From contig JBKBWQ010000001.1 in the NCBI GenBank assembly GCA_046314355.1, positions 1 through 64,000 on the forward strand: a stretch of 64,000 nucleotides of DNA. Direction: 5' to 3'. The stretch is from Candidatus Altimarinota bacterium. Its GTDB lineage: Bacteria > Patescibacteriota > Gracilibacteria > 1-14-2-50-48-13. Below the pieces are notes generated by a model. It was not told the origin of the DNA. It was given only the letters and a program-made list of their open reading frames with translations, and did not search any database. Of the stretch, positions 1-64,000 are shown one piece after another. The stretch's first letter is position 1; the number at the start of each line of letters is the position of its first letter. A program made the position numbers and the translations under genes.

Positions 1-352
1 AATGTTCTTATAAGAAATAAAGGTTCGGGTGAAGTGAAGGGTGTTTGATGACATAGGTGGTTTCTTCTTCACCTGCCGGTGGGGCGTTACTTTTGTGACC
101 AAAAGGTAACCAAAAGTCTTGGGGGAGGAGAAAAGCGTCTGGCAGAAAGGGTGCTTTCTAAGAGTAATCAGACGCTTCTCCTCCCCCAAACCCCCAGGGA
201 CGGTGCGGTCTAGATGAGGGCTCGAGTTACAGTAACTATGCACCCAGGCGATGTCCCTGCGGTACATGTCATAGGCTCAAGGTGGAGAAGAGCTAAGAGC
301 CATCCCCCTGAGAAGGGGGACACAGGGGGTTTGAGCCCGAGGAACTCTCATC
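1..352. repeat. Mosaic palindromic intergenic repeat, copy 1 (may extend beyond window start)
   Basis: Near-identical to 2671-3000 and similar to 34715-35001 and 42490-42767; long stem ttgggggaggagaaaagcgtctg...cagacgcttctcctcccccaa and hairpin ccccctgagaaggggga. Confidence 0.9.
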
Positions 353-368
353 ACTTCGTCTAGGTGAG

Positions 369-425
369 TGCCATCCCGTTCGAAAGACAGTTCTTTAGCT
401 TTCAAAGATTGCCCCAACTGGATCC
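369..425. repeat. REP-like element (g[ct]catcccgttcga...caac[tg]ggatcc family)
   Basis: Ends match 27606-27661. Confidence 0.6.
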
Positions 426-501
426 CGCACACTTTTTAAGTGGTATAAGAAAAGAGGCTCTCGATCGAGAATCTCTTTTCTTATACTTCCTCTTATTTCT
501 T

Positions 502-1887
502 TTACTTTACAATGATGAGCTGCATTGAATCCAATGCTTCTCCTGCGTTTGAAGGGTAGAAAATAACTATTTTATCTCCTGCCTTAAGGCTTTTATTAGT
601 CTTTAATACTTCTAGGGATTCTCCGATTCGGAGGTTTTCCTTTGATGCTTTTACTGTAGTTTCTACGCCTCTCATGAGGGATGCGTAGGCTGCTGTATCT
701 ATACTTCTTGTCACTAGTTTGATTGGAGTGATAGGTCGCATAGCGTCGAGTAGACGGATATGGTTGAGATCATCGGACATAAGTACGAGTGCCTTTACTT
801 TCATTCCTTCTGCATATTCTACTCCTGCTCTAAAGAGTTCCCACTCTGGGTCTTCTGTTCCTTTCGGAAATTGAGAGAGAGTATTTTTATTATTCTGCTC
901 CACTTCCTTTGCTATATTGGTCATCACCTCTATACATTTTACAGGAAATTTTCCTACTGTGGATTCATCAGAGAGCATGATGCAGTCTACTTGTCCAAAT
1001 ACTGCATTAGCCACATCAGTGACTTCAGCCCTTGTTGGAGTAGGTTCTGATACCATGCTAAGAAGCATCTGTGTTGCCATGATTACCGGCTTCTGTGCAA
1101 GTATTGCTTTGCTCATAAGCATTTCCTGAACTGTTGCAACCTTATAATATGGTATTTCTACACTGAGATCCCCTCGAGCGATCATGATAGCATCAGTGGC
1201 ATGAAGGATCTCATCTATGTTCTCCACGGCAGTGTGAGATTCTATTTTTGCAATAATAGGGATATATCTATCCGTATGTTTTGCGATTTCTTCTCTTACC
1301 TTTTCTATATCTTCTGCGGTATTTACAAAACTTGCAGCAATGATGTCGATACCAGCTCCAATACCAAAGGCAATATCTTTTTTATCCTGTTCTCCAAGAA
1401 TCGGAAGTGTAACATGTACTCCAGGAAGATTCACATGGCGTTTAGCAGTAAGTACTCCGCTGTTGAGCATTTTGATGACAAGCATATCAGTCTTCTTTTC
1501 TGTGACCTTTGCCTGTATCTTTCCTCCGTCGAGCTGTATAAGCTGTCCTTTTTTACAATCTCGCACTATATATTCATAACTCACCGGGATATCACACATA
1601 ATACTCATATGAGCCATTGTATAATTTGTACCTTGCTTCACTGTAAGAGCCTGCATATCTCCTGAGGTTCGTATTTCTGGTCCTTTTGTATCAAGCATGA
1701 TTGAGAGTTTGTGAACTCTTGTTTCGTTAATCTCCTGCACACGTTTGATAACATTTCCAAACCACTCATATGTTCCGTGAGAAAAGTTGAGACGTATTAT
1801 GTCTACTCCCTCTGAAGCAAGCCTCTTCAGTACTTGAGAAGCTTCTGATACTGGACCGATTGTTGCTATGATTTTTGTTTTTTTCAT
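502..1887 (-). CDS. pyk: Pyruvate kinase
   Basis: KTKIIATIGP, RLNFSHG, DTKGPEIRT, MIARGDL, ATQML motifs. Confidence 0.97.
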   Translation of the reverse strand: MKKTKIIATIGPVSEASQVLKRLASEGVDIIRLNFSHGTYEWFGNVIKRVQEINETRVHKLSIMLDTKGPEIRTSGDMQALTVKQGTNYTMAHMSIMCDIPVSYEYIVRDCKKGQLIQLDGGKIQAKVTEKKTDMLVIKMLNSGVLTAKRHVNLPGVHVTLPILGEQDKKDIAFGIGAGIDIIAASFVNTAEDIEKVREEIAKHTDRYIPIIAKIESHTAVENIDEILHATDAIMIARGDLSVEIPYYKVATVQEMLMSKAILAQKPVIMATQMLLSMVSEPTPTRAEVTDVANAVFGQVDCIMLSDESTVGKFPVKCIEVMTNIAKEVEQNNKNTLSQFPKGTEDPEWELFRAGVEYAEGMKVKALVLMSDDLNHIRLLDAMRPITPIKLVTRSIDTAAYASLMRGVETTVKASKENLRIGESLEVLKTNKSLKAGDKIVIFYPSNAGEALDSMQLIIVK

Positions 1888-1930
1888 AAAGTTTTAAATT
1901 GAATATTTGAAAATTTGACACTAGAAAATA

Positions 1931-2158
1931 TTACGCAGGCTTTGATTCTTGTCCAGGTGACTTTTCGTGAAATGAATTTTCGAGTTCATTGAGCAGATCC
2001 TCAGCCATTGGTATTTCCTCCTGCTGCTTTACTCTTTCTGATTCTGCTCTTATCTTATCAGCCTTTGCATAAGATGCTTTCAGCTTCATTTTCTGAGCCT
2101 TGGAAAGCGGCCTACCTGGCTGTATTCTGTGTGATCCCACAAATGGTTCTATGCTCAT
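1931..2158 (-). CDS. Hypothetical protein (75 aa)
   Basis: ORF co-oriented between 2162 ORF and pyk; charged helical composition. Confidence 0.6.
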   Translation of the reverse strand: MSIEPFVGSHRIQPGRPLSKAQKMKLKASYAKADKIRAESERVKQQEEIPMAEDLLNELENSFHEKSPGQESKPA

Positions 2159-2161
2159 AGA

Positions 2162-2536
2162 CTATATAATGAAAATATCTCCAAGATCTTTTTCATACTT
2201 TTCCTTATATTTCCAGATCATTTGTACCGTATACTCCGTCTGAAATGTCTCATGCTCATCACGCTCCAGCAGACCCTGAAGTGCACGAAGATATCCTGCC
2301 AGCACTCCTGCTGCCATATCAATCTTTCCCTGATCCAATTCATTTAGAAGTTGATAGTTTGCCTGATTGATAAGAGTGGAAGGTGTGACAAGATTGACTT
2401 TGTGCTCAGTGAGAAGTCCTTGTAAGAGATGCAGGTATGCCTGTACCTGTAACGCATTAAGCTGTTCAACCTTGGAAGGTTTCCCAAGTGCGATCTGTTC
2501 ATCTTCTGTAAGTATTCTGTCTGTGGAGTCTTCCAT
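2162..2536 (-). CDS. Hypothetical protein (124 aa)
   Basis: ORF with 3-nt spacing to next gene; protein-like composition. Confidence 0.7.
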   Translation of the reverse strand: MEDSTDRILTEDEQIALGKPSKVEQLNALQVQAYLHLLQGLLTEHKVNLVTPSTLINQANYQLLNELDQGKIDMAAGVLAGYLRALQGLLERDEHETFQTEYTVQMIWKYKEKYEKDLGDIFII

Positions 2537-2597
2537 AGGAAAAAGTTAGAGGATCTTTTCATTATAGCATAGATCTTGTCTTTTGTGATCAAAAATG

Positions 2598-2624
2598 TGG
2601 CATTCCCGCGCATGCGGGAACCCA
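2598..2624. repeat. REP-like palindrome cattcccgcgcatgcgggaa
   Basis: ttcccgc-gcat-gcgggaa hairpin; same gtcatt/ggcatt-prefixed style as 11776 and 36352 elements. Confidence 0.6.
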
Positions 2625-2670
2625 TTGTAGGGTATTGGTTTATACAACGAGTGTTCTTATAGTGTTCACA

Positions 2671-3000
2671 AATCCTTTTATAAGAGATAGAGGTGTGGGT
2701 GAGATGAAGAGTGTTTGTTGACATAGGTGGTTTCTTCTTCACCTGCCGGTGGGGCGTTACTTTTGTGACCAAAAGGTAACCAAAAGTCTTGGGGGAGGAG
2801 AAAAGCGTCTGGTAGAGGGGGTGCTTTCTAAGAGTAATCAGACGCTTCTCCTCCCCCAAACCCCCAGGGACGGTGCGGTCTAGATGAGGGCTCGAGTGAC
2901 TAGTGACGGTCACTAGTCACTACACAGCCAGGCGATGTACCTGCGGTACATGTCATAGGCTCAAGGGGGATACAGGGGGTTGGGCCCAGAGACTCTCATC
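2671..3000. repeat. Mosaic palindromic intergenic repeat, copy 2
   Basis: Aligns with 1-352; internal gtgactagtgacggtcactagtcac palindrome. Confidence 0.9.
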
Positions 3001-3104
3001 ATTTAGCTTCAGCGAGCGTCATTCCGTTACAAAAAAAGGGAACTATCTCTGGATAAAATAGCCCCCTTAATTACTTATTACTGTCTTACTCAATTACTTG
3101 AGCC

Positions 3105-4460
3105 CTATTTATTCACTCTCTGTAATATAAGTCCAGCGAGTCTGTGTATTTCTTCTGCATTTTTCTTAAAAGAATCTAGTCCTGAGATAGCATCTTTGAA
3201 TGCTACAAATTCGTCTGTTTTTGTAGTGATAGAAGAGATGGATGATTCTGCAAGGTCGAGTGCATCTTCTGCTAGAGCGTATTGTGCGGTCATCTGCTGA
3301 TATTCTGGAGTATCACTGTATGTGCTGAGTGTCTGGAGCAGAAGTTTCTGGTTTACAAAGGATTTTGCTGCAGAGATTTCAAGAGAAGCGTAGAGTTTTA
3401 CAATATCTTTTCTTGCCTGTAGCAGTCCAAAAAGGAATGCTTTTGTCTCTTCGTCGTTCATCGTACTTGTTGCATTAACAAGCTGATTCTTGAGAGAAGC
3501 AAGCTCATTTTTTATAGCAACAATTCTAGTTTGATAATCTCCTGGTATGATTCCAGCAATAGCTACTTTATTATTGAGCAATGTATGAATGACATCTGTC
3601 TCATTTATGAGATTATTAATAATTCCAAGAGTATCCTCTTTTGCAGCGAGCGGATCTCTTATAAGTATAAAGGGCATAACAAGATTTGCCTGTTTTCCGC
3701 TAAGTAGCGGTGAGCTTTCTAAAGATTCAAGGCTGCTTGAAAGGATAATATCTTCCTGCTCAATAGCATTTCCAAGATCAGTGTAGAGAGGGATGTTTTT
3801 CTCTACAAAGCTTCCAAGGTTATATTTTTGGATTACTATAATTCTATAGAGAAGTTCTGCTATCTGAGCACGGGTCGGATATGCGCCTGGTTCATTTAGG
3901 ATCAGCATATTTTTTTCCTTAGCGTACATCATATAGGGAAGGAACCACTCTTTTCCTGTATGCTTAGGAAAATTTACCCGGAGCTGTGCTTCGCTATAGG
4001 TAGTACTTGCGACAAGTCCAAAGGTTCTAAAAGTTATTTTTAGTATCTCTCCAAAGTTAATGAGTTCATTCCCTCGAAATGTTCCATCAGGGTAGCCGGC
4101 AATGATATTTTTATCTTTTGCAAGTGCTACATATTTTGCAAACCAGTCAGTTGCTTTTACGTCAGGAAAACCTGGCTGAGTACTGTCTGGTATTTCTTTG
4201 ATTGATGATTCCATGATCATCTTTAATGCTTCAGCACGGTTGACATAGAGGTCGGGCTGAAAGCTTCCATCTGGAAACCCTCCGATAACTCCTAGTCCTT
4301 TAAGTGTATTGATCGCAACAGAATAGGGATGATCTGTTGCCACATCAGTAAATATCTCTCCAGAGGCAGCATGTGATGTGTGAAGAGTAGTTAGGCTAAG
4401 TATACAGAATAATGCGAGTGAGAGTAGACTCTGTCGTATTCTTGGGGATGAAATATTCAT
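3105..4460 (-). CDS. Secreted S-layer homology (SLH) domain protein
   Basis: Signal peptide; FTDV..HPY..AI..L...GVIGGFPDGSFQPD..VNRAE and FPDV...WFAKYV..A...IIAGYPDGTF SLH repeats; start MNISS chosen. Confidence 0.88.
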   Translation of the reverse strand: MNISSPRIRQSLLSLALFCILSLTTLHTSHAASGEIFTDVATDHPYSVAINTLKGLGVIGGFPDGSFQPDLYVNRAEALKMIMESSIKEIPDSTQPGFPDVKATDWFAKYVALAKDKNIIAGYPDGTFRGNELINFGEILKITFRTFGLVASTTYSEAQLRVNFPKHTGKEWFLPYMMYAKEKNMLILNEPGAYPTRAQIAELLYRIIVIQKYNLGSFVEKNIPLYTDLGNAIEQEDIILSSSLESLESSPLLSGKQANLVMPFILIRDPLAAKEDTLGIINNLINETDVIHTLLNNKVAIAGIIPGDYQTRIVAIKNELASLKNQLVNATSTMNDEETKAFLFGLLQARKDIVKLYASLEISAAKSFVNQKLLLQTLSTYSDTPEYQQMTAQYALAEDALDLAESSISSITTKTDEFVAFKDAISGLDSFKKNAEEIHRLAGLILQRVNK

Positions 4461-4545
4461 GAACTTTTGCAGAAAAAAAATAAGCATACGAATGTGTGCT
4501 TATTTTATGAGAACTAGTCTTTAATGGCAAGAAATCTGCTTGTCC

Positions 4546-5346
4546 TTATTCTTCATTTATGGTTTCTCCTTCTTCCACAAGACTTGTTTCCAGCTCATCA
4601 TCACTTACTATTGTTCCAAGCCAGTCAATTCCGTAGAGCCTATAGAGCCAGCCATAGAACATTTCAAAAATACTTGAGAAAAATCCCATGGTTGCAAGTG
4701 TGACTGGCAACATAGTGAGTACTAGTATGGCAATCAACTGATCATTACTCTTTGGAAGAAGCGCCATCAAAAGCTCAGCACCAATTCCCATAAGGATACC
4801 GAACATTGCTCCGTAGAAACCTACAAGCACATGTCTAATATTATTAATAACTTCACTAACAAATATACAGAGGAGTGTAGCAAGCATAATATGTGCTCCC
4901 ACAAGGAAAGATACATTGCTTAGTTTTGCTGAACTAATAACGAGATACGCAGGCATGATAAATACAAATACAAGAAGATTTACTATCATGATCTGTACAA
5001 TAGTAGAGACTACCTTAGTATATTTTTCATGGTCGAAAAGTGAGAAACCCAAAAATGCCATGATATTTCCTGACAAAGAAGAAAGGAATGCTCCTGCCAT
5101 CAATATGAAAATATTGATTTCATTTCTTGTGATAGCTGATGCATTTTGTGAAAGTTCAGTGGCAACCTGAGCTCCTCCATTTTTAAAAAGATTAGATGCA
5201 AGCAGAAGAGTGATGACCATGACGATCGTACCTGCTATACCTCCAAAGAGACCTGCGACAGTCTTGGTTATGACATGGTAGTTGGTGATTGCCCTTGGTC
5301 CCAAAGTACGTTCCGAAAGAGTTGAGGTGGAAGAAATATCCTGCAT
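4546..5346 (-). CDS. Multi-pass membrane protein, unknown function
   Basis: About six hydrophobic segments in 266 aa. Confidence 0.8.
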   Translation of the reverse strand: MQDISSTSTLSERTLGPRAITNYHVITKTVAGLFGGIAGTIVMVITLLLASNLFKNGGAQVATELSQNASAITRNEINIFILMAGAFLSSLSGNIMAFLGFSLFDHEKYTKVVSTIVQIMIVNLLVFVFIMPAYLVISSAKLSNVSFLVGAHIMLATLLCIFVSEVINNIRHVLVGFYGAMFGILMGIGAELLMALLPKSNDQLIAILVLTMLPVTLATMGFFSSIFEMFYGWLYRLYGIDWLGTIVSDDELETSLVEEGETINEE

Positions 5347-5487
5347 AAACTATAGAAAAGTAAGAATGTTCTCTATAGTATACCATAACCACACAATAAA
5401 TTAAGAAAAAAACACTTGATATTTCATCAAAAAGCCAGTATCTTCTCTCTGTCAATTTCTAGTTTTATGAATTTTTAAGAACACCCT

Positions 5488-5760
5488 ATGTCACATAAAA
5501 AGGCCGGAGGATCCACGAAAAACGGACGAGATTCAAATTCCAAGAGACTTGGAGTAAAAGCATTTGGTAGCGAGACAGTAAGTGCAGGAAGCATTATTGT
5601 ACGTCAGAAAGGAAATAAATTCTTCCCAGGAGCAAACGTAGGTCAGGGGGTAGACTTTACTCTCTATGCAAAAACAGACGGAGTAGTAAAATTCCAGCAG
5701 AAGAGAATGAAGAAGTTTGATGGACGAATTTTTACAGATATTGTTGTAAGCGTAGAATAA
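5488..5760 (+). CDS. rpmA: 50S ribosomal protein L27
   Basis: [24 protein letters not shown] signature. Confidence 0.98.
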
Positions 5761-5782
5761 TAGAATATCAAAACTAGAAAAT

Positions 5783-5813
5783 TTCAAAAGAGCTGTAGGG
5801 GGCTCTTTTTGAA
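5783..5813 (+). terminator. Intrinsic terminator after rpmA
   Basis: aaaagagc...gctctttt stem with T-run. Confidence 0.7.
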
Positions 5814-5850
5814 TGTTTGGTTCGTAATATAGGTATATTTTATAAACTCA

Positions 5851-5913
5851 AGGATAAGGATTAGGATAGGGCGGACTACCCTAATTCTTATCCCTAATCC
5901 TCATCCTTATCCT
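5851..5913. repeat. Inverted hexamer (GGATAA/GGATTA) microsatellite hairpin
   Basis: aggataaggattaggataggg followed by ccctaattcttatccctaatcctcatccttatcct. Confidence 0.7.
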
Positions 5914-5923
5914 TTCCCAACCC

Positions 5924-6226
5924 ATGGAAATCTCATCAAAATTATCTGACTATAAAAGGTATCTGTGTACACACGGATCCCTTTCGCTTGTTATTCGTCT
6001 TTCTCCCGCCATTTCTCCTTCCAAAATAAAGGAAATTGTCACTGAAAATATTGATGGAAAAGACATTGAGCTTTGGAGAATTCAAGTAAGTGCTCCTGCC
6101 GAAGACGACCGGGCAAATAAGGAACTTAAAAACCTCCTGAGTTCTTTATTTGACGTACGTAAAAATAACATTAATATCGAGAGCGGTAAACATGCCCGTG
6201 ACAAGATTGTACGGATTGACCTTTAA
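5924..6226 (+). CDS. DUF167 (YggU/UPF0235) family protein
   Basis: IQVSAPAEDDRANKEL...I.IESG..ARDKIV pattern. Confidence 0.85.
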   Translation: MEISSKLSDYKRYLCTHGSLSLVIRLSPAISPSKIKEIVTENIDGKDIELWRIQVSAPAEDDRANKELKNLLSSLFDVRKNNINIESGKHARDKIVRIDL

Positions 6227-6251
6227 TTACTTCTTATATTCCAGATACGCT

Positions 6252-6338
6252 ATGAATAACAAATTCAGTAAAGCAGTTGTAGTGGTAGTACTTATTGTAT
6301 TTGTTATTGGCTCACTCGCTGTATATTTCCCTTGGTAA
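6252..6338 (+). CDS. Small single-pass membrane protein (28 aa)
   Basis: MNNKFSKAVVVVVLIVFVIGSLAVYFPW: basic N-terminus plus one TM helix; fills the gap exactly. Confidence 0.5.
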   Translation: MNNKFSKAVVVVVLIVFVIGSLAVYFPW

Positions 6339-6938
6339 TTAGATACCTCCGTTGGCAGTCTGTTCGTAGATAAGTCTAATGACGGAGTATACGATATTGT
6401 AGGAGAAAATAATTCCAACTAGTCCTATAAGTGACCAGGTAATAGCTTTCACAGCTTTACCGGTTTTTCCTGTATCTCCCTTTGAAGAAATATAAAGATA
6501 AGAGTTATATAAGATGTTGATCATGGCTACAAGTCCGGCAATACTCGCGATAATACCTGCTACAAAAGAAATGAGCGCGGGTATTCCAGCATTGTTTGGA
6601 TCATCAAGTATCTGTTGTTTAAAGCTGTTAGGCAAAAGATCTGGAGCATTTGATGGCCTCAGCATATTTAGCGTTGAATCAATTTGGTTCTTTGCATTGT
6701 TTCTGAATTCGGCATTGATGTCTGCTGAACCTGGACAACCTTTTGGAAGAGCATAAGTATTATTACTGCATGGATCAACAGTAGGGGTAGGGGTGGGAGT
6801 AGGATTAGGATTAGGATTAGGAATACCTTGGTCTGTACCGGCACTATCTATGACATCAAGTACATCTGCATATGCATTAGGTAATGTATAGCCTGATAAG
6901 AGAACTATTATTACAGATATTAGAAATTTATTTCTCAT
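6339..6938 (-). CDS. T4SS/VirB2-like pilin (CPR type) with Pro-Asn/Pro-Thr linker
   Basis: Signal peptide; C-terminal TM-(YISSKGD..K..KA.KAI.WSLIGL)-TM pilin pattern. Confidence 0.75.
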   Translation of the reverse strand: MRNKFLISVIIVLLSGYTLPNAYADVLDVIDSAGTDQGIPNPNPNPTPTPTPTVDPCSNNTYALPKGCPGSADINAEFRNNAKNQIDSTLNMLRPSNAPDLLPNSFKQQILDDPNNAGIPALISFVAGIIASIAGLVAMINILYNSYLYISSKGDTGKTGKAVKAITWSLIGLVGIIFSYNIVYSVIRLIYEQTANGGI

Positions 6939-6939
6939 A

Positions 6940-7425
6940 TTATGTTCCAAGGTTAATATCAAGTACAAGACGGACGATAATCCATGCGCTTCCGATCAGT
7001 ACTATACCAATAGCTGCATAGATGATTGCCATGATTCCATTTTTGAATTTTGCAGCATCTCCTTTGGAAAATAGCACACTGATTCCAGCTCTGAGTGCAA
7101 CTATGACAGAGATGATAGAAAAGAATCCAAATATGATATCTGCGATTCTTTTTGGTCCTACATCTAGGAGTTGGACATTTCCTGCTCCTTTTAGATCATA
7201 TGCAGGAGAGGTTTTTCCATCTTCAAGGTAATTCTTTACTTTGGGAGGAAGGGGCACTAATAGTTTGTCGTCATCCCGTAATCCAGGGGTTGTTATACGG
7301 GGAGGAATATTTGTATTACCATTAGGCGTAGCTGCTGCCATTGCATACATCGTAGTAAAGCTCATAGTAAAAATTACTATGAGGAGTGTGACAAAAAAGA
7401 TAAATGATCTGTAGAGAGTATGCAT
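6940..7425 (-). CDS. T4SS/VirB2-like pilin (CPR type)
   Basis: AGISVLFSKGDAAKFKNGIMAIIYAAIGIVLI pilin pattern. Confidence 0.78.
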   Translation of the reverse strand: MHTLYRSFIFFVTLLIVIFTMSFTTMYAMAAATPNGNTNIPPRITTPGLRDDDKLLVPLPPKVKNYLEDGKTSPAYDLKGAGNVQLLDVGPKRIADIIFGFFSIISVIVALRAGISVLFSKGDAAKFKNGIMAIIYAAIGIVLIGSAWIIVRLVLDINLGT

Positions 7426-7427
7426 AT

Positions 7428-8054
7428 TTAAAATAAATTAAAGTTACTCGCAATACTGACAAGTATAAACGAAAGTGTTGCAATAACGAGACCTATAGAA
7501 GCTGAGATAATAGTTTTTTCAGCGGCTTTTGCTTTTTCTGCATTACCCTGAGAAAGTACAAGCTGTATACCTGCCTCAACTATAAAGAAAAACGCGACGA
7601 GTCCCATGATACCGATAGACCAACTGATTAGGTAAGGTACAAGTCTTCCTAAAACTAAATTACCTGTATCAAGAGCATCACCATCCTGACATCCAGGAAG
7701 TATGCCGATTCCGCCTTCTCCACGTTCTCCGCAGTTTATGATAGGTCGCCCTGATTCTGGTGCCGGATCTGTTGTTATTATATTTGGTGCTGCTGCGCCG
7801 GCACCTGTACTTGCCGCTGCGCCTGATACCGCTCCTGAAACCTGTTGAGATGGCGCAGTAACATCAGACCCATAAGGGTTAGTACCCTGACATGGATCCG
7901 AAGAGTCCTTTGCTTCATGTCCAGTGTAGGAGACACAAGGTGTAGCTGCTGCATAAGCAAAATCCATAGTGAGAAATCCTCCTATGGAAAATGTGAGCAT
8001 TAGTATGCTTTCTAGAAGAACTAGTGTATATTTTTTTGGTATAAATTTTCTCAT
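7428..8054 (-). CDS. T4SS/VirB2-like pilin (CPR type) with Cys-containing N-terminal extension
   Basis: AGIQLVLSQGNAEKAKAAEKTIISASIGLVIA pilin pattern. Confidence 0.78.
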   Translation of the reverse strand: MRKFIPKKYTLVLLESILMLTFSIGGFLTMDFAYAAATPCVSYTGHEAKDSSDPCQGTNPYGSDVTAPSQQVSGAVSGAAASTGAGAAAPNIITTDPAPESGRPIINCGERGEGGIGILPGCQDGDALDTGNLVLGRLVPYLISWSIGIMGLVAFFFIVEAGIQLVLSQGNAEKAKAAEKTIISASIGLVIATLSFILVSIASNFNLF

Positions 8055-8137
8055 TGGAGATTTATGAATACTACTATTCCTTGTAGTATACCATTTTTCT
8101 GAGTATAGTACAAACACTTGATTTTGGTTTTTTCACT

Positions 8138-9586
8138 ATGTCCCGACAATCTTCGTTATATAAGAATGCTATCTCCTTTTGCTATAAACTTCTCTCTGAA
8201 CTGCCGGATGCAGCAAAAGATACAGAGTTGTATAAAACTCTAGAAAAGGAGATTTATGAGTATGCAAAAGATATTTCTGTACTTCTAGTACGGTATCTTG
8301 AGCCAAAGAATGAAAAGTATCACCCAATATTAGAAGCAAGAACTGAAGAGATGTGTGTAGCACTTGAGACATATATCGATCTGTTTGAAAGAGAGAAAAT
8401 GCTTACTGAAAAGGAAAGTGCAGTACTTATCAAAGAAATTCAGGAATTCTGCGCTGATCAGAAACAGCTCATCCTAAAACGTAAGAAGGTTGTGATACTT
8501 ACTACGACGTTCGGATATGGTCACAACGCTGCAGCTCATGCTCTCAAGAATGCTATGCTAGAGATGTATGGATACGACGTAGAGATTGCCGTGGTGGATC
8601 TTTTGAAAGGTTCCAATTCTCTCTATGAGACTTCAGTGAAATATACGCCTGGTGTGTATAGATGGCTTTTCGAATCTACGGATACAGATATGGCCATGGA
8701 TGTTATGAATTCCATTGTACAGCCTGTACTAGGCGCACGGCTTGAGAATCTCGTACGTGAAGAGGATCCGGATATTATTGTCTCCACCTATCCGCTTCTC
8801 GGAGCACAGCAGTGGATCGCGGATAAACTTCGGAAAAGTCCTAAATATATACCGTTGGTGCTTGTGGTGACAGACTCTATATCTGTTCATCAAATGTGGA
8901 TTACAGAAGATATAGATTATTATATTGTGCCAAATGAAGATACAAAGGAGATAATGGTTGAAAAAGGAGTAAAAGCTGAATGTGTAAAAGTACTTGGATT
9001 CCCTGTGAATACAAAGTTTTATGCTGATTATGATATTAAGAAAGAGCGTGAAAAAGAAGGAATAGATCCTGATAAACTTACTTTCCTTGCACTGGTAAAT
9101 ACTGGAGGTACACAGAAAGATGTAGAGTTCCTTTATAACTTTGAGGAAGTCTGTGGTGGAAAAGCTCAATGTATGATGATCCTTGGGAAAAATGAACAGT
9201 TGTATAAAAAACTTTTGAAAAAGAATCTGGGACCCAACGTAAAGCTCTATACATGGGTAGGAGATATGTACCGCCTAATGAATATAGCTGATGTTATGAT
9301 AGCAAAGGCAGGAGGGGCCATCACTATGGAATGTATTGCAGTAAAGAAACCGATGATCATTACAAAAGTACTTCCAGGACAAGAGGAGGGAAATGCAGAG
9401 ACCGTATTAAAGTACGGACTAGGTGATGTGATCAAAGATGGAGATCCTGAAGAAGTCCTCGCAGTTATGAAGAGCTATACCGATCATCCAAAACTTGTGG
9501 AGGATGTAAAAAAGAATTTTGATGGAATTACGATACCAAGAGCAACGTTTAAGGTGGCAGAGTTTGTGAAGGGATTGATGAAATAA
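8138..9586 (+). CDS. MGDG-synthase/UgtP-like GT28 glycosyltransferase with extra N-terminal helical domain
   Basis: FGYGHNAAA, PDIIVSTYP, KAGGAITMEC, PGQEEGNA motifs. Confidence 0.9.
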   Translation: MSRQSSLYKNAISFCYKLLSELPDAAKDTELYKTLEKEIYEYAKDISVLLVRYLEPKNEKYHPILEARTEEMCVALETYIDLFEREKMLTEKESAVLIKEIQEFCADQKQLILKRKKVVILTTTFGYGHNAAAHALKNAMLEMYGYDVEIAVVDLLKGSNSLYETSVKYTPGVYRWLFESTDTDMAMDVMNSIVQPVLGARLENLVREEDPDIIVSTYPLLGAQQWIADKLRKSPKYIPLVLVVTDSISVHQMWITEDIDYYIVPNEDTKEIMVEKGVKAECVKVLGFPVNTKFYADYDIKKEREKEGIDPDKLTFLALVNTGGTQKDVEFLYNFEEVCGGKAQCMMILGKNEQLYKKLLKKNLGPNVKLYTWVGDMYRLMNIADVMIAKAGGAITMECIAVKKPMIITKVLPGQEEGNAETVLKYGLGDVIKDGDPEEVLAVMKSYTDHPKLVEDVKKNFDGITIPRATFKVAEFVKGLMK

Positions 9587-9683
9587 TTGGGCGCATATTA
9601 TTGGACTCAATAATTGAGCTCAATAATTGTAGCCTCAGTAATGAGTCCCAAATTATCGAGCCTAAATCACTGAGCCCAAAATT
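9582..9683. repeat. Degenerate 13-14 bp tandem repeat (about 7 units, consensus aataattgagcyc)
   Basis: aataattgggcgc/atattattggactc/aataattgagctc/aataattgtagcctc/agtaatgagtccc/aaattatcgagcct/aaatcactgagccc. Confidence 0.7.
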
Positions 9684-9810
9684 CCCTTGCACTTTTCAAA
9701 AATCTCCGTAGGATAGAACAGTATATTCTGGCAAGAATAGAACCTTTTCCTGCCTTTGCAGGAATGATGATGGAAAATGTATTATTTACTTTTATTTTCA
9801 CAGAGACCGT

Positions 9811-10545
9811 ATGGCAGATGTCCAAATCCAAGAACTATTTGATAAGGGGGTACAGTACGGACACCGCCGATCAAAATGGAACCCAAAAATGAAGAAGAAT
9901 ATCTATGCTGAAAAGGATGGAATTCATGTAATTAACCTTGAAAAGACAAAGGAATCTATCGAGAAGGCTTGTGCATTCTTGAAAGTTGCTGCTCAGTCTG
10001 GAAAGAAGCTCCTCTTTGTAGGAACTAAGCCTCAGGCAAGCACGCTTATTTCAAATCTTGCAAAGGATCTTAATGCATCTTATGTAAGTCAGAAATGGCC
10101 AGCAGGACTTCTCACAAACTGGGATGTTTTCTCAAAGAGAGTACGGTATCTTAAGGATCTACGAGCTCGAATGGAGAGTGGAGACCTTGATGAAAAGTAT
10201 ACAAAGAAAGAAGTATCACGATTTAAGAAAGAGATTGAGAAGCTTGAGACTACTCTTGGAGGTGTTGAAAAAATGGGAGGTATGCCAGATGTCCTCTTCG
10301 TAATCGATCCATTTAAAGAAACTCTTGCCATTAAAGAAGCAAGACTTAAGAAGATCCCAATAGTTGCTATGGTAGATACTAATGGAAACCCTGATTATAT
10401 TGACTACGTGATCCCGGCAAACGATGACAGTATGCAGTCTATCAATCTTATCCTCGGATATATTAAAGATGCATGCAGAACTTCTGGAACTGCAGCAGCT
10501 CCAAAGGCGAATGTAAAGAAAATGGATAATGAAGCAGCTGCGTAA
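9811..10545 (+). CDS. rpsB: 30S ribosomal protein S2
   Basis: GVQYGH...WNPKM, LFVGTK, DTNGNPD, PANDDS. Confidence 0.98.
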   Translation: MADVQIQELFDKGVQYGHRRSKWNPKMKKNIYAEKDGIHVINLEKTKESIEKACAFLKVAAQSGKKLLFVGTKPQASTLISNLAKDLNASYVSQKWPAGLLTNWDVFSKRVRYLKDLRARMESGDLDEKYTKKEVSRFKKEIEKLETTLGGVEKMGGMPDVLFVIDPFKETLAIKEARLKKIPIVAMVDTNGNPDYIDYVIPANDDSMQSINLILGYIKDACRTSGTAAAPKANVKKMDNEAAA

Positions 10546-10584
10546 GTAGAGCATCATACTTCTGAATCTTAACCGCTTCTTTGA

Positions 10585-10956
10585 ATGGAGAATGAAAATT
10601 CCCAAGTCCCGGCAGCTCCTGTAGCTGATGCTACGCAAGCAGCACCGGTAGAAAATATCCCTCAGATAACAGAGTCAGAAAAAATGGTAGCAGCCATTGG
10701 ATACGTAAGTTTTCTTTGTCTGCTTCCGCTTATACTCAAGCGTGATAGTAACTTTGCGCAGTTTCATGGCAAACAAGCTCTCCTGCTTGCAATATTTTGG
10801 TTCGCAGCACGCTACTTCCTGATGTTCATCCCTTTCTTAAGCTATTTTCAGCTTCTGGAACCGATAGTCATCGTATATTGTATGTATTCTGCGTATCAGG
10901 GAAATTACTTTAAGATCCCGATCCTGGGTGACGAAGCGGAAAAACTCAGATTCTAA
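10585..10956 (+). CDS. DUF4870-like small membrane protein
   Basis: AAIGY....L.PL......F..FHGKQA...AYQG..FKIP.LG pattern. Confidence 0.75.
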   Translation: MENENSQVPAAPVADATQAAPVENIPQITESEKMVAAIGYVSFLCLLPLILKRDSNFAQFHGKQALLLAIFWFAARYFLMFIPFLSYFQLLEPIVIVYCMYSAYQGNYFKIPILGDEAEKLRF

Positions 10957-10986
10957 ACTTTTAAATCTTTTTCAACTATATATATC

Positions 10987-11766
10987 ATGGAAATCAGCGC
11001 AAAGGCAGTAATGGAATTAAGAGCAAAAACTAACGTAAGTATGATGGCTTGTAAAAAAGCTCTTGTACAGGCAAACGGAGATCAGGACGCAGCTATTGAT
11101 ATCCTTAGAAAATCAGGAGAAGCAAAAGCTCTTTCTAAAGCAGATCGAGAGACACATGAGGGTATTATTACTGCATACATTTCTTCAGATAATAAAAAAG
11201 GAGTACTTACACAGGTACTTTGTGAGACTGACTTCGTAGCACGAAGCGATGACTTCATCAATATGGCTGAGGACATCACAAATCATGCTTCAAAGGACGG
11301 AACTGAGGCTGCTAAGGCAGCAGCTGTTGAAAAACTTCAGCAGGCAGTGATCACTCTTGGAGAAAATATCCAGCTTGAGAATGTGGAAGAGCTTACAGGA
11401 GACTTTGTTGGAATGTATATTCATGCAAATAAGAAAGTAGGAGCAATTGTATCTTTTGAAGGAAATATCTCTGAAGAGGCTGCACGAGACGTAGCTATGC
11501 AGGTTGTTGCATCTCAGCCACAGGTAGTAAATCCTGAGGACATGGATTCATCTCTTGTAGAGAAGGAAGCAGAGATCGCAAAGGAGCAGCTCCGAAAGGA
11601 AGGAAAACCTGAGGCTATGCTTGATAAGATTATTGAAGGAAAACTCAAGAAATTTAGAGAAGAGAACGCACTTCTTACACAGGCATTTATCAAGGATCCA
11701 AGCAAGCAGGTAAAGGATACACTTGGTGGAGCGAAGATTATGAAGTTTGTGAGATTTGCAGTGTAG
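10987..11766 (+). CDS. tsf: Elongation factor Ts
   Basis: VMELRAKT..SMMACKKAL, CETDFVA. Confidence 0.97.
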   Translation: MEISAKAVMELRAKTNVSMMACKKALVQANGDQDAAIDILRKSGEAKALSKADRETHEGIITAYISSDNKKGVLTQVLCETDFVARSDDFINMAEDITNHASKDGTEAAKAAAVEKLQQAVITLGENIQLENVEELTGDFVGMYIHANKKVGAIVSFEGNISEEAARDVAMQVVASQPQVVNPEDMDSSLVEKEAEIAKEQLRKEGKPEAMLDKIIEGKLKKFREENALLTQAFIKDPSKQVKDTLGGAKIMKFVRFAV

Positions 11767-11775
11767 TAAATAATA

Positions 11776-11807
11776 GCATGTCATTCCGGGCTTGACCCGG
11801 AACCTAA
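11776..11807. repeat. REP-like palindrome gcatgtcattccgggcttgacccggaacctaa
   Basis: 31/32 match to reverse complement of 36402-36433. Confidence 0.85.
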
Positions 11808-11835
11808 AAGCTCTATCGAAAGGTAGAGCTTTTTT
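11806..11835 (+). terminator. Intrinsic terminator after tsf
   Basis: aaaagctctatc-gaaa-ggtagagctttttt. Confidence 0.8.
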
Positions 11836-11952
11836 GTCGCTAGGCAAGATTTATTTCTACAAATACGACTTTTAGTTATGGTATTAATAAAAGAAGGTGA
11901 CATTGTCTTTGCTGGAAAGCGTAATCGTTCCTTCTTACTAAAGACATAAATA

Positions 11953-12145
11953 TTGACTAATCTAATTAATCAGCTAAGATGCGCTAGATTTCGCGAAAAA
12001 TAGAGAGTTGTGATCATTGAAAAATAGAAATGCTTACGGCAAGTATCTAGTGATTTATTGCAAAATAGAACCCTAGACTACTGGTACCTTGCAGTAAGCG
12101 GTAGTAGTAAGGTTTATTAAATATTATTATATTGGAGGAATTTCA
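11953..12145 (+). promoter_or_regulatory. Sigma70 promoter, structured 5' leader and SD of orphan cassette 1
   Basis: TTGACT-N16-TAAGAT; cgctagat...atctagtg closing helix; GGAGG 7 nt before ATG. Confidence 0.65.
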
Positions 12146-12628
12146 ATGAAAAAATTATTAGTACCTATCTCTATCTTTAGTATCGTTAGCTGTACGCCAG
12201 CAGCACCAAATCTACAGGAACTAAAAGCTCCTATTGTAGTAGCTGCAGCAAAGGATTCTCCTCAAGGAGTTCGTCCTCTTGGAGTAAATCAGATCATAGG
12301 TAAAATCACCCTGAGTGGAGCTAGAGATCTTGAGCAATTAAAAGTGAAAGTTCCTACAGAATTTTCAAATATTAAAGTGTTTCAAGGACCAACTCAACTC
12401 AGTGCCACAGCAGCTCTTCCCGGATTTGATGGAATTATTGCTTTCAGTATGGAGCAGATGATCCCCGACGGTACTAATAAGGAAATTATTATCAGGGCTG
12501 ATACTGACCGGATACAGAAGGATCCTATATCTGGTCAGAGAGAGGTAGTAATACAAATTTATTCAATTAAAGAGAAAGGAAAGGAAGAGAAAATTTTAAA
12601 CCTTGCATTACCGAAAGTGCTTTACTAG
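12146..12628 (+). CDS. Hypothetical lipoprotein (possibly Ig-like beta fold)
   Basis: MKK-hydrophobic-IVSC lipobox-like signal; strong SD. Confidence 0.75.
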   Translation: MKKLLVPISIFSIVSCTPAAPNLQELKAPIVVAAAKDSPQGVRPLGVNQIIGKITLSGARDLEQLKVKVPTEFSNIKVFQGPTQLSATAALPGFDGIIAFSMEQMIPDGTNKEIIIRADTDRIQKDPISGQREVVIQIYSIKEKGKEEKILNLALPKVLY

Positions 12629-12640
12629 CACGAGGTACCT

Positions 12641-12669
12641 AAAGGGACTGTATTTTTACAGTCCCTTTT
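12641..12669 (+). terminator. Intrinsic terminator of cassette 1
   Basis: aaagggactgta-tttt-tacagtcccttttt. Confidence 0.85.
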
Positions 12670-12727
12670 ATATTTGGGATTTTTTCAGTCTCATTCTCAA
12701 TGAATATAACTATAATCATCATTTCTC

Positions 12728-12794
12728 CACTTAAGCTAAGAATACTAATCCTCAGCTTACCTCAAGTCGAAACTCGAAAAAATAAAAGAACTCC
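12728..12794 (+). repeat. 67-bp direct repeat, left copy (duplicate of the O-methyltransferase 5' end with ATG changed to AAG)
   Basis: 63/67 identical to 23911-23977. Confidence 0.9.
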
Positions 12795-13012
12795 ACATAT
12801 AGAGTATCTCTACCTTCTTTTAAACCTCTGTCAGCATTTCTTGACAGCACAATAAAAAATAATTTCTTGTTTTGTATGTGCGTGAGAGTATACCTAGACA
12901 TGTTTAATATTTATGATAATACGTTATTAAAATTGAATCTTTAAAAACTACGACAGTCCATCCGGGAGAAAGACAGGAAAGCACAGAAATCTTAAAGAAT
13001 ACTTTTGTTGAA

Positions 13013-13495
13013 GTGTATGCATCTCTTGTCCGAGATCAGGTACATGAGACTGTAAAAGATATCGATGCAGAATTGAATTCGCTCAGAATACAAATGTTTT
13101 CTTTAGCTCAGCAAATAAATATGCTGGATGAGGGGAGAGATTATCTTCTGCAGAGAATTCTTAGGGAGAGATCTCTGGAGAGAGTGATCACGTATGTACA
13201 TAAGGAGTATGCCGATCGTGGTGATGAGCCTGAATTCAAATCTTTCTATATAAATTTTGAACTATATAAAGGCGATGATCATGAGAAAATTATAGGGTTG
13301 CTCGATAGGTCTGATTGCTATGAAGATACTACAATTGTGAGTGAATCTGAGAATGATGCCGTATTTTATGAACTTATTGAAAAATTTACAAAAGAAGGTG
13401 TAGTATTCTACGACGAAGATTTTCAAGTAATAGATGTAAATATGCTGAGAAAGAAGTGGAATGAGAGTGCCGCAGGGGATGGGGATAAATATTAA
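13013..13495 (+). CDS. Hypothetical acidic protein (start uncertain; frame open back to about 12920)
   Basis: 160-aa ORF; no motif recognised. Confidence 0.6.
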   Translation: MYASLVRDQVHETVKDIDAELNSLRIQMFSLAQQINMLDEGRDYLLQRILRERSLERVITYVHKEYADRGDEPEFKSFYINFELYKGDDHEKIIGLLDRSDCYEDTTIVSESENDAVFYELIEKFTKEGVVFYDEDFQVIDVNMLRKKWNESAAGDGDKY

Positions 13496-13659
13496 AGTAA
13501 AAAAGATAGGACAGATAAGTCTGATGCTATTCTCGTACAATGATTCTTGATCAAAATCTTTAAGAGCACATCGTATATTTAATGCGTGGTGCTCTTTTTT
13601 CATAATGATAGGGATAGAAATATGCTATACTATTCTGATATATCAGTTTTTATACATAT

Positions 13660-14505
13660 ATGCTCAACGAATATTCCTTTCTGGAAAAAATGGGACTTCA
13701 TAAAAATGAAGTAAAGTTATACCTACAGGGACTTGCTATAGGTACTCAAGCTACAAGCGTGTTTGCTAAGAAAACCGGTCTTCCTAGGTCCACAACTCAG
13801 CTCTATCTGCAAAATCTCGTGAAGCTTGGATTTATGTCAAAAACACTTCGTGCAGGAGTGCAGTATTTCACACCGTTCCCTCCCTCTGAGATTGAGAACA
13901 TCATAGATAGCAAAAAGGAAGAGTTAAATGTAATAGGAAATACACTGACAAATATGCTACCTCTTCTCAAGAGTCATCAAAATACGGATTATAATATGTC
14001 CCGAATGACTGTATTTGAAGGAAAGCTTGGAGTACAAAAACTCTTTAAAGATATTGTAGCAACAGGTAAAGAAGTTCTCGTATTTAAATCTCCCTTATAT
14101 CATTTTGATAATCCGGCTCTCCGTAAGATGACGGAATCCTTTATGCTCGAATTGAAGAGAAACGAGATTCCAGTGCGAGCCCTTACTCCAAAAGCCAAAA
14201 AACATAGTGCCGAGTATAGTATAAGCCAAGCTGAATATTATGGTTTTCAAAGACGTTTTATAGAGATGGATATCTATGAATTACCATGTCAGATTTTTGC
14301 CTATGGTGATAAATTGGGAATTATTACAAATGATAGTGAAATACAATGTGTAGTGATCCAAGAAAAATTTCTTACGACGCTCATGTATAGACAGTTTGAG
14401 TACCTATGGTCGGCAGCACTGCCATATCATAAAAAAGTACTAAAGGATGATGATCTTGAAAAGCATGAAGAGCCGTACCGAAAATTCATTCATCCTGAAG
14501 AATAG
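13660..14505 (+). CDS. TrmB-family transcriptional regulator
   Basis: LEKMGL..NE.KLYL..L..G...S..AKKTGLPRST...L..L...G wHTH; FEGK.G.. effector-domain start. Confidence 0.85.
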   Translation: MLNEYSFLEKMGLHKNEVKLYLQGLAIGTQATSVFAKKTGLPRSTTQLYLQNLVKLGFMSKTLRAGVQYFTPFPPSEIENIIDSKKEELNVIGNTLTNMLPLLKSHQNTDYNMSRMTVFEGKLGVQKLFKDIVATGKEVLVFKSPLYHFDNPALRKMTESFMLELKRNEIPVRALTPKAKKHSAEYSISQAEYYGFQRRFIEMDIYELPCQIFAYGDKLGIITNDSEIQCVVIQEKFLTTLMYRQFEYLWSAALPYHKKVLKDDDLEKHEEPYRKFIHPEE

Positions 14506-14535
14506 TCTCCTTTCGAAAGTAAGAAGGATACAATC

Positions 14536-17190
14536 CTACCAATAGGGACTTATATCTCCTATGACAAGTCCGCGAGTAAGTGTATCATTTGTAATAGCAT
14601 TTTTCGTATTAAATTTATAATTCTTCATAAGATTTAATACATATGGGAGGGTAGAGGATGAAGGACGGTAGTGACCTGATCCATTGTTGATTTCTACAAG
14701 TTCCCATGCTTTCGGAGTAAGAGTATTATTCCACATCTCCCATGCTTTTATATCGTTAAACTGTTTTTGATGTTTTTTAAATACGAATTCTCCTGCACCA
14801 AAAACATTATGTCCACCGGCAATCACACTATGGGGTGGACGGCGGGTAGCATTTTCACTGAGATTTTCTTCTAATATTTTAATGGTTTCATCCCAGGAGA
14901 CAGTATAGATAAATTTCAGTATATCCTGGTCAATAATCTTTGATATGCGCACTGCTATTTTATTATACTCACTTTTGTTTCCCAGTATTTCAGTAAGAAT
15001 TTCAAGTTTATTCTCGAGATATTCTTTTTCTTCTTCATACTCTCGAGCGAGCGGGAGAGTATGATCCTTCTTTAAAACATCTGATAGGGTTTTATAATTC
15101 TTGATGAGCGTTTGAAGTTTTTGTACTTTTCTCGCATAATTTTCTTTTACTTTTGCAGCTGTCTGCATTTTCTTTGTATAATGCTTTTTCTGTCCGTTAA
15201 AACTTATAGACTTAAGTCCTTCTTTTTCTGCTTCTGAGAGGTACTCTTCATTTATATGCATCCATATTTCTCTCTCAACACGGGAAGTATTTTCACGCAA
15301 AAGATTCAGTATGATTTGATTCATACCTTCCAAGGTGACATGAGACTTTGACACTGTTCTTTTATCTTTCGGATCAAAAATTTCACAAACAATTTTTCTT
15401 TGGCTCTCTCTCTTTTCTAAAATCTCAGGTAATTGCTGAACATATTGAAATTGATTTGAATCATAGTAGGATAATCCTCCAAATTTTATCTCTCGGATTA
15501 CATCCATAATGATATGTTGTATATCCAGAGCAATTCCCTCATCTTTTCCAGTATATCCTTTTTCTTTTCGAGAGGGAAAATGAGATACAGTTTTCATCTT
15601 CTTTTGAAAGTCCTGAATCTTATGTACATAGTCTACGGTTTTCTTAAGTACAGTTTCTAAATCCTTTTCAGGAATAGCATACGCCTCTTTTGCTCTTGTG
15701 AGATGAGGGTTCTGTGTCAGAAAGTTTTGTAGATTTTCAATAGCTTGGCCAATACTCTCTTCAGAAGAATCGGTACTAAATACGTCATGAGCATTATTTA
15801 GATTTATTATCTGATTTGAATGTTTTTTTACGAGCTGCTCCCAGATAGATTTATTCTTCTCTTTCTCATAAATGTTATAGAGATCATTATCTATAATACC
15901 GAGCGAATTATTCAAAAAAGGTTTTACATCAGAAGAGAAATACTCGTCTTTAAAGGAAAAAAGAACTTGTAGGATAGAGCTGTCATAGATTGCTTCCTGA
16001 AGACCTGCAATGACTTTTTTATCTTCTTCCGTATAGAGCATGTCGTCATTATGAAATCGTAGACCTTTTCGATGCTTTAGTGCTTTCTTCAAGATAAATC
16101 GATAATCATTTCCTGAAGGGAGTTTGAGGTTATAGATGATTTCAACATGCGGAAGATGTCCTAGATCACCTATCCCTGAACCCGTAGCCCACTTTAAAAA
16201 ATTCATATCGATAAGACCATTGGCTTCTAAAGTACATCCTGCGACTAAATCATGCTCTACTGCATAATTATATTTGAGAAGCTGATTAAAGTGATGTGGA
16301 TAATGTCCAAGTGTATTGCGACCATAGGTTTTGATTTCATAGATATAGGGCATGGTCTTCTCCGGTTGTTCACGTATCATGGGAACATCAAATCTCACTT
16401 CACTATTTCGTTGTGCCTTATAGCCTCCTTTGAGGAGTTCAGTTACGATAATTAGTGCAAAGGGAGGAGCCTTAAAAACATCTGTAAGAACCTTAGGAGA
16501 TACACCCTCATGAGCAGTCCAGCCCCCATCTGCATAAGAAAAAGCACTCAAAAATCTTGCCTTCTGTCTCTCGGGAAGTTTCTCTGCGAGTTGCTCAGGC
16601 CCGGAGAAAGAACGTAAAAATTCCTCAATACCTTCAAATGTAAATTCTAAAGGAGGAAGGCTCGTCGTTATTTTTTCTAAACCTTGTTCCGTAAGCTTAT
16701 TGATCCGTGTAATTTCAAAGAGTGCACCGTGTAATAGTCCTGATTTATCTAGAGCATTCGAGAGTTTATGTATGGATGATTTTATCTGTTTATAAAATTT
16801 TTCCTGTAAATGAATAGGTAGTTTTGCATAGGCATGTTGGAATTTGTCTGCAAGTTCCTGTTCAATTTCCTCCTCGGATGAGAGAGTATCTTCCAAAAAC
16901 TTTTTGTAATCAACGGGTATTTGATTCTTTGTCTCTCGCAGCTGTGTTAAAAGGATATTTCTATCCTTCTCCAATTCTGCTATTGCACTTGGTTTGGTAC
17001 CTTTTGAATTTTTATTATTTCTATAATATGACTCTATTTCTGAACTTACATTGTAGAGACGGGCTGCAATATCATTGATAATAGTTTCAATATTTTTTTT
17101 ACCATCTACTAAATTTCTATCAACTTCACGTACTAGTTGATCTTCTAAACTCACAGATTCAGATACAATTTGTTTAGTTTGAATTTTCAT
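14536..17190 (-). CDS. Large hypothetical protein with PD-(D/E)xK-like motif and C-terminal HS...AGE...N.SGHY.P domain
   Basis: 884-aa ORF; RFDVP...YEIKTY...NQLLKY; HSVIAGGHNVFGAGEF...INNGSGHYRP. Confidence 0.75.
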   Translation of the reverse strand: MKIQTKQIVSESVSLEDQLVREVDRNLVDGKKNIETIINDIAARLYNVSSEIESYYRNNKNSKGTKPSAIAELEKDRNILLTQLRETKNQIPVDYKKFLEDTLSSEEEIEQELADKFQHAYAKLPIHLQEKFYKQIKSSIHKLSNALDKSGLLHGALFEITRINKLTEQGLEKITTSLPPLEFTFEGIEEFLRSFSGPEQLAEKLPERQKARFLSAFSYADGGWTAHEGVSPKVLTDVFKAPPFALIIVTELLKGGYKAQRNSEVRFDVPMIREQPEKTMPYIYEIKTYGRNTLGHYPHHFNQLLKYNYAVEHDLVAGCTLEANGLIDMNFLKWATGSGIGDLGHLPHVEIIYNLKLPSGNDYRFILKKALKHRKGLRFHNDDMLYTEEDKKVIAGLQEAIYDSSILQVLFSFKDEYFSSDVKPFLNNSLGIIDNDLYNIYEKEKNKSIWEQLVKKHSNQIINLNNAHDVFSTDSSEESIGQAIENLQNFLTQNPHLTRAKEAYAIPEKDLETVLKKTVDYVHKIQDFQKKMKTVSHFPSRKEKGYTGKDEGIALDIQHIIMDVIREIKFGGLSYYDSNQFQYVQQLPEILEKRESQRKIVCEIFDPKDKRTVSKSHVTLEGMNQIILNLLRENTSRVEREIWMHINEEYLSEAEKEGLKSISFNGQKKHYTKKMQTAAKVKENYARKVQKLQTLIKNYKTLSDVLKKDHTLPLAREYEEEKEYLENKLEILTEILGNKSEYNKIAVRISKIIDQDILKFIYTVSWDETIKILEENLSENATRRPPHSVIAGGHNVFGAGEFVFKKHQKQFNDIKAWEMWNNTLTPKAWELVEINNGSGHYRPSSSTLPYVLNLMKNYKFNTKNAITNDTLTRGLVIGDISPYW

Positions 17191-17420
17191 GACTCTCTTA
17201 TATCAATTTACCTAAAAGTTATCACACTATTTATAGTCATAGTATTATATCATGGAGAGAGAAAATTTGATATGTTATGGCTTTGTTTTATGAATATATT
17301 TTCTCTTTAAACTATGATAGTGCCACTAATTAATGCTGTCAGTAGAAATATGTGTTTACAGTAAATAGACTACGTGATTTGACACGTATATCCTGTATAT
17401 TTTTATAATATAATTATTTC

Positions 17421-17609
17421 TGATACTATGCCGTTGTCTTCAATGAAGGGAATAGAAATATTCGCCGTCAGAGAGATTTCAGTTGATCTTTCACAACGAG
17501 GGAAAAATAATCTAAAGCAGAAATGCCCGGACGATTGTGATATATTGAAATGTACCATTGAAGCAATAATTATGTATGTATTTTACCTCTGTGAGGTTAG
17601 GAGAACGAT
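17421..17609 (+). promoter_or_regulatory. Promoter, four-way-junction leader motif (copy A) and SD of cassette 2
   Basis: TG-a-TACTAT extended -10; 32 nt identical to 23036-23067; AGGAG before ATG. Confidence 0.75.
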
Positions 17610-18383
17610 ATGACTCAGAATTTAAATATTACCGCTATTACTGAAGAACTCAAAGTGTATGGTGAGAATCATAAATTAAGAGGACTTGAAGGCCGTATTT
17701 TTAGAGGGCTTGATATTGCAGGAATGCTTGCTGTAGAGACTACAAGGAAACTTGCAGAACAGATAGCAGATAAAATGCAGGTTTCAATGAGTGATCTTGA
17801 AAAAGTTACCAATGAACTTCATGTGGGTACCATTTGGGAATACTCTGATAAATTTCTCAGCAGCAAGGATGCCGCGGTAAATGTATGGATGATCCTTGCC
17901 GAGAGATGTATAGGGCCAAAAATAAAACCTGGCGACCTATCCTCTGAAGAATTTATCGAAGATACAAAGAGAGTTATCACTGAACTCAGTGAAGCAGCAG
18001 AGGATCCGCAGACATTTTTAACTCAAGCTGTTGAAAACCAGGTTATACAGGCTAAAAAAGGCTTTGAGATAGTGGATGGTGTAGCTTTTATAAAGCAGGA
18101 AGGATCCTTCTTACATGCTGCTATTGCTGGTTTGAAATCAGGAATTTCTGAAAGAGTCAGTGATAATGAAACTCTTTTTCACGTGGGAGCTCAGACACTT
18201 GATTTGAATAAGGTTGCGCAGCAGTTTTCTCTTAAAGAAGTCGAAAGAGAAGATCGCGGCAGGGTAGTTACTTTCTATCAGAATAGTGAAGATCAGGATG
18301 TAATCAAAAAATTATATCCGGGTTACGGAATTGTCTTTAACTCTAGGGAAGTCGCTATCGCATTGGCAAAGACTGCATTGTAA
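17610..18383 (+). CDS. Hypothetical protein (257 aa)
   Basis: Long ORF with strong SD; no family recognised. Confidence 0.8.
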   Translation: MTQNLNITAITEELKVYGENHKLRGLEGRIFRGLDIAGMLAVETTRKLAEQIADKMQVSMSDLEKVTNELHVGTIWEYSDKFLSSKDAAVNVWMILAERCIGPKIKPGDLSSEEFIEDTKRVITELSEAAEDPQTFLTQAVENQVIQAKKGFEIVDGVAFIKQEGSFLHAAIAGLKSGISERVSDNETLFHVGAQTLDLNKVAQQFSLKEVEREDRGRVVTFYQNSEDQDVIKKLYPGYGIVFNSREVAIALAKTAL

Positions 18384-18416
18384 ATTATTTTTTCTCGTTG
18401 ATAAGGAGGTGATCAT

Positions 18417-18446
18417 GCCGCTCATAGTATTTGAGCGGCTTTTTTT
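18417..18446 (+). terminator. Intrinsic terminator of cassette 2
   Basis: gccgctca-tagtatt-tgagcggc-ttttttt. Confidence 0.85.
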
Positions 18447-18696
18447 ATACATAGTATATTGAGCAAAGGTATTTTTCTCATAACTTCTCTTTTATTTACG
18501 CTCTTTAATTACTTTATGTTGCCAGAAAAAGTTGGCAGCTCTTTTTAACGTGTATGTACTTACCTTTTTTGCGCTTGACATAATATGCATAAATTATTTT
18601 ACATTGTTATTAATCTAATTATAATCACTCCACTTCTAGTCTATATAGTGCTTAAGAAACATTATAAATAGATATCATATTTAAATAATTACATTT

Positions 18697-20496
18697 ATGT
18701 ATAACAAAAAAACATCGTACGGTTTTTCCGAAAAGGTGTTAGAGAAAAAGATATTTAAAAGAATGTCGCCTCAACTAGAGTCCTTTACGATTCAACATCA
18801 AAAACTAGCTATTAATACTGCTCTGCTCGGAGCGCTTCTTCCATCTGTTCATGTATCCAGAAGTGAGACTGAAAAGAAAAAAATGAATATTGTTATGACA
18901 GCTCTTGCTCCAAGTGTACCGGAAGTCAGACCTCAAAGTCCTGAACAAAATCAGATGTCTGAAGAATTTTCTATATTTCTTTCAGATTTTAATGCAGTAC
19001 TCTCCGCAGATCGAGCAGAACATAAAGGTAAGAATGAATGGTATATACAGATAGAGAATTTGAAAAAATCTGCGTATTACGGAGAGTTTCTAAAAAAGTT
19101 TATAAGAACCGTTGATGAGGTATTGAACTTAGAAAAAAATAAGCACGATACAAAGATCCGAGGTGTACTTTCTTTTATATGTTCTAGGTTTTTGTACACT
19201 GAGAGTACAGGAGATATGCATGATAATACAATCCTCCAGGAACAGATCCTTTTATTTGGAAAGCTGATACAGAATGGATATATATTTGAGCACTCTTTTT
19301 CAGATTTTACACGGACTCTAAATGCAAATATAGAGAGTTTATCGCTCAGGAATATGAATTATATTCTTTATTCTATCGAAAGATCTCCGCAGCGTATACA
19401 ACGTACAAAGACAGGTATCAATGTGATATCAGCTATAGGTCCAAAAATGATAAGTGAGTTTAATAAAATGATGTCTGGAGATCGCCCAAAAGCGTATGAA
19501 TTCACTACAGAGACAAGCCATGATTTGACTCCAGATAATGTTATTCATTTTCTAAAGAATATATTGAAGATTACAACGTATACAAAGAAAGATTTTCACA
19601 CAGCGATGGAATTTCTTGTTCAAAGAAAAGACAGATTAGAGGAAAAAGATCTCAGATCATTATTTTGGATATTAAAAAAAGCAATGGTAAATATCGATCA
19701 GTGGCTTGATCCTTTTATGGGTCAAACTATGGAAGTTATACGGAAACTAAAAGTTTCGGATATGATATCTATGTATTATCAATATGTGATGTCCCATGGA
19801 AACAATCCTCAGATTCTCACTCTATTTCATGAAAAACTGAAGGAAAACAGTACTTCTCTTAAAAGTAATGAGATTAGCATATTATTTTATGTACATGCAT
19901 ATGATAAAAATAAAGATATGGATCTTCAAAAGATACTTCTGCAGAAAATAACTGATAAAAATCTTCACATATCTCCCACTGATATCATTTCCATTGTGAG
20001 AGCATTTGCGATCTTAAATATCTCTGTACCAAATCATATCAACCAGCTCTATCAGACACATATAAGAAGTATGAAAGATACATCTACACATCTTGAGAAG
20101 TCCATTGCAAGTTGGATGCGGACAGAAGTGAGTAAGCTTGGAGTGTTTTCATTTGAAAGCAATAAAATGAATAGCTTTGGTGTAGAAATGGATATTGTCG
20201 TAAGCAATGAATTTAATAAGCTCAATATTGAATGTGATGGAGTGATGTATCACAATACCAATTCAGAGAAACATCTAAAAGATGACCATAGAGATGCTCT
20301 TGTGCGAGAAGCAGGATTTGGAGTAATGAGAGTTACGGACAAGGAATTTTATAGTGATCCTGAACATCTACGACTACGCAGAAGATTACAGCGTTTTCTG
20401 AAATTAAAAGGAATGATAAAACCTACAAAGTATATTCCGTCCGGAAAACATCAACGCTCTATAAAAGAGGAGAATGAGCTCTCTAAAACGGAGTAA
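18697..20496 (+). CDS. Helical-repeat protein with C-terminal RAP/DUF559-like endonuclease domain
   Basis: EMDIVV...LNIECDGVMYH...D..RD..V...GFGVMRV; preceding helical repeat-like segments. Confidence 0.75.
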   Translation: MYNKKTSYGFSEKVLEKKIFKRMSPQLESFTIQHQKLAINTALLGALLPSVHVSRSETEKKKMNIVMTALAPSVPEVRPQSPEQNQMSEEFSIFLSDFNAVLSADRAEHKGKNEWYIQIENLKKSAYYGEFLKKFIRTVDEVLNLEKNKHDTKIRGVLSFICSRFLYTESTGDMHDNTILQEQILLFGKLIQNGYIFEHSFSDFTRTLNANIESLSLRNMNYILYSIERSPQRIQRTKTGINVISAIGPKMISEFNKMMSGDRPKAYEFTTETSHDLTPDNVIHFLKNILKITTYTKKDFHTAMEFLVQRKDRLEEKDLRSLFWILKKAMVNIDQWLDPFMGQTMEVIRKLKVSDMISMYYQYVMSHGNNPQILTLFHEKLKENSTSLKSNEISILFYVHAYDKNKDMDLQKILLQKITDKNLHISPTDIISIVRAFAILNISVPNHINQLYQTHIRSMKDTSTHLEKSIASWMRTEVSKLGVFSFESNKMNSFGVEMDIVVSNEFNKLNIECDGVMYHNTNSEKHLKDDHRDALVREAGFGVMRVTDKEFYSDPEHLRLRRRLQRFLKLKGMIKPTKYIPSGKHQRSIKEENELSKTE

Positions 20497-20507
20497 ATAG
20501 TATAAAT

Positions 20508-20534
20508 AAAAAACCCTCATCCCGAGGGTTTTTT
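20508..20534. terminator. Bidirectional intrinsic terminator
   Basis: aaaaaaccctc-atccc-gagggtttttt between convergent genes. Confidence 0.85.
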
Positions 20535-20540
20535 ATTTAT

Positions 20541-22238
20541 TTACTGAAGAGTAGTCAGGAAATCTTTAAAGATTTTTCTTTTCACTACTGGCTTCAAATC
20601 AATAAAATCTTTGCTGATTGAACTCCTCATTATATCTGCTGTAAGATCTTTCATGATCATATCAATGGCTGGAGATAATTGATCGTTCGTTGGAGTAAAA
20701 TCGATTATCCAGTTATCGTAGAATTTTTTATCATCCGCACGTTCTCCAAAGTAAGAGATGATGATATCGATATATTGAAAAATATTTTTCTGTAAGGCAA
20801 CTGTTTCAGGATAGGTGAGTCCTTCCTGATATATTCCGAAATCCTTAAGTAGATCGCTAAATACTGTAGAGATAATAGTACGAATGTTTTGCGCTTTTAT
20901 GTATGTTTCAATATACGCTTTGTTCTTCATTACTTCATCTATTTTATGCTCTATGACATCTACAGAATTTGATTCATTAATTGCCTGAGTAATGAGTCCA
21001 TGATTTTCTGCAACAAATCGGTAAGGTGTATTTTGAGGATAAATTGTAGAAGATACTTCATTTGCTGTTTTACCTTCTGAATTAATTACGAGCGCTTCAC
21101 GAAGTCTGTATCCTTGAGGAATTTTGTTAAAAGAGCTTGTTCGTGAATTATTTTCTGTCCAGTTTTTTCTTTCATTATTTCCTTTTTTAGAGGAAATGTA
21201 GTTTCTCACATTTCTCTCAACCAATTCTTTTGCTGAATTTGTCTGAGAATTTACTTTTATAATATGAATTAATTCTGAAGGTTTTCTATCATATGTGGTT
21301 TCTACTTCTTCTTTGTTTTCTCTCTCGTGCGTTGGGTTCTGTAGCACTTTAGAAGCAGCTGCCTGTTGAGCAAGTATATTAAAGATTGAATTTACTGCTG
21401 CTATGTAATCACCGTCAGTATTTTTTTCTGTATCAAGCTCAAAGGTATTATCTAGCATATCCCCATTTTCATTGATTCGTATAACTAGTCCTTTAGATAA
21501 TGTATTTCTGAGATTTACATCAGTAAGTTTGCTCATCTTCGTAATCTGATCATAAGTAAGCAAAGTTGATTTCCAAATATTTTCACCTTTTGGAAGATGT
21601 TCTTTCGCTATGTTTGCGTAGAAATAGTATTCGTTATTAATCTCTACAGGTCCTGGCAACTCTACTAGTTTATATTCATTTTTAAGAAGAGCAGAATCTA
21701 TCCAGGATTTCCCATTTTGCATTGTAAAATCTACAGATCGTTTGATGGAATGCACCTGGTCTTTTGCATATTTTTTTAAATACTGAGCAAGGATATAATC
21801 CACTAAGGACTCTTTGTTTAAGTTACTCGCATTCTCTTCAGAGAGATAACCCTTGTTTACAAGAAGGTTTTTAAAGGCATTCGTAAGTGAACTGTCCATC
21901 ACATCTTCGTCAGAATGGCTGCCTGCTATCTTATCTTTCAATCCTTTTTGCGTAGGACGTAGAACTATGGTGTCTGCAATCTTATCTTTTATAAGAATGT
22001 AGTTTGTCTTGGCTTTGCTATTATGAAAAATATACCCCTTGAGAAGACGTGCCTCATCCTCATCTCGTAATAAGTGATCAAAATTTTTTCCAAGATCGGA
22101 ATTGATAAAATAATTTTTTCGGAGAGCTCTTATCTTATCCTGGGAAAAAAGTGAAGTAAGTTCTGCAGAGAGCGTTTCATAATTATTATTGTATGTTCGC
22201 TTCTCGGGAAACTTAGGTGAATAGTGTGTCGAGATCAT
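20541..22238 (-). CDS. Hypothetical protein (565 aa)
   Basis: Long ORF; no motif recognised. Confidence 0.75.
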   Translation of the reverse strand: MISTHYSPKFPEKRTYNNNYETLSAELTSLFSQDKIRALRKNYFINSDLGKNFDHLLRDEDEARLLKGYIFHNSKAKTNYILIKDKIADTIVLRPTQKGLKDKIAGSHSDEDVMDSSLTNAFKNLLVNKGYLSEENASNLNKESLVDYILAQYLKKYAKDQVHSIKRSVDFTMQNGKSWIDSALLKNEYKLVELPGPVEINNEYYFYANIAKEHLPKGENIWKSTLLTYDQITKMSKLTDVNLRNTLSKGLVIRINENGDMLDNTFELDTEKNTDGDYIAAVNSIFNILAQQAAASKVLQNPTHERENKEEVETTYDRKPSELIHIIKVNSQTNSAKELVERNVRNYISSKKGNNERKNWTENNSRTSSFNKIPQGYRLREALVINSEGKTANEVSSTIYPQNTPYRFVAENHGLITQAINESNSVDVIEHKIDEVMKNKAYIETYIKAQNIRTIISTVFSDLLKDFGIYQEGLTYPETVALQKNIFQYIDIIISYFGERADDKKFYDNWIIDFTPTNDQLSPAIDMIMKDLTADIMRSSISKDFIDLKPVVKRKIFKDFLTTLQ

Positions 22239-22332
22239 AGAAAAGATTAATATGTTAATATTATAATAACATAAAAATATAGAAGTCGCAATTAGCGTCT
22301 TCTATATGAATTTAAGCAACTTGATTCTCAGA

Positions 22333-22851
22333 TTATAAATATTTGAGAATCATATGCATTATGTTTGTATCTAGGCTTTCTCCTTTCAAGAAACCTTGAA
22401 TTATTGCGGAATGTTCATTCCAGATATTATCTTTCTGTTGTTTATCCGAAGCTGTCCTGAGACCAATGTAGAACGCTTTTGCAAGCTTCTCGCTGTACTC
22501 TGGATAACTTGCAGATAAATAAGCAAAAAGATTCTTCAACATGAGATCTATACTCGTCTCTGGTATAGTAATCTTAAAATCTATACCTTTGTAGTCTTGA
22601 GAGAGTATGCGCGCCTGAAGTAGAGACCATAGCGAACTCAGCAGTGTATAGTTACTTTGATGAGTCGACTGAGGAAAATACTTTTCTACTCTCCAGTCTA
22701 ATAGTTTCACAATAGATCCAAATTGACCGGTTTTAATCCTATTGAGCTCCTTATACCATATTTTTGGAATAGGTACTTCTAGCTTTGCTATAAGATTCAA
22801 TATTACTAAAACTGTATATACAGTTTGATAATAGAGAATATCTTTTTTCAC
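22333..22851 (-). CDS. Hypothetical protein (GTG start after AAGGAGGT)
   Basis: Strong SD aaggaggt-aaaaat-GTG at 22851; terminator-like hairpin at 22277-22306. Confidence 0.65.
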   Translation of the reverse strand: MKKDILYYQTVYTVLVILNLIAKLEVPIPKIWYKELNRIKTGQFGSIVKLLDWRVEKYFPQSTHQSNYTLLSSLWSLLQARILSQDYKGIDFKITIPETSIDLMLKNLFAYLSASYPEYSEKLAKAFYIGLRTASDKQQKDNIWNEHSAIIQGFLKGESLDTNIMHMILKYL

Positions 22852-23001
22852 ATTTTTACCTCCTTTTTGTATACTTAGGCATATTACAATTTTTTTTAAA
22901 AATAGCAATAATATATTAAGTTGTTAACATTTTCTGTCACTAAGTGTAAATTTTGTTTTCTATAAACAAAAATAGCGAATTTACAAATACATGTTATATT
23001 T

Positions 23002-23173
23002 TTGAGTATATTTTATATTTCTGATAGTATACCGCTGTCTTCAATGAAGGGAATAGAAATATTCGCCTCACGGAGAATGCAATGATCTTTTACAGTAAGT
23101 GAGAAATGTAAATTTAAAAGAATTTATTAATTGTTATTTTTGCTTAAAGTAAGCAAAGAAAAGGAGGCTTCAT
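23002..23173 (+). promoter_or_regulatory. Promoter, four-way-junction leader motif (copy B) and SD of cassette 3
   Basis: TTGAGT-N17-TAGTAT with TG extension; shared 32-nt core; AAGGAGG before ATG. Confidence 0.78.
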
Positions 23174-23785
23174 ATGGCAGGAATGGGAGTATCGTATAGC
23201 GTAAGTACCGATAGAGAACTCTCTGTAGATGAAAGAGTTACTACTCAGACTTTGCTCAACAGAAGGTCACAGATTCATCAAAGACTTCAAGTACTCAGAG
23301 AGTTAGATATGAGTATTGAATTTAAGAATCAGTGTCCAAAGTGTGCTTATCAGGTAACTCTGGAAGAAGTGTTAGAAGGTTTTGATCTAAGTAAGACCTA
23401 TGATACTAGAACCGAGTGTCCTAAATGTAGAGAAAAGTTTCAGCCTGAAATTGAATTTAATCATTTGGCTCATAACGGATCTTATACGTTCTATTGTGAA
23501 ACCCAGGCTCTACAAGCCCTAGAGGATGAATATGAAAATATGAATCCTATGGAAATTTTAGAGGATAATCCGGGACTCTTTATCTCTAGCTTAGTACATT
23601 TTGGTGCGATACCGAATGCATTTAAGATGATTGACACTGAGTATAACTGGAAATTTAAATACAATAAATGGAAAGAAAGAGCCATTCCGTACTTAAATAT
23701 CATACCTGTAGGAGTACTTGCCGAAGTTTTAGGTGTAAGTAACTCTAGTCTCTATAAGTTAAAGAAATTGCACGCAAAAGAATAG
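23174..23785 (+). CDS. Hypothetical zinc-ribbon protein with putative C-terminal HTH
   Basis: CPKC...CPKC; VGVLAEVLGVSNSSLYKL HTH-like tail. Confidence 0.75.
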   Translation: MAGMGVSYSVSTDRELSVDERVTTQTLLNRRSQIHQRLQVLRELDMSIEFKNQCPKCAYQVTLEEVLEGFDLSKTYDTRTECPKCREKFQPEIEFNHLAHNGSYTFYCETQALQALEDEYENMNPMEILEDNPGLFISSLVHFGAIPNAFKMIDTEYNWKFKYNKWKERAIPYLNIIPVGVLAEVLGVSNSSLYKLKKLHAKE

Positions 23786-23811
23786 TTTCTCACTCTGAAA
23801 AATAAATCAGT

Positions 23812-23840
23812 ACCACTGCATATGTATGCGGTGGTTTTTT
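23812..23840 (+). terminator. Intrinsic terminator of cassette 3
   Basis: accactgcata-tg-tatgcggtggt-ttttt. Confidence 0.85.
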
Positions 23841-23910
23841 ATTATGTAAAAATACTATCTTTTGATATGATCCAGATCTTTCTCAATTATCTCGACTTAT
23901 TTCCACTCTT

Positions 23911-23977
23911 CACTTAAGCTAAGAACACTAATCATCAGCTTTCCTCATGTCGAAACTCGAAAAAATAAAAGAACTCC
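23911..23977 (+). repeat. 67-bp direct repeat, right (intact) copy
   Basis: Matches 12728-12794; contains the start codon of the O-methyltransferase. Confidence 0.9.
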
Positions 23978-24513
23978 GTCTCGCCTCTATCGCCCGCAAA
24001 GTCCCGAATGTGACTGAAGAGAATGGGAAATTTCTCTATATGATGACACGTTCTCTGAAGCCGAAAAAGATTCTGGAGATTGGGACAGCAAACGGAATCT
24101 CTACACTTTTTTTTGCAGCGGCTCTTGAACAGAACGGAGAAGGGAAGATATATAGTATTGAGCCACAGGACAAGGATCACTTGGAGGCAAAAGGATATAT
24201 GAAGGAGCTAGATGTTGAAAAATATACTGAACTACATCACGGCAGAGTGCAGGATGTGCTGCCGGAGATAGATGAGGAGTTTGATCTGGTGTTTATAGAT
24301 GGTATGAAAAAGGAGTATGCTGAATACTTTCTTATTTCCTTATGGAGGACTCATCAGGATACTGTCTTTCTCTTTGATGATGTGATCAAATTCCGTCATA
24401 AAATGGATGCACTTTTTGAAGTACTTGAGGATAGAAAAGATGATTTTGAATGGACTATACTGCCTATTGATCCGGATGACGGTGTACTTATGCTTCATAA
24501 GAAAGCAGTATGA
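23947..24513 (+). CDS. Class I SAM-dependent O-methyltransferase (YrrM/TrmR-like)
   Basis: ILEIGTANGIS, FDLVFIDG motifs. Confidence 0.9.
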   Translation: MSKLEKIKELRLASIARKVPNVTEENGKFLYMMTRSLKPKKILEIGTANGISTLFFAAALEQNGEGKIYSIEPQDKDHLEAKGYMKELDVEKYTELHHGRVQDVLPEIDEEFDLVFIDGMKKEYAEYFLISLWRTHQDTVFLFDDVIKFRHKMDALFEVLEDRKDDFEWTILPIDPDDGVLMLHKKAV

Positions 24514-25475
24514 TAAAAACCTTTGCTGGATTCTTCTTTTCAGGAATTATCTTTTTCTCATCTGGAAGTACCATTAGTTCTTTTGATACAGCATCAGGCT
24601 CTATAGTCTCTAGTGACGTAAAGATCTCAAAGGCGACAGTAGATGGATTTAAGCAGCCGCTCTATTCAGATATAGTGATGAAGCATATTTCCCAAGACAT
24701 GGCGAAGCAGAAAGTGTTCTTTAGTGATGAAAAAAATACCATTCCAAGAATTGGAAGTAAATCATACTTAATTGGAGATCCCGAAAGCGGGGAGATCTTT
24801 TTGTCTCATGCAGAAAAGGATAAGCTCTCTATTGGCTCTCTGACAAAGCTAATGACTGCTGTAGTTGCCGTTGAACATTTTTCTCTTGATGAAGAAGTGA
24901 ATATTTCAAAGACTGCAGCAGAATTAGAGGGCGCAAAGATTAAATTTCTGATTGGAGAAAAAGTTGCTTTGTCGGATCTTCTGACCGCGACCTTGGTACG
25001 CTCAGGAAATGACGGTGCATATGCGATAGCTGAACATGCTCCTCTAGGAAAAGATCAATTTATAGAATGGATGAATCAAAAAGCGGTGATGCTTGGGATG
25101 AGCTCTTCTCATTTTTCAAATCCTATGGGGTTTGATGAGCCTGGCAATTTCTCTACGGCAAGAGACTTATTTATACTTGTGAGATATATTCTCTCTACTC
25201 AGCCTTACCTGAGAGATGCAGTGGCACGTGAGTCTTTTGAATTTACTTCTAAGACAGGCAGGTACCATCAAGTTGATACTACAAATTCCTTATTCAAGAG
25301 CTTTCTTAAAATACGCGGAATGAAGACAGGAACGACAGAAGATGCAGGTGCTTCATTTATTGGTCTGGCTGAAAATGAGAAGGGCGGAGATATGGTTGCG
25401 ATAGTACTGGCTAGTCCAGATAGATTTCAAGAAGCAAAGATATTATTTTGGTGGGCACTTTCACATTTGAAATAA
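24510..25475 (+). CDS. D-alanyl-D-alanine carboxypeptidase (peptidase S11)
   Basis: SLTK, SGN, KTG penicillin-binding motifs. Confidence 0.93.
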   Translation: MIKTFAGFFFSGIIFFSSGSTISSFDTASGSIVSSDVKISKATVDGFKQPLYSDIVMKHISQDMAKQKVFFSDEKNTIPRIGSKSYLIGDPESGEIFLSHAEKDKLSIGSLTKLMTAVVAVEHFSLDEEVNISKTAAELEGAKIKFLIGEKVALSDLLTATLVRSGNDGAYAIAEHAPLGKDQFIEWMNQKAVMLGMSSSHFSNPMGFDEPGNFSTARDLFILVRYILSTQPYLRDAVARESFEFTSKTGRYHQVDTTNSLFKSFLKIRGMKTGTTEDAGASFIGLAENEKGGDMVAIVLASPDRFQEAKILFWWALSHLK

Positions 25476-25507
25476 AAAAATACCCTTCAGTGTAGAAGGG
25501 TATTTTT

Positions 25508-26053
25508 TTATGCTGCTTGTTTTTCTTCTGGACTAGATGGTGCTTGGGTCGGACTTGGCTGTAAAGGAGTTGGGACCGTATTTATGGGTGTTGGTACCGG
25601 TGCTACTGTAGGTACTGCCTGTACTGGAGCTAACGCAGGATTAGGATTAGGATTAGGATTAGGATTAGGAGCTGGAGTCAAAACTGGAGTTGTAGCTACT
25701 GGCTGTGCTTGCACAGGAGTGCTCTCAGGCTTTGTGCTTGCGCCGAAGAGTTTATCATAAAGACCATTGTATGCTTTCTGGTAAGCTCCTTCTGCAAAAT
25801 GTTTCGTACCTGTGATTCCTTTTTCAAGAGTCTCCTTGTTCATCTTAAGGTTTTTTACTTTAGAAAGAGCAGTATTGATTTTTTCAGAATCCTTTACCTT
25901 CTGTACCTGAGTATTGATAGCACTTTTTAATTTTCCAAAAAGTGAAGAATGAGCTGGCTTCTGTTCAATGTTTGAAGAAACTATCTGTGGAGATTGTTCT
26001 GGTGTTTTTGGTGCTGCTGGTTCTAGTGTAACCGGAGTTTCGCTAAGTGCCAT
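25508..26053 (-). CDS. Hypothetical Pro-rich protein with PN repeat
   Basis: Low-complexity Pro/Thr/Asn tail; bidirectional terminator at 25476-25508. Confidence 0.7.
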   Translation of the reverse strand: MALSETPVTLEPAAPKTPEQSPQIVSSNIEQKPAHSSLFGKLKSAINTQVQKVKDSEKINTALSKVKNLKMNKETLEKGITGTKHFAEGAYQKAYNGLYDKLFGASTKPESTPVQAQPVATTPVLTPAPNPNPNPNPNPALAPVQAVPTVAPVPTPINTVPTPLQPSPTQAPSSPEEKQAA

Positions 26054-26174
26054 GGAAAGAGTAGTTAATATACGTTCATATTATTATACATCACATAGTA
26101 CTTTTTTTGCAAAAATGACAGACAAGTTATTTAAAAAAGCTCTGTTCCCAAGAGAAACAGAGCTTTTTGTACTG

Positions 26175-27566
26175 CTATGCTGCAAGCTTTTCAGCTAAAT
26201 AAGTCTTTAGATCAGCTATTGCTACTCTTTCCTGTACCATCGTATCTCGATCTCGCACAGTCACCATGTTATCCTCAAGACTATCGAAGTCATAAGTGAT
26301 GCAGTACGGTGTACCAATCTCATCCTGTCTTCGGTATCTTTTACCCACATTTCCGTTCATATCAAATTCTGTTTGATACTCCCTGGAAAGAGTTTGGAAA
26401 ATCTCACGTGCCTTTTCTACAAGTTCAGGTTTATTCTTCATTAAAGGGAATACAGCGACCTTTACCGGTGCGAGATGTTTAGGAAACTTCATGACTGTTC
26501 TTGTCTCCTCTCCTACTTTTTCCTCGGTATATGCAAGATCCATAAAGAGAAGAAAAAGTCTGTTGAGACCTACTGAAGTTTCCATAATATGCGGGATAAA
26601 TCTCTCCTTTGTCTGATCATCAAAGTAAGCGAGATCGACTCCTGAGAATTTACTGTGCTGGCTAAGGTCCCAATCTCCTCGCGCATGGATACCTTCCACT
26701 TCTTTGAATCCTTTGAGACAGCCGTAGTTGAATTCAATGTCATAGGCATCAGAAGCATAGTGAGCAAGCTTTTCATGCTTATACCATCTGATTCTATCCT
26801 CCGGCACTCCGTTTTCCAGGAACCATTTCCATCTGATATCTTTCCACATAGAAAAGGAAGTCTCCATCATAGAAGGATGAAGGAAATACTGCATTTCCAT
26901 CTGCTCGAACTCCCGTGTTCTAAAGACAAACTGACGAGCTACGATCTCATTTCGAAAGGCTTTACCTACCTGTGCTATACCAAACGGAAGCTTCGGATGC
27001 ATAGATTCGAGAGTATTCTTGTACTCAAGATAGATACCTCCGCATGTCTCAGGACGGAGATAGCTAATATTATCTTCATCTGTGAGATCTCCAGTTGGAG
27101 AACCGAGGTTTGATTTTACGATAAGCATAAATCTCTTTGCCTCAGTAAGGTCCTTTGATCCACACTTCGCACATTTTAGTTTTCCTTCTGCGCGCAGTTT
27201 ATCGAGCTCAGCATTGATGACATCAAGAGGTTGCTTGTCTGCATTTACCCCAAACTCTTCTAATATATGATCTGCTCTATACCGGGATTTACATTCCTTA
27301 CAGTCAATCTGAGGATCATCAAAATTTTCGATGTGTCCAGAAGCAAGCCATGTACGAGGATGCATGAAGATCGCACTATCAAGTCCGATGATATCTTCAC
27401 GGTACTGAACCATGGATTTCCACCAGCTATCGCGAATGTTGTTTTTCAAAAGTGCTCCGTAATGACCGTAGTCATAGATAGCGCTGAATCCCCCATAGAT
27501 TTCAGAGGAAGGAAAGACGAATGCACGTCGTTTAGATAGACTAACTATCTGTTCCATTGTTGCCAT
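26175..27566 (-). CDS. glyQS: Glycine--tRNA ligase, alpha2 (homodimeric) type
   Basis: SEIYGG, YLRPET, GKAFRNEI, FRTREFEQME, GKRYRRQDEIGTP. Confidence 0.96.
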   Translation of the reverse strand: MATMEQIVSLSKRRAFVFPSSEIYGGFSAIYDYGHYGALLKNNIRDSWWKSMVQYREDIIGLDSAIFMHPRTWLASGHIENFDDPQIDCKECKSRYRADHILEEFGVNADKQPLDVINAELDKLRAEGKLKCAKCGSKDLTEAKRFMLIVKSNLGSPTGDLTDEDNISYLRPETCGGIYLEYKNTLESMHPKLPFGIAQVGKAFRNEIVARQFVFRTREFEQMEMQYFLHPSMMETSFSMWKDIRWKWFLENGVPEDRIRWYKHEKLAHYASDAYDIEFNYGCLKGFKEVEGIHARGDWDLSQHSKFSGVDLAYFDDQTKERFIPHIMETSVGLNRLFLLFMDLAYTEEKVGEETRTVMKFPKHLAPVKVAVFPLMKNKPELVEKAREIFQTLSREYQTEFDMNGNVGKRYRRQDEIGTPYCITYDFDSLEDNMVTVRDRDTMVQERVAIADLKTYLAEKLAA

Positions 27567-27605
27567 AATGGTAATTGGTAACTAAGTAATTAAGTAATTT
27601 GAGAA

Positions 27606-27661
27606 TGTCATCCCGTTCGATAAATATTTCTTGAGCATCTTATTCCTGCCCAACGGGATCC
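27606..27661. repeat. REP-like element tgtcatcccgttcga...caacgggatcc
   Basis: atcccgtt/aacgggat terminal inverted repeat; similar to 369-425. Confidence 0.65.
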
Positions 27662-27693
27662 AATTGGTATGAAGCTATTTCTTATTCTTACAC

Positions 27694-27862
27694 AAAAATA
27701 ACCTCATAGCATTGCTATCAGGGACGAGTATTTACCCGTGGTTCCACCCATATTCCGTGAACCACTCGCTTCGCTCGGGTACACGGCACGCCGGTACGAG
27801 ATAACTAGTGATCACGACACTTTCATTCTATGCCGGCGAAAAGGCGCCAATCTCTTTTCGTG
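27694..27862 (-). promoter_or_regulatory. T-box riboswitch leader of glyQS (Gly GGC specifier, ultrashort stem I)
   Basis: Minus strand: AATATGGGTGGAACCACGG...CTCGTCCC antiterminator, terminator plus U-run; CGAAAAG-AGATTGGCGC-CTTTTCG stem I; promoter TTGGCA-N17-TATAGT. Confidence 0.85.
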
Positions 27863-27903
27863 GAAACTATATCATGAGTGAAATATTATGCCAATAGGAA
27901 ACA

Positions 27904-28038
27904 TTGACATAATAAGAATAAGTATTAATATGCGCACAAGCTTAATTGCGAAAAGGGGTACATGAGTTCATGTATTCCAGATCCGTAGGGGCTCGCGATT
28001 GAAGTGATTATGTTTTTTTGAAAATTGGAGGATAAAAA
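27904..28038 (+). promoter_or_regulatory. Promoter, three-way-junction leader and SD of cassette 4
   Basis: TTGACA at 27904; ttaattgcga...tcgcgattga closing helix with inner gggtacatga/tcatgtattc hairpin; GGAGG before ATG. Confidence 0.65.
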
Positions 28039-28464
28039 ATGGATATTGATAAAGTGATTGGGAGTATTCTCTCAATTCAAGACTATTATGATTTTGTACG
28101 TGCCGCTGTGAGATTTAGTAAGAAATACGATCAAACGACTTTCTATGAAGCTCTACTTGAAAATCAGAACCACTTTTATATCTTAGTAAATAAGATTAAT
28201 GAATATGGTTATGTAGAAAATGATATAAGAGCAATATTATACGTACCAAAAACAAAAGCTGAATTTTTACAGAATGTTGAAAAGCTTGGTTTTATTATAC
28301 CATCCAACATCTTGCAAAGGTTCAAGAGCTCTTCATGGACTGAGGATTATCAGAATAGAGTAATGAGAGCTCTTTGCTCTATACATACTATTTATGACAG
28401 AGATAGCAGTATTATTAAGTCTATTACAAATACCAATAAAGATTGTGAATGTTCAGAGGAATAA
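28039..28464 (+). CDS. Hypothetical protein (141 aa)
   Basis: ORF with strong SD and own terminator (28505-28529). Confidence 0.72.
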   Translation: MDIDKVIGSILSIQDYYDFVRAAVRFSKKYDQTTFYEALLENQNHFYILVNKINEYGYVENDIRAILYVPKTKAEFLQNVEKLGFIIPSNILQRFKSSSWTEDYQNRVMRALCSIHTIYDRDSSIIKSITNTNKDCECSEE

Positions 28465-28767
28465 ATAAAAAATTAAAAGACGTAATCTCCTCCTAATTAC
28501 TATGAAAGCTTACTGCGGTAAGCTTTTTTGTTCGTGAAATTTCCTAAGATATGCAAAATACTTTTTTCATTAAACTACTTCTATATCTTCTACTATCAAA
28601 TCTCTATTCAAAAAAGAGTCAAAAATAATTTAAAATGGCTCGTGCATGCTCTTTAGAAAAAGTTTTTACATGTTGATCCAAATATTTTCCATTTCTACGT
28701 ATCCCATTAGTAAGATTTCTGTTAGGATTCCCCAGACTAATATTTCCCCCTTTCAGCTCTCCTCTCC

Positions 28768-29319
28768 ATGTACAAGAACAATATTTTGCATACTGATTTA
28801 GAGGCGGAGGGAATATTCAATGAAGAGGCACTACAGGCTGCTCCTGGGATTTTGTCTACTATAAATAATTATCAAACTCGTTCACGAGAGATATTACTCA
28901 CAGTGGATGATAATACAGAGTTCCCTAATGAAATAAATGTTTCTGAGAATAATCCACAGGTGATACATATTATACCTTTGGCACCAACTGTTGCGCACAA
29001 GCACTCTGAATTTAAGCAGATGCTTATTAATAGAGGATGCATTGTAGAATATTCTTCACCGGCGCTTACTGAGGCTACGTATAAAGTTAATGATAGCACA
29101 TACTCCCTTGTAATGTTTTGTACGGATATTACACTTAAAGCAGATAAGCATTCTACTTTTGGAAAGCTTGAGATTATAATCAAAGAAGAAAATACAGGTG
29201 TAGTATCTTTCTACGATAATGAAATATTTGATCCAGACGTGAAGCTGCGTCAAAAGATAACTATTCATCCTGCACAAATGCATGAGATTTTTGAAAAGCT
29301 GAATAAGCTCTCAAAATAA
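28768..29319 (+). CDS. Hypothetical protein (183 aa)
   Basis: ORF only. Confidence 0.65.
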   Translation: MYKNNILHTDLEAEGIFNEEALQAAPGILSTINNYQTRSREILLTVDDNTEFPNEINVSENNPQVIHIIPLAPTVAHKHSEFKQMLINRGCIVEYSSPALTEATYKVNDSTYSLVMFCTDITLKADKHSTFGKLEIIIKEENTGVVSFYDNEIFDPDVKLRQKITIHPAQMHEIFEKLNKLSK

Positions 29320-29397
29320 ATTCTTTATAAAAACTGGTTCTATCTGAGGCTCATAAATCCTTTGCATTCTCGCTCTAAGTCTTATATAATCCTTGAA

Positions 29398-29502
29398 GCT
29401 TTTTCCTGACGTATCTGCTCAGGTTTCAAATGAGTGCTCAGCCGCGTTCGACGCGGTGCTGCGCAGTCACTTGCAACCTGCATAAATGCATAGGGGAAGA
29501 GT
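29398..29502 (+). promoter_or_regulatory. Long stem-loop pnp 5' leader (possible RNase III/PNPase autoregulatory element)
   Basis: ctttttcct...aggggaagag base, caggtt/aacctg and agtg/cact inner helices, ccgcgttcgacgcgg apical hairpin; just after TATAAT. Confidence 0.55.
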
Positions 29503-29524
29503 ATTTATACACTATATTTATTGC

Positions 29525-31684
29525 ATGAAAACAGCAAAAATATCCCGGGAATTTCTTGGGAGAACTCTTACTATAGAGACAGGACGATTCGCGAAGCTTG
29601 CTTCCGGAGCAGTTACTGTTACTTATGGTGAGACAATGATCCTCGTCACAGCGACGATGAGTAAGCGGACTCGTGATGGTATTGATTTCTTTCCATTGCT
29701 TGTAGATTATCAGGAGAAGTTTTACGCAACTGGTAAGATCAAAGGAAGCAGATTTATCAAGCGTGAAGGACGTCCTTCCGATAGTTCTATCCTTGCAGGA
29801 AGAATGATCGACCGACCTATGAGACCAATGTTTCCGCAGAATATGCGAAATGATTTCCAGATTGTGGTGACTGTCCTCTCTGCGGATATGCATGCAAACC
29901 CTGAGGATGTCTCTATTCTTGGAGCTTCCGCAGCGACACTTCTCACAGGAGTACCATTCCCTGGACCAATAGCATCTGTACGAGTAGGACTTGTAATGAA
30001 TGCTGAGGGTAAAGAAGAGCTTGTTGCAAATCCTGACTATGATCAGCTTGTGCAGGGTAAACTCGATCTTGTAGTCGCTGGAAGTGAAACTGCGATCACT
30101 ATGATCGAGGCTGCTTGTAAGGAAGTTGATACAGATACGATGATCCAGGCTCTTGAGCTTGCTCATACTCATATCAAGGAACTTTGTGCTCTTCAGAAGG
30201 AATTCCTCAGTCAGTGCGGTGAGATTACACCACTTGAGATTGTACTTCAGATGGAAGATAAGGATCTTGTAGCGGAAGTAGGTTCATTTGTTACAAATGA
30301 TATGGTACAGGCACTTTTCAATCTTGATAAAAAAGGATTTGAAAAAGCTGCTGCGCATTTAAGTGAAACTGCTACTGAGCATTTTAAAGATAAGATCGAA
30401 GATGCCTCTCTCACTACTTGGACAAAAGGATCTGTAGGAAGTGCAGTATGGGATAAAGTAACTGAGGTAATGAGAAAGAAGGTACTTGAGGAAGGTGTAC
30501 GTCTTGATGGCCGAGGACTTGAGGATATCCGTCCTGTAAGCACTGATGCTGGTATTATCCCGCGAACTCATGGATCTGGACTCTTCAACCGTGGAGAGAC
30601 TCAGGTACTCTCTCTTACAACCCTTGGATCTCCAGGTGAGGCACAGGTGATTGAAGAAATGGATGAGTCAGAGGAGAAGAGATATATGCATCATTATAAT
30701 TTCCCAGGATTCAGTGTCGGAGAAGTATCTCCAATGCGAAGTCCTGGTCGAAGAGAAATAGGACATGGAGATCTTGCAGAGCGGGCGCTTCTTCCAATGA
30801 TTCCTTCAAAGGAAGATTTCCCATACACTATCCGTGTAGTATCAGAGGTTCTTTCATGTAACGGATCTTCATCTATGGGATCTGTCTGTGGATCTACACT
30901 CTCTCTTATGGATGCAGGAGTTCCTCTTATCAGACCAGTGAGTGGTATCGCGATGGGACTGATCATGGATAAGGAGACTGGAAATTATAAAGTACTTAGC
31001 GATATTCAGGGACAGGAGGATCATCTTGGAGATATGGACTTCAAGGTAGCGGGAACTGAGCGGGGTATCACAGCTCTTCAGCTTGATATCAAAATCGAAG
31101 GACTTACTATGGATATTTTGAAAAAGGCGATAGAGCAGGGAAATAAAGGACGGGCATTCATTCTTTCAAAGATGATGGAAACTCTCAGTACTCCTCGAAC
31201 TGATCTTTCTAAATACGCTCCCCGTGTACTTTCTATGAAGATTGATACTTCAAGTATCGGAGAAGTTATCGGACCAGGCGGAAAGATGATCAGATCTATC
31301 ATTGAAGCTACAGGATGTAAGATTGATATCGATGACACAGGACTTGTAATGATCACTTCTACTGACTCCGAGCAGGCAAAGATCGCACAAAAATGGATTC
31401 ATAATATTACCTATAAGCCTCAGGTAGGGGATGAGTTTGACGCAAAGGTTACTCGTCTTATGAACTTTGGAGCATTTGTAGAGTATCTTCCAGGTAAAGA
31501 AGGTCTTGTACATATCTCTGAACTTGCACCTTTCCGAATCAATAGAGTGGAAGATGTAGTACAGGTAGGCGACGAGCTTAAAGTAAAAGTAAAAGAGATA
31601 GATGATTCAGGAAGAATCAATCTTACTCATAAGCCTTTTAGTACAATGGTGCCTCCAGCTGGAGCTGCGCCGAGAGCTGAATAG
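29525..31684 (+). CDS. pnp: Polyribonucleotide nucleotidyltransferase (PNPase)
   Basis: DFFPL.VDY.EK, RRE.GHG.LA.RAL, SNGSSSM-like [18 protein letters not shown] and S1 domains; start MKTAK. Confidence 0.98.
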
Positions 31685-31705
31685 TTAGATAAAGTAAAAA
31701 ACAAT

Positions 31706-31733
31706 AAAAAGTCCCACATAGATGGGGCTTTTT
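31706..31733 (+). terminator. Intrinsic terminator after pnp
   Basis: aaaaagtccca...tggggcttttt. Confidence 0.75.
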
Positions 31734-31804
31734 ATTATGTATGCGTATTGTTACGTTTATAAAAAATATGTTATAATGCTATGATATATTTTTAAAATAC
31801 TACT

Positions 31805-33076
31805 ATGGCAGTCGGAGGAATTGGATCGGTAAAAAACTATTTCAGCGATGATAAGAATAAAAAACTTACTCAGCAAGCTTCTGTTGAGAAAGGAAAAGAT
31901 ATCAAATCTCAGCCTGATTCTTTAAGCCTTAGTACTCACTATAAAAAGACATTGGGAGATGTGGTAAGATTTGATAAGTCCAATGGGAAGTCGGTTCAGC
32001 TGAATAATAATGAAGGGAATAATATTAAACACATGCTTGAGATTTTTGTGAAGGATCCTGAAGAAGTGATGCCGGGAGTGTATCCGGAAGTATTACTTCA
32101 TAAGCCAGAGAGTTTATACCGAAGTATTCAAGTACTTGGAAAAAGTTCTTTATTTAGTATGTCAGCCGATGAATTTGAAAGACAACGGGCAGCTGCCAAT
32201 ACTCCTGCATTAAAGGAACGTTTATGTAAAAAGCTTATAAAAAGCGTCACAGATTTTGATGCTTTTTCAAATACTCTCTGTAATGATATGAACTATACGC
32301 TTTATTCTAGATTATTTTCCAAGGATGCTAGCATAAAAGAAATGGATGCATTTAATATGGATTTAAAAGCAGAATTTGATAAGGAACGGGATTACAGAAT
32401 GATGGCATGGAAAGATGATATTCAGTATTCTTACGGACTACAGTCTCTTGCGGATAACAATGATGTGGAAAATCTCGCTGAACCAAATAAATTCCAGCAG
32501 GCAAATCTAGATACGCTTACCTATGATAAACTTGCTGAATATATTTTTCCTGCTTTGCTTGGGCACTTTTGTCCGGAAAAAGAGGTGCTGATCGGTACTG
32601 ATTACTGTGATAGTAAAGGAAATGATATCTATGCCTGGGATAAAACAACACCCACAAAAGTAACTGCTTATGACCTTACCACCGCTTCAGGAGAATTTTT
32701 GAATAAGAAAATTGAGAATAATCGTAAGTATGCTCATAAAAATAGAGAAGCTGCTGGAAATTTTCTTACTATCATGGAAGCAGCTGAAGGTCTTGATCCT
32801 GACAAAATTCAGATTGAAAAAAAGATTACTACCCTTGATGGACCTCTATGGAAGGAATTTATGTGGGGAGTGTTACAGCTTGTCTTAAAGAACCAGTTTT
32901 ATACGCCTGGAACAAATGTGCTTAATGAAGAAGCAGTGAATAATGCTTATAAAGCAGCAATGAAAGATGTAAAACAAATAAGCGGGGTACAAGTACCTCC
33001 GCTTAATCAATATTTAGATCAGACGCTCTCAGGATCTTTAAATCCTAGAGCTGAAAATCTGAGTTTTGCTTCTTGA
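31805..33076 (+). CDS. Hypothetical protein (423 aa)
   Basis: Long ORF; TG-n-TATAAT upstream; no family recognised. Confidence 0.75.
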   Translation: MAVGGIGSVKNYFSDDKNKKLTQQASVEKGKDIKSQPDSLSLSTHYKKTLGDVVRFDKSNGKSVQLNNNEGNNIKHMLEIFVKDPEEVMPGVYPEVLLHKPESLYRSIQVLGKSSLFSMSADEFERQRAAANTPALKERLCKKLIKSVTDFDAFSNTLCNDMNYTLYSRLFSKDASIKEMDAFNMDLKAEFDKERDYRMMAWKDDIQYSYGLQSLADNNDVENLAEPNKFQQANLDTLTYDKLAEYIFPALLGHFCPEKEVLIGTDYCDSKGNDIYAWDKTTPTKVTAYDLTTASGEFLNKKIENNRKYAHKNREAAGNFLTIMEAAEGLDPDKIQIEKKITTLDGPLWKEFMWGVLQLVLKNQFYTPGTNVLNEEAVNNAYKAAMKDVKQISGVQVPPLNQYLDQTLSGSLNPRAENLSFAS

Positions 33077-33297
33077 GGACTTAATGTCCTCTTTGTTTCA
33101 GACAACACGGTATCTCCGCCATGTCTTTCTCTTTTTGTAGAAGTTTGCACCTCTACTAATTTTCCATCTTTCCCTTTATAGAGTGAAAGAACTATCGTTC
33201 CAACTCTCTGTCCACGGAAAGCACTTCCTATACCGTCTACGTTGTCCTGCTCTGCGAGAGCTAGGTCATTGTCTACGATATATGTCTCCTGAGACAT
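33019..33297 (-). CDS. Hypothetical protein (92 aa)
   Basis: TTGACA-N16-TAGAAT promoter and AAGGAG SD on minus strand; 3' end overlaps the convergent gene. Confidence 0.6.
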   Translation of the reverse strand: MSQETYIVDNDLALAEQDNVDGIGSAFRGQRVGTIVLSLYKGKDGKLVEVQTSTKRERHGGDTVLSETKRTLSPQEAKLRFSALGFKDPESV

Positions 33298-33483
33298 ATT
33301 TTTTCTCCTTATTACATTTATACGGCTGTATTCTAGCTAATTTTTAAATATTGTCAATTTAAATAAATATTGTTTATTGTTAATTTTTTCATGAAAAGTA
33401 TAGATTTTCCTCTTTATTCTTTCTCTAGACATTAAAACGCTCTTCAGACTATAATTCTATATCTTTAGGATTACACTGAATAT

Positions 33484-34710
33484 ATGGAACCACTAGCTTT
33501 CCGGATGCGTCCGAAATCTCTCGATGACGTAATTGGGCAGAAACATTTGCTCGTAAAGGGCAATCTTCTTTACGATGCGGTATCGCAGGATAGGCTTTTT
33601 TCGTTTCTACTTTGGGGACCTCCGGGTACTGGAAAGACATCGCTAGCTTCTGCCATTGCGCATCAGACAAAGAGTAAATTTGTCCGTGTGAATGCAGTAT
33701 CTTCAGGAGTAAAAGATCTTCGTGAGATCGTGAAAGAAGCGCAGATGGAGATGACGACGCTGTTTCAGAAAAGAACGATTTTATTTATAGACGAGATACA
33801 CCGTTTCAATAAATCCCAGCAGGATTTTCTGCTGCCTTTTGTAGAGCATGGAGTCCTTACTCTCATTGGAGCGACGACAGAGAATCCTTCCTTTGAGGTA
33901 AATGCTGCCTTACTCTCACGAATGAGAGTGTTTGTACTGAAGGATCTTACTGAAGAGGCTTTAGTAGGGATATTGAAAAAAGCTTTAGAAAAGGATAGTG
34001 AAGCTAAGAAATATGCAGAAAAAATAACTGATGAAGACTTGGCATTTATTGCCAAGATTAGTTTTGGAGATGCGCGTTCTGCTTTGAATACTCTTGAACA
34101 ATTATTCCCGTATGCGGAGGAACTATCAGAGAGTAATAAAACAGGTATTGAGAGAGAAGAAGTCCTTGCTGAACTTCTAAAATCAAAGGTGCTCCGCTAT
34201 GATAAAAACGGAGAAGAACATTACAATATTATTTCTGCGCTTCATAAGAGTATGCGCGATAGCGATATAGATGCTTCGATTTATTGGGTAGTACGAATGA
34301 TGGAAGCTGGCGAGGATCCGAAGTACATCGTGAGAAGAATGATACGCTTTGCAACAGAGGATATTGGATTAGCTGATCCTCAAGCGCTGGTGCAGGCTAT
34401 TGCTGTGAAAGAAAATATTACTTTTGTTGGTATGCCGGAATCAGGTACCGCGCTTGTACAGCTCGCTGCATATTTAGCGAAAGCTCCAAAAAGTAATGCT
34501 TGTTATACAGCATACAGTAAGGCGAAGGAGATTATTGAAAGAACAGGACCGTTAGGAGTTCCATTACATATTCGAAATGGTTCTACAAAGTTGATGAAAA
34601 ATCTTGGCTATGGAAAAGGATATAAGTATGCTCATGATTTTAAAGAGGCAAAAGTTGAACAGGAGCATTTTCCTGAGGAGTTGAAGGGGACGAGGTTGTG
34701 GGAAGAGTAG
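33484..34710 (+). CDS. rarA: Replication-associated recombination protein A (RarA/MgsA AAA+ ATPase)
   Basis: PLAFRMRP, WGPPGTGKTS, DEIHRFNK.QQD, GATTENP, YD..G..HY..ISALHKS. Confidence 0.96.
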   Translation: MEPLAFRMRPKSLDDVIGQKHLLVKGNLLYDAVSQDRLFSFLLWGPPGTGKTSLASAIAHQTKSKFVRVNAVSSGVKDLREIVKEAQMEMTTLFQKRTILFIDEIHRFNKSQQDFLLPFVEHGVLTLIGATTENPSFEVNAALLSRMRVFVLKDLTEEALVGILKKALEKDSEAKKYAEKITDEDLAFIAKISFGDARSALNTLEQLFPYAEELSESNKTGIEREEVLAELLKSKVLRYDKNGEEHYNIISALHKSMRDSDIDASIYWVVRMMEAGEDPKYIVRRMIRFATEDIGLADPQALVQAIAVKENITFVGMPESGTALVQLAAYLAKAPKSNACYTAYSKAKEIIERTGPLGVPLHIRNGSTKLMKNLGYGKGYKYAHDFKEAKVEQEHFPEELKGTRLWEE

Positions 34711-34714
34711 AGAT

Positions 34715-35001
34715 TTTTCTTCACCTTGCCGGTGGGGCGTCACTTTTGTGACCAAAAGGGAACCAAAAGTCTTGGGAAAGGAGAAAAGCGTCTGGCAGAG
34801 GGGGTGTTTTCTAAAAGTAATCAGACGCTTCTCCTCCCCCAAACCCCCTGGGAAGGTGTGGTCTACACGTGGCTCATGGGCTGCACGGCTCTTTGAGCGA
34901 TGTACCTGCGGTACATGTCATAGGCTCAAGGGGGGGGAGAGTCTATGAGCTATCCCCCTGAGAAGGGGGATACAGGGGGTTTGAGCCCGAGAACTCTCAT
35001 C
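34715..35001. repeat. Mosaic palindromic intergenic repeat, copy 3
   Basis: Aligns with copies at 1-352 and 2671-3000. Confidence 0.9.
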
Positions 35002-35248
35002 GCTGCCCGCGTGATCCAGCGCACTATAGTATTGAAGTAACATATTCGATGTTAATTTTGATCCTTATTCTTCAGACTCTCAAATCAGAACTGCAGGTTC
35101 CGTACATATAAATTTCATGGATACTATTGCTCGAGTCTAAATTAGTTATTGAAAGTTATAAACCTAACAGTCTCTTTCATTCCTTCTCTTCACATTTTTC
35201 TCCCCTTCGTGTACTATATCTCTACGTTACCCTTTTCTTACCCGCTCT

Positions 35249-35974
35249 ATGAAACGCACTCAACTTCTCTCCGCACTTGGTATTCTCGCGATCGTACTTA
35301 TCGGTATTTTTACATCATGGAGCTTCTTCAAGGCTCAGGCAATGTGTAAGGAGAGCACCAATGAGGCATTATGTGTAAGTGATAAGGCAGTAGTAAATAA
35401 TGATGTGAAGATTTGTAATACGGCGAGTACTGACCTTGCAAAGGAAGGATGTGCTCTGAGAGCTGTACCTGCGCTGGCAAAGGATGAAGCTGTCTGTAAT
35501 AGTTTCACCTTTGAAAAGGGAAAGAATATTTGTCTTGAGTATGTAAAGAAAATTACTTTGGCAAAGAATAAGCAGACTCCGGCATCGTATCGATATTTTG
35601 ACTACGCCCAGAAGAAGGTAGTGGTTACTTTTGCTGATGGTTCTAAAAAGGAATTTGATACAAATATCGCAGATACTGATGATAAAAAAATCCAGGGACT
35701 TTCCTTTAGACAGAGTTTGAAAGATAATGAAGCTATGCTTTTTACCTATGAACAGCCTCGATTAGTGAGATATCATATGAAGGATATGCTCTTTTCTATA
35801 GATATTATCTATACGGATAAGGATGGAAAGGTACTGAATGCTTTCCGGTCACTTCCGTCATGTGTCGTATACACTGGCGAGTGTGCGGTCTATGGCAGCT
35901 CTAGCAGTGATGTAGTAAACGTACTTGAGATACTTCCGCAAGGAAAAGACGCGGTAAAGATAGAGATAAAATAA
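35249..35974 (+). CDS. Membrane-anchored DUF192 protein with Cys-rich N-terminal repeats
   Basis: IADT.....GLSFR......MLF.Y......MK.M.FSIDII; VLEI. Confidence 0.85.
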   Translation: MKRTQLLSALGILAIVLIGIFTSWSFFKAQAMCKESTNEALCVSDKAVVNNDVKICNTASTDLAKEGCALRAVPALAKDEAVCNSFTFEKGKNICLEYVKKITLAKNKQTPASYRYFDYAQKKVVVTFADGSKKEFDTNIADTDDKKIQGLSFRQSLKDNEAMLFTYEQPRLVRYHMKDMLFSIDIIYTDKDGKVLNAFRSLPSCVVYTGECAVYGSSSSDVVNVLEILPQGKDAVKIEIK

Positions 35975-36074
35975 TACAAATACTTTATTGATAGAAAAAG
36001 ACCAGCAATGGTCTTTTTCTATATTTTCTCTTGCCCTGAAAGTGCATCTCAAGTACCATACTAGTGTAATAAAA

Positions 36075-36349
36075 AGCGCCATACCGGCTATCACCCGGGA
36101 ATTCAAATTATTGATGCGCTGAAAGAAAAGCCATGAACCACTCGCACGCGCTCGGGTACATGGTAAGACCTTTCCGGAGTTTATGTCTCTCCGTGAACAA
36201 AAAAATTAAGTACAGCTCACTGGTGGTACCTCAGTGTACCATTCGCTATCGCTCAGGTACACTGCACGCATATAAGCTTGCTTGCAGTGTACCCGAACGA
36301 AGTGAGTGGTTCACTGCCAGAAGCAAAGATTTCAGATCTTTGTTTTTTT
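36075..36349 (+). promoter_or_regulatory. T-box riboswitch leader of ileS (AUC specifier, ultrashort stem I, REP insertions)
   Basis: ccgg-ctATCac-ccgg stem I; CTGG-TGGTACC T-box at 36220-36230; terminator caaagat-ttcag-atctttg-T7. Confidence 0.75.
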
Positions 36350-36351
36350 AT

Positions 36352-36433
36352 TGTCATTCTGAACTTGATTCAGAATCTAAAAATTCTGACTATCAATGTT
36401 CTTAGATTCCGGGTCAAGCCCGGAATGACATGC
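36352..36433. repeat. REP doublet (inverted pair) between T-box and ileS
   Basis: tgtcattctgaacttgattcagaatctaa ... ttagattccgggtcaagcccggaatgaca. Confidence 0.85.
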
Positions 36434-36487
36434 AGCTAGCAGTCTCATCGCGTTGACGCGACTTACTTACTCAATTACTTGAGCCAT

Positions 36488-39400
36488 ATGTACAAACAAC
36501 CAAATCCTAAGCAAAATTTTCCGTCGCTTGAAGAGGAAATCATCAAATTCTGGGAAAAGGAAAATATTTTTCAAAAATCCGTAAGTCAGCGTGATGCTGC
36601 AAATGAATATACATTTTATGACGGACCTCCCTTTGCGACGGGACTTCCTCACTATGGTCACATATTGGCGAGTACGATCAAAGATATGGTACCTCGTTAT
36701 TGGACGATGCGCGGAAAAAGAGTAGAAAGAAGATGGGGATGGGACTGTCATGGTCTTCCTGTGGAGTATGAAAAGGAAAAGGAATTAGGTATCAGCTCTA
36801 AAAAAGGTATCGAAGAATTCGGTATAGGAAACTTCAATGAAGCCTGCAGATCTACGGTGCTCCGCTATGCTCATGATTGGAAAAAATATGTTTCTCGTCT
36901 CGGAAGATGGGTAGATATGGACAATGATTACCGTACAATGGAGCCATGGTTTATGGAATCACTTTGGTGGGTATTTAAGGAATTATCAAAGAAAGATCTT
37001 GTCTACGAAGGTGAGAAAGTACTTCCATATTGTATACGATGTGCTACGGTGCTTTCCAACTTTGAAGCAACTCAGGGGTATGTAGATCGTCAGGACTCTT
37101 CTGTAACTGTAAAATTCCGCGCACGAGGTTTCCAGTTTACTGATGATACACCTATCTATTTCCTCGCCTGGACAACTACTCCTTGGACATTACCAAGCAA
37201 CCTAGCTCTCGTAGTAGGTCCAGATGTTACATATTCTTTGATAAAGGATCATGCTTCAGAGGAACTCTATATTCTTGGTGAAGAAGCTCTTGCTAGATAT
37301 TACAAAGTAAAGGACGGAGAAGAAGTGCCGTATACTGTGCTGAACACTTATAAAGGAAGTGAGCTTGAGGGTATACGGTATGAGCCGATATTTGATTACT
37401 TTAAAGAAAAAGAAGCTGAGGGTGCCTTCAAAGTATTTACAGCAGATTATGTAACTACAACAGATGGTACTGGTATAGTTCATCAGGCGCCATATGGTGA
37501 AGATGATCACAGACTTTTGACTGAAAAAGGAATAGGGATCGTACATGCGGTAGATGATTCTGGTATTTTCAAAGATGAAGTGACTGACTATAAAGGTCAG
37601 ACTATTTTTGAATCTAACAAGAAGATCCTCTCAGATCTGAAGGAAAAGGGAAAAGTGATCAGAATAGATACTACTATGCATAGTTATCCTCATTGCTGGA
37701 GATGTGATTCTCCGCTTATGTATATGCCTATTTCTACGTGGTTTGTAAAAACTACGCAGATCAAAGAAGACCTTTTGAGTAATAATAAAAAGATTACCTG
37801 GGTACCTTCAAATATCAAAGAAGGTCGTTTTGGAAAATGGCTTGAAAATGTCCGTGACTGGGCTGTATCTCGAAACCGTTATTGGGGTACACCTCTTCCT
37901 GTATGGAAATGTACAGACTGCAAACATGTGAAAGTGCTTGGAAGTGTAGAGGAACTCTTTAAGTCTGCACCTGGAAAGATTACTAAGCTCACTCTTGTAC
38001 GTCACGGTGAAGGGACTCACAATACTGCTCATGTGTGGAGCAGCAGTCTTGATGATACGTATTCGCTTACTGAAAAAGGAAAAGCTTCAGTGAAAGAAAC
38101 GGCAAGAAAATATCTTAAGCAGGCAACAACTATGTATGTTTCACCTCTTCACCGCACTCAGGAAACTGCTCAAGTCATCGTAGAAAATATTGATACATCT
38201 CCGAGGGTAACGATAGATGAGCGTTTGAGAGAAATGAGCTTTGGAGTATGGGAAGATAAAGATACAAGAGATCAGGATATACAAAAGGATCTGCAGGAAT
38301 GGAAAAATCATAAGCAGGATGGTAGCAGTTGGGATATCCCGAGATGCAGCGGTGCAGAATCCTATGCTGATCTTGAAAAAAGAGTTACATCCTTTTTAGA
38401 AGAAATTCTTGAAAAGCATAAAGGTGAAAGTGTAACTATTGTCTCTCATGGAGCTGTACTGCGGGTACTTACAAAACTAGTGAAAAGTCTTACTTCCCGT
38501 GAAGGTTTGTTAAAACTCAAAACACAGCCAACTGCCTCTGCTCAGAATTTATATATAGACACAACTACTGGAAAAGAATTTGATCTTCATAAACATTTTG
38601 TAGATGATATAGAAATCCCCTGTGATATGTGCGGATCACCTGCAAAGAGAATCCCCGAGGTCTTTGACTGCTGGTTTGAATCAGGATCTATGCCGTATGC
38701 TCAGAATCATTTTCCGTTTGAAAAAATGGAATACACTAAGAATAATTTCCCTGCGGATTTTATTGCTGAAGGACAAGATCAGACAAGAGGATGGTTTTAT
38801 ACACTACATGTCCTTGCTACCGCACTCTCAGATGGTAAGTCAGGTCTTGGGATGAGTAACCCTGCGTTCCAGAATGTAATCGTAAATGGAATCGTGCTCG
38901 CTGAGGATGGAAAAAAGATGTCAAAACGTCTCAAGAACTATCCTGATCCGATGCATATTTTTGAAACATACGGAGCGGATGCTCTTCGTTTCTATATGAT
39001 GAACTCTCCTGTAGTACAGGCTCAGGATCTCAGATTTTCTGAAAAGGGTGTAGGTGAGGTGGTAAAGACAGTGCTTCTTCCTCTTTGGAATACATATTCT
39101 TTCTTTGTAACCTATGCATCTCTTGATTCATGGACAGCAGAGACGCATGTCCAAAAGGGTGATTTGCATAAGTTGGATAGATGGATACTCTCTGAGCTCA
39201 ATACTATGATCAAAAACTATAACGCGCGAATGGAAGCGTATGATCTGAAGGGAGCAACAGATCTCATAACTGATTTCCTTGATAACCTTACAAACTGGTA
39301 TATCCGAAGATCTCGAAGACGTTTCTGGAAAAGCGAAAATGACAATGACAAATACGGTGCATATGCGACTCTTCACCAAGTGATTATAAAAGTGTGTCAG

Positions 39401-40249
39401 ATACTTGCTCCTGTTACACCGTTTATCACAGAGGAAATCTATAAGAATCTTGTACCAAATGCGCTCTCAGTACATCTTTCTGATTTTCCTGAAGTAGATG
39501 AAAAGGCAATTGATGAAGATCTTAATAAAGAAATGCATCTTACACGTCAGATAGTACAGCTTGGTCACTCTATACGTGCACGTGAAAAGGTAAAAGTACG
39601 TCAGCCTCTTTCAAAACTTGAAGTGGGACTTCCTGAGCATACACATGCAGAGTTCTTTGCAGATCAGTTGGAAGTCATTAAAGAAGAACTAAATGTAAAA
39701 GAACTTCACTTCGTACAGGATCCAAGTGAACTTGGTAAGCTTGTCGCAAGACCAAACGCCCGAGTACTTGGACCTCGTTTCGGAAAGGCAGTACAAGATA
39801 TCATTCGTGAAGCAAAGGCTGGAAATTTTGAAAAGCTTTCCAATGGAAATATCCTTGTTCTTGGTAATGAAATTACTCCTGATGAAGTGGAGTTAGGTTA
39901 TGAAAGTAAAGAAGGACTTTCCACTGAGAGTGAAGGAGGAATGGTAGTGGCGCTTGATACTTCTATTACACCTGAACTGAAGCTTGAGGGATATGCGCGG
40001 GACCTGATCCGACTGGTGCAGGATATGAGAAAAGAAGCAGATCTTCAGGTGTCAGACCGTATAGAAATCCACGTGAATTTTCTCAATGATCCGGACTTAC
40101 TTGAAGCACTTGAAACATTCAAGGAATATATCTGTAGGGAAACCCTTGCAACTCAGCTTCATATTGCTCATGAAGGTAAAAATCTTCTTCATCAAAAAGA
40201 GGTTGAACTAGAGGAAATAACCTTTATGATACGTATATGTAAAGCATAA
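36488..40249 (+). CDS. ileS: Isoleucine--tRNA ligase (type 2) with inserted histidine-phosphatase domain
   Basis: FYDGPPFATGLPHYGH, GWDCHGLP, KMSKR; internal LVRHGEG...SPL.RT.ETA...LRE..FG.WE...VSHG. Confidence 0.96.
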   Translation: MYKQPNPKQNFPSLEEEIIKFWEKENIFQKSVSQRDAANEYTFYDGPPFATGLPHYGHILASTIKDMVPRYWTMRGKRVERRWGWDCHGLPVEYEKEKELGISSKKGIEEFGIGNFNEACRSTVLRYAHDWKKYVSRLGRWVDMDNDYRTMEPWFMESLWWVFKELSKKDLVYEGEKVLPYCIRCATVLSNFEATQGYVDRQDSSVTVKFRARGFQFTDDTPIYFLAWTTTPWTLPSNLALVVGPDVTYSLIKDHASEELYILGEEALARYYKVKDGEEVPYTVLNTYKGSELEGIRYEPIFDYFKEKEAEGAFKVFTADYVTTTDGTGIVHQAPYGEDDHRLLTEKGIGIVHAVDDSGIFKDEVTDYKGQTIFESNKKILSDLKEKGKVIRIDTTMHSYPHCWRCDSPLMYMPISTWFVKTTQIKEDLLSNNKKITWVPSNIKEGRFGKWLENVRDWAVSRNRYWGTPLPVWKCTDCKHVKVLGSVEELFKSAPGKITKLTLVRHGEGTHNTAHVWSSSLDDTYSLTEKGKASVKETARKYLKQATTMYVSPLHRTQETAQVIVENIDTSPRVTIDERLREMSFGVWEDKDTRDQDIQKDLQEWKNHKQDGSSWDIPRCSGAESYADLEKRVTSFLEEILEKHKGESVTIVSHGAVLRVLTKLVKSLTSREGLLKLKTQPTASAQNLYIDTTTGKEFDLHKHFVDDIEIPCDMCGSPAKRIPEVFDCWFESGSMPYAQNHFPFEKMEYTKNNFPADFIAEGQDQTRGWFYTLHVLATALSDGKSGLGMSNPAFQNVIVNGIVLAEDGKKMSKRLKNYPDPMHIFETYGADALRFYMMNSPVVQAQDLRFSEKGVGEVVKTVLLPLWNTYSFFVTYASLDSWTAETHVQKGDLHKLDRWILSELNTMIKNYNARMEAYDLKGATDLITDFLDNLTNWYIRRSRRRFWKSENDNDKYGAYATLHQVIIKVCQILAPVTPFITEEIYKNLVPNALSVHLSDFPEVDEKAIDEDLNKEMHLTRQIVQLGHSIRAREKVKVRQPLSKLEVGLPEHTHAEFFADQLEVIKEELNVKELHFVQDPSELGKLVARPNARVLGPRFGKAVQDIIREAKAGNFEKLSNGNILVLGNEITPDEVELGYESKEGLSTESEGGMVVALDTSITPELKLEGYARDLIRLVQDMRKEADLQVSDRIEIHVNFLNDPDLLEALETFKEYICRETLATQLHIAHEGKNLLHQKEVELEEITFMIRICKA

Positions 40250-40257
40250 TTTCTTCC

Positions 40258-40497
40258 ATGATACAAGTAGGTCTCTTTATTATATGGGGTATAACACTTA
40301 TAAGCTGGCTGGTAATAAATATTCTTACCTACCGCCAGCTTATGACTGTCGTCGCTCTCCGCACTGAGACAAAATGGTGGTTTATTGCTCAAGTAGTATT
40401 TAGTCTTCTCTTTTTTATTATTGCATTTGCTTCGATTATTCTTATCGCACCATTACTGCAGACATCAGTACCAGTAAGGTCTGGTGAGTTTTTTTAA
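40258..40497 (+). CDS. Small two-TM membrane protein
   Basis: Two hydrophobic helices; tight spacing after ileS. Confidence 0.65.
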   Translation: MIQVGLFIIWGITLISWLVINILTYRQLMTVVALRTETKWWFIAQVVFSLLFFIIAFASIILIAPLLQTSVPVRSGEFF

Positions 40498-40524
40498 GAA
40501 ATCTTATTTTTTAATGCTACATCT

Positions 40525-42483
40525 ATGAAAAGCGCTCTGACATTCCTCAAAGTCTTTGGGTTATACTTCTTACTTTCTTGCGCTCTTCTGGGATTTTCAC
40601 CAATTTTGCTGCCTTTACTGCGTTTATTTTCCTTCGATCCATATCCTTCATATTCAGTAAATTTTATACACGGGATTATTCTTGTTGTAGCAGGAGCGCT
40701 GAGTGTAGGACTTGGATACTTGCTGTATGGAAAAAGCGTCAATGATGAAAAATTTGAAAAATATGCAACTTTCTGCGGAGTTGTCTTTATTTCTCTGTGT
40801 ATACAGGGATTAGTACAATTCTCCACTCCATTTTTTGCGGACTCAAATGATAGCTTCTATCATGCAAAGATGGCACAGATGATTTTAGATAATGGGATTG
40901 TACAGCAATTCCCATGGCTGTACTTTACTACGCTCAATCAGAATTTTGTTGATCACCACTTTCTTTTTCATGTGATTCTTATTCCATTTATCCAGATTGG
41001 AAAATTGTTTACACCTGGAGATGTGAATGCTGGGATCATTCTTGGTGCTAAATCGGCTATTGTACTTGCCATATCACTTTTTACAGGAGCTTTTTATCTT
41101 CTTCTTCATCATTTCAAAGTACGTATTTGGCCTGTTTGGATAATGCTTCTTCTCGCTGTACCGTATGATTTCTTCTTCCGTATGCACATGGTGCGTGTGC
41201 AGAGCATTTCTCTTCTTGTAATGCTGCTTGGACTCTGGGCATTATTTGAACAGAAATATAAACTCCTTGGAGTACTTTGTTTTCTCTATGTGACCCTTTA
41301 TGGAGGATTTTTCTTCCTTCCTATTTTTGTGGGTATATATTTTGTAGTACATTATATTAGAAATAGAGAGTTTTTATGGACGCCGCTGCTCTGGGCATTT
41401 GGAGGTATGGCACTTGGATTTCTTACAAGCCCATATATGCTTAAGACGCTCGGCTTTCTGCAGCAGCAGGTATTTGAAACAGGCCTTGGTTATGCGAAGA
41501 ATGATCTGAATGTAGGTGGAGAGTGGAGACCCTATGACACTTGGTATATTTTCCAAATGGGAATAGTAACTTTCACAGTACAGTTTCTAGCTATTACATG
41601 GGTATTTATAAAAGGACTAAAGCAGAATACTAAATCGATTACTGTATTTCTGATCTCACTCTTTTTCCTCATTCTGATGTGGAAGTCAAAGAGATTTGTA
41701 GAGTATTGGCCGGCATTTGCTATCCTCTCTTCTGCATATCTTCTGAGAGATGAGTTTACAAAGATATCTCTCAAGATTTCTCATCTTATTACGCTCACAG
41801 CGAGTTTTGCTGCTCTTGCATTGCTGGGTAACGTTGTTACTTCAAGCAAGATTTTTTCTCAGATATCTACGCAGCCTGGAAGTCCAGCGATGAAAGGTAT
41901 GTTTGCGGCGTTTATATTTATAGTACTTTTTGTGAGTATTGGTATTTTTCTCTACCAGGAGAATAAAAAGAAGGAACAAAAATATTCTGTCTTTGCAACT
42001 ACGGGATTGGCATTGGCTTTTGTCTTACTGCCTATGGTATCGTATCAGAACTTCCAGCTTGTAGAGCGTGATATCAGCTCAGAGACTCAGCCAAATCCGC
42101 AAAGTGCCTATATACGTGGGGCTGAAAATATTATGAATTGTATTTTAGTACAGGGGCAGGCTCAAAAGGGAGATATTGTTATGACCGATGACTGGGACGT
42201 GTTTCCTCTTTTCTTTTTCTATAATAGTGTAAATAACTATATTTTAGGACTGGATCCGGTATTTATGTATAAGCTGGATAAAAATCTTTATACGCAGTTT
42301 GCCAATATTACGATCGGAACGGAGCGCGATAATCTACCGGAGAAGATAAAGAATACCTTTAAGTCAAAGTTTATTGTTGTGGATAAATATCACAATAGTT
42401 TTAAGGGAAATATAGAAGAGTATCCTGATGCGTTTAAGAAGCTTTGTGATAATCCGGAGTTTACTGCATATAAGGTGCAGTAG
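40525..42483 (+). CDS. Polytopic membrane protein, probable GT-C fold glycosyltransferase
   Basis: More than 10 TM helices; DSNDSFYH loop; C-terminal soluble domain with TDDWD. Confidence 0.7.
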   Translation: MKSALTFLKVFGLYFLLSCALLGFSPILLPLLRLFSFDPYPSYSVNFIHGIILVVAGALSVGLGYLLYGKSVNDEKFEKYATFCGVVFISLCIQGLVQFSTPFFADSNDSFYHAKMAQMILDNGIVQQFPWLYFTTLNQNFVDHHFLFHVILIPFIQIGKLFTPGDVNAGIILGAKSAIVLAISLFTGAFYLLLHHFKVRIWPVWIMLLLAVPYDFFFRMHMVRVQSISLLVMLLGLWALFEQKYKLLGVLCFLYVTLYGGFFFLPIFVGIYFVVHYIRNREFLWTPLLWAFGGMALGFLTSPYMLKTLGFLQQQVFETGLGYAKNDLNVGGEWRPYDTWYIFQMGIVTFTVQFLAITWVFIKGLKQNTKSITVFLISLFFLILMWKSKRFVEYWPAFAILSSAYLLRDEFTKISLKISHLITLTASFAALALLGNVVTSSKIFSQISTQPGSPAMKGMFAAFIFIVLFVSIGIFLYQENKKKEQKYSVFATTGLALAFVLLPMVSYQNFQLVERDISSETQPNPQSAYIRGAENIMNCILVQGQAQKGDIVMTDDWDVFPLFFFYNSVNNYILGLDPVFMYKLDKNLYTQFANITIGTERDNLPEKIKNTFKSKFIVVDKYHNSFKGNIEEYPDAFKKLCDNPEFTAYKVQ

Positions 42484-42489
42484 GGCTTT

Positions 42490-42767
42490 TTCTTTTGTAA
42501 CCAAAAGAAACAAAAGTTTTGGGGGAGGAGAAAAGCGTCTAGCAGGATTCCGTGAGATCTACATGTGATCAGACGCTTCTCCTACCCCAAACCCCCAGGG
42601 ACGGTGAGGTCTAGATAAAGACTCGAGTTACTAGTTACTAGTGACTGTCACTAGCCACTAGTAACTATGCACCCTGACATGTAGCTGAGATACATGTCAG
42701 GGCTCGGGGAAGGCCTATGAGTGCCTATCCCCCTGAGAAGGGGGACCCAGGGGGGTTGAGCCCGAGA
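42490..42767. repeat. Mosaic palindromic intergenic repeat, copy 4 (diverged)
   Basis: Same stems with substituted loop and expanded actagt heptamer tract. Confidence 0.85.
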
Positions 42768-42984
42768 AAATATGAACTGCGGGATCCAAACACAAAAGTT
42801 TCGGAAATGCTTTCACTTAAGCCAAAAATAATAAAGAGTAATTTTATTGCGTCGCATTATGGTACTGCCCTTATTTCTGTCAATTCCTTTTCCCCGCATT
42901 TTCCATATATATCTGTAAAATAAATTGAGTTTCCTGTAAAAAGCAGGTACTATCTTTACCGTTCTATTCATATAACCCGATTGC

Positions 42985-45810
42985 ATGGCAGGACTTTTAC
43001 AAAAACTATTTGGGGATCCGAATGACAAAGAGATTAAGAGATTACGACCTACTGTTGATAAAATTAATACACTTGAAATAGATCTTCAGGCTCTCTCTGA
43101 AGAGGAGCTAAAAGCTAAGGTTGCTTCTTTTCAGGCTGACATAGCTGAGTACGTTGCTTCACAGAGAGAGAAAGTAGAGACTCTTGAAAAGAGACTTGAA
43201 GAGGATGAGGTTGTAGAGAATCTTGACCTAAAGAAAGAGATCAAGATGAAATATGATCATGAGTATGAGAAACTAAATACTATGTATCAGCAGAAACTTG
43301 ATGATATGCTTGTGGATGTATTTGCCGTTATCAAAAACGCTTGCCGAAGACTTGTGGGTACTACTTACGAGGTTCGTGGAAGCGAGGTTACGTGGAACAT
43401 TGTTCCGTTTGATGTACAGATGATTGGTGGAATGGTGCTGCATGCAGGTCGTATTTCAGAGATGCGTACGGGTGAAGGTAAGACCTTTGTGGCGACTTTC
43501 CCGGTTATTTTGAATGCTCTTACAGGTAGAGGAGTGCATCTGATTACAGTAAATGACTATCTTGCGCAGCGAGATGCTGAGTGGATGGCTCATCTTTATG
43601 AATATCTTGGTCTCTCTGTTGGTGTGATCCATGCGGGGATGTCTCTTGATCAGAAAAAGGAAGCGTACGCTAAAGATATTACTTATGGTACAAATAACGA
43701 GTTCGGATTCGATTATTTGAGAGATAACATGGCAGTAGATGTAGCTCAAATGGTACAGCGCGGACTGAACTTTGCGATTGTGGATGAGGTTGACTCAATC
43801 TTGATCGATGAAGCGCGTACACCTCTTATCATCTCTGCTCCGGCGGATGAATCCACTGATAAATATTATCAGTATGCAAAATTAGTAGACCAGCTCGAAG
43901 AAAATACTCACTACAATATTGATGAAAAACAGAAGACTGCCACTCTCAATGAAGTAGGTATTACCAAGATGGAGCAGCTTCTAGGAGTAGAAAACATCTA
44001 TACAGAAGGAGGCTTTAGAGAAGTGCATCATATGGAGCAGGCACTCAAGGCAAAGGCGTGTTTTCAGAAGGATGTGGACTATGTGGTGAGTCCTGAAAAT
44101 GAAATCGTAATCATTGATGAATTTACCGGACGTATGCTTGCAGGTAGACGGTACAGTGAAGGACTTCATCAAGCTATTGAAGCGAAGGAAAATGTAGAGG
44201 TACAGAGAGAGAGTATGACACTCGCAACAGTGACATTTCAGAATCTTTTCCGTCTTTACAACAAACTCGCGGGAATGACTGGTACAGCTATGACAGAGGC
44301 TGAGGAGTTTGGAAAAATCTATAAACTCGAAGTAATTGCAATCCCTACGAATAGAAATGTAATTCGTATTGATAAACCAGATGCTATCTTTGCTACGGAG
44401 AAGGGAAAGTATCAGGCGGTAGTAAATATAGTGAAAGAACGACATGAGAAGGGACAGCCGATTCTTATTGGTACTATTTCTATTGAGAAATCAGAAGCCT
44501 TAAGCCGAGAGCTTGAAAAAGCTGGAATACCGCATACCGTATTGAATGCAAAATTTCATGAACAGGAGGCGGAGATTGTAGCTAAAGCAGGTGAAAAAGG
44601 AGCGGTAACTATCGCGACTAATATGGCAGGACGAGGAACGGATATCAAACTTGGTGAAGGTGTTACGGATCTTGGCGGTCTCTGCATTATAGGTACTGAG
44701 CGACATGAATCACGACGTATTGATAATCAGCTCAGAGGACGAGCAGGACGACAGGGAGATCCTGGAGAAACACAGTTCTACGTGAGTATGGATGACGATC
44801 TTATGCGTATTTTCGGTGGAGATCGTATGAAGTCTATCATGCAGACCTTGAAGGTACCTGAAGATATGGCTATTGAAAACAGCATGATCTCTTCACAGAT
44901 TGAACAGGCACAGAAAAAAGTAGAAAACCACCACTTTGACACGCGAGAGCATATTGTAAAATATGATGATGTGATGAATAAGCATAGAGAAATTATTTAT
45001 GCTCGAAGAAGAAGAATTCTTAAGCATAAAAACCTTAAGGCAGAAGTAGTGGAGATTATCAAGCAGGAGGCGTCACGTTTAGTAATAGAACAGACTTCTA
45101 AGCCAGATGCTGCAGATTGGAATTATAAAGAGTTATCTGAAATTGTAAGTACACTTCATAAGGATGAAACAGCAGGAATGACTCCTGAGTCTCTTGAAGA
45201 TTCCTTTGGAAGAGATGCTATTATAGATAAGGTAACTGACTATCTTTTGAAAGCCTATCACGCAAAGGAAGCACTACTTCCAGATGCAGATACGATGAGA
45301 AGAGTGGAGCGTGGAATATATCTTAGAGCCATTGACGTACTTTGGATGGAGCACCTTGAAAATATGGTATATCTTCGTCAGGGAGTTGCTCTTCGAGGGT
45401 ATGGACAAAGAGATCCACTAGTGGAGTATAAATCAGAAGCATTCGTATACTTTGAGAAAATGCTCAGAGAGATTGATAAGAATGTAATGAATACACTCTT
45501 CCGTATGGATATGAACCAGTTTGTACCTCAGCCACAGGTAATCCAGCTAAATGCTGAATCTTCTGACCTTATCACAAATCAGTCAGAGATTGAAAAAAAT
45601 CTTACTGAAGAAGACATGACTGTCTATGACAATAAGGTAAGCATGGCAGGAATTCAGAAGAAACAGGTACAGGTCATCCAGGCAGGTAGTGGTGGAATGA
45701 GCTTTAAGACTGGTGAACCAAAGAAGAAAGCTGAAGAGCAGGGTAGAAATGATGACTGTAACTGCGGATCTGGGAAGAAATATAAGAAATGTCACGGAAA
45801 AACTGAGTAA
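42985..45810 (+). CDS. secA: Preprotein translocase subunit SecA
   Basis: EMRTGEGKT, VDEVDSILIDEARTPLIIS, ATNMAGRGTDI, C-terminal SEC-C GRNDDCNCGSGKKYKKCHG. Confidence 0.98.
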   Translation: MAGLLQKLFGDPNDKEIKRLRPTVDKINTLEIDLQALSEEELKAKVASFQADIAEYVASQREKVETLEKRLEEDEVVENLDLKKEIKMKYDHEYEKLNTMYQQKLDDMLVDVFAVIKNACRRLVGTTYEVRGSEVTWNIVPFDVQMIGGMVLHAGRISEMRTGEGKTFVATFPVILNALTGRGVHLITVNDYLAQRDAEWMAHLYEYLGLSVGVIHAGMSLDQKKEAYAKDITYGTNNEFGFDYLRDNMAVDVAQMVQRGLNFAIVDEVDSILIDEARTPLIISAPADESTDKYYQYAKLVDQLEENTHYNIDEKQKTATLNEVGITKMEQLLGVENIYTEGGFREVHHMEQALKAKACFQKDVDYVVSPENEIVIIDEFTGRMLAGRRYSEGLHQAIEAKENVEVQRESMTLATVTFQNLFRLYNKLAGMTGTAMTEAEEFGKIYKLEVIAIPTNRNVIRIDKPDAIFATEKGKYQAVVNIVKERHEKGQPILIGTISIEKSEALSRELEKAGIPHTVLNAKFHEQEAEIVAKAGEKGAVTIATNMAGRGTDIKLGEGVTDLGGLCIIGTERHESRRIDNQLRGRAGRQGDPGETQFYVSMDDDLMRIFGGDRMKSIMQTLKVPEDMAIENSMISSQIEQAQKKVENHHFDTREHIVKYDDVMNKHREIIYARRRRILKHKNLKAEVVEIIKQEASRLVIEQTSKPDAADWNYKELSEIVSTLHKDETAGMTPESLEDSFGRDAIIDKVTDYLLKAYHAKEALLPDADTMRRVERGIYLRAIDVLWMEHLENMVYLRQGVALRGYGQRDPLVEYKSEAFVYFEKMLREIDKNVMNTLFRMDMNQFVPQPQVIQLNAESSDLITNQSEIEKNLTEEDMTVYDNKVSMAGIQKKQVQVIQAGSGGMSFKTGEPKKKAEEQGRNDDCNCGSGKKYKKCHGKTE

Positions 45811-45874
45811 GAGTAAGAAACCCCTGGAATCTAGATGTCAGGGGTTTCTTTAATAATATCTTTTTTTTTGTTCT

Positions 45875-46402
45875 ATGGAATCAAGATGGCATTATGAACG
45901 CACTCCGGATAATAAAGCACGCTTTATCTTGGGTGAACCTGGAAATAAAACGCTAGTGTGTATAGGAGTAAACCCAAGTACAGCGGAACCTGAAAAGCTG
46001 GATAATACTTTGACTACGGTGCGTAGATATGCCTATAGCCTTGGATATGATTCTTGGATGATGCTCAATCTCTATCCTCAAAGAGCTACCAATCCAAATG
46101 ACATGCATATGGATATGAACCAGCTCTATCATTCATCAAATCTCGCAGCTATTGAGAAACTCTTCAAGGAGCGTGAGTGTGATATTTGGGCAGCATGGGG
46201 AACACTTATCAAAAAGAGAGAATATTTAACTAAGTGTCTGCTGGATATTCATGCTCTTTCAGTAAACTCAAAAGTGCAGTGGTATACAATTGGCAAACGT
46301 TCTATACAGGGACATCCTCACCATCCGTTATATTTAAAGAAAGACCTTACGATGGATATTTTTGATCTGGAAGAGTATATTGAGAGACTGATGAGAAACT
46401 GA
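45875..46402 (+). CDS. DUF1643 family protein
   Basis: IGVNPSTA...D.T, NLYP.RATNP, AAWG, G.PHHPLY. Confidence 0.88.
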   Translation: MESRWHYERTPDNKARFILGEPGNKTLVCIGVNPSTAEPEKLDNTLTTVRRYAYSLGYDSWMMLNLYPQRATNPNDMHMDMNQLYHSSNLAAIEKLFKERECDIWAAWGTLIKKREYLTKCLLDIHALSVNSKVQWYTIGKRSIQGHPHHPLYLKKDLTMDIFDLEEYIERLMRN

Positions 46403-46435
46403 TATACTAGTTTATTGTAAATAATCATCAACAAT

Positions 46436-46975
46436 ATGCATATTGTCCTCTCGTCGCTCGATTCAGACCTTGCTTCTATAGTAGAAAATGTAGCACACCG
46501 CTACGTAGATTTCGTAGACCGTTTTGAGATGGCGGATGAGTTTCTGAATGCACCTGATCTTCCTGTTACACCTGAATCTTTACTTTTAGCTGTCACACAA
46601 GGAGCGCAGTCTGCATGGAATATAGAGATCACACTTAGTGTTGCAGCTACACAAGGTATACTATCTCTTCCTGGAGAGGAGAATCATGCTTATCTGATTT
46701 CTGCTGCTGCTATTTTTGATGGAGAAGACACTTACGCAGTATTTGGACAATCAGTATTGCTCCCAAAAAATATAAGTGAACTTTTTTTGAAAAAAGGCTA
46801 TAGCATAGCCCAGGTAGAAGAAGTTTTTCCTACACTATTCTCAGCAACTGGAATGGAAGGAGATACGTACCTTGTCTCTCAGCTTACGAGAGGGTTGATG
46901 AGTTATGCTCAGTTTATGGAAAGCGCAGTATCAGGTGCTTTCATAGCATATATGAATAGAGATCGCTTTCAGTAA
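46436..46975 (+). CDS. Divergent YjjX-like (ITP/XTP phosphatase fold) protein
   Basis: GQSVLLP..I......G..I..V.......G....LT.G..S..Q....AV..A pattern; N-terminal NP.K and EGG motifs absent. Confidence 0.55.
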   Translation: MHIVLSSLDSDLASIVENVAHRYVDFVDRFEMADEFLNAPDLPVTPESLLLAVTQGAQSAWNIEITLSVAATQGILSLPGEENHAYLISAAAIFDGEDTYAVFGQSVLLPKNISELFLKKGYSIAQVEEVFPTLFSATGMEGDTYLVSQLTRGLMSYAQFMESAVSGAFIAYMNRDRFQ

Positions 46976-47081
46976 GCCCTTAAAAAGATCTGTACTTGAT
47001 ATAATAAAAAAATAATCTTTAACGCTATTGCATCTTTTTTTGGAAGGGATATAATCCGCCAAACTATTTCTCCAAGAATAT

Positions 47082-47729
47082 ATGGCATCAGATAATATTG
47101 AAAAGAGCTCGGAAGATCGCTTAATAGAAAGAACACCTTTGATTGAGTCTTCACGGATAAAAAATTTCATCAATATGGTTGGAGAGAAACTACGCAACTT
47201 ACTGCAGTCACCTCCATCTACAAAAGAGCATGAAGAATATATGCTGCGTAACATGCATAAGTGGAAAGCATTTTCTTTTGATCCTATTTTTGAGAGACAC
47301 CAGCTTCTGAATGACTTTCAGACACTTATTGATTTTACAGATGACAGTTTAAACAAGAAATGTCCTGGTCTAAATAGTGTCTTGAACGCTCTCATGAGTA
47401 AGAGAATGAGAGATCATCTTAGATTTAATAGAGTGATTAATACACAAGAACAGATACAGATTGAAAATAAATTGCTTATGGAGATAGTAAGTAGTGTCTA
47501 TTTTCAGATGTACGATAAGCTAACTGATGGAATGTATAATGATACTCCACAGCTTAAAAAATATCAGCATGAATATAAAGATGCTGAAGAAATTCTCTAT
47601 TGTTGTCTTAATAAAAAGTTTGACTCTATTCCAAAAAAGCATATCTCTCTTTGGAGCTTATGGGAGAAGTATGGTATTACTGATATATTTGCAAAACCTA
47701 AAGAGCTGCCTCCGGAGAAGCAGCTCTAA
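47082..47729 (+). CDS. Hypothetical protein (215 aa)
   Basis: ORF only. Confidence 0.65.
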   Translation: MASDNIEKSSEDRLIERTPLIESSRIKNFINMVGEKLRNLLQSPPSTKEHEEYMLRNMHKWKAFSFDPIFERHQLLNDFQTLIDFTDDSLNKKCPGLNSVLNALMSKRMRDHLRFNRVINTQEQIQIENKLLMEIVSSVYFQMYDKLTDGMYNDTPQLKKYQHEYKDAEEILYCCLNKKFDSIPKKHISLWSLWEKYGITDIFAKPKELPPEKQL

Positions 47730-47734
47730 GATAT

Positions 47735-48094
47735 TTACTCCTGTTCATCAAGTTTCTGCTTTGCTTCAATAGTATTCACTGGTCGAGCCATAAGAATAAG
47801 CTTTACAATAGCCCATGCAACAAGCCAGTATATAAGCATCGCAAGAAGTGTAGACCATTCAAGTACACTTCCGCTTACGCTATTTGCTGGAAATACTGCG
47901 AGGAATGGAGCGGCGAGCACACCTGAAGTATCATAAATGAATCTTGTAAAACCTGCGGCATCATTTGCATCAAGAAGTTTGAGTACAAACCTAAGCAGCA
48001 AAAGTGATTCGATAAGTCCAAGTACGTACCAAACGACCTGTGTTCCACGGAAAAGAGGTCGGATCTGTGAAGTGCGGTTTTCCTGATATTCCAT
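47735..48094 (-). CDS. YggT-like membrane protein
   Basis: LLLRFVLKLL.AN....F..FIY..S..L.APF...F, EWSTLLAM. Confidence 0.75.
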   Translation of the reverse strand: MEYQENRTSQIRPLFRGTQVVWYVLGLIESLLLLRFVLKLLDANDAAGFTRFIYDTSGVLAAPFLAVFPANSVSGSVLEWSTLLAMLIYWLVAWAIVKLILMARPVNTIEAKQKLDEQE

Positions 48095-48223
48095 AGAAGA
48101 GAAGAGTAAGTAGTATAATCCACAAGTATCTCTTCTTTTGATCAAACTGTCAAATTTTACTGTTATAAAAATATAAAAGAGTCTAAAAATAGACTCTTTT
48201 ATATAACGTTTTTAACACTGCAA

Positions 48224-48760
48224 TTATGCACTAAACTTTTTCTTATGATCTTCCACTCCAGTTGTAATTTTCTCAAAGGCAGCTTCCTTTGTATTAAATC
48301 CTTTTACATCTACTTCCTTATTCTTGATCTTCTTGTAGTTTGAGAAGTAGAAAAGAATTTGTTTTCTATACTGTTCAGGAAGATCCTCTATTACCTGTAC
48401 TTCATTCAGTCTTGCATCATCTGCAGGAACACAGACAATTTTGTCATCTTTCTCTCCGCTGTCGATCATCTCGAGAAGCCCGATCACACGGCAAGGGACC
48501 ATCACTCCCATCTGAATAGGATTTGTACAGATCACAAGTGCGTCAGCAGGATCATTGTCATCAGAGTTCCAGCACTGTGGGATAAATCCATAATTCGTTG
48601 GGAACGGCATTGGAGCATAATTCACACGGTCTAGAAGAAATATGCCTTTTTCGTGATCATACTCATACTTCATATTTGATCCTTCTGATATCTCAATGAT
48701 TACATTTACTTCTTCAGGAAGCTTATCTCCAGTAGGAATTGAATGGTATAGACTCTCCAT
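48224..48760 (-). CDS. ppa: Inorganic pyrophosphatase, family I
   Basis: IEI..GS..KYE, LDRV, NYGFIPQ, DNDPAD, DSGEKDDK. Confidence 0.95.
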   Translation of the reverse strand: MESLYHSIPTGDKLPEEVNVIIEISEGSNMKYEYDHEKGIFLLDRVNYAPMPFPTNYGFIPQCWNSDDNDPADALVICTNPIQMGVMVPCRVIGLLEMIDSGEKDDKIVCVPADDARLNEVQVIEDLPEQYRKQILFYFSNYKKIKNKEVDVKGFNTKEAAFEKITTGVEDHKKKFSA

Positions 48761-49031
48761 GACAATAGAACAAAATATAAAATTTATGTACTGGTAGTGT
48801 AGCGAAAAGCACCCTAAAGTCAACGTTCGCAGGAACTGTTGTAACTTTATAATTACAGTACCCGCTTGGCAAAATATCAGGTGTGTGTAAAGTCATGCAT
48901 GTGGATCAGAGATGAGCTACATATCCCGGGGGTGGAGAGGTGCATCCCCGGGGCTAAACTTTTTAAAAATGAAATGAAATTGTGATATAATAGAATAAAA
49001 TAAATTTAAATCAAATCTGCCCCTCCATCTC

Positions 49032-52000
49032 ATGAACATACAAAGAATCTTCGTAGGACTCTTAGTTGGTCTGACCTTTGTTGCAATATCAGTCACAGAT
49101 ATTACGCAATTATTTAACGGTGTTAGTCTTACAAGAGCAGCTGCTCCTGGTGAAACAATCATTATTCCTAATAATGGTCAAAACCACTCTATTATCTATG
49201 AAAATTCCATTGCGTTTGATAGTAATGGTTTTGCAGGTATAGCAGTAAAAAATAGGCAGACAGAAGGAATGCAGTACATACATTGTCAGGACATGGACTG
49301 TAGTTCTAAGAGTGTAGTGACAGTAGATAATACCAATAATACAGGAATAACTAATTCTGTTGCTATTGGATCTGATAATTTTGCAAGGCTGGTATATGAC
49401 GAGAATCCAGGAGGAATTATCAGGTTTGCCCGCTGTTTAAATATAAGCTGCAGCAGTAAGACAATTACAAATATCGGGTCCGGCTATCCTAATAAAACTC
49501 AAATCTATATGGGAGCGGACGGATATGCACGAATTGTTTATGATAATGGAGATATATACTTTGTGCAGTGTACTTCTGATGACTGCAGTACACGTACTAC
49601 GGTAAGTGTAGGTACAGGATCATCCCCTTCATTTGTATTGAAAAGCAATAATTACGCTCAGATTACATTTCAAAGTAATACTAGTGAACTAACATTTGTG
49701 AACTGTTATTCATCTAACTGCGGTTCAAAGGATGTGAGTGTTGTAGATACAAGTGCAGATAATATTTCAATTAGTCATGGAGGTGATGGTAAGGCTATAA
49801 TTAGTTATAGAAAAACAGGAGGAGCAAATGATCTCATGTTCGCACGTTGTACTGAAGATTCTTGTTATACTCCGCAAATAGTCACCATTGATAGTGCTAA
49901 TAGTGTAGGTAATATGAGTAAAATAGGAAAAGGATTTGATGGATATGCACGTATTTCATATTTAGATTCCACAACAGGTTTAATAAAATATGCCGCATGT
50001 AGAGATTTTACTTGTACTACGACAAACATTATTTCCATTAATACGCCAAATACTAATCCTACGCTCTTTCAGGGGATGGCAGTAGCTCCGGATGGCTTCT
50101 CTCGAATCGTGGGGTATTCCTTTGGAAGCTCAGGAGGAAATCTTGTGAATTATATTAGATGCTTTAATAGTACATGCAGCGCCAATGATGATCCTTTAGC
50201 ACCTACAGATTTGTTTAGTAATAACACTCCTCCGGGTGCTCAGGGAGGGGAGATAAATCCTGAAGATTTACATAGCGGAAATATATCTTTTTCAGCAGTG
50301 TATCATGACCCAGATGGAGATAATGGAAATAAATATCAGCTCCAAATCTCTACTGAACAACAGTTTGCTACAACGTTCTACGACAGTGGCGTAGCTGGTA
50401 CAAATATGACTAATGTCGCCGATGGAGCGAGAACAGTGAATATTACTCCGGCTATAGGTTATGCTGCGAACAAGACTTATTACTGGAGAATCCGTTTCTG
50501 GGATGTAAATGGAAATATTGGATTTTACAGTGACAGGCAGTTTTTTACAATACCAGATACTACTTCCCCATACCAACAGGGATTACCTAGTAGTTTGCGA
50601 GGTGCTGTCCAAGCGAGTGGTGCCGTTGATGCTGATGGATTTATGCGGTATGTCGCCTATGATCAATCTCTTGGCGGCTATGCCCATGTGCTATGTACTA
50701 ATGCACTTTGTAATAACCCTACCGTTACTCTTATCAATGCTCCATCAGAGCAGGGAGGACAAAGCGTCAATATACTTGTAGGATCCGATAATCTTTCAAG
50801 GATTGTCTATAATGGTCTTGGTTCTGGACCTTCTACTATTGAATATGTCCAGTGTTACTCTCCTGATTGTTCAAGCAATGCAGCGCATACTTTTCTAAAC
50901 CATGCCACGCAGCTGAGGTTTGCCCTAGATAGCAATGATATGCCTAGGATACTTGCTGGTAGTACTCAAAATGGCACTTTAAAATTTATCGAATGTACAG
51001 CTCAGGATTGTTCTTCTTCTAACATTACAACCCTTCCAGGCATTGCATTGAGTTTTTCAAATTATATGACTTTGGGTCTAGTAATGGGACTGGATGATTT
51101 TGGAAGAATAGTATATGGGGAAGATAATGCTACCTCAAAACCTTACTTTATCCAATGTCTTAATAGTGAGTGTAGTCAGCAGAACACAACAGAACTCGAG
51201 AGTAATAATTTTGAGTTTTATAATCTAACTATGGATATTGGAGATGACGGATTTGCGAAGATTATGATCCCAAACTACTCCGCTCATGAACTCTATTATT
51301 ATTCTTGCAGCTCAGATGATTGTAGTACAAATACCAAATATAACTTAGGAAGCATTACAAATCTTCTAGGGTTTGATATAGGTTCCAATGGCTTTCCGAG
51401 ATACACTCTTTTTAACGGAAGTGAGCTCACGTACAATGTATGTACGGGCAGCGGTTGTGTGACTCCTCAAACCATATCAGTAGCAAATATACCTTTTGCA
51501 AGTGGAGGTATGCAGCTTGATCTTAATGATAAACCTCATTTCTGGTTTTTAGATTCTTCACTTGAATTCCAGCATCTATATTGTACAAGCTCTACCTGCA
51601 GTACAAATGCTGCGCCATCATCACCAAGCGGTCTTTATGCGAATATAGTTGTTGAAACTGCGCAGAGTGGTCGTACGGATCCTAATGATCTTTCTTCCAA
51701 TCAGATCGTATTTAGTGCTGTATATAATGATCCTGATTCCACTGATACTGCTTCAAAATACCAGCTGCAGATTGCAGACGACAATATGATGACAAATATT
51801 ATTTATGACTCTAGTGAGGCTGATCTTGGTTTATCCCTTGCGGTAGGAGAACGTGTGCCAGACATTATTACTACTTATACATTTCAGGAAGGACAACAGT
51901 ATTACTGGAGGATAAAATTTTATGACAATACTGGTACAGAAGGTGCGTATTCTAGTATATCTTCTTTTGCATATGTAGATTTGATAAGCCCTTTTGCCTC

Positions 52001-54320
52001 AAGCGTCCCTCCGGATGCGGATACCCTTGTTGCAATTGATTCAAATGTTACACTCTTGTTTGAGGATGCCGAGACGGGAGTAGACAGTGCTACTATTGAT
52101 GTTTCCATAGCAGGAGTAGACGCGGTTCTAGATGGTATCTGTCAGCCAGGATATAACTGCAGCATTACTGCTCAGAATACCGGATATCAAGTATCTATCA
52201 ATCCTGATAGTAATTTTGCACCGAATTCGACAATAACTGTAGACTTTAGTGTTTCGGATAATGCAGCAGTACCAAATGTGATGACCAATGGGCAAATCTC
52301 TTTTTCAACAGCAGGCACACCCGACACCTCTGCCCCTGTTGTTGGAGCACAACTACCCGCTGTAAATGCTATAAATGTAGTGCCGTCTACTCCTATAAGT
52401 TTTGAAGTAACGGATATAGGAGGGGTGGATCAGACTTCCATAGAAGTTCAGATTACCTCTACTGCAGCAGTGACTGCAGGTGTTTGTCAAAGCGGATTTA
52501 CTTGTGAGATCGTACCAATCACCAATGGATATAAGGTAACAATTCAGCCTGCTAGCTCTTTTGCAAATGCCCAGACAGTCAGTGTATCATATGATGTTGC
52601 AGACCTTGCATCGTCTCCGAATACTTTTTCAGGCACTTGGTCATTTACAACAAGTAGTCCTGCACCGATAATTCCTGGCGCAAGCACAGGCAACGGAGGC
52701 GGGGGAGGCTCTAGCTCAGCTCCATCTACACCTTCGGAGCCTAGTAATCCAAATCAAAATACGATTACTCCTTCTGACAACCAAAATAGTAATGCAGTTG
52801 CCAATGTAAATAATAATTCAGCTCTGCAGAATACGAATACGAATCAGTCGAATCAGCAGGTGAATAGCAATTCAAATACTTCAAATACGAATTCCAATAT
52901 TGTAAATGTGAACAGCAATGCTTTAAGTGAAAACATAAACCAGAATACACCTCAGGCATCAAATTCAAATGCAGTTTCTAATGTAAATCAGAATGGAAGT
53001 TCACAAGTAAATCAAAATACTGCTCAGCCTTCTGGATCTACTATAGTTAATAATACCCGTAGTTCTGGAGTGTCTTTCAATGGTGAGACTAATTTTGATA
53101 CTATTCCTTCGAGTACAAATACTAGTACAGTCTCTCTTTCTCCTGACTTCATTGGTGTGGCTACGCATACTTCGGCTCCTTTAGTGCCAGTGACTACTAC
53201 AGAGCAGGTTCCTTCTACATTTATTCCTGTTGAAGAGAGTACTGTGGCAGCATCTCTTAAAAAAGATTCAGATGGAGACGGAGTAAGTGATGATGATGAG
53301 AGATTATTATTTGGTACTGATCCTCTACATGCGGATACAATGTCTGAAAAGAGTACTGTCTACATAGCGAATCTGCCTGATAATACAGTCATGAACGAGA
53401 CTGCTCCTGCAGTATTGGGATCTACAAAACCAAATCACACAGTACAGTTGTATGAGGTTCTTGCCGATGGAGAAAAGCGTCTCTTAGGAAAAACTCAGAG
53501 TGATAGTAAAGGAATCTATAAAGTGAAACCTGAAACTGCACTCTCAGAGGGAATGCATATTCTCCAAGTAGGAGTCACAAATGAAAATGGAGCAGAAATA
53601 GAAAGTATAACAAAAAAGATTATTGTTGATACCGTCTCTCACGTTGACTTACCAGTACTGAAAAGTGTTTGTGCGCAGGCAGGTTTTATCAAAATTAAAG
53701 GACAAAGTTCTTCAGGTACAGTGATCCAGGCAATATTTGAGAGTCCTATACAGACAGCGCTTATCAAAGTAGAACAATCAGATGGAACATTTACAATGAG
53801 TTCTCCTGCGGCTTATGAAAAAGGTACCTATACGGTCACTGTAAATGCCATGGATGCATCTGGAAAGCGTTCTAAAGATGTAATTGTACAGATTAATATC
53901 GGAGATGATGACTCTTGCATGCAGTCACATCAGTCTATTCATGCAGCTGCTGATGAGGGTTCTTCAGGAGGAGTGCTTAAGTTCCTTCTGCTTCTATCTT
54001 TAGTAATGATCATTGCAGGTATCTTTATATTCACTCAGGATACTGTGGTTTATAAATTATCTGAGGCTGAGTTAAAGCACGTTCTTGCCACTGGTGAGTA
54101 TACTGTTGCCAACGAGCCATTTACGTTGTTCTCTCCTAGATTTATAGGATTTCTCAACATGTATGATAAAGGAAAAACGGCTTTTGGAAGAATCACGAAA
54201 CGTGAAAATCATGGAAGTACGGCAATATATCATTTCAGCATTTTAGAAAATACTTCGTATAAGGGGAAAACAGTTGTTGACGGATCATATATTTCTTCCC
54301 GCAATTTCAGACATATGTAG
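49032..54320 (+). CDS. Giant surface protein: Cys-pair propeller-like repeats, FN3/Ig-like domains, Asn/Ser linker, TSP3-like Ca motif, C-terminal TM
   Basis: Signal peptide; repeated C-x4-CS units; two YQLQI...YD...YYWRI.F.D units; DSDGDGVSD; late TM helix. Confidence 0.85.
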   Translation: MNIQRIFVGLLVGLTFVAISVTDITQLFNGVSLTRAAAPGETIIIPNNGQNHSIIYENSIAFDSNGFAGIAVKNRQTEGMQYIHCQDMDCSSKSVVTVDNTNNTGITNSVAIGSDNFARLVYDENPGGIIRFARCLNISCSSKTITNIGSGYPNKTQIYMGADGYARIVYDNGDIYFVQCTSDDCSTRTTVSVGTGSSPSFVLKSNNYAQITFQSNTSELTFVNCYSSNCGSKDVSVVDTSADNISISHGGDGKAIISYRKTGGANDLMFARCTEDSCYTPQIVTIDSANSVGNMSKIGKGFDGYARISYLDSTTGLIKYAACRDFTCTTTNIISINTPNTNPTLFQGMAVAPDGFSRIVGYSFGSSGGNLVNYIRCFNSTCSANDDPLAPTDLFSNNTPPGAQGGEINPEDLHSGNISFSAVYHDPDGDNGNKYQLQISTEQQFATTFYDSGVAGTNMTNVADGARTVNITPAIGYAANKTYYWRIRFWDVNGNIGFYSDRQFFTIPDTTSPYQQGLPSSLRGAVQASGAVDADGFMRYVAYDQSLGGYAHVLCTNALCNNPTVTLINAPSEQGGQSVNILVGSDNLSRIVYNGLGSGPSTIEYVQCYSPDCSSNAAHTFLNHATQLRFALDSNDMPRILAGSTQNGTLKFIECTAQDCSSSNITTLPGIALSFSNYMTLGLVMGLDDFGRIVYGEDNATSKPYFIQCLNSECSQQNTTELESNNFEFYNLTMDIGDDGFAKIMIPNYSAHELYYYSCSSDDCSTNTKYNLGSITNLLGFDIGSNGFPRYTLFNGSELTYNVCTGSGCVTPQTISVANIPFASGGMQLDLNDKPHFWFLDSSLEFQHLYCTSSTCSTNAAPSSPSGLYANIVVETAQSGRTDPNDLSSNQIVFSAVYNDPDSTDTASKYQLQIADDNMMTNIIYDSSEADLGLSLAVGERVPDIITTYTFQEGQQYYWRIKFYDNTGTEGAYSSISSFAYVDLISPFASSVPPDADTLVAIDSNVTLLFEDAETGVDSATIDVSIAGVDAVLDGICQPGYNCSITAQNTGYQVSINPDSNFAPNSTITVDFSVSDNAAVPNVMTNGQISFSTAGTPDTSAPVVGAQLPAVNAINVVPSTPISFEVTDIGGVDQTSIEVQITSTAAVTAGVCQSGFTCEIVPITNGYKVTIQPASSFANAQTVSVSYDVADLASSPNTFSGTWSFTTSSPAPIIPGASTGNGGGGGSSSAPSTPSEPSNPNQNTITPSDNQNSNAVANVNNNSALQNTNTNQSNQQVNSNSNTSNTNSNIVNVNSNALSENINQNTPQASNSNAVSNVNQNGSSQVNQNTAQPSGSTIVNNTRSSGVSFNGETNFDTIPSSTNTSTVSLSPDFIGVATHTSAPLVPVTTTEQVPSTFIPVEESTVAASLKKDSDGDGVSDDDERLLFGTDPLHADTMSEKSTVYIANLPDNTVMNETAPAVLGSTKPNHTVQLYEVLADGEKRLLGKTQSDSKGIYKVKPETALSEGMHILQVGVTNENGAEIESITKKIIVDTVSHVDLPVLKSVCAQAGFIKIKGQSSSGTVIQAIFESPIQTALIKVEQSDGTFTMSSPAAYEKGTYTVTVNAMDASGKRSKDVIVQINIGDDDSCMQSHQSIHAAADEGSSGGVLKFLLLLSLVMIIAGIFIFTQDTVVYKLSEAELKHVLATGEYTVANEPFTLFSPRFIGFLNMYDKGKTAFGRITKRENHGSTAIYHFSILENTSYKGKTVVDGSYISSRNFRHM

Positions 54321-54420
54321 CGCTGTTTCGTAAGGATAAAAGCCTTTCTCATATACCTTAAGAGAAAGGCTTTTATAAAAATACTTTTTTTTCTTGCCAA
54401 TGAAAACGAATGGTATGTAT

Positions 54421-54444
54421 AATGGTGATGAAAATATTACCATT
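54421..54444. promoter_or_regulatory. Imperfect inverted repeat overlapping the -10 of lexA-dinB (candidate operator)
   Basis: aatggtgatg-aaaa-tattaccatt, overlapping TG-TATAAT. Confidence 0.4.
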
Positions 54445-54500
54445 TTTCTTCCCAACTGCCTATGATGATTTACACCTCAGCAAGACCCGTACAGACACAG

Positions 54501-55094
54501 ATGATTATAAAGACCACCTCAGACCGCGTTTACCGTTTTCTAAGGGACTATTTTAATACTACAGGATATGCTCCCACAGTAAGGCAAATCATGCGGTATA
54601 TGGGACTAGGTTCTACAAATAGTGTCTACAAACACCTTAAAAAACTTGAACGTGAAGGAAGGATTTCCCGTACGACTACTGGAAAGATTATCCTTGGAGA
54701 ATCAAGCAGCCAAGCTCTTCCATTTCTTGGAGGTATTAAGGCAGGATTTTCCGCACCCGCTGATGAAGCAGGAATGGACGTTCTTTCTCTTGATGAATTT
54801 ATGATTCATCATCCAGAGCGGACATTTCTTCTTACAGTCCGGGGAGATTCTATGCAGGATGCAGCAATTGTAGAAGGGGATTACGTTCTGGTTGAGAGAG
54901 GTGCCGCTCCTCACCATGGGCAGATTGTAGTGGCTGCTATCGATGGCGCATTTACCCTAAAGTACTTTATGAAGGATCAGGGAAAGACTTTTTTGAGAGC
55001 TGCTAATCCAAAGTATCCTGACTTTTATCCCTCTGAGGAGCTGCAGATTGTAGGAGTAGTGATTGGGGTTATGCGGAAGTGCTTTCGTTCATAA
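54501..55094 (+). CDS. lexA: LexA-family repressor / S24 autopeptidase
   Basis: GYAPTVRQI wHTH, KAG cleavage site, GDSM serine, TLK lysine; start could be 54462. Confidence 0.88.
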   Translation: MIIKTTSDRVYRFLRDYFNTTGYAPTVRQIMRYMGLGSTNSVYKHLKKLEREGRISRTTTGKIILGESSSQALPFLGGIKAGFSAPADEAGMDVLSLDEFMIHHPERTFLLTVRGDSMQDAAIVEGDYVLVERGAAPHHGQIVVAAIDGAFTLKYFMKDQGKTFLRAANPKYPDFYPSEELQIVGVVIGVMRKCFRS

Positions 55095-55106
55095 TATCCA
55101 TGTCTC

Positions 55107-56348
55107 ATGTATTCTGATACATCCAGCTGTATATTTCATGTAGATGCTGATTCTTTTTTTGCATCAGTTGCAAGAGCAAGGGATCCTTCTCTCTCAGATA
55201 AACCAGTCTGCGTGGTGGCAGGAGAGAGAGGGTGCGTCCTTGCTGCTACCTATGAAGCCAAGAAGCTCGGTATACATACAGCAATGCCCTATCACCAGGC
55301 AATAAAAATACTGCCACTATATAAAGCTTATTATGTACCTGCTCACTTCAGAGACTACGCACAATATTCTGATATGATGTTCCGAATACTCAGGGAGTAC
55401 TCTCCGCAGGTGGAAGAGACCTCTATAGATGAAGGGTATATGGATATGACTGGATGTGAAAAAATGCATGGAAAAAATTATTCTCAGATCGCTCAAATGA
55501 TACAAAGACGTATCAAACGTGACCTAGGGTTGCCGGTATCCTTTGGTATCGCATCCACAAGAATTCTGGCAAAAATAGCTTCAAAGAAATCCAAGCCCTT
55601 TGGAGTATTGAATATTTATCAGCAGAATATTAGAGAGTTTCTGGCAGGTACAACATATGAAGATGTACCTGGAATAGGAAGAAAAAGTCAGGCTCTTCTG
55701 ACGAGAAATGGTTTTCATACACCTCTGGAATTCTCGCTCACATATGAATCTATGTCACGCAGCCTCCTTGGGCAGCCCGGGACAGTACTTTGGAATGAGT
55801 TAAATGGACGATTGAGAACTCCAGTAGCTCTCAGTCATAGTATACCAAAATCACTGTCCAGAATAAGATCCTTCAAACTTACAAAGGATGTTTCATTTCT
55901 CAGATCAGAATTTATCCATCATGTACTGTTATGTACTTATAAGCTCCGTAAAAAAGGACTAGTTGCGAAACGTTTTTTATTTTATTTCAGAGATGCCAAT
56001 TATGAACGTCCAGGTAAAGAATATTCAGAAGAAATGCCGCATAATAGTGCTTTTAAATTTCTTAGTCGCTCTCTTCCAGATTTTCTACGTATCGCTGGGA
56101 GCGTAAATGCACGTTCTGTGGGAGTAGTATTTGTAGATCTCATACAAGACAAGGGAAGACAGCCCTCTCTTTTTGCTGAAGACAACCTTATCTTTAGACA
56201 AGAGGATTTTCTCAAGGCAGCAGACAAGATAAATGAAAAATTTGGGAAGTATACGGTGATCCCTGCATCGCTTGATGCTAAGATATTTTCAAGGGAGCCT
56301 TGGACGGTGGAGCTCTTGAGCGTGCCGTACCTTGGAGAAGTAAAATAG
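55107..56348 (+). CDS. Y-family DNA polymerase (DinB/UmuC-like)
   Basis: HVDADSFFAS, ATYEAK..G, SIDEGY, LAKIAS..SKP.G. Confidence 0.92.
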   Translation: MYSDTSSCIFHVDADSFFASVARARDPSLSDKPVCVVAGERGCVLAATYEAKKLGIHTAMPYHQAIKILPLYKAYYVPAHFRDYAQYSDMMFRILREYSPQVEETSIDEGYMDMTGCEKMHGKNYSQIAQMIQRRIKRDLGLPVSFGIASTRILAKIASKKSKPFGVLNIYQQNIREFLAGTTYEDVPGIGRKSQALLTRNGFHTPLEFSLTYESMSRSLLGQPGTVLWNELNGRLRTPVALSHSIPKSLSRIRSFKLTKDVSFLRSEFIHHVLLCTYKLRKKGLVAKRFLFYFRDANYERPGKEYSEEMPHNSAFKFLSRSLPDFLRIAGSVNARSVGVVFVDLIQDKGRQPSLFAEDNLIFRQEDFLKAADKINEKFGKYTVIPASLDAKIFSREPWTVELLSVPYLGEVK

Positions 56349-56350
56349 GC

Positions 56351-56595
56351 AAAAAAAACCAGCGAATTGATCATATATTCTATCGGCGTTAGGAACGAGT
56401 CGATATGTAGCTCTTAGAGCATGATGCTCTAAGGACAGTGAATATAGATAATTCTGCTGGTGCGGCACTCTTTTTAAAAGATTGTGCCAATATTCCTCTC
56501 TGAAAGGAAAAAAAGAGAGGATGAAGAATTTTTGTGTATGGATCAAAATAAATTGTCACGAGCAGGTTTTACCCTGCTCGTTCTAAGAAGATCCG
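56351..56595 (-). ncRNA. Candidate structured non-coding RNA (about 245 nt)
   Basis: Minus-strand TTGACA-N16-TAGTAT promoter (56628-56601); five or more hairpins; ends in long stem plus U8. Confidence 0.5.
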
Positions 56596-56708
56596 AGGGA
56601 ATACTAGGACTTTTTTAAAAAATGTCAACTATTCTTGCCGTAGGTAGAAAAAATGGTAAAAATGTATAACGTATGTTACAATACTAAGATATATTTTCAT
56701 ACATACAT

Positions 56709-58895
56709 ATGGCATCTCTAGAGGAAACACTAAATGCAAAAAGACAGGCTGCTGAAGAGACTAAACAAAGTCTTCAGGAGACTTTAAAGATAAAACGTGC
56801 AGAAAAGATGAAAGAGCAGGAAGACAACTTGAGGATAGAAATTGCATCTTTGGAATCGCATATTCTTGAACTTAAAAAAGCAGTAGAAAAAAATGCTCTT
56901 CCAAGAGCTTCAGAAGATCTAGAGAAAGAAGTAAATGAAAAGAATGAAGGAGTGCTCACAATGAAAAATGAATTGAAAGAAGTCCTCAGCAGTATAAAAA
57001 AGTTGTATGAAGATAATCGTGATTTGCTCCCAAATTTAAAAAAACCTTCTGACCTGAGACATCATAAAGAGTATCAGAATACGGATGAAATCCAGAATCT
57101 TATGGAAACATACAATGGTTTCATAAGTAAAATTACAGAGAAGAAAGCTGTAAAAGAAAAACTTAGTGAAGCGAAAAAAATAGAAGAAACTTTACCAACT
57201 CGTGAAGAAGCAGAAAAAGATCTTTATGCACAGATTGAATTAGCAGAAACAGCAGTACTGCTTCTCAAAGAACAGCTTCCTGAAGAAAAAGTAAAAAAGC
57301 AGTCTGAGCTGGCAGCTCTTCTCGAGGATAAGGTGAGTGCTATGTCAAATTATCCGCAGCATATAATTAAAAATCTTAAGTTCTGGCAAGGTGCATCTCT
57401 AAAAGACATGGAACAAATGCTTCCGGAAGAATATTTTGTATACCTTGAAAAAGATGGGTACGGCAGGGATTTTGTCACTAATGCCATGAAAGAAGCAGTA
57501 CAAAATGTGATGAAAAAATATAATATTTCAAAAGAGATGGCTGAAACAAGGGCATTTATAGAGGAGACAGAATATACGGAGAAAGATAGAGAAATAATTA
57601 GCGAAAGAGGTAAAAAAATAATAAAAGAAATGGAAGAAGTAAATGATCTTCTAAAGGAAGAAATTAAAAAAAATAAAGTTGATACAGACTATAGTATGTC
57701 ATCTGACCCTATGACTACCTACTTCATTTCACTTGATCTCTTTAAAGGGTATATCAATAACTATAATGGCGGTACAAAGTCTTTTCTTGAACAAAAATTT
57801 CGTGAGCTGAAGGATATACTCTATGGCAATACTCAGCAGAATGTTCCTAAAAAAAGCAGTATAGAAAATACCTTCTCAGGATTAGAGAACTTGCTAAACG
57901 AAATAAAGACTGCACATGAGCAGAATAATAAAGAACATCCTTTATTTATAAAAAATGCTTTAAACGACGATAAAAATGTGACACGTAATTATTTACAAAA
58001 AGAATATGCATACTTAAATGAGAACTTTACTACACCGGCTCAAAGCACAAATTGGTATAAAGATGCCAGAGAAAAAGGAAAAAATAGACCTGCAATCCTT
58101 GCAGAAGTAGAAAAGATTGAACAAAACATTAATGGTTTTACAAATAAGATGGAAGATGAATTCTCCAAACTCCCTGAGTATCTTGATACTGCCAAAGAAC
58201 AAGACGAACTGGAACAAAAATTTGGGAAGGATCTAGTCTATGAGGAAAAGCAGCTTCAAGAGAGTCTACAGCATTCTAAAAAAGCTTTAGGAGAAATGAT
58301 AAAACTTCAAGAAACTTTGAAGGAGGTAAAGAATGTCAAAGTAAGGATTGGATCCTATGGTTTTGAAGTGGCAGATCCTGTCATCAGCTGGAATTTTGAT
58401 GAAGCTGAAAAAAAGGAAAGAGACTTGCAGCAGAATCGTCTGAAGATTGAACAGAGAAAAGTGTCTTTTTTTCAGAGAATCTTTGGAGGGGAAAAGAAAA
58501 AGGCTCTTGAGCTTCAGGAAGTGGATGCATCACTTGTAGAAATAAAAAATGAGAAAGAAGAAAGAACTAAAAAAATCACTAAAGAAAATAAGGAGAGAAA
58601 GAGAGTAAAGGAACTGATTGAGCCAATAAGTCAGTATGTGACTCCAGAATTTTTAAGAAGCAAACTACATAACTTAGATCTCAACGAGGCACACACCATT
58701 GATGAGATTATGAAGGCACTAGAAAATTTTTATACTGAAAAAGCTTCTGAGAATTTTGCCAGTGAAAAATCTGAGGCACTAAAAAAGCTGAATGGGATAA
58801 ATGAAGAGAAGAGACATATCAAAGAAGATCTAGATAACTATGAGCGTAGTAAAGAGTATTTAGAATTTGAATATGCAGTAAAAAGAATGTATTAA
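56709..58895 (+). CDS. Large coiled-coil hypothetical protein (728 aa)
   Basis: E/K-rich heptad composition. Confidence 0.8.
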   Translation: MASLEETLNAKRQAAEETKQSLQETLKIKRAEKMKEQEDNLRIEIASLESHILELKKAVEKNALPRASEDLEKEVNEKNEGVLTMKNELKEVLSSIKKLYEDNRDLLPNLKKPSDLRHHKEYQNTDEIQNLMETYNGFISKITEKKAVKEKLSEAKKIEETLPTREEAEKDLYAQIELAETAVLLLKEQLPEEKVKKQSELAALLEDKVSAMSNYPQHIIKNLKFWQGASLKDMEQMLPEEYFVYLEKDGYGRDFVTNAMKEAVQNVMKKYNISKEMAETRAFIEETEYTEKDREIISERGKKIIKEMEEVNDLLKEEIKKNKVDTDYSMSSDPMTTYFISLDLFKGYINNYNGGTKSFLEQKFRELKDILYGNTQQNVPKKSSIENTFSGLENLLNEIKTAHEQNNKEHPLFIKNALNDDKNVTRNYLQKEYAYLNENFTTPAQSTNWYKDAREKGKNRPAILAEVEKIEQNINGFTNKMEDEFSKLPEYLDTAKEQDELEQKFGKDLVYEEKQLQESLQHSKKALGEMIKLQETLKEVKNVKVRIGSYGFEVADPVISWNFDEAEKKERDLQQNRLKIEQRKVSFFQRIFGGEKKKALELQEVDASLVEIKNEKEERTKKITKENKERKRVKELIEPISQYVTPEFLRSKLHNLDLNEAHTIDEIMKALENFYTEKASENFASEKSEALKKLNGINEEKRHIKEDLDNYERSKEYLEFEYAVKRMY

Positions 58896-58959
58896 TCTGA
58901 TAGTAGTCAGAATATGAAAAAAGGTATACACTAAAACCACTAGTCTATATCTTTTTCAT

Positions 58960-59673
58960 ATGGAAATTTTTATACCAGGTAATTCCCGCGGGCATGCGAA
59001 TCATGGCTGGCTCGATAGTTATCATACCTTTAGTTTTGCAGATTATTATGATCCTAAAAGGGTTAATTTTGGAGCTTTAAGAGTACTAAATGAAGATGTT
59101 ATAGCTCCAGGAATGGGGTTTGGCACTCATGGACATGATAATATGGAAATTATAACGATACCTCTTACTGGTAGTCTTGCACATAAAGATAGTATGGGAA
59201 ATAGCTCCAGTATTATTGCAGGAGAAGTCCAGGTAATGTCTGCAGGTACAGGAGTGAGACATTCTGAATACAATGCCTCAGAGAAAGATCCAGTACATCT
59301 GCTGCAGATTTGGGTATTTCCTAGAAAAAGAGAGGTAGCGCCGAGATATGATCAAAAGTTATTTGATGCAGATAAAACAAATACCTGGCAGCTGCTTGTA
59401 AGTGCTGATGAGACAGAAGGAGCTTTGATGGTGCACCAGGATACATTTTTCTCAATGACCCGTATGGATGAAAATACGTATTTAGAATACAAGGTTAAAA
59501 AGGAAGGAAACGGTGTATTTTTTATGCTTCTCAATGGAAAAGTAAACATAGGAGATCATGCCTTGGAGGAAAAAGATGCTTTTGCTGCAGATGATAAGAC
59601 TGCGTATACAATACAAGCACTCGAGAAATCTCAAGTGCTTGCGATAGAAGTACCGATGGAAGTGAAATGGTAG
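58960..59673 (+). CDS. Pirin family protein (YhhW-like)
   Basis: HGWL.S.HTFSF..YYDP, GFGTHGH.NMEI, MSAGTGV.HSE. Confidence 0.95.
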   Translation: MEIFIPGNSRGHANHGWLDSYHTFSFADYYDPKRVNFGALRVLNEDVIAPGMGFGTHGHDNMEIITIPLTGSLAHKDSMGNSSSIIAGEVQVMSAGTGVRHSEYNASEKDPVHLLQIWVFPRKREVAPRYDQKLFDADKTNTWQLLVSADETEGALMVHQDTFFSMTRMDENTYLEYKVKKEGNGVFFMLLNGKVNIGDHALEEKDAFAADDKTAYTIQALEKSQVLAIEVPMEVKW

Positions 59674-59677
59674 TACT

Positions 59678-61009
59678 TTAAACAGCTGCTATCTTAGGAG
59701 TGCGGTAGAAAAGTATAAATATAAGCCATGAAAATGCGATGACGATACTTGCAACGATAATAGGAGCTGAAGGTGTAAGTGATGCTGCAATATATCCTGA
59801 GAGTACTGCAGGTATTGCCTGAGCAAGTGCCTGCACGCTTGAGTTAATACCCAGTATCTCTCCCTGTATTTTTGCATCGGCGCTTTTACTGATAAGAGCG
59901 GTCATATTTGCTTGGGAGAGTCCCATAGAAATTGCAAAGAACGGTACTACAAGTACCGGAAGAAGCATATTTCCATGTACAAACCAATAGAGTGTATCGG
60001 TACTCGCAAGAGTCCATCCAGTAACACCATGTATTGAAAGTGGATTCATAAATCCCTGTATGCCGATGAATATTCCTGTCAGTAAGAGAGTCCATCTCAT
60101 GATATTTGATTCACTGAATTTTTTTGCAAAAGCTCTAGTGACGAACATTTGTGTAATCACAATCCAGAGACCGATGTAGGCAAAATAATCTCCTATATTT
60201 CCCTGCGAGATCTGAAAATTTGTAAGAAAGAATACTGCTGAGAAGGTCGTGAAGAATGTAAATCCTCCCTGAAAAAAGAAATTTACGCTGAGAAGTGGTC
60301 TAAGTCCTTTGAGATTCAGTGCTTTGGCAATATTATGAAAGGATTTACTCCAGTCAATTTTTTTATCTTTATCTTGATGAGTATTAGTCTCTGGAAGAGA
60401 AGTAAATACAAAGAGAGAATTAAGTGCGCTTAGGATGGTTGCGAGTATAAATGGAGTAGTCGCATCAAAGCCTGCGAATACTGCAGGATCGGAAAGTTTA
60501 CCTCCAATATACGGTCCCATAATAAATCCTAACCCAAAGGCAGCTCCGATAAGACCAAAGTTCTTTGCGCGGTCTTTAGGTTCTGTAATATCACTTATGA
60601 CAGCTTGAGCCACTGCAATATTTCCTCCTGTAATTCCATCAAAAATTCTGGAAATAAAGAGAAGAGGAATATTTCTGGTAAAGATCGCATATGCAAAAAT
60701 AATGTAAGAAAGCGCTGTCCCGGCGAGCGAAATACCTAGTACTGCTTTTCTTCCAAATTTGTCTGAAAGCTGTCCTAGAATAGGAGTTGCAAGAAACTGA
60801 GCAAGAGGATAACTAGCAGTAAGGTACCCGAGTAAGATGAGACCTTGTGCAATGCTCCATCCATTAGGAAGAAGGTAATATTCTGATCCAGGGTTTGCAA
60901 GAAGCTGCGGAATGACTGGAATGAGTATTCCAACTCCCAGCATATCAATAAAAATGGTAAAAAAGACAATCAGCAAAGATGTTTTTGGGGAATTCTTGGA
61001 AGATGACAT
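59678..61009 (-). CDS. MFS transporter, TetA/DHA1-like
   Basis: GQLSDKFGRK motif A; GITGGN; G..GAAFGLGF..GP.IGG motif C. Confidence 0.92.
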   Translation of the reverse strand: MSSSKNSPKTSLLIVFFTIFIDMLGVGILIPVIPQLLANPGSEYYLLPNGWSIAQGLILLGYLTASYPLAQFLATPILGQLSDKFGRKAVLGISLAGTALSYIIFAYAIFTRNIPLLFISRIFDGITGGNIAVAQAVISDITEPKDRAKNFGLIGAAFGLGFIMGPYIGGKLSDPAVFAGFDATTPFILATILSALNSLFVFTSLPETNTHQDKDKKIDWSKSFHNIAKALNLKGLRPLLSVNFFFQGGFTFFTTFSAVFFLTNFQISQGNIGDYFAYIGLWIVITQMFVTRAFAKKFSESNIMRWTLLLTGIFIGIQGFMNPLSIHGVTGWTLASTDTLYWFVHGNMLLPVLVVPFFAISMGLSQANMTALISKSADAKIQGEILGINSSVQALAQAIPAVLSGYIAASLTPSAPIIVASIVIAFSWLIFILFYRTPKIAAV

Positions 61010-61044
61010 GTACAGAAACTTAAGAGATACAGTAGTATCGAGAA

Positions 61045-61797
61045 CTATACGCTGTCTTTCCTATTTTTCCACTGTTTTTCTTCAATTTTTGCTAGAACAA
61101 AGTTTTTCTGCGCAGTATCCAGCTGGGCATCATTTGCCATTTCTATCAGTACAGTGGTTGATGTTTCATCATTTTCCACCAATGAGCGTATCAAATACTT
61201 ATCGTAAAAACCTGAAGCTTTGAGAAGAGCATAGGTTTTTAAATTTATCTTTGAACACTTTGCTATGGTTGAAATAATAAATGATGATTTAGAAAAGTGT
61301 TTGTGATGCAAAATCTTATGAAGATGTCTTTCCTCCGGATCCATTTCCTCCAAAAAATCGTGAATATCCTCTTCGGTGCAGAGGTTCGTATTTAATACTT
61401 GACTGAAGAGTTGGATGTTGTGATAAACTGATTGATAAAATAGTAGGCTTCCAATATCGTTATCCGTAAGTTTCTTTGATTTAAGCAGTTTTCTAATTTG
61501 ATAGGCATTCATTTCTAATTTTTCTACCAATAGACTGTAGTCAATTTTTTCTTGAGGATTAAGTTCAATAAGAAAATTGATGCATGTATTAACAGATGAA
61601 CGAATAGCATTCTTTAAATGCTCTTTATTAATCTTTTCAAGACTTCTCTGCTGGAGAGAAAGATCTTCTACTAGTGCATGTAGCTTTGAGGAAATTGATG
61701 CAAGTAAATCGTTCTGCAGTTTTTTATTATGGTAAGCAAAAGTACATGGCTTATCATCCTCAGGTAATTCATCAAACTTGGTTGTATCTATAGCCAT
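61045..61797 (-). CDS. Hypothetical helical protein
   Basis: ORF adjacent to 61802 ORF; start MAIDT. Confidence 0.65.
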   Translation of the reverse strand: MAIDTTKFDELPEDDKPCTFAYHNKKLQNDLLASISSKLHALVEDLSLQQRSLEKINKEHLKNAIRSSVNTCINFLIELNPQEKIDYSLLVEKLEMNAYQIRKLLKSKKLTDNDIGSLLFYQSVYHNIQLFSQVLNTNLCTEEDIHDFLEEMDPEERHLHKILHHKHFSKSSFIISTIAKCSKINLKTYALLKASGFYDKYLIRSLVENDETSTTVLIEMANDAQLDTAQKNFVLAKIEEKQWKNRKDSV

Positions 61798-61801
61798 ATT
61801 A

Positions 61802-62665
61802 TTATGAAAAATTATCAATATCATTATTGTCTTCTATACATTTTTTTACATATTTCTTTTTTAATGCCATCCTATCTTCAAAACTTAGGACCAATTTTGA
61901 ATTCAGCACAAGTTCTTCATACTCTTCTTCAGATAGAGTAAGCGATACAATACAGCTTACAAGAAATTCTTTTCTCTTTGCAGTGGTCAGGTCAGAATCA
62001 TTTTGAATAAGAAAAGTGTAGACCTCTTTCGCCATAAATGTATTTGTAAGCAATGCTTTAACAAATTTCTGAAAATCTATTTTAGTTTTTAGGTAATGAA
62101 AGACTTCTGGAGATATATACACTTCTTCTGCGATAAAAATCATCAGCTCTGGTGTAGAAAATCGGCTTTGAACAATAGTTTTAATCTGTTCAAGTGTAAT
62201 TGAAGCATAGTTAATAAACTCCATAACTCTCTCTAAGTTCATTTCTCTATGTTCGAGTACCTTTGCTAGTAAAGAAAAATTTTCTTCATGCACGATCATA
62301 ACTTCTCTAAGTACTAAAGAAGTAATATTATGAATTTTTGACTGTAGCAATTTTTCAATAACCTCCTCAGGCATAGAAGGATAATTTCTGATTGCATCAA
62401 TAGTTTCCTCTGAAGTATGAGGAGTAGTAAGTATACTGTTATAAGTATCTTGCTCAAGTTTTGCTACTGCTTCTTCTTCGAGCTTCAATACTTGTTGGGT
62501 TTTCTTATCTGATACTACATTCTGAGATCTATCTCTTATGCACTCACTTAGTAATTTCTGAAAATCTTCAAACTCTATGATCTCATCTGTTTCAGAGGCT
62601 GGAGCTGTATCTCCTGTTTCATTATTCTCAGATTTTTCCCATGAATTATTTTCATCAATATCCAT
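61802..62665 (-). CDS. Hypothetical protein with short helical (LRV-like) repeats
   Basis: Periodic TSEETIDAI/MPEEVIEKL/STPELMIFI/ISPEVFHYL segments; TTGACA promoter upstream. Confidence 0.7.
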   Translation of the reverse strand: MDIDENNSWEKSENNETGDTAPASETDEIIEFEDFQKLLSECIRDRSQNVVSDKKTQQVLKLEEEAVAKLEQDTYNSILTTPHTSEETIDAIRNYPSMPEEVIEKLLQSKIHNITSLVLREVMIVHEENFSLLAKVLEHREMNLERVMEFINYASITLEQIKTIVQSRFSTPELMIFIAEEVYISPEVFHYLKTKIDFQKFVKALLTNTFMAKEVYTFLIQNDSDLTTAKRKEFLVSCIVSLTLSEEEYEELVLNSKLVLSFEDRMALKKKYVKKCIEDNNDIDNFS

Positions 62666-62814
62666 ATATGCATGCTAATAAAATTTGCGATATATTAACC
62701 CTAAAAAAAATAGTGTCAATAATTTTGAATTAATGGCTTTTTTAGCCTTTTCAGATTGACTTTTATATAGAAAAATGTAAGCTCACGGTACTATTTTTTG
62801 TACACTTATATCGC

Positions 62815-64000
62815 ATGCAGTTTCGAAATATTGCTATTATTGCCCATGTTGACCACGGCAAGACGACTTTAGTAGATGCTATCCTGAAACAGGGAGGAGC
62901 TTTTAGAGAAAACCAGGAGGTGGAAGTTTGTGTTATGGACTCAAATGACCTGGAAAAAGAAAGAGGAATTACAATTTATGCAAAAAATACATCTATCCTG
63001 TATCAGGGATGTAAAATGAATATTGTTGATACTCCTGGACATGCGGACTTTGGATCTGAAGTTGAGCGTATCTTGAAGACTGTTGACTGTGTACTTTTGC
63101 TTGTGGATGCCTATGAAGGACCTATGCCTCAGACACGATTTGTACTTAAAAAATCCCTTGAACTTGGTATCAAGCCTATCGTTCTTATCAACAAGATCGA
63201 CAAGCCAATGGCACGACCAGATGAGGTTGTGGACATGGTATTTGATCTCTTCGTAGAACTTGGAGCAAAGGATGATCAGCTTGATTTCCCATATATCTAT
63301 ACTATTGGACGAGATGGGGTTGCAAAGAAAACTCTTGATGATCCTTCTACGGATCTTACACCTCTCTTCCAGCTTATTATGGATAAGGTTCAGATCGCTG
63401 AATCTCAGGTAGATGTACCTCTTCGAATGCAGCCATCTAATCTTGGGTATGATAACTATCTTGGACGACTCGCTATTGGTCGAATCTACGAGGGAACTAT
63501 CAAGACAAATATGTCTGTAGTTGTAAAGAAAGAAGACGGAAGTACAAAGAGAGCTCGAATTACAAAGCTCTTTACCTTTGAGGGACTTAATCGTATCGAG
63601 GTTCAGGAGGCATATGCCGGAGATATCTGTGTACTTGCAGGAATCCCTGATATTTATGTGGGAGATACTATCTGTGAGATAGAGACAGCTGAGAGTCTTC
63701 CTGCTATCAAGGTAGATGCACCGACTGTATCCATGAACTTCATGGTAAATAATTCACCATTCGCCGGAAAAGACGGTAAGTTTGTAACTACACGACATAT
63801 CAAGGAACGTCTCGAGAGAGAGCTTGAGACAAACGTAGGACTTCGAGTAGAGGCTTCCACTGAGACTGATTCATATAAGGTATCAGGGCGAGGAGAAATG
63901 CATCTCTCAGTACTTATCGAGACTATGAGACGTGAAGGATTTGAGCTTCAGGTATCACGACCTGAAGTAATTTATAGAGAAGAGAATGGCAAGAAGCTTG
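62815..64000 (+). CDS. typA: Translational GTPase TypA/BipA (partial, runs off window)
   Basis: Read directly: [21 protein letters not shown]...[14 protein letters not shown]...[14 protein letters not shown]...[17 protein letters not shown]. Confidence 0.96.

What the first reader, a model, noticed from the sequence alone, without database searches (positions are those of the whole stretch)
11953..28529. Candidate new system: self-closing, SD-led orphan mRNA cassettes
Seen: four unrelated orphan genes (12146, 17610, 23174, 28039) each form a stand-alone unit. Each has a sigma70 promoter, a 105-180 nt leader that folds from the predicted start site, a strong SD, the ORF, a segment at or just after the stop codon complementary to that gene's own leader (about 13 to 40 bp, interrupted), and an intrinsic terminator. 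The pairing sequences differ completely between cassettes, so architecture rather than sequence is conserved. G-U pairs favour the sense-strand RNA. In cassettes 1-3 (weakly in 4) the 3' partner competes with a local leader helix, predicting a fold switch once transcription finishes. Known analogies are hok/Sok-type fold-back mRNAs and RNase III processing stems, but these ORFs are 141-257 aa, not small toxins. Inference: these are stabilised, stored, processed/circularised or exported mRNAs. One speculative option is translation by SD-using host ribosomes, since the housekeeping genes here lack SDs.
Basis: partly seen in the sequence, partly recalled or inferred. Interest (0 to 1): 0.9.

Follow-up and report, generated by a model that had tools for sequence, protein, structure and literature searches.

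The report
Genes whose mRNA ends pair up
Four stand-alone accessory genes, and a sizeable minority of similar genes in this bacterium and in a distant relative, carry a short sequence just after the stop codon that matches their own leader, so the finished mRNA probably folds closed on itself, as is known so far for only a few single bacterial genes.

Summary
The four units are real. Each has an ORF, a strong SD and an intrinsic terminator.

Broad tests of 5'-3' pairing were negative genome-wide. A targeted test was positive. It compared the stop-codon-to-terminator segment with the gene's own 200-nt leader.
- G000, 129 stand-alone terminated genes: 15 of 54 SD-led genes reached p<=0.05 (binomial 4e-8) against 5 of 75 SD-less genes.
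- With six discovery genes removed: 10 of 49 against 4 of 74.
- All four cassettes scored p 0.016-0.047.
- Own CDS and far-upstream controls were null.
- G019, another family of the class: 17 of 75, in SD-led and SD-less genes alike.

Two leader families shared by unrelated ORFs show matched leader/tail changes.

Against the claim:
- each cassette alone is only modestly significant;
- homologues in G184 and G002 lack the closure;
- G.U asymmetry is inconclusive;
- no RNA data exist.

The closest known cases are the hbs and icaR 5'/3'-UTR interactions. Host-ribosome translation is unsupported, because the organism's own 16S carries the anti-SD. I rate it a new variant of a known kind.

The parts
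11953..11980 (+). cassette 1 promoter-like site (TTGACT-16-TAAGAT)
   Evidence: 9 of 12 matches. It is a consensus match only.
12083..12116 (+). cassette 1 leader arm (three helices of 8, 7 and 10 bp with the tail arm)
   Evidence: Whole-transcript MFE. 25 pairs have p>0.5 in the ensemble.
12146..12628 (+). cassette 1 ORF, 160 aa, putative lipoprotein (signal peptide followed by Cys), SD GGAGG
   Evidence: No homologue except a weak hit in G002.
12597..12639 (+). cassette 1 tail arm (last 10 codons, stop codon and 11 nt of 3' UTR)
   Evidence: RNAduplex z -5.2, with 0 of 300 shuffles as good.
12641..12668 (+). cassette 1 intrinsic terminator
17379..17511 (+). cassette 2 promoter and leader module homologous to that of cassette 3; includes the 5' arm 17421-17438 and the leader arm 17487-17511
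17610..18383 (+). cassette 2 ORF, 257 aa, SD AGGAG
   Evidence: Homologues are P0002 (43% identity) and G184.
18351..18415 (+). cassette 2 tail arm (core 18384-18407, directly after the stop; AUCA 18412-18415 pairs with the 5' end)
   Evidence: I1: 20 nt, 75%
18417..18439 (+). cassette 2 intrinsic terminator
23016..23107 (+). cassette 3 leader module; includes the 5' arm 23021-23025 and the leader arm 23088-23107
23174..23785 (+). cassette 3 ORF, 203 aa, four-Cys zinc ribbon plus a helical C-terminal part, SD AGGAGG
23785..23810 (+). cassette 3 tail arm (23785-23801 pairs with the leader arm; AUCAG 23806-23810 pairs with the 5' end)
23812..23835 (+). cassette 3 intrinsic terminator
27904..27931 (+). 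cassette 4 promoter-like site (TTGACA-16-TAATAT)
   Evidence: 10 of 12 matches
27938..28018 (+). cassette 4 structured leader core (three-way junction P1-P3). Three copies occur in the genome. The leader arm is 28003-28018.
28039..28464 (+). cassette 4 ORF, 141 aa, SD GGAGG
   Evidence: No homologue found.
28475..28501 (+). cassette 4 tail arms (28475-28487 and 28494-28501), with a CUCCUCC anti-SD-like stretch between them
   Evidence: This is the weakest of the four.
28504..28527 (+). cassette 4 intrinsic terminator
   Evidence: p 0.039

Best explanation
Each unit is an ordinary, independently transcribed accessory gene. The short 3' UTR lies between the stop codon and the terminator hairpin; in cassette 1 the last ~30 nt of the ORF also take part. 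This stretch base-pairs with a gene-specific part of the unit's own 5' leader, so the completed mRNA forms a panhandle with paired ends.

This is the hbs/icaR kind of intramolecular 5'/3'-UTR interaction, but here it recurs in many genes of the lineage.

Inferred mechanism, not shown: the organism has RNase Y, RNase J, RNase III and PNPase, and no RNase E/G was found. In that setting the closing helix would control decay and translation. It would hide single-stranded entry sites in the leader and tie the 5' end next to the terminator hairpin in cassettes 1-3. In the cassette 4 leader family it would cover the SD itself.

The helix abuts or includes the stop codon, so a terminating ribosome must melt it. 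Closure would therefore report whether the mRNA is being translated.
For: TARGETED TEST, G000
- The set is 129 genes with at least 200 nt of upstream spacer and a terminator 5-70 nt after the stop.
- 20 of 129 reached p<=0.05 (binomial 6.9e-6).
- SD-led genes: 15 of 54 (4e-8). SD-less genes: 5 of 75.
- With a dinucleotide-shuffle null: 12 of 54 against 5 of 75.
- The result holds with an SD-class-only null (12 of 54) and with the SD region cut from the leader (12 of 54). Only 3 of 54 tails contain CTCC.
- Without six discovery genes: 10 of 49 (1.3e-4) against 4 of 74.

CONTROLS
- Own CDS start against tail: 5 of 105.
- -400..-201 upstream against tail: 0 of 41.

REPLICATION IN G019
- G019 is from another family; 1.6 of its 1.93 Mb were analysed.
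- 17 of 75 reached p<=0.05 (1.4e-7).
- Controls: 2 of 67 and 1 of 22.

THE WINDOW
- 5 of 6 SD-led qualifying genes reached p<=0.05, against 0 of 7 SD-less ones.

WHOLE-TRANSCRIPT FOLDS
- Expected leader-tail pairs were 29.6, 44.9, 24.9 and 16.8. The mean of 161 controls was 9.4.
- Tail-swap chimeras reached the observed value in 0, 0, 0 and 3 of 14.

MATCHED CHANGES
- Homologous leader columns of cassettes 2 and 3 pair with each gene's own post-stop tail. Three pairs are changed on both sides. This is my reading.
- In the cassette 4 leader family, SD-region against tail complementarity ranks 1 of 1412 and within the top 10 of 1412 for the two paralogous-leader genes. In the 3x3 cross matrix of whole leader against tail, each gene's own tail is its best partner.

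ENZYMES AND PRECEDENTS
- RNase Y, RNase J and RNase III are present; RNase E/G was not found. PNPase is in the window.
- Precedents, from abstracts: hbs has a 14-bp 5'/3'-UTR interaction. The icaR 3' UTR pairs with the SD.
Against: BROAD TESTS WERE NULL
- RNAduplex, cognate against non-cognate over 1400 genes: MWU p 0.20.
- SD-led against SD-less stand-alone genes: p 0.58.
- Whole-transcript pairs, 48 SD-led against 113 SD-less controls: 9.2 against 9.6.
- SD region against tail: no class effect.

OTHER POINTS AGAINST
- The positive test was designed after I had seen the cassettes.
- Each cassette alone is only p 0.02-0.05.
- In the gapless inverted-repeat listing the leader-tail pair is top only for cassette 2. 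In the other four regions examined, three cassettes and the 48224 unit, it is not the top one.
- The cassette 2 homologue in G184 has no long leader, SD or terminator.
- The cassette 1 relative in G002 has an SD and a terminator but no closure (8.0 expected pairs).
- G002 as a whole gave 0 of 7 and 1 of 24, which is underpowered.
- G.U against A.C counts do not decide between RNA and DNA. They were 29:22 in G000 (p 0.09), 25:25 in G019, and pooled p 0.23.
- In the SD-region-only matrix, cassette 4's SD region scores higher with g292709's tail (24) than with its own (18).
- Gene calls and terminators came from my own simple scripts.
- No model organism was run as an outgroup.
- No transcript ends or structures were measured.
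Confidence: 0.5

Rival explanations
1. Chance plus selection. The four are ordinary monocistronic accessory genes in AT-rich DNA. The complementarity was picked out by eye and has no function. The class-level excess comes from my post-hoc test design.
For: - Four broad tests were null.
- Per-cassette p values are only 0.016-0.047.
- Comparable inverted repeats lie inside each unit.
- The homologues in G184 and G002 lack the closure.
Against: - The excess survives removal of the discovery genes: 10 of 49, binomial 1.3e-4.
- It survives two independent nulls.
- Position controls are null.
- The untouched genome G019 shows the same excess, 17 of 75.
- Tail-swap chimeras reached the observed value in 0 of 14 for cassettes 1-3.
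Confidence: 0.2
2. A DNA-level feature. The ORFs are bracketed by gene-specific inverted repeats left by the way cassettes are inserted or rearranged, for example insertion into a palindrome or an inversion. There is no role in the RNA.
For: - G019 shows no G.U over A.C excess (25:25), and antisense-type scoring also gives a signal there, 13 of 75.
- Unrelated ORFs sit in shared leader/tail frames.
- An 11.2-kb low-GC segment bracketed by direct repeats holds cassettes 2 and 3.
Against: - The arm sequences differ from gene to gene, which does not fit one site-specific recombinase.
- No integrase or transposase domain was found in the ORFs scanned.
- Both arms lie inside the predicted transcription unit. 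The far-upstream control is null: 0 of 41 and 1 of 22.
- In G000, sense scoring gives 20 of 129 against 9 of 129 for antisense scoring.
- The changes between cassettes 2 and 3 keep pairing, where neutral decay would break it.
Confidence: 0.15
3. hok/Sok-like type I toxin mRNAs, kept inert by fold-back pairing until 3' processing.
For: The 5'-terminal CUGAU/UGAU pairs with AUCAG/AUCA right before the terminator in cassettes 2 and 3. This recalls the fold-back element of hok mRNA, which I cite from memory.
Against: - The ORFs are 141-257 aa. One is a predicted lipoprotein and one belongs to a widespread zinc-ribbon family.
- None matched the defence or toxin-antitoxin models of PADLOC.
- No antisense RNA gene was identified.
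Confidence: 0.03
4. One reading: the mRNAs are exported or circularised and translated by SD-using host ribosomes.
For: Most genes here lack an SD; 226 of 1419 have a strong one.
Against: - The organism's own 16S ends in the canonical anti-SD, so its own ribosomes can read SD-led genes.
- SD motifs are enriched at start codons five-fold over a decoy position: 226 against 42.
- Nothing in the sequence indicates export or ligation.
Confidence: 0.01

Closest known systems
Bacillus subtilis hbs mRNA 5'/3'-UTR interaction (Braun, Durand and Condon 2017, PMC5737220; abstract read)
   Same: - Monocistronic mRNA with a structured 5' UTR and a strong SD.
- A ~14-bp long-range helix joins the 5' and 3' UTRs.
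- The decay machinery is RNase Y, RNase J1 and PNPase. All three are also encoded here.
   Different: - hbs is one conserved housekeeping gene with experimental proof.
- Here there are many unrelated accessory genes, each with its own arm sequences, and the evidence is prediction only.
- The tail arm abuts the stop codon.
Staphylococcus aureus icaR 3'-UTR/SD pairing (Ruiz de los Mozos et al. 2013, PMC3868564; abstract read)
   Same: - A 3'-UTR motif pairs with the SD region of the same mRNA, blocks initiation and makes an RNase III substrate.
- The cassette 4 leader family has this layout: 14 bp and 12 bp over the SD in the two paralogous-leader genes.
- RNase III is encoded.
   Different: - icaR has a long 3' UTR (over 100 nt, per the abstract). 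Here the tails are 10-40 nt.
- Cassettes 1-3 do not pair with the SD: ranks 735, 290 and 920 of 1412.
Long-range anti-SD-like sequences in B. subtilis mRNAs (Gill et al. 2025 preprint, PMC12697547; abstract read)
   Same: Intramolecular pairing over hundreds of nucleotides with the RBS lowers mRNA level and translation.
   Different: That work finds such sequences depleted from natural genes. Here complementary tails are enriched, and most of them do not target the SD.
hok/Sok fold-back mRNA (recalled, not read here)
   Same: The 5' end pairs with the 3' end of the full-length mRNA. A refolding step is predicted.
   Different: There is no small toxin ORF, no antisense RNA, and the ORFs are 141-257 aa.
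rRNA processing stalks cut by RNase III (recalled), and engineered paired-termini RNAs in E. coli (Nakashima et al. 2006, PMC1635301; search listing only)
   Same: Complementary flanks bracket the functional RNA. Paired termini stabilise it or direct its processing.
   Different: Those are rRNAs or engineered antisense RNAs. They are not natural protein-coding mRNAs.

Membership tests
hbs-type 5'/3'-UTR interaction | Long-range helix of about 14 bp between the 5' UTR and 3' UTR of one mRNA | tested here: met
   - MFE helices: cassette 1 has 8+7+10 bp; cassette 2 has 7+9 bp plus others; cassette 3 has 10+3+4+5 bp; cassette 4 has only 8 bp.
- Above controls for cassettes 1-3.
- This is prediction only.
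hbs-type 5'/3'-UTR interaction | Strong SD, with RNase Y and RNase J as the decay enzymes | tested here: met
   SD calls. RNase Y scores 641 bits and RNase J 491 bits, both over their cut-offs.
hbs-type 5'/3'-UTR interaction | Pairing modulates endonuclease cleavage and mRNA stability | not testable with these tools
   No RNA holder was listed for this DNA.
icaR-type 3'-UTR anti-SD pairing | The 3'-UTR motif is complementary to the gene's own SD region | tested here: inconclusive
   - Met for the two genes that share the cassette 4 leader: rank 1 and within the top 10 of 1412.
- Cassette 4 itself ranks 147.
- Not met for cassettes 1-3: ranks 735, 290 and 920.
icaR-type 3'-UTR anti-SD pairing | RNase III is available to cut the duplex | tested here: met
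   RNase III scores 236 bits, over its cut-off.
hok/Sok type I toxin-antitoxin | Small hydrophobic toxin ORF and an antisense RNA | tested here: not met
   - The ORFs are 141-257 aa.
- No PADLOC match.
- The antisense RNA was not looked for beyond the promoter scan.
Integron gene cassette (attC) | An imperfect palindrome contained within the 3' end of the cassette, with an integron integrase nearby | tested here: not met
   - The arms are separated by the whole ORF.
- No integrase domain was found in the ORFs scanned.
- The attC definition is recalled.
Known cis-regulatory RNA family (Rfam 15) | A match at the gathering score in a leader | tested here: not met
   - 0 matches in the window at gathering threshold.
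- None of the matches with E up to 5 lies in a leader of the four cassettes.
Intrinsic (Rho-independent) terminator | A G+C-rich hairpin followed by a T run, directly after the gene | tested here: met
   All four are listed.

The most novel reading that the evidence does not exclude
In this bacterial class a substantial share of monocistronic mRNAs, about 15-25% of stand-alone terminated genes in two families, would be built as translation-gated panhandles.
- A gene-specific stem brackets the SD and the ORF from the leader to the stop codon.
- The terminating ribosome itself opens the stem.
- An untranslated mRNA snaps shut. It is then either stored with paired ends or cut by RNase III, much as rRNA is cut at its processing stalk.

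This would be a general bacterial counterpart of closed-loop mRNA. Unrelated ORFs would be swapped into reusable leader/tail frames.
Probability: 0.15. Interest if true: 0.85.

Novelty: new variant of a known kind. Interest (0 to 1): 0.62.

Why it matters
Intramolecular 5'/3'-UTR pairing in bacteria rests on a handful of single-gene studies such as hbs and icaR. The icaR paper called its own case 'a singular example'.

If the excess found here is real, two things follow:
- Such closure is a recurrent design principle in an uncultivated, small-genome lineage.
- It gives dozens of natural helices with different sequences, on which to test how paired mRNA ends affect decay by RNase Y, J and III and how they couple to translation.

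It also shows unrelated ORFs sitting in shared leader/tail frames. That bears on how accessory genes acquire expression signals.

My five literature searches listed no paper that describes a genome-wide class of this kind. I read only listings, three abstracts, and passages of one preprint. Supplements were closed.

Tried and rejected
TESTS THAT GAVE NO SIGNAL
- RNAduplex of a 193-nt leader against a 76-nt tail for 1400 genes. Cognate mean -26.65 against non-cognate -26.44; additive-model residuals gave MWU p 0.20.
- Smith-Waterman pairing scores on the same wide windows. There was only a slight excess in the extreme tail, largely from low-complexity repeats. SD-led against SD-less stand-alone genes gave p 0.58.
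- SD region against tail, by class.
- Whole-transcript pair counts by SD class.

I keep these as evidence against a strong, universal effect. I think the wide windows (40 nt of CDS plus the terminator) diluted the signal.

SEARCHES FOR ORTHOLOGOUS CASSETTES
- Cassette 2 was not found in 40 relatives.
- Two metagenome scans found no locus.
- One homologue in G184 has no such frame.
- Cassette 1 has only a weak relative in G002, without closure.
- Cassette 3 was found in 2 of 400 other genomes of the class. Those loci, L013 and L014, were not examined.

OTHER STEPS
- The covariance model R1 of the cassette 4 leader found only its three own copies in 41 genomes.
- G002 as a replication genome had only 31 qualifying genes, which is too few.
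- Rfam gave nothing in the leaders.
- Protein function: no Pfam, NCBIfam, PHROGs or PADLOC family above cut-off for the four ORFs. The cassette 3 AlphaFold model (pLDDT 90.4) has no PDB match at E<=0.001.
- Expression: no RNA holder was listed for this DNA.

WASTED OR FAILED CALLS
- timed out with no output.
- timed out after three of the four cassettes.
- One search was a pointless two-row alignment made while I looked for a way to reference loci.
- collected a ticket too early.
- One search returned 0 papers.

REJECTED IDEA
- A generic anti-SD motif in tails as the cause of the class signal. Only 3 of 54 tails contain CTCC, and the signal persists with the SD region removed.

Full report
WHAT IS THERE

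The window is the first 64 kb of contig C1 of a 1.69-Mb genome in 28 contigs.
- Each is preceded by a strong SD (GGAGG, AGGAG, AGGAGG, GGAGG).
- Each is followed within 13-40 nt by a hairpin plus T run that the terminator scan lists.
- They have no paralogues in the genome and no family above cut-off in Pfam, NCBIfam, PHROGs or PADLOC.
- The neighbouring housekeeping genes (rpsB, tsf, a class II aaRS, PNPase, a D-Ala-D-Ala carboxypeptidase) have no SD by my caller.

Genome-wide, 226 of 1419 called genes have a strong SD, against 42 of 1419 at a decoy position. SD-led genes are shorter and have longer upstream spacers: medians 193.5 against 259.5 aa, and 188 against 105 nt. The organism's own 16S rRNA ends in the canonical anti-SD. 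The SD-led genes therefore need no foreign ribosome.

WHAT WAS OVERSTATED
- Promoter-like hexamers are listed for cassettes 1 and 4 only. Such matches are hardly above shuffles here (82 against 66.9 +/- 9.2).
- Only the cassette 4 leader folds clearly better than shuffles (z -2.78). The others give -1.20, -0.30 and -1.82.
- 'Orphan' holds for cassettes 1 and 4 in the searches I ran. Cassette 1 has one weak hit in G002. Cassette 2 has a 43%-identical metagenome protein and a homologue in G184. Cassette 3 belongs to a family with 211 cluster representatives at E<=0.001.
- The cassettes are not fully independent. The promoter and leader of cassettes 2 and 3 are homologous. The cassette 4 leader has two more copies, at C1:292566-292711 and C1:1255382-1255512, in front of unrelated ORFs.

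FIRST ROUND OF TESTS: MOSTLY NEGATIVE

RNAduplex of the leader against the tail, compared with shuffles, gave:
- cassette 1: z -5.2, 0 of 300 shuffles as good;
- cassette 2: z -2.7;
- cassette 3: z -1.9 (cassette 4 was lost to a time-out).

Over 1400 genes, cognate pairs were no better than non-cognate ones (means -26.65 against -26.44; residual MWU p 0.20). The null-tail probabilities for the four cassettes were 0.0024, 0.0127, 0.25 and 0.38.

A helix-type alignment score gave the same picture. It showed no difference between SD-led and SD-less stand-alone genes (p 0.58).

SECOND ROUND: WHOLE-TRANSCRIPT FOLDS

All four predicted transcripts put leader-tail helices in the MFE and in the ensemble. 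Expected leader-tail pairs were 29.6, 44.9, 24.9 and 16.8. The mean for 161 other stand-alone genes of 100-300 aa was 9.4. Of those controls, 7, 1, 10 and 25 of 161 did as well. Swapping in the tail of another gene reached the observed value in 0, 0, 0 and 3 of 14 chimeras. Among the controls, however, SD-led and SD-less genes did not differ (9.2 against 9.6).

THE PARALOGOUS FRAMES

In cassettes 2 and 3, homologous leader columns pair with the sequence directly after each gene's own stop codon: 17495-17511 with 18384-18399, and 23088-23107 with 23785-23801. The first bases of the predicted RNA, UGAU and CUGAU, pair with AUCA and AUCAG just before the terminator stem. Reading together, three pairs are changed on both sides and stay paired.

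In the cassette 4 leader family, the two other members have 14 bp and 12 bp between the SD region and the bases right after the stop codon. They rank 1 of 1412 and within the top 10 of 1412 for that measure. Cassette 4 itself ranks 147. In a 3x3 cross matrix of whole leader against tail, each gene's own tail is its best partner. In the SD-region-only matrix that does not hold for cassette 4: its SD region scores 24 with g292709's tail and 18 with its own.

THE TARGETED TEST

These cases suggested a narrower test. It takes only the segment from the stop codon to the terminator stem and compares it with the gene's own 200-nt leader.

All 352 genes with a terminator 5-70 nt after the stop:
- 34 of 352 had p<=0.05 (binomial 2.2e-4).
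- Genes with less than 100 nt of upstream spacer served as an internal negative: 4 of 116.

Composition-matched set of 129 genes with at least 200 nt of upstream spacer:
- SD-led genes gave 15 of 54 (4e-8) and SD-less genes 5 of 75 (Fisher p 0.0023).
- With dinucleotide shuffles of the tail the counts were 12 of 54 and 5 of 75.

The signal is gene-specific:
- It holds against other SD-led leaders only (12 of 54).
- It holds with the SD region removed (12 of 54).
- Only 3 of 54 tails contain CTCC.

Without the six genes that suggested the test it is 10 of 49 (1.3e-4) against 4 of 74.

Position controls are null: own CDS start against tail 5 of 105, and -400..-201 against tail 0 of 41.

In the window, 5 of 6 qualifying SD-led genes reach p<=0.05. 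These are the four cassettes plus 48224-48673 on the minus strand. None of 7 SD-less genes does.

REPLICATION
- G002, of the same family, has only 31 qualifying genes: 0 of 7 and 1 of 24. That is uninformative.
- G019 is from another family of the class. I analysed 1.6 of its 1.93 Mb. It gives 17 of 75 (1.4e-7), with helices up to 20 bp and null position controls (2 of 67 and 1 of 22). There the effect is present in SD-led genes (9 of 35) and SD-less genes (8 of 40) alike.

The closure tendency is therefore not peculiar to this genome. Its tie to the SD is not general.

RNA OR DNA?
- In G000, scoring that allows G.U gives 20 of 129. Scoring that instead allows A.C, the antisense strand's wobble, gives 9 of 129.
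- In helices chosen by Watson-Crick score alone, G.U outnumbers A.C 29:22 against a 45% baseline (p 0.09).
- In G019 the counts are 25:25, and antisense scoring still gives 13 of 75. The pooled p is 0.23.

What favours RNA:
- Both arms lie inside the predicted transcription unit.
- The far-upstream control is null.
- The arm sequences differ from gene to gene.
- The changes between cassettes 2 and 3 preserve pairing.

MECHANISM (INFERRED)

The genome encodes RNase Y, RNase J and RNase III. No RNase E/G was found. PNPase is in the window. This is the B. subtilis type of decay machinery.

In B. subtilis hbs mRNA, a 14-bp 5'/3'-UTR helix modulates RNase Y cleavage in a structured leader, and ribosomes at a strong SD block RNase J1 (abstract). 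In S. aureus icaR, a 3'-UTR motif pairs with the SD, blocks initiation and creates an RNase III substrate (abstract). In B. subtilis, anti-SD-like sequences far downstream pair with the RBS and promote decay (abstract).

I therefore read cassettes 1-3 as hbs-like and the cassette 4 leader family as icaR-like. The tail arm starts at the stop codon or within 3 nt of it in 19 of 20 significant G000 genes. This is partly by construction, because the test window starts there. A terminating ribosome would have to open the helix.

VERDICT

The feature is a new variant of a known kind: a recurrent, class-level form of 5'/3'-UTR closure. It is not a new system. Everything about function is inference. 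No transcript data exist for this DNA.

Noticed in passing
window 27717-27865 (-): A sub-threshold T-box leader match (37.2 bits against a gathering score of 93; E 3e-5). It lies directly upstream of the class II aminoacyl-tRNA synthetase gene 26175-27566 (-). It accounts for part of the 472-nt spacer in front of cassette 4.
   Followed up: no
window 12728-12794 and 23911-23977: A direct repeat (94% over 67 nt; by eye the similarity runs to about 110 nt) duplicates the upstream region and first codons of the methyltransferase gene 23947-24513. It brackets an 11.2-kb segment of lower G+C (0.33-0.36 against about 0.40) that holds cassettes 2 and 3, a TrmB-like regulator and three large ORFs of unknown function. 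It looks like an inserted island. No integrase domain was found in its ORFs.
   Followed up: partly
window 27938-28018; C1:292605-292686; C1:1255418-1255497: An 80-nt structured 5'-UTR element: a three-way junction with P1-P3, and three pairs changed on both sides among the three copies. It sits in front of three unrelated ORFs. It is not in Rfam, and the model found it only in this genome among 41 searched.
   Followed up: yes
window 18400-18447: The cassette 2 tail carries a strong SD-like AAGGAGGTGATC followed by an ATG at 18415. That ATG opens a mini-ORF of about 15 codons running through the terminator hairpin.
   Followed up: no
whole genome; in the window e.g. 9587-9810: One dispersed repeat family of palindromic AATTATTGAGCTCAATTATT-type units links 133 of 896 intergenic spacers of at least 50 nt. 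Other repeat families occur at 2537-3104, 34711-35248 and 42484-42984.
   Followed up: partly
window 23174-23785: The cassette 3 protein belongs to an uncharacterised family of about 200 aa (211 cluster representatives). It has four invariant Cys in a zinc-ribbon layout and a helical, HTH-like C-terminal part. The AlphaFold model is confident (pLDDT 90.4) but has no PDB match at E<=0.001. The family was found in only 2 of 400 other genomes of the class.
   Followed up: partly
window 18697-20496: A 599-aa ORF with a C-terminal DUF559 / MTES_1575 restriction-endonuclease-like domain lies inside the island. The neighbouring 565-aa ORF (20541-22238, -) has a weak NucC-like stretch (E 5e-4).
   Followed up: no
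whole genome: There are two gene populations. Most genes are SD-less and closely spaced. SD-led genes make up 16% of all genes but 42% (54 of 129) of stand-alone genes with a long upstream spacer and a terminator.
   Followed up: partly
G019:C1:915852-924064: Two tandem large genes (1342 and 1288 aa) are each bracketed by near-identical 18-20-bp arms (TACTTTGTAYTTAGAA type). A local hairpin in a duplicated spacer could mimic long-range pairing here.
   Followed up: no

Follow-up and report, generated by a model that had tools for sequence, protein, structure and literature searches.

To our knowledge, intramolecular pairing between the untranslated regions (UTRs) at the 5' and 3' ends has been documented in merely a handful of bacterial mRNAs. 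In one of these, the hok mRNA, the tac and fbi elements pair over a long distance between the 5' and 3' untranslated ends and thereby close the full-length transcript, and the 5' element is described as switching to another, local partner after the 3' end has been removed (PMC9841398). This logic of closing plus alternative partner is the one that the preliminary description had proposed for the locus analysed here. However, hok is a short mRNA with a small toxin and an antisense RNA, and it switches via sequestration of ribosome-binding-site sequences, whereas the putative mRNAs considered here are approximately 0.8 to 1.0 kb long and encode proteins of 257 and 203 aa, with no antisense RNA or Rfam family found for them. 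Nor does the predicted behavior match that of hok, since access to the ribosome-binding site is predicted to be unchanged and the alternative local helix has a predicted probability of 0. A hok-type type I toxin-antitoxin system was rejected on the grounds of the size of the 2 open reading frames (ORFs) and the absence of an Rfam match.

Another precedent for 5'UTR-3'UTR pairing is provided by the icaR mRNA of Staphylococcus aureus, as presented in PMC3868564. The likeness extends to the presence of an RNase III gene in the genome studied here, but icaR relies on a UCCCCUG motif that masks the Shine-Dalgarno region, whereas here the 5' arm lies away from the ribosome-binding site and the 3' arm runs from the stop codon. 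In the hbs mRNA of Bacillus subtilis, a 14-bp interaction of the 5' UTR with the 3' UTR is described as modulating cleavage by RNase Y and coupling mRNA stability to translation (PMC5737220). Decay machinery of the RNase Y/J type is also encoded in the present genome, but the lengths and positions of the arms differ from those of hbs.

The island and its 2 expression units

The window, that is, the whole 64,000-nt stretch of DNA that was analysed, has a G+C content of 38.3% and opens the largest contig of a 28-contig genome of 1.69 Mb; the only sequencing run found to contain the region is labelled as a hot springs metagenome. Two 71-nt direct repeats bound an 11.2-kb island, which carries ORFs without assigned families, a gene for a TrmB-like regulator (13660-14505) and the 2 units described below, A and B. 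The distance from tsf to the dacA-like gene is 12.7 kb in this genome, compared with 0.5 to 1.7 kb in 3 genomes of the same family, and the island is genome-specific. The genome encodes RNase III, RNase Y, RNase J, and PNPase, whereas RNase E/G and Hfq were not found in it.

Unit A (17421-18446, + strand) is a compact single-gene unit with a leader of approximately 175 to 190 nt, and unit B spans about 23022-23840. The features of the island that are relevant to the analysis are as follows (all coordinates are those of the window).

12724-12794, + strand: left copy of the 71-nt direct repeat, 66/71 identical to 23907-23977
17353-17511, + strand: promoter/leader segment of unit A, paralog of 22954-23110 (repeat family D1)
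17421-17429, + strand: extended -10-like string TG-n-TAnTAT of unit A, a reading of the sequence that the consensus scans did not list
17436-17466, + strand: 31-nt core identical in units A and B (2 matches, 0 mismatches), with two short dyads and GGAATAGAAATAT
17494-17541, + strand: 5' arm of unit A, with a core (17494-17511) and an interrupted extension (17512-17541)
17610-18383, + strand: coding sequence of unit A, 257 aa, no named family
18351-18400, + strand: 3' arm of unit A, made up of the 10 final codons, the TAA stop (18381-18383) and the first 17 nt of the 3' UTR
18403-18414, + strand: 12-nt perfect complement of the 3' tail of the genome's own 16S rRNA, with an ATG directly after it
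18417-18446, + strand: intrinsic terminator of unit A
23083-23107, + strand: 5' arm of unit B, with a core (23093-23107) that aligns with 17494-17511 of unit A
23174-23785, + strand: coding sequence of unit B, 203 aa, whose only matches are zinc-ribbon-like, weak and below threshold
23785-23809, + strand: 3' arm of unit B, which begins with the final base of the TAG stop and continues in the 3' UTR
23812-23840, + strand: intrinsic terminator of unit B
23907-23977, + strand: right copy of the 71-nt direct repeat, overlapping the start of a methyltransferase gene (ATG at 23947)

A string similar to the TG-n-TAnTAT of unit A is present at the corresponding place in unit B, and another precedes the TrmB-like gene (13636-13644); transcription of unit A would be placed near 17436 on sequence grounds. 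A consensus scan also returned weak promoter-like sites inside the unit A leader (17483-17511 and 17545-17573, with 9/12 matches each); if transcription started at these sites, the 5' arm would be off the mRNA. In both units, the 2 arms are located between the common promoter-like region and the terminator. The motif GGA(A)TAGAAATAT occurs at 7 sites in the 1.62-Mb contig, 4 of which fall within the 11.2-kb island, including those in the 31-nt core of both leaders. Such clustering suggests that the 31-nt core is a protein operator rather than an RNA element, and we regard it as probably being one. Units A and B are paralogous monocistronic expression units that are probably co-regulated. No match to Rfam 15 at the gathering score was obtained in the 64-kb window.

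The shared leader appears to be confined to these 2 units. Using blastn, the unit A leader (17353-17511) has a single relative in the genome, namely 22954-23110 of unit B, with 81% identity over 115 nt, and an nhmmer search of the genome with the leader returned the same 2 units and nothing further below E = 2. No copies of the leader were identified in 40 related genomes or in viral contigs. A pattern scan of metagenomes gave a single 22-mer match, which is inside a glycosyltransferase-like coding sequence and was hence rejected as a leader.

The 2 encoded proteins are unrelated to each other. For the 257-aa protein of unit A, no family was found in Pfam, NCBIfam, PADLOC, or PHROG, and its structure model, which is confident, has no match in the PDB at E <= 0.001; compared with the Atlas models, it reaches TM-scores of only 0.36 to 0.43, to models of DHH/DHHA1 phosphoesterases. 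The protein has no close relative in the 40 related genomes; a word-based search recovered one 43%-identical metagenome protein, and an exhaustive search recovered 77 clusters. Loci homologous to the unit A gene, searched for with a 6-sequence alignment, were found at 7 places elsewhere, among others in candidate-phyla bacteria, a gammaproteobacterium, and an archaeon. Six of the 7 loci were tested for complementarity between their 5' and 3' flanks (L006 has an in-frame stop and was left out; L007 and L008 are almost identical), and none of the 6 exceeded its local null. Because the regions upstream of these homologous genes are unrelated, this outcome neither supports nor strongly opposes a closing helix.

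Complementarity between the leader and the stop-codon region

The leader segment 17494-17541 had been reported to be collinear with the reverse complement of 18351-18400, and both quoted strings are found exactly at these positions. A global alignment that matches the leader arm to the reverse-complemented 3' arm has 51 columns, 35 of them identical, and the duplex that RNAduplex predicts for the 2 arms, at -34.6 kcal/mol, comprises 37 pairs, including 4 G-U pairs. The 5' arm stands clear of the ribosome-binding site, 69 to 116 nt upstream of the start codon. When a generic repeat finder was run, only a 20-nt piece of the arms was reported.

The RNAduplex z-score that had been suggested as a check is favorable for the arms themselves (z = -5.7, with 0/1000 shuffles of one arm reaching the unit A value), although this comparison is post hoc, the arms having been selected on the strength of their match, and the z-score falls to only about -2 when long windows are used. 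Plain RNAduplex is a poor statistic on long windows because it chains large loops, and it was replaced there by the cofold gain and by alignment nulls. For these fairer tests, the whole leader (17436-17609, 174 nt) was compared with the whole stop region (18330-18446, 117 nt). The cofold gain of unit A is -21.0 kcal/mol, against -8.3 +/- 4.1 kcal/mol in 966 random window pairs with matching geometry, 8 of which are as good. By local DNA alignment, 37, 160, or 1142 of 16156 genome-wide window pairs equal unit A, depending on which of 3 scorings is used, and by pairing-aware alignment the corresponding numbers are 95 or 446 of 21574.

Among the 389 ORFs of the genome with long non-coding flanks, unit A ranks 10th by cofold gain and 12th by alignment. 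The frequency in random pairs predicts that approximately 3 of these 389 genes should reach the level of unit A, whereas 10 do so, 4 of them owing their gain to a dispersed repeat; by itself, unit A stays within about 2-fold of what chance predicts. Although it is the sole outlier among the 21 comparable genes of the window, the rate in random pairs, applied to 21 genes, implies that such a match is expected in approximately 1 window in 6. The duplex of unit A is therefore present, yet on its own only moderately unusual. We also considered whether inverted repeats flanking genes are a genome-wide architecture: 12 of the 389 genes reach the alignment score of unit A, compared with approximately 3 expected from mismatched pairs, but the excess is mostly due to a dispersed AATTAC-type intergenic repeat unrelated to unit A, and this candidate was rejected. 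More generally, chance or dispersed repeats readily yield duplexes of this kind in an AT-rich genome such as this one.

Where the unit A duplex reaches into the coding sequence (17512-17541 paired with the final 33 nt of the gene), its energy is -20.0 kcal/mol, which only 2 of 1281 genes equal, in a comparison made post hoc. The coding part of the 3' arm encodes a C-terminal helix that is conserved across the protein family. If the match has been under selection, the leader would be the side that adapted.

The paralogous unit B provided the opportunity for a replicate. The test was derived from the geometry of unit A and paired the leader segment aligned to the unit A core with the 20 nt following the stop codon; the match in unit B had been noticed by eye before the test was fixed. 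The unit B replicate has an energy of -13.1 kcal/mol, and the post-stop segments of 2 of 1281 genes, unit B included, pair as well with this leader segment; across 16 choices of segment and window length, this number ranges from 2 to 18 of 1281. The pairing is specific to cognate partners. Core segments and post-stop bases of the same unit pair at -15.6 kcal/mol in unit A and -13.1 kcal/mol in unit B, whereas the cross-pairings are at background (-5.5 for the leader of A with the tail of B and -6.4 for the leader of B with the tail of A, with null means near -4). Furthermore, when all leader windows are compared as partners of the post-stop 20-mer, the best of the 157 windows in unit A starts at 17494, and the best of the 120 windows in unit B, which are tied, start at 23090-23093, the position aligned with the best window of unit A.

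The evidence from unit B depends on where its match is located. When the whole leader is allowed, unit B is ordinary, with 43 of the 389 matched pairs and 89 of the 1165 mismatched ones reaching its value, and its whole-window cofold gain is likewise ordinary (243 of 966 random pairs are as good); its support thus comes from positional homology. In addition, the extension of the unit B duplex into the coding sequence is at background (461 of 1281), which indicates that a length of approximately 50 nt is particular to unit A. The preliminary description of an architecture linking leader and stop region is thus independently supported by unit B, but not with the approximately 50-nt length given for it: the feature common to units A and B is a core of 12 to 17 bp starting at the stop codon. 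Predicted pairing recurs with changed sequence in the related members, these being 2 paralogs, and we consider it fairly probable that the complementarity has been maintained rather than being accidental.

Predicted folds of the transcripts

In energy models, which leave out co-transcriptional folding and ribosomes, the long-range helix dominates the predicted fold of the whole unit A mRNA. The minimum free energy structure of the full transcript (17436-18446) contains 42 pairs between leader and tail, most of them with a probability of 0.9 to 1.0, and the predicted helix is unchanged when the transcript starts earlier, at 17424. For the full transcript of unit B, 21 pairs (23083-23107 with 23785-23809) are present in the minimum free energy structure, with probabilities of 0.7 to 0.97. 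Taking the 2 full-length mRNAs together, most of the helix pairs have probabilities of 0.8 to 1.0.

Two possible consequences of this pairing are not reflected in the predictions. It had been suggested that the pairing strips the 3' strand of a P1 helix in the leader, but the only helix shared by the 2 leaders that overlaps the arm, which has one compensatory pair, has an ensemble probability of 0.00 in full-length and truncated transcripts alike. The unit A leader alone folds no better than its shuffles (z = -0.71), and the 5' strand of the shared helix may lie upstream of the transcription start. Access to the ribosome-binding site, taken in silico as the predicted unpaired probability of the stretch from the Shine-Dalgarno sequence to the AUG, shows no change between full-length and truncated transcripts (0.28 versus 0.31 in unit A and 0.47 versus 0.44 in unit B). 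Masking and unmasking of the ribosome-binding site by the pairing was thus rejected in silico for both units. Asymmetry between the strands through G-U pairs was also sought and rejected, as the duplex of the minus strand is as stable as that of the plus strand (-35.3 versus -34.6 kcal/mol in unit A and -16.1 versus -15.7 kcal/mol in unit B). Consequently, nothing in the stability of the duplex marks it as an RNA rather than a DNA feature.

Closing helix, chance complementarity, or DNA repeat

One account of the match, as chance complementarity or as a decaying relic without function, is in our judgment unlikely but has to be reckoned with. A-rich leaders and T-rich 3' ends in a genome with 38% G+C would make interrupted complementarity of 12 to 20 bp common, so that unit A would be among the few cases expected and unit B a coincidence favored by looking. 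Several of the above results fit this account, including the 8 of 966 random window pairs that equal unit A, its rank of 10th (cofold) or 12th (alignment) among 389 genes, the expectation of a match at its level in about every sixth window, and the ordinary value of unit B once the whole leader is allowed. The homologous genes elsewhere do not have the feature, the duplex displays no strand asymmetry, and the searches gave no members beyond units A and B. Chance does not readily explain, however, why the match in unit B is found at the position homologous to the arm of unit A and directly after the stop codon, where only 2 to 18 of 1281 genes do as well, or why the best leader windows of the 2 units coincide. 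Moreover, the arms differ between A and B and each fits its own partner, a correspondence that unselected drift of an ancestral repeat would not keep.

The arms might alternatively constitute an inverted repeat that matters at the level of DNA, which we regard as rather improbable, and less probable than chance. In invertible DNA switches, inverted repeats flank a segment located between fixed regulatory parts, and a site-specific recombinase acts on them. In one form of this explanation, the gene would be flipped by site-specific recombination between a fixed promoter and a fixed terminator, as an on/off switch; in the other, the repeat would be the trace of an inverted duplication of the 3' end of the gene, that arose as the cargo gene entered the unit. 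In both units, inverted repeats indeed flank the gene inside a conserved shell of promoter and terminator, the equal stability of the 2 strands is what a DNA feature would display, and recombination between the arms would keep each pair alike and so explain the cognate specificity. In addition, the reverse complement of the unit A leader arm, as we read the sequence, keeps a stop aligned with the stop of the gene, and the genome encodes 3 serine and 3 tyrosine recombinases. Compared with known switches, however, the units have no recombinase close by, their repeats are imperfect and contain indels, the core included, and a single orientation is seen, in contigs only. The window contains no recombinase gene, with the nearest match on the contig being at approximately 322 kb and none lying within 300 kb, and no invertase of the size of Hin was found, the serine recombinase frames being 563 to 605 aa long. 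No inverted joint is present in the contigs of one DNA run, which argues only weakly against inversion because contigs drop rare variants; contigs of 3 runs were checked, of which only those of X1 cover the region, breaking at the 31-nt repeat. A transposon bounded by the arms is excluded by the homology between A and B, which is found outside the arms and not inside. For the same reason, an insertion sequence or MITE bounded by terminal inverted repeats was rejected, the 2 units resembling each other only outside the 5' arm and differing inside it; no transposase family was found in the ORFs, and no target duplication was seen in the sequence.

Our preferred reading, which we hold tentatively and with slightly less than even confidence, is that the arms form a 5'UTR-3'UTR helix that closes a monocistronic mRNA, is opened by terminating ribosomes, and affects the stability or processing of the mRNA rather than access to the ribosome-binding site. 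Its support is computational and comes from 2 members. The observed complementarity, its cognate specificity in 2 paralogs, its dominance in the predicted fold, the terminators, and the RNase genes are all consistent with such a helix. Provided that transcription starts upstream of the 5' arm, that both arms are carried on one RNA, and that they pair in the cell, the leader segment would pair with bases from its own stop codon onward, such that the full-length mRNA could close on itself, through the 42 predicted pairs in unit A, which reach into the last 10 codons, and the 21 in unit B. Because the 3' arm starts from the stop codon, ribosomes that terminate there would sit on it and melt it, and the helix would be expected mainly on idle, untranslated mRNA. 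Its most likely role would be in controlling the fate of the mRNA and not initiation: the helix might serve as a double-stranded substrate of RNase III, or it might shield the ends of the transcript from RNase Y, RNase J, and PNPase. As a variant, the 3' arm could be released together with the terminator as a small RNA that would pair with the leader in trans.

If the closing helix is real, it would add to the known examples a paralogous pair of units whose arms changed together. It would also add a geometry in which the helix runs from the stop codon and thereby ties pairing to the termination of translation rather than to its initiation. For the time being, the helix represents a testable lead in an uncultured hot-spring bacterium with RNases of the Bacillus type.

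An extended form of the closing helix can be envisaged, which we consider very unlikely. The promoter, operator, and leader together with the terminator would constitute a reusable expression shell of a mobile island, in which a cognate 5'-3' helix closes each cargo gene and is melted by every terminating ribosome, so that the fate of the mRNA, whether cleaved by RNase III or protected from RNase Y/J, reads out its translation. The stretch of unit A complementary to the 16S rRNA tail could, together with the helix, hold the small ribosomal subunit near the leader, in the manner of a bacterial closed-loop mRNA. The 12-mer complementary to the 16S tail is present twice in the genome, and its site in unit A, 20 nt after the stop codon, is the only intergenic one. 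None of 1281 ORFs has even a 10-nt version of this complement within 20 nt upstream of its start. From the ATG that follows 18414, a frame of 15 codons runs through the terminator of unit A.

A putative integrated island and its borders

The two leader-bearing units, unit A (17421-18446, with a 257-aa coding sequence at 17610-18383) and its paralog unit B (about 23022-23840), lie within an 11.2-kb segment that is bordered by a 71-nt direct repeat, the 2 copies of which are identical at 66 of 71 positions:

12724-12794, left copy of the direct repeat
23907-23977, right copy of the direct repeat, covering the start of a methyltransferase gene

The open reading frames (ORFs) between the 2 copies have no family assignments. 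The distance from tsf to the dacA-like gene is 12.7 kb here versus 0.5-1.7 kb in 3 genomes of the same family. The segment thus looks like an integrated island, albeit one without a recognizable integrase.

A candidate operator and other island genes

The motif GGA(A)TAGAAATAT occurs at 7 sites in the 1.62-Mb contig, 4 of which are inside the island:

13612, 5′ of the TrmB-like gene (13660-14505)
16955, minus strand, within the start of an 884-aa gene
17449, leader core of unit A
23050, leader core of unit B

The motif is probably the operator for the regulator of the island. The upstream part of the unit A promoter region is also present in a second copy:

22256-22281, minus strand, promoter-region piece TATATTTTTAT...

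This piece, followed by TATAAT, precedes a 565-aa gene on the minus strand, which does not have a long leader. Between the 2 units, a 599-aa ORF (18697-20496) displays a C-terminal endonuclease-like match to REase_MTES_1575 and DUF559, near the Pfam cut-offs.

The 257-aa protein family

The 257-aa protein of unit A is a member of an unnamed family of 77 clusters, which is also found as a domain within proteins of 2270-3585 aa. Its structural model is confident (pLDDT 93.5) and bears only a weak likeness to DHH/DHHA1 phosphoesterases, with the best PDB match at E 2.3e-3 and TM 0.24 and Atlas matches at TM 0.36-0.43. In 2 loci from records labelled Acidimicrobiia and Burkholderiales (L007 and L008), the homologous genes are near-identical and have the same flanks, suggesting a common mobile element or a binning artefact; the sequence 3′ of the gene resembles a tRNA gene by eye.

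Sequence elements outside the genes

Starting 20 nt past the unit A stop codon is a perfect complement of the genome's own 16S rRNA tail:

18403-18417, 12-nt complement of the 16S rRNA 3′ tail, then directly ATG

The 15-codon frame from this ATG reads through the unit A terminator (18417-18446). The 12-mer occurs only twice genome-wide, and its 10-nt version was found at none of 1281 ORF starts (≤20 nt upstream); unit B has no counterpart. Elsewhere in the genome, an AATTAC-type repeat family of tens of nucleotides is dispersed across intergenic regions in both orientations, with examples on contig G000 C1:

around 1083873-1084991
405317-406531
853601-854215

Strong inverted repeats that arise from this family flank housekeeping genes, including a DnaJ-like gene.

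Follow-up and report, generated by a model that had tools for sequence, protein, structure and literature searches.

Is the 32-nt sequence standing ahead of two genes in a hot-spring ultrasmall Patescibacteria bacterium a new structured RNA, or the best-kept part of a shared control region? The question arises from a preliminary description of the locus, in which an identical core, directly preceded by TG-extended -10 boxes, was folded into a four-way junction and offered as a new riboswitch, a protein-binding site or a sorting/packaging signal. The window analysed here is the whole 64-kb stretch (64,000 nt) carrying both copies. Both copies indeed carry core and box. In the 1.69-Mb genome the core has exactly two occurrences, on the + strand and with 0 mismatches, and the reversed control pattern gives 0 matches in the pattern scan. 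The copies lie 5.6 kb apart, on the same strand and within one island, and each belongs to a longer repeated block.

17435-17466, + strand: 32-nt identical core, copy 1 (pattern scan, sequence)
23036-23067, + strand: 32-nt identical core, copy 2 (pattern scan, sequence)
17415-17466, + strand: best-kept 52-nt block, copy 1, containing the -10-like box and the core (blastn-short, identity counts)
23016-23067, + strand: best-kept 52-nt block, copy 2 (blastn-short, identity counts)
17353-17510, + strand: ~160-nt homologous promoter-leader block, copy 1 (repeat search, identity counts, MAFFT alignment)
22954-23109, + strand: ~160-nt homologous promoter-leader block, copy 2 (repeat search, identity counts, MAFFT alignment)

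The 52-nt blocks of copies 1 and 2 share 94.2% identity (49/52, E 4e-16, blastn-short). Counted without gaps, the core agrees at 32/32 positions, the block at 49/52 and the upstream flank (17353-17414) at 34/62, where other registers give 19.3 +/- 3.5 matches and, over 203 of them, at most 33. The ~52 nt downstream of the core agree at 30/52 positions when two 1-nt indels are allowed, and the repeat search returned a wider repeat of 73% over 114 nt. To judge from the alignment, the repeat unit spans about 160 nt, an old homology whose centre is far better preserved than the rest. At the per-site identity of the flanks (0.55-0.73), 32 matches in a row have a probability of 5e-9 to 4e-5. That the core is kept at 32/32 while the flanks have fallen to 55-58% identity points to constraint on the sequence and not on pairing alone. 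The core is made up in part of two small perfect DNA palindromes, CTTC-AAT-GAAG and GAATA-GAAA-TATTC. Neither is over-represented in the genome: GAATA-N4-TATTC has 8 sites vs ~5 expected and is otherwise not notable, and CTTC-N3-GAAG is not notable elsewhere.

Upstream of the core, both copies have the look of promoters.

17421-17429, + strand: TGn-extended -10-like box, copy 1, TGATACTAT (sequence reading)
23022-23030, + strand: TGn-extended -10-like box, copy 2, TGATAGTAT (sequence reading)

These TGnTAnTAT boxes stop 5 nt short of the core. Each copy lies in a divergent intergenic region, on the strand of its downstream gene, with 143 nt (copy 1) or 106 nt (copy 2) between core end and ATG. 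Copy 2 has a -35-like hexamer, TTGAGT, 17 nt upstream of its box; the copy 1 box is absent from the promoter consensus scan, its two hexamers summing to less than 9/12. Following sigma-70 rules, transcription of copy 1 is expected to start near G17436. An upstream promoter candidate of copy 1 pairs TTGACA (17379-84) with TATAAT (17404-09) across a 19-nt spacer. The homology continues into the promoter region for ~80 nt on the upstream side of the core, more than a bare RNA element needs. Because it spans the predicted promoter as well as the leader, and because both copies face their gene at comparable distances from its start, the two fit a duplicated promoter/leader region.

17610-18383, + strand: P0001, 257 aa, gene downstream of copy 1 (ORF, homology and structure searches)
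23174-23785, + strand: P0002, 203 aa, gene downstream of copy 2 (ORF and homology searches)
14536-17190, - strand: divergent 884-aa ORFan gene left of copy 1 (ORF, family searches)
22333-22908, - strand: divergent 191-aa ORFan gene left of copy 2 (ORF, family searches)

The two downstream genes had been called unrelated, and BLASTP agrees (P0001 vs P0002, E 0.58). P0001 belongs to an ORFan family of 3 known members and is followed by a terminator-like hairpin (18417-18439). It has one database homologue, P0004, for which no related loci were found in metagenome or viral collections, and another homologue in genome G184. The latter, the one homologue whose upstream region was inspected, follows a spacer of ~50 nt without the motif; the zinc-ribbon ORF adjoining it was considered as a relative of P0002 and found to be unrelated. 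P0002, zinc-ribbon-like with its two CxxC pairs, is an ORFan for which searches found no homologue. Neither protein fell into a Pfam, NCBIfam or PADLOC family, and PADLOC and PHROGs gave nothing solid. The AlphaFold model of P0001 is good (pLDDT 87); its best PDB matches are weak (E of at least 1e-3, TM of at most 0.32), and the model bears a weak resemblance to DHH/DHHA1-like folds (TM about 0.2-0.3). The P0002 model is unusable (pLDDT 38), and the Atlas structure search gave no usable match.

Both copies lie inside a horizontally acquired island of ~11 kb.

11767-23946, no strand: lineage-specific 12.2-kb insertion containing both motif copies (tblastn synteny, GC)
12724-12794, + strand: left 71-nt direct repeat, a decayed copy of the methyltransferase gene 5' end, ATG -> AAG (repeat search, sequence)
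23907-23977, + strand: right 71-nt direct repeat, the O-methyltransferase upstream region and first 31 nt, ATG at 23947 (repeat search, sequence)

The 71-nt direct repeats share 93% identity and flank the low-GC part of the insertion (~11 kb), GC being 0.33-0.36 in the 14-24 kb bins vs 0.40-0.41 in neighbouring bins. The insertion separates two conserved genes and is absent in 3/3 family relatives, where the o10987 homologue is followed by methyltransferase and dacA (tblastn); the gap at the insertion site is 39 nt, ~110 nt and ~1.1 kb there vs 12.2 kb here. A TrmB-like HTH protein is encoded in the island (13660-14505), P0003 near the repeats has a DUF559/MTES_1575 nuclease-like domain, and a 565-aa ORF has a weak NucC-like match. 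Pfam revealed no integrase, recombinase or transposase in the scanned island ORFs of at least 160 aa, which speaks against the island reading. No phage or conjugation genes are recognisable in the island, and the 64-kb window has 0 tRNA genes. Contigs of the source run (Logan) show no population variants and no joints across the module between the copies, and break at the 32-mer. Among sequencing runs, the source DNA run is the only one to contain the sequence, and no RNA run is listed for it.

The fold predicted in the preliminary description can be drawn with all four helices (93% of cells paired), and its U-A to C-G change in P1 is present between the copies, but the junction is not what either sequence prefers. 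In copy 1 the junction fold lies at -16.2 vs an MFE of -20.7 kcal/mol (4.5 worse), and in copy 2 at -8.2 vs -15.5 kcal/mol (7.3 worse; ViennaRNA), with helix energies in copy 2 of -0.9 for P1 and -0.3 for P4. One long GAAA-capped hairpin takes the place of P2 + P3 in RNAalifold and in the MFE of each single sequence, the RNAalifold consensus being a single extended hairpin inside P1.

17444-17470, + strand: GAAA-capped hairpin, copy 1, UGA.GG.GAAUA-GAAA-UAUUC.CC.(G)UCA (folding, RNAalifold, ViennaRNA)
23045-23070, + strand: GAAA-capped hairpin, copy 2 (folding, RNAalifold, ViennaRNA)

This is the sole hairpin common to the MFEs of both copies, and the extra G of copy 1 sits in its bulge. MFE z-scores vs shuffles are -2.2 and -1.8. 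Between the two sequences, 1 pair changes in a compensatory way, 2 change on one side and 3 are broken; 263/500 shuffles reach that score. The 5' strand of P1 (17432-17437) starts 3 nt past the -10-like hexamer (17424-29). With a start ~7 nt past the hexamer, only 2/6 bases of that strand would be in the RNA; it would be transcribed in full only from an upstream promoter such as the TTGACA/TATAAT pair. Energies and covariation do not support a riboswitch-like four-way junction backed by a compensatory change, nor would the position of P1 if transcription starts at that box. As the favoured fold the junction was rejected, lying above the MFE in both copies with one hairpin as consensus. Nor do the copies have the marks of a riboswitch class, either by conservation (two copies, one genome, no covariation support) or by gene content (both downstream genes ORFans without a metabolic or transport role). 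Slight signs of selection on the RNA come from the G-U pairs of P1 and P4 and from the indel that falls in the hairpin bulge.

That the motif is not a known riboswitch was borne out by Rfam 15, with 0 matches at gathering score in the 64-kb window; at E<=10 around each copy, only unrelated snoRNA/sRNA noise appeared, from families that differ between the copies. Searches of the genome for a third copy gave none, whether by a pattern with <=3 mismatches, by blastn-short, by a covariance model, R1 (E<=10), or by 16-mers taken from the core (<=2 mismatches). The core pattern occurs in 0/60 relatives, and R1 matches 0/3 family/order genomes. Weak R1 matches turned up in 18/150 class genomes (per-genome E<=1, best 25.3 bits). 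They were rejected as copies: none of the 7 alignments inspected keeps the core, and the two best, for which genomic context was examined, lie inside ORFs. A degenerate 29-nt pattern gave 0 matches in contigs of species-representative genomes, and a degenerate 22-nt pattern gave 4 loci in metagenome contigs. Three of these appear to be GC-richer coding sequence and show no flank similarity. The fourth (L015, 24 nt exact) was judged a chance match: it sits at a contig end, again without flank similarity, and within a long reading frame of the opposite strand which, read by eye, may encode a glycosyltransferase/TPR-like protein. Viral contigs and phages each gave 0 matches, and plasmids gave 5 short ones (E 0.3-0.9). 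The portions of the literature covered by a brief search on riboswitches of Patescibacteria and the candidate phyla radiation held nothing bearing on the motif. A lack of further copies and of covariation, which the preliminary description had named as refuting its reading in favour of simple promoter duplication, is what the genome, its relatives and the collections gave. The order of this lineage consists of 4 genomes only, and the scarcity of homologues is due to thin sampling as much as to true absence.

We consider it somewhat likelier true than false that a ~160-nt promoter and 5'-leader cassette was duplicated before two unrelated ORFan genes, the core being a shared cis-regulatory site. 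This reading draws on the promoter-like position and same-strand orientation of the copies with -10 boxes just before the core, on the unrelated downstream ORFans without metabolic or transport role, on the presence of only two copies in the genome (pattern, blastn, covariance model), on the location of both in a low-GC, repeat-flanked insertion missing from 3/3 relatives, and on the TrmB-type HTH regulator encoded in the island. The best-kept 52 nt would comprise the extended -10 box and roughly the first 30 transcribed bases, and the 32-nt core would place both island genes under common control. The duplication, the position and orientation of the copies, the excess conservation of the core and the island context are observed; what we infer is where transcription starts, which factor binds and whether the site works as DNA or RNA. 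The more likely form is an operator overlapping the start site and bound by a sequence-specific protein, with the TrmB-like HTH protein and the zinc-ribbon protein P0002 as candidate binders from the island; alternatively, the GAAA-capped 5' hairpin may act in the nascent RNA, bound by a protein or stabilising the message. The core is most probably not a ligand-sensing four-way junction. The protein-binding site proposed earlier thus keeps a place in the favoured explanation, whereas the new riboswitch is unsupported. The two palindromes are dissimilar, an unusual feature if they belong to a single dimeric operator.

That the core works instead as a structured cis-acting RNA of the 5' UTR, either a riboswitch or a protein-binding or stabilising leader around the GAAA-capped hairpin, is on balance unlikely, and a true ligand-binding riboswitch is very improbable. 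In such an RNA the CUUC tract would pair alternately with GAAG and with the Shine-Dalgarno sequence; UCUUC, close to the 5' end, is able to base-pair with GGAGA/GGAGG at either ribosome-binding site. The GNRA-capped hairpin common to both MFEs, the one compensatory pair in P1, the one-sided G-C/G-U and A-U/G-U changes in P1 and P4, and the G-U pairs that make the fold specific to the + strand argue for it, and it would be new if real, as Rfam has no match. Against it stand the four-way junction, 4.5 and 7.3 kcal/mol above the MFE with z-scores of only -2.2 and -1.8, covariation no better than in shuffles (263/500) with 3 broken pairs, a P1 that abuts the -10 box, downstream ORFans that are neither metabolic nor transporter genes, the lack of a copy in 150 class genomes, species-representative genomes and metagenomes, and the G184 homologue of P0001 with its motif-free spacer of ~50 nt. 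A new island-borne cis-regulatory RNA, whose GNRA-capped 5' hairpin and junction are recognised by a protein or small molecule, is quite improbable. It would let two unrelated defence-like/accessory genes answer one signal, with the CUUC tract toggling between a local helix and the ribosome-binding site, and missing relatives would reflect only the very thin sampling of the order (4 genomes).

The core could also be an unselected relic of an old promoter duplication, refreshed by a short recent gene-conversion tract over 32-52 nt. Such a tract could by itself yield the 32/32 identity. Conversion is favoured by an arrangement in which the copies number just two and share a strand of one island at a distance of 5.6 kb; the sharp identity edge at the core 3' end and the lack of population variants in the source run also fit the relic reading. 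We hold this to be distinctly unlikely, since the conserved tract coincides with the -10 box and the hairpin/palindrome elements and conversion tracts of 30-50 nt are hard to initiate between flanks 55-58% identical. If the two copies, as direct repeats, were att-like or resolution sites on either side of a nested 5.6-kb module (17467-23035), they would suit an island itself bounded by direct repeats, with nuclease-like domains nearby (DUF559/MTES_1575 in P0003, the weak NucC-like match in the 565-aa ORF). However, no recombinase, integrase or transposase was found, identity is graded (55% / 94% / 58%), unlike that of a target duplication, the geometry of both copies to the gene start is promoter-like and no Logan contig is joined across the module, so that a recombination or mobile-element site is highly improbable. 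Both copies have an ATG in the core (17443 / 23044) from which MKGIEIFA... can be read, with 8 shared codons, and the copy 1 frame continues to overlap the P0001 start as ATGA. This ATG is nevertheless extremely unlikely to mark a conserved leader peptide, as no Shine-Dalgarno sequence precedes the ATG, the frames (56 and 13 aa) have nothing in common beyond the identical DNA, and the absence of synonymous differences puts the constraint on nucleotides, not codons.

The duplicated promoter-leader cassette resembles the promoter-operator cassettes of mobile islands and prophages, in which one promoter-proximal block is reused before unrelated genes, the conserved site reaches from -10 to ~+30 with palindromic sub-sites, and a regulator gene lies in the island. 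It differs from them in its two unlike palindromes, its two copies, the lack of recognisable phage or conjugation genes and a regulator that is only a candidate. If this reading is right, the locus represents routine biology, the reuse of a promoter-leader in an acquired island, and cautions that perfect identity and drawable helices in two paralogous promoters are not riboswitch evidence. Its value would be modest, marking a clean 11-12 kb lineage-specific insertion and two co-controlled orphan genes; gene regulation in this group is barely known, so a mapped operator or leader would give a usable first handle.

The 5' stabiliser stem-loops (the ompA 5' UTR hairpin, Bacillus 5' stabilisers) of bacterial mRNAs also place a stable hairpin within the first ~35 nt, as in the predicted transcripts of both leaders. 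They require structure, not sequence, whereas the core here is identical in sequence at 32/32 positions and its 5' end is predicted. With junction riboswitches (SAM-I, four-way; purine and TPP, three-way), the motif shares the predicted 5' UTR location, a GNRA loop, a fold that may have several helices, and junction-like bases that are conserved whereas the outer helices vary more. The SAM-I, purine and TPP classes are all in Rfam; here, in contrast, there is no Rfam match, the junction is not favoured, phylogenetic spread and covariation are missing, ORFans stand downstream and P1 collides with the -10 box. Compared with att-type islands, which duplicate a gene end in direct repeats, the insertion differs in that no integrase was detected and a protein gene was targeted at its 5' end rather than a tRNA at its 3' end; it is alike in its 71-nt repeats (93%), one of them over the methyltransferase 5' end, its lower GC, its ORFan content and its absence from relatives.

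A 32-nt core occurs twice in the window, both times on the + strand and with 0 mismatches, as claimed in the preliminary description, and a pattern search of the rest of the 1.69-Mb, 28-contig genome yielded 0 further occurrences. TGn-extended -10-like boxes, also named there, are present next to both copies, and the genes behind them are as follows.

17421-29, + strand: TGn-extended -10-like box of copy 1, TGATACTAT
17435-17466, + strand: core, copy 1
17610-18383: ORF of protein P0001 (257 aa); copy 1 lies 143 nt before its ATG, and a terminator-like hairpin follows the ORF
23022-30, + strand: TGn-extended -10-like box of copy 2, TGATAGTAT
23036-23067, + strand: core, copy 2
23174-23785: ORF of protein P0002 (203 aa); copy 2 lies 106 nt before it

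The similarity extends beyond the core, as blastn-short aligns 52 nt at 94% (17415-17466 with 23016-23067) and a repeat search of the window pairs 114 nt between the copies at 73%. Without gaps, the copies match at 32/32 positions of the core, 49/52 of the 52-nt block and 34/62 of the 62 nt upstream, the last against a background of 19.3 +/- 3.5 (maximum 33) in 203 other registers of the same two intergenic regions; over about 52 nt downstream of the core, 30/52 positions match once two 1-nt indels are allowed. The two copies are thus the product of an old duplication, about 160 nt long, in which the centre has been kept far better than the flanks. Given a per-site identity of 55-73%, an unbroken run of 32 matches would arise with a probability of 5e-9 to 4e-5, and this excess conservation points to a sequence-specific constraint on the core, which would span about -1 to +31 of the predicted transcript. 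In the Logan contigs of X1, a DNA run with this sequence, assembler unitigs break exactly at the 32-mer (23036-23067). The 32-nt unitig has a depth of 50 vs about 20-22 per flanking contig, slightly more than expected for two copies; the sample may contain a third one, or the excess may be k-mer noise.

Both copies lie inside a lineage-specific insertion. The gene at 10987-11766 has a homologue in 3/3 family relatives, and next to it come the methyltransferase gene and then that of a D-Ala-D-Ala carboxypeptidase. The gap after this homologue is 39 nt, about 110 nt and about 1.1 kb in the relatives, whereas it is 12.2 kb here (insertion 11767-23946, between genes adjacent in all three). The GC content is 0.33-0.36 in the 14-24 kb bins vs 0.40-0.41 in neighbouring bins, and two direct repeats with 93% identity flank the low-GC ORFan part of the insertion.

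12724-12794: left 71-nt direct repeat, a decayed duplicate of the right copy with ATG changed to AAG
23907-23977: right 71-nt direct repeat, covering the initial 31 nt of the O-methyltransferase gene together with the sequence upstream of it

The gap in relatives, the low GC and the direct repeats together place both copies in an insertion that was probably acquired horizontally. Among the products of this island are an HTH protein of the TrmB type (13660-14505), a protein with an endonuclease-like DUF559/MTES_1575 domain at its C-terminus, and several ORFans; a search of its ORFs turned up no integrase, and the window contains 0 tRNA genes. The 599-aa ORFan at 18697-20496 carries a C-terminal DUF559/MTES_1575 domain (Vsr-like endonuclease fold) and a strong promoter-like site, TTTACA-16-TATAAT, at 18598-18625, while a neighbouring 565-aa ORF has a weak NucC/DUF6602-like match. 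The island may be defence-related. The neighbouring histidyl-tRNA synthetase has its closest matches in MAGs titled Candidatus Uhrbacteria, Nealsonbacteria, Kuenenbacteria and other Patescibacteria. One public run was found to contain this DNA, a hot-spring metagenome that is probably the source.

The two downstream genes are indeed unrelated (protein comparison E 0.58). Both leaders lie in divergent intergenic regions, with facing ORFs of 884 aa (copy 1) and 191 aa (copy 2), and Pfam, NCBIfam, PHROG and PADLOC searches gave no family of note for P0001, P0002 or either facing ORF. For P0001, 1 homologue was found in 5.8 billion protein clusters (P0004, 43% identity) and 1 in 400 class genomes (G184, 40%), where a treble-clef zinc-finger ORF precedes it at a distance of about 50 nt; the motif is absent from that locus. 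The family has 3 known members at 40-45% identity (17610-18383; L097 1492-2250; P0004), and P0004 bears an extra C-terminal domain of about 85 aa. The model of P0001 that AlphaFold built on a 3-sequence alignment has high confidence (pLDDT 87, pTM 0.80); its N-terminal half is helical and its C-terminal half alpha/beta. It weakly resembles DHH/DHHA1 phosphoesterases (E at least 1e-3, TM 0.2-0.32), the C-terminal half appearing faintly DHHA1-like. The P0002 sequence has two CxxC pairs and 0 homologues in the protein-cluster search; a protein atlas search added nothing, and its AlphaFold model is unusable (pLDDT 38).

The core contains two perfect palindromes, CTTC-AAT-GAAG and GAATA-GAAA-TATTC, drawn in the preliminary description as helices P2 and P3 of a four-way junction. 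The helices can be drawn, but the junction is not the favoured fold: evaluated with ViennaRNA, it reaches -16.2 vs an MFE of -20.7 kcal/mol in copy 1 and -8.2 vs -15.5 in copy 2 (gaps of 4.5 and 7.3 kcal/mol), and in copy 2 helix P1 gives just -0.9 and P4 just -0.3. In both MFE folds, and likewise in the RNAalifold consensus, a single extended hairpin takes the place of P2 and P3; it is the sole predicted element judged robust.

17444-17470 and 23045-23070: extended hairpin UGA.GG.GAAUA-GAAA-UAUUC.CC.UCA, with the extra G of copy 1 in a bulge

Predicted stability exceeds that of dinucleotide shuffles only marginally (z -2.16 and -1.76; 9 and 10 of 200 shuffles at least as stable). Of the 22 proposed pairs, the two-sequence alignment shows 1 with a compensatory change and 2 changed on one side only; another 3 are broken in copy 2. 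The compensatory one, a U-A to C-G change in P1, is real but carries no statistical weight, since 263 of 500 column shuffles match the observed pair scores. The 5' strand of P1 (17432-17437) starts 3 nt after the proposed -10 hexamer. Sigma-70 rules put the start a few nt downstream of such a hexamer, and with a predicted start near G17436 the RNA would contain 2 of the 6 bases of this strand. The helix would require an upstream promoter: in copy 1, TTGACA lies at 17379-84 and TATAAT at 17404-09, though with a 19-nt spacer, and a matching -10 box is missing from copy 2. On these results the four-way junction is not supported. A known RNA family was rejected, in line with the preliminary description, which did not recognise a known riboswitch: Rfam 15 gave 0 matches at gathering score across the whole window, and at E<=10 each copy draws different, unrelated weak matches.

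Searches of the own genome by pattern, blastn, 16-mers with <=2 mismatches and R1, a covariance model (74 positions, 15 pairs), at E<=10 returned only these two. Relatives gave 0/60 by pattern with <=3 mismatches and 0/3 with R1 in family/order genomes. Among class genomes, R1 produced weak matches in 18/150 (best 25.3 bits, per-genome E 0.003); the core is missing from all 7 aligned matches, the best 2 of which lie inside ORFs, and at the G184 locus R1 with filters off reached 11 bits at best. The scan proposed earlier thus gave no convincing further copy, and a new riboswitch, lacking more copies or covariation support, has no positive evidence. Degenerate core patterns occurred 0 times in a species-representative genome collection and in viral contigs, and phage and plasmid collections gave nothing significant. 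Such patterns retrieved 4 loci from metagenome contigs, 3 of them without further similarity. The fourth (L015, 16-39) is a 24-nt exact match to the core at the end of an AT-rich, unrelated contig, with unlike flanks and within a long opposite-strand reading frame that looks glycosyltransferase/TPR-like when read by eye; it was judged a chance match, though the prior odds were about 1 in 100. The element is not a widespread class. As the lineage is poorly sampled (its order is represented by 4 genomes only), this absence need not mean a lack of function.

The repeat is real, and its most likely explanation is an ordinary one. The homology takes in the -10 box and starts some 80 nt before the core, each copy points at a gene from a comparable distance, and the only two copies in the genome sit in one foreign island, all of which makes a duplicated promoter-leader cassette seem most likely. 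The core would then be a shared operator overlapping the predicted start site, a role favoured by its two palindromes and the HTH regulator encoded on the island. In a close alternative, the same bases would act as a protein-bound or stabilising 5' hairpin. A neutral gene-conversion tract and a recombination site rank lower, as does a leader peptide (MKGIEIFA...), for which there is neither a Shine-Dalgarno sequence nor synonymous variation. For the favoured operator, as for the hairpin, the start site, the factor and the choice between action as DNA or as RNA are inferred. That the island carries a cis-regulatory RNA is rather improbable; if it did, this would be a novel element in a group whose regulation is unexplored.

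Other repeats were noted in the window. A GC-rich repeat, dispersed and about 300 nt long, contains inverted repeats such as GGGGGAGGAGAAAAGCGTCTG pairing with its own complement; copies lie at 62-355, 2732-2969, 34714-35004 and 42492-42768 and at about 20 more places on contig C1. Self-blast of one copy gave 24 rows genome-wide, on both strands and at 76-93% identity, and Rfam gave 0 matches at gathering score. The repeat may represent a MITE-like element or else a family of structured RNAs. Tandem hexanucleotide runs (AGGATT/AGGGGT-type) at 6771-6828 and 25625-25682 lie inside two minus-strand ORFs and would encode a low-complexity repeat tract in both proteins; the ORF at 6339-6968, one of the two, has a match to PF18895, the pilin family of type IV secretion systems (E 3.7e-6).

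Follow-up and report, generated by a model that had tools for sequence, protein, structure and literature searches.

Two genes in the window, the 64,000-nt stretch of DNA analysed here, which we refer to as cassettes 2 and 3, have leaders that share a motif and are each complementary to the 3' UTR of their own gene, with the complementary segment at a homologous position in the two leaders, specificity for the cognate partner, a terminator behind each gene and a genomic island around both. The explanation that we favour, and hold tentatively as possible rather than probable, is that the cassettes are two single-gene transcription units with paralogous promoter/leader modules, in which the leader segment just past the shared module would pair with the 3' UTR between stop codon and terminator, giving each message a 21-28-bp 5'UTR-3'UTR helix that affects the fate of the mRNA. 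This would place both arms on one transcript with the helix forming in the cell, where it might control mRNA fate by masking or exposing RNase Y, RNase J or RNase III cleavage sites, much as in hbs of B. subtilis.

All features described are on the forward strand. In cassette 3 an earlier note on this DNA had proposed that 23083-23107 pairs with 23785-23809, and this complementarity is borne out, with the letters given there matching the sequence at both places; the helix has a predicted energy of -17.0 kcal/mol and 21 pairs, one of them G-U (RNAduplex). The contiguous core of 10 bp is found at 23098-23107 x 23794-23785, with 9 Watson-Crick pairs and one U-G pair, and the 3' arm does begin at the stop codon, its first base being the G of TAG (23783-23785). 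The leader arm (arm A, 23082-23108) opens with the shared box TGATCTTTTACA and continues into a stretch specific to the cassette, in which the core lies. Downstream of it lies an inverted repeat, TTGCTTA-aag-TAAGCAA, that can fold into a small hairpin; next comes the Shine-Dalgarno sequence (SD) AAAGGAGG at 23160-23167, hairpin and SD together occupying 23140-23167, then the ORF of 203 aa (23174-23785), the 3' arm (arm B, 23785-23809), which overlaps the last base of the stop codon, and an intrinsic terminator with a 10-pair stem and a T run (23812-23841). Arm A lies ahead of the start codon by 66-91 nt, and as it makes no contact with the SD, which stays free, no direct block to translation is visible.

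Cassette 2 is laid out in the same way, though its sequence differs. Its helix, 17481-17512 x 18383-18419, is predicted at -20.9 kcal/mol with 28 pairs, 4 of them G-U (RNAduplex). Arm A (17481-17512) again begins with the shared box, here TGATCTTTCACA, before its own variable part, and lies 98-129 nt upstream of the start codon with the SD left free; the ORF (17610-18383) encodes 257 aa of no known family, and arm B (18383-18419), which holds AAGGAGGTGATC and then ATG, runs into the terminator at 18417-18439, so that arm and terminator together span 18383-18439. The 3' UTRs of the two cassettes are 26-33 nt long ahead of the terminator. In both cassettes the arms open with TGAT and close with ATCA, and TGAT is all that the two 3' arms share. 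The genes upstream of cassettes 2 and 3 are divergent and a terminator follows each arm B, which suggests that each unit is monocistronic.

With arm B beginning at the stop codon, the helix core would be melted by a ribosome that terminates there, and the helix might then form only on untranslated messages, linking translation to decay. A wider reading, which we consider improbable, is that the island holds a modular system in which a common leader serves varied cargo genes and a closing helix at the stop codon, different for each gene, acts as the address of its message, coupling termination to mRNA fate; the helix would be opened by ribosomes at termination and would shut on untranslated messages, leading either to protection or to cutting by RNase III or RNase Y.

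The shared promoter/leader motif covers 114 nt at 22954-23067 in cassette 3 and at 17353-17466 in cassette 2, the copies being 73% identical, and these are the only two copies in the 1.69-Mb genome. The pair of cassettes was thus not chosen by its pairing, because it is defined independently as the genome's only copies of the motif. A core of 32 nt (23036-23067) is identical in both cassettes (2 exact matches in the window with 0 expected) and contains the palindrome CTTCAaTGAAG together with a hairpin, GGGAAUA-GAAA-UAUUCGCC (23049-23067), that is present in the minimum-energy folds of both leaders; the core bears some resemblance to the boxA/boxB elements of nut-type antitermination, a reading that we do not adopt. 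The claim that the pairing segment has the same place relative to the shared motif, with a different sequence, holds, with the arms at an equal offset from the shared box TGATCTTTnACA.

Candidate promoters were picked by eye within 22980-23030 of cassette 3, one consisting of TTTACA (22980-22985), which aligns with TTGACA in cassette 2, and GAGTAT (23004-23009), and an alternative of TTGAGT (23002-23007) and TAGTAT (23025-23030), 17 nt apart and with TG ahead of the latter. None of these is listed by a consensus promoter scan, which does list TTGATC-17-AATAAT (17483-17511) within arm A of cassette 2; if this promoter were used, the cassette 2 message would start without arm A.

In 3 further genomes from the same family the leader motif is absent. 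Among 401 sampled genomes of the class, 33 besides the window's own gave matches of only 17-36 nt (E 1e-4 to 0.05), and in the 15 of these that were inspected none had leader-like flanks. Viral contigs gave 0 matches to a 22-base degenerate pattern, and in metagenome contigs one exact 23-mer match (L049), with flanks unlike the leader, was taken as chance. Because no relatives of the leader were found, covariation across genomes cannot be counted.

Part of the evidence for the favoured explanation is the specificity of each leader for its own 3' UTR. The earlier note had predicted that cross pairs would be much weaker than cognate pairs, and with matched 30-nt 3' segments the cognate energies are -19.7 (cassette 2) and -17.0 (cassette 3) against -7.8 and -9.8 for the cross pairs, the latter being close to a background of -7.1 +/- 2.7. 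The variable parts taken alone give -11.8 and -12.6 for the cognate pairs vs -5.5 and -6.4 for the cross pairs. Lengthening the 3' segment of cassette 2 brings one cross pair, leader 3 with UTR 2, to -13.7 to -17.6, the shared box pairing here with GGAGGTGATCA. There is a possible third cassette (13013-13495) at -8.1 and without the pairing, and in a 3x3 fixed-arm matrix the pairs with this third, weaker leader range from -3.5 to -8.1. At the loci of cassette 3 homologues (L010-L015) cognate pairing was better than all non-cognate pairing in 0/6. The suggestion that selection acts on the pairing is only partly upheld, with the specificity for the cognate partner speaking for it, whilst it comes from two cassettes in one genome for which no leader relatives were found.

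How far the complementarity exceeds chance depends on whether the position of the arm is fixed, being strong with the arm fixed and not striking with its position left free. With the leader arm fixed, the observed energy is reached by 2 of 1113 post-stop regions for each cassette, the cognate region included, and in the reverse fixed-arm test by 1/1113 and 0/1113; when the 3' arm is shuffled by mononucleotide, 0/5000 shuffles attain it for cassette 2 and 8/5000 for cassette 3. With the leader position free, 34/1113 and 96/1113 genes equal the cassettes, as do 126/1538 and 227/1538 in a wider scan. The strongest complementarities between 5' and 3' flanks in the genome (dnaJ, lexA and others) are, as a separate observation, REP-like intergenic repeats and not gene-specific closure.

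These ordinary ranks with free position speak for a rival explanation, that the complementarity arose by chance over a duplicated promoter/operator module, with the motif serving as a DNA site for an island regulator and the matches having no function. We regard this as unlikely, yet as an explanation with appreciable weight. The shared motif has two perfect short palindromes, of which CTTCAaTGAAG with its spacer of 1 nt is a better fit to a protein site than to an RNA hairpin, and the island encodes a TrmB-like HTH protein; furthermore, the pairing was noticed by eye and is post hoc, and leader conservation was not found beyond this genome. Set against this are the fixed-arm tests and shuffles, and the fact that in both leaders of this kind, the only ones there are, the arm occupies the homologous position. 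Multiplying the frequency of a free-position hit in one cassette (about 0.03-0.08) by that of a fixed-position hit in the other (about 0.002) gives a rough product of about 1e-4.

Predicted folds of the full-length mRNAs bear on the same question. The helix is retained in the minimum-energy and centroid folds of both, with pair probabilities of 0.79-0.98 for arm A of cassette 3 and 0.8-1.0 for the CAACGAG core of cassette 2, whilst in local folds the arms are just about half paired. In a control, 6 of 50 random ORFs given the same flanks reach the 22 leader bases that cassette 3 has paired to its 3' flank, a point in favour of chance complementarity, and cassette 2 itself is one of the 6. The full-length fold has been downgraded as evidence because of this control. 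The ends of RNA molecules generally lie close together (PMC3017586), and the common closure of predicted folds agrees with this general rule.

A further question is whether the pairing belongs to RNA at all. Antisense duplexes are as stable as sense duplexes, at -19.7 vs -20.9 for cassette 2 and -16.9 vs -17.0 for cassette 3, and because of this equality neither the strand nor the choice between RNA and DNA is decided by the energies; for the same reason the G-U pairs were given up as an argument for the RNA strand. It could be envisaged that the arms act at the DNA level as imperfect inverted repeats, for the capture of cassettes behind a common leader or for inversion of the ORF. Each pair of arms brackets exactly one ORF, the TGAT start and ATCA end recur in both cassettes, and the equally good pairing of sense and antisense would fit such a role, as would the location of the cassettes in a mobile-looking island between direct repeats.

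Cassettes 2 and 3 are inside a horizontally acquired island of 11.1 kb. Its right direct repeat (23907-23977) overlaps the start of an O-methyltransferase gene (23947-24513), and the left repeat (12724-12794), 93% identical to it, is a decayed duplicate of that gene's 5' end. The GC content of the island interior is 0.32-0.36 compared with about 0.40 outside, and the genes that flank the island adjoin each other in 3/3 genomes of the same family. Matches to known functions, in searches of Pfam, PADLOC, PHROGs and NCBIfam, are a TrmB-like HTH (13660-14505) and a DUF559/REase_MTES_1575 tail (18697-20496), all else being sub-threshold.

The same four resources gave no recombinase, integrase or transposase domain in the 8 ORFs of the island, which weighs against a DNA-level role for the arms. 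So too does the architecture of the arms, which match best on the inside and worst on the outside, the opposite of transposon ends, and the fact that the 3' arms of the two cassettes have only TGAT in common; inversion, moreover, would bring no sizeable ORF behind the promoter. The only sequencing run listed as containing this DNA is a DNA run, which may be the window's own source, and no RNA run is listed. Logan contigs from that run cover the region in four pieces, with breaks at the 32-nt repeat and even depth (19.8, 21, 22), and show no joints, loose ends or alternative orientation, though such contigs drop rare variants. Given this balance a DNA-level role seems to us very improbable. An integron gene cassette was also considered and rejected, as the 8 island ORFs have no integrase or recombinase domain and the repeats bracket the ORF rather than lying downstream of it like attC.

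If the arms do pair as RNA, the closing helix of the favoured explanation may have a more specific use. In rRNA processing stalks, sequences flanking a long RNA pair across it and are cut by RNase III. The duplex of 21-28 bp might likewise be an RNase III site through which the shared 5' module and the terminator are trimmed off. Its length is near two helical turns, and the genome encodes RNase III, along with RNase Y and RNase J; icaR also shows that duplexes of 5' and 3' UTR can be RNase III substrates (PMC3868564). Such cutting is not favoured by the frequent bulges and internal loops of the duplex, which are most marked in cassette 3, and we give trimming of this kind little probability; it is in any case a variant of the favoured explanation rather than a true alternative to it.

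Action in trans is another route by which paired RNA might work, with an RNA derived from the 3' end binding the leader of its own mRNA in a feedback of the kind carried out by the small RNAs OppZ and CarZ. These small RNAs depend on Hfq and RNase E. In this genome, which is rated 98% complete, no Hfq was found, and the target is a long way upstream of the SD, both of which make action in trans hardly probable, whilst cis and trans are not separable from sequence. In its favour, arm B with the terminator hairpin and U run directly behind it is arranged like a small RNA whose seed region is at the 5' end, and small RNAs derived from 3' UTRs are known to autoregulate (PMC7398697). No Rfam family reached its gathering score anywhere in the window, and the two cassettes gave nothing beyond sub-threshold noise.

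The protein encoded by cassette 3 is not the orphan that the earlier note supposed it to be. It is a member of a family of proteins about 200 aa long, in which 211 cluster representatives match it at E <= 0.001 and 142 still do so at E <= 1e-10. Of the 401 genomes sampled across the phylum, 9 contain a match, the window's own among them; a word-indexed search matched the protein to itself alone. None of the sources gives a name for the family. The further description of the protein as a Zn-ribbon/HTH stands as regards the Zn-ribbon, with C54, C57, C82 and C85 forming two CxxC pairs that are invariant across 55 sequences, whilst matches to zinc-finger families are weak and under their cut-offs. 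An HTH is plausible from the three C-terminal helices of the AlphaFold2 model (mean pLDDT 90.7), without confirmation from family or fold, as no HTH family was matched and no fold match was obtained at E <= 0.001, with nothing significant in a PDB sequence search, in Foldseek (PDB, BFVD) or in the ESM Atlas. The supposed orphan is thus one of a widespread group of uncharacterised proteins, about 200 aa long, in which a Zn-ribbon is combined with a C-terminal helical domain; the fold is predicted with confidence and matches no solved structure. The protein of cassette 2 has a single homologue, P0152, with 43% identity and the source label 'predicted nucleic acid-binding protein', and has 0 holders among the 400 other genomes sampled from the phylum.

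To our knowledge there is almost no known RNA regulation in this lineage of small-genome bacteria. If the pairing is real, paralogous leaders with differing closing sequences that each match their own 3' UTR would amount to a natural compensatory experiment, and would provide an example from a small-genome hot-spring bacterium, a setting in which post-transcriptional control has hardly been explored.

Bacterial mRNAs with a known 5'-3' UTR interaction are few, the textbook cases being hbs and icaR. A related fold-back (tac/fbi) occurs in type I toxin mRNAs of the hok/sok type, where the 5' end pairs with the 3' end and locks the full-length message closed. The cassettes resemble hok/sok in that a 5' region of each message would pair with the 3' end, but differ in that their ORFs of 203 and 257 aa are not small toxins and have no sign of toxicity; neither was an antisense RNA seen, nor did an Rfam small RNA match in the window. 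From rRNA stalks they differ in that the enclosed RNA is an mRNA and the stalk is short and imperfect. With OppZ and CarZ (PMC7398697) they share a 3'-terminal piece that ends in a terminator and is complementary to its own mRNA; the two small RNAs act in trans, and the Hfq on which they depend was not found here.

One of the closest comparisons is with hbs of B. subtilis, where a 14-bp interaction of 5' and 3' UTR modulates cleavage by RNase Y (PMC5737220). Both hbs and the cassettes have a monocistronic mRNA for a small protein with a structured 5' UTR, the product here being predicted to bind nucleic acid, and RNase Y and RNase J are encoded here as in the host of hbs. In contrast to hbs, the 3' arm here abuts the stop codon, there are two paralogous leaders each with its own closing sequence, and the pairing is known from sequence alone. 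In icaR of S. aureus the pairing of the 3' UTR with the SD makes an RNase III substrate (PMC3868564), and the duplex here could be one as well; the gene product is again a putative regulator. In icaR the SD is covered, so that translation cannot initiate, and the 3' UTR is long at over 100 nt, whereas here arm A leaves the SD free and 26-33 nt precede the terminator. Thus, as far as sequence statistics go, the pair of cassettes in the island may represent the hbs/icaR kind of pairing, a known but rare form of control in bacteria.

The third cassette holds a forward-strand ORF of 203 aa (23174-23785), preceded by 265 nt of intergenic sequence, beyond which gene 22333-22908 lies on the opposite strand, and followed by a 3' UTR of 26 nt and a canonical intrinsic terminator (23812-23835) with its T run. 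An earlier note had read from the sequence a pairing of the leader with the 3' UTR, and its reading agrees with the region as re-read. Bases 23785-23809 (arm B, the 3' arm) are complementary to leader 23083-23107 (arm A) over 21 pairs in total (-17.0 kcal/mol), and the 10 contiguous pairs of the core, formed by 23098-23107 with 23794-23785, are confirmed, nine being Watson-Crick and one U-G. Arm B and the TAG stop codon overlap by one base, the first of the arm and the last of the codon, and the Shine-Dalgarno (SD) sequence (23160-23167) is outside the helix and free.

The same architecture is found in the sister unit, cassette 2, with a gene of 257 aa (17610-18383, forward strand) and a divergent upstream neighbour on the minus strand (14536-17190). 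Here arm A (17481-17512) pairs with 18383-18419 through 28 pairs, including 4 G-U (-20.9 kcal/mol), and the terminator (18417-18439) comes after arm B. A 114-nt motif is common to both leaders (17353-17466 and 22954-23067; 73% identity); it has a 32-nt identical core and occurs nowhere else in the 1.69-Mb genome. A second common box, TGATCTTTnACA, lies 16-18 nt beyond the shared motif and supplies the outer portion of each arm A, the inner part directly after it being cassette-specific; the arms are therefore at homologous positions, and the claim that the pairing segment keeps its place relative to the motif with a different sequence holds for both. Boxes upstream of the core were read by eye as a candidate promoter, with a conserved TTGACA/TTTACA and a TG-extended -10 (TACTAT/TAGTAT); a consensus promoter scan lists neither eye-read candidate and lists a site within arm A of cassette 2.

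Two other genes of the island that holds both cassettes also have parts of the leader module 5' of them, in weaker form: ATTTATGATAATAC and TTGAATCTTTAAAAAC at 12909-12948, before gene 13013-13495, a unit with no closing helix (score -8.1), and GGGATAGAAATATGC and TATTCTGATATATCAG at 13618-13655, before the TrmB-like gene 13660-14505. The stretch 18403-18462 contains AAGGAGGTGATC, a sequence complementary to the whole 16S rRNA 3' tail, which has only three occurrences in the genome; one copy is in the cassette 2 3' UTR, followed by an ATG and a 15-codon ORF running through the terminator hairpin. This copy may be chance, or may be a ribosome-loading site tied to read-through into 18697-20496.

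When leaders and 3' UTRs were exchanged, as the earlier note had proposed, the cognate pairs reached -19.7 and -17.0 against -7.8 and -9.8 for the cross pairs, and the variable parts of the arms alone gave -11.8 and -12.6 against -5.5 and -6.4. If the cassette 2 3' UTR segment is extended, its cross pair with leader 3 becomes strong (-13.7 to -17.6), owing to pairing of the shared box with GGAGGTGATCA. Chance complementarity is argued against by setting each leader arm (31-35 nt) against the 30 nt following the stop codon in each of 1113 ORFs from the genome (background -7.1 +/- 2.7 kcal/mol), where the observed energy was reached by two ORFs for each cassette, the cognate being one of the two, and by mononucleotide shuffles of the 3' arm, which were at least as good in 0 of 5000 cases for cassette 2 and 8 of 5000 for cassette 3. 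Chance is nevertheless a rival explanation, if a less likely one: when the arm may fall anywhere in a 150-200-nt leader, the cassettes are placed no higher than 34 and 96 among 1113, and in a second scan 126 (cassette 2) and 227 (cassette 3) of 1538. Full-length folds keep the helix in the minimum-energy and centroid structures of both, with core pair probabilities of 0.8-1.0, but such closure is not special: when 50 ORFs of 150-260 aa, sampled at random from a set of 446, were folded with the same flanks, 6 had at least the 22 leader bases that cassette 3 pairs to its 3' flank, one of them being cassette 2, in line with the general closeness of RNA ends (PMC3017586). The rough combined chance for the pair, free-position (~0.03-0.08) times fixed-position at the homologous place (~0.002), is ~1e-4, which is meaningful, but post hoc and based on two cassettes.

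The top genome-wide 5'/3' scores, for example those of dnaJ and lexA, stem from REP-like intergenic repeats, which inflate the pairing background and are a different phenomenon from the closing helix. Such repeats are built from GAGCCCAATTAYT, AGTAAGT/ACTTACT and similar units; they lie beside many genes (3080-3111, 36461-36492, and on contig C1 of the same genome 1083700-1083810 and 1084990-1085090 at dnaJ, 853500-854420 at lexA, and 452220-452800) and give the strongest flank complementarities of the genome, down to -37.7 kcal/mol. Another pair, of low complexity, brackets gene 452371-452727, presumably a four-helix-bundle '23S rRNA intervening sequence protein'.

Whilst the 203-aa protein had been labelled an orphan, and a word-indexed search returned only itself, an exhaustive HMMER search at E <= 0.001 found 211 cluster representatives, of which 142 reach E <= 1e-10; almost all are ~200 aa long and align over their full length at 25-38% identity, so that the label is wrong. 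C54, C57, C82, C85, C108, Q111, S138 and G144 are invariant in a 55-sequence alignment, and AlphaFold2 gives a confident model (pTM 0.81, mean pLDDT 90.7) without fold matches at E <= 0.001 in PDB or BFVD. In a sample of 401 genomes of the phylum, 9 have a match, its own included, and these 9 are 0.6-2 Mb in size. All six full-length homologue loci have a terminator-like hairpin after the gene, as in cassette 3, and none pairs its cognate 5' and 3' flanks better than non-cognate ones; the pairing therefore belongs to the leader module of the island rather than to the gene family. In two other small genomes the homologue sits among genes with common upstream motifs of 38-44 nt, L010 (G227:C12) having repeats at 1329-1359/2074-2104 and 2197-2240/3310-3353 and an N-terminal MSMGMSM coding stretch repeated in the adjoining ORF, and L012 (G182:C1) a motif at 867-904, 1407-1444 and 2240-2277. 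Genes around this family may repeatedly share leader or promoter modules.

The leader motif was found in none of three genomes of the same family, nor in viral contigs, and 400 other sampled genomes of the class gave short matches only, of which 15 of 33 were inspected, all with unrelated flanks. Metagenome contigs gave one 23-mer match, also with unrelated flanks. Among sequencing runs the region is present in one only, a DNA run that carries the label hot springs metagenome and may be the source of the window; no RNA run is listed with it. The contigs of that DNA run are interrupted at the 32-nt repeat and contain no joints.

Both cassettes lie on an island of 11.1 kb (~12795-23906), bounded by 71-nt direct repeats of 93% identity (12724-12794 and 23907-23977), the right one covering the start of an O-methyltransferase gene and the left one being a decayed copy. 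Its GC is reduced (0.32-0.36 versus ~0.40). In all three same-family genomes the methyltransferase and carboxypeptidase homologues come after a homologue of 10987-11766, at distances of 39 and ~110 nt in two genomes and ~1.1 kb in the third, and no 11-kb island is present; the island is therefore an insertion, placed at the 5' end of the O-methyltransferase gene. A search of its 8 ORFs with four libraries gave no recombinase or integrase domain; what was recognised was a TrmB-like HTH and a DUF559/REase-like tail. The latter is the C-terminal DUF559/REase_MTES_1575 (Vsr-like endonuclease) region of the large protein 18697-20496, and a second large protein, 20541-22238, has a weak NucC-like match in PADLOC (E 5e-4); both may be defence-related cargo.

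Elsewhere in this AT-rich genome a GC-rich repeat of ~290 nt is dispersed (62-351, 2732-2969, 34714-35000, 42492-42768), with 24 matching pieces by genome-wide blastn, which we count as ~17-20 copies, one at either end of C1. Folded as RNA it reaches a z-score of -5.0 (equally good shuffles 0/200); it has no Rfam match, and the genes beside it are housekeeping ones: pyruvate kinase, an SLH protein, MgsA and SecA. The repeat could be a miniature mobile element or a structured RNA of an unknown kind.

The earlier interpretation, selection on pairing, is supported in part, the cross test speaking for it and the free-position ranks against. The complementarity is probably real and cassette-specific. 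Its best reading, a more tentative one, is a 5'UTR-3'UTR helix of known kind. A 3' fragment acting in trans and a scar at the DNA level are less likely rivals; the antisense duplexes are as stable as the sense ones, so that the origin may lie at the DNA level. For a 5'UTR-3'UTR helix, a terminating ribosome would open the core, because arm B begins at the stop codon, and the helix would thus form on untranslated messages and alter their fate. Genes for RNase III, RNase Y and RNase J are present, a decay toolkit like that of B. subtilis, and Hfq was not found in the genome. [quoted passage not shown] In icaR the pairing covers the SD (PMC3868564), whereas in cassette 3 the SD is left free.
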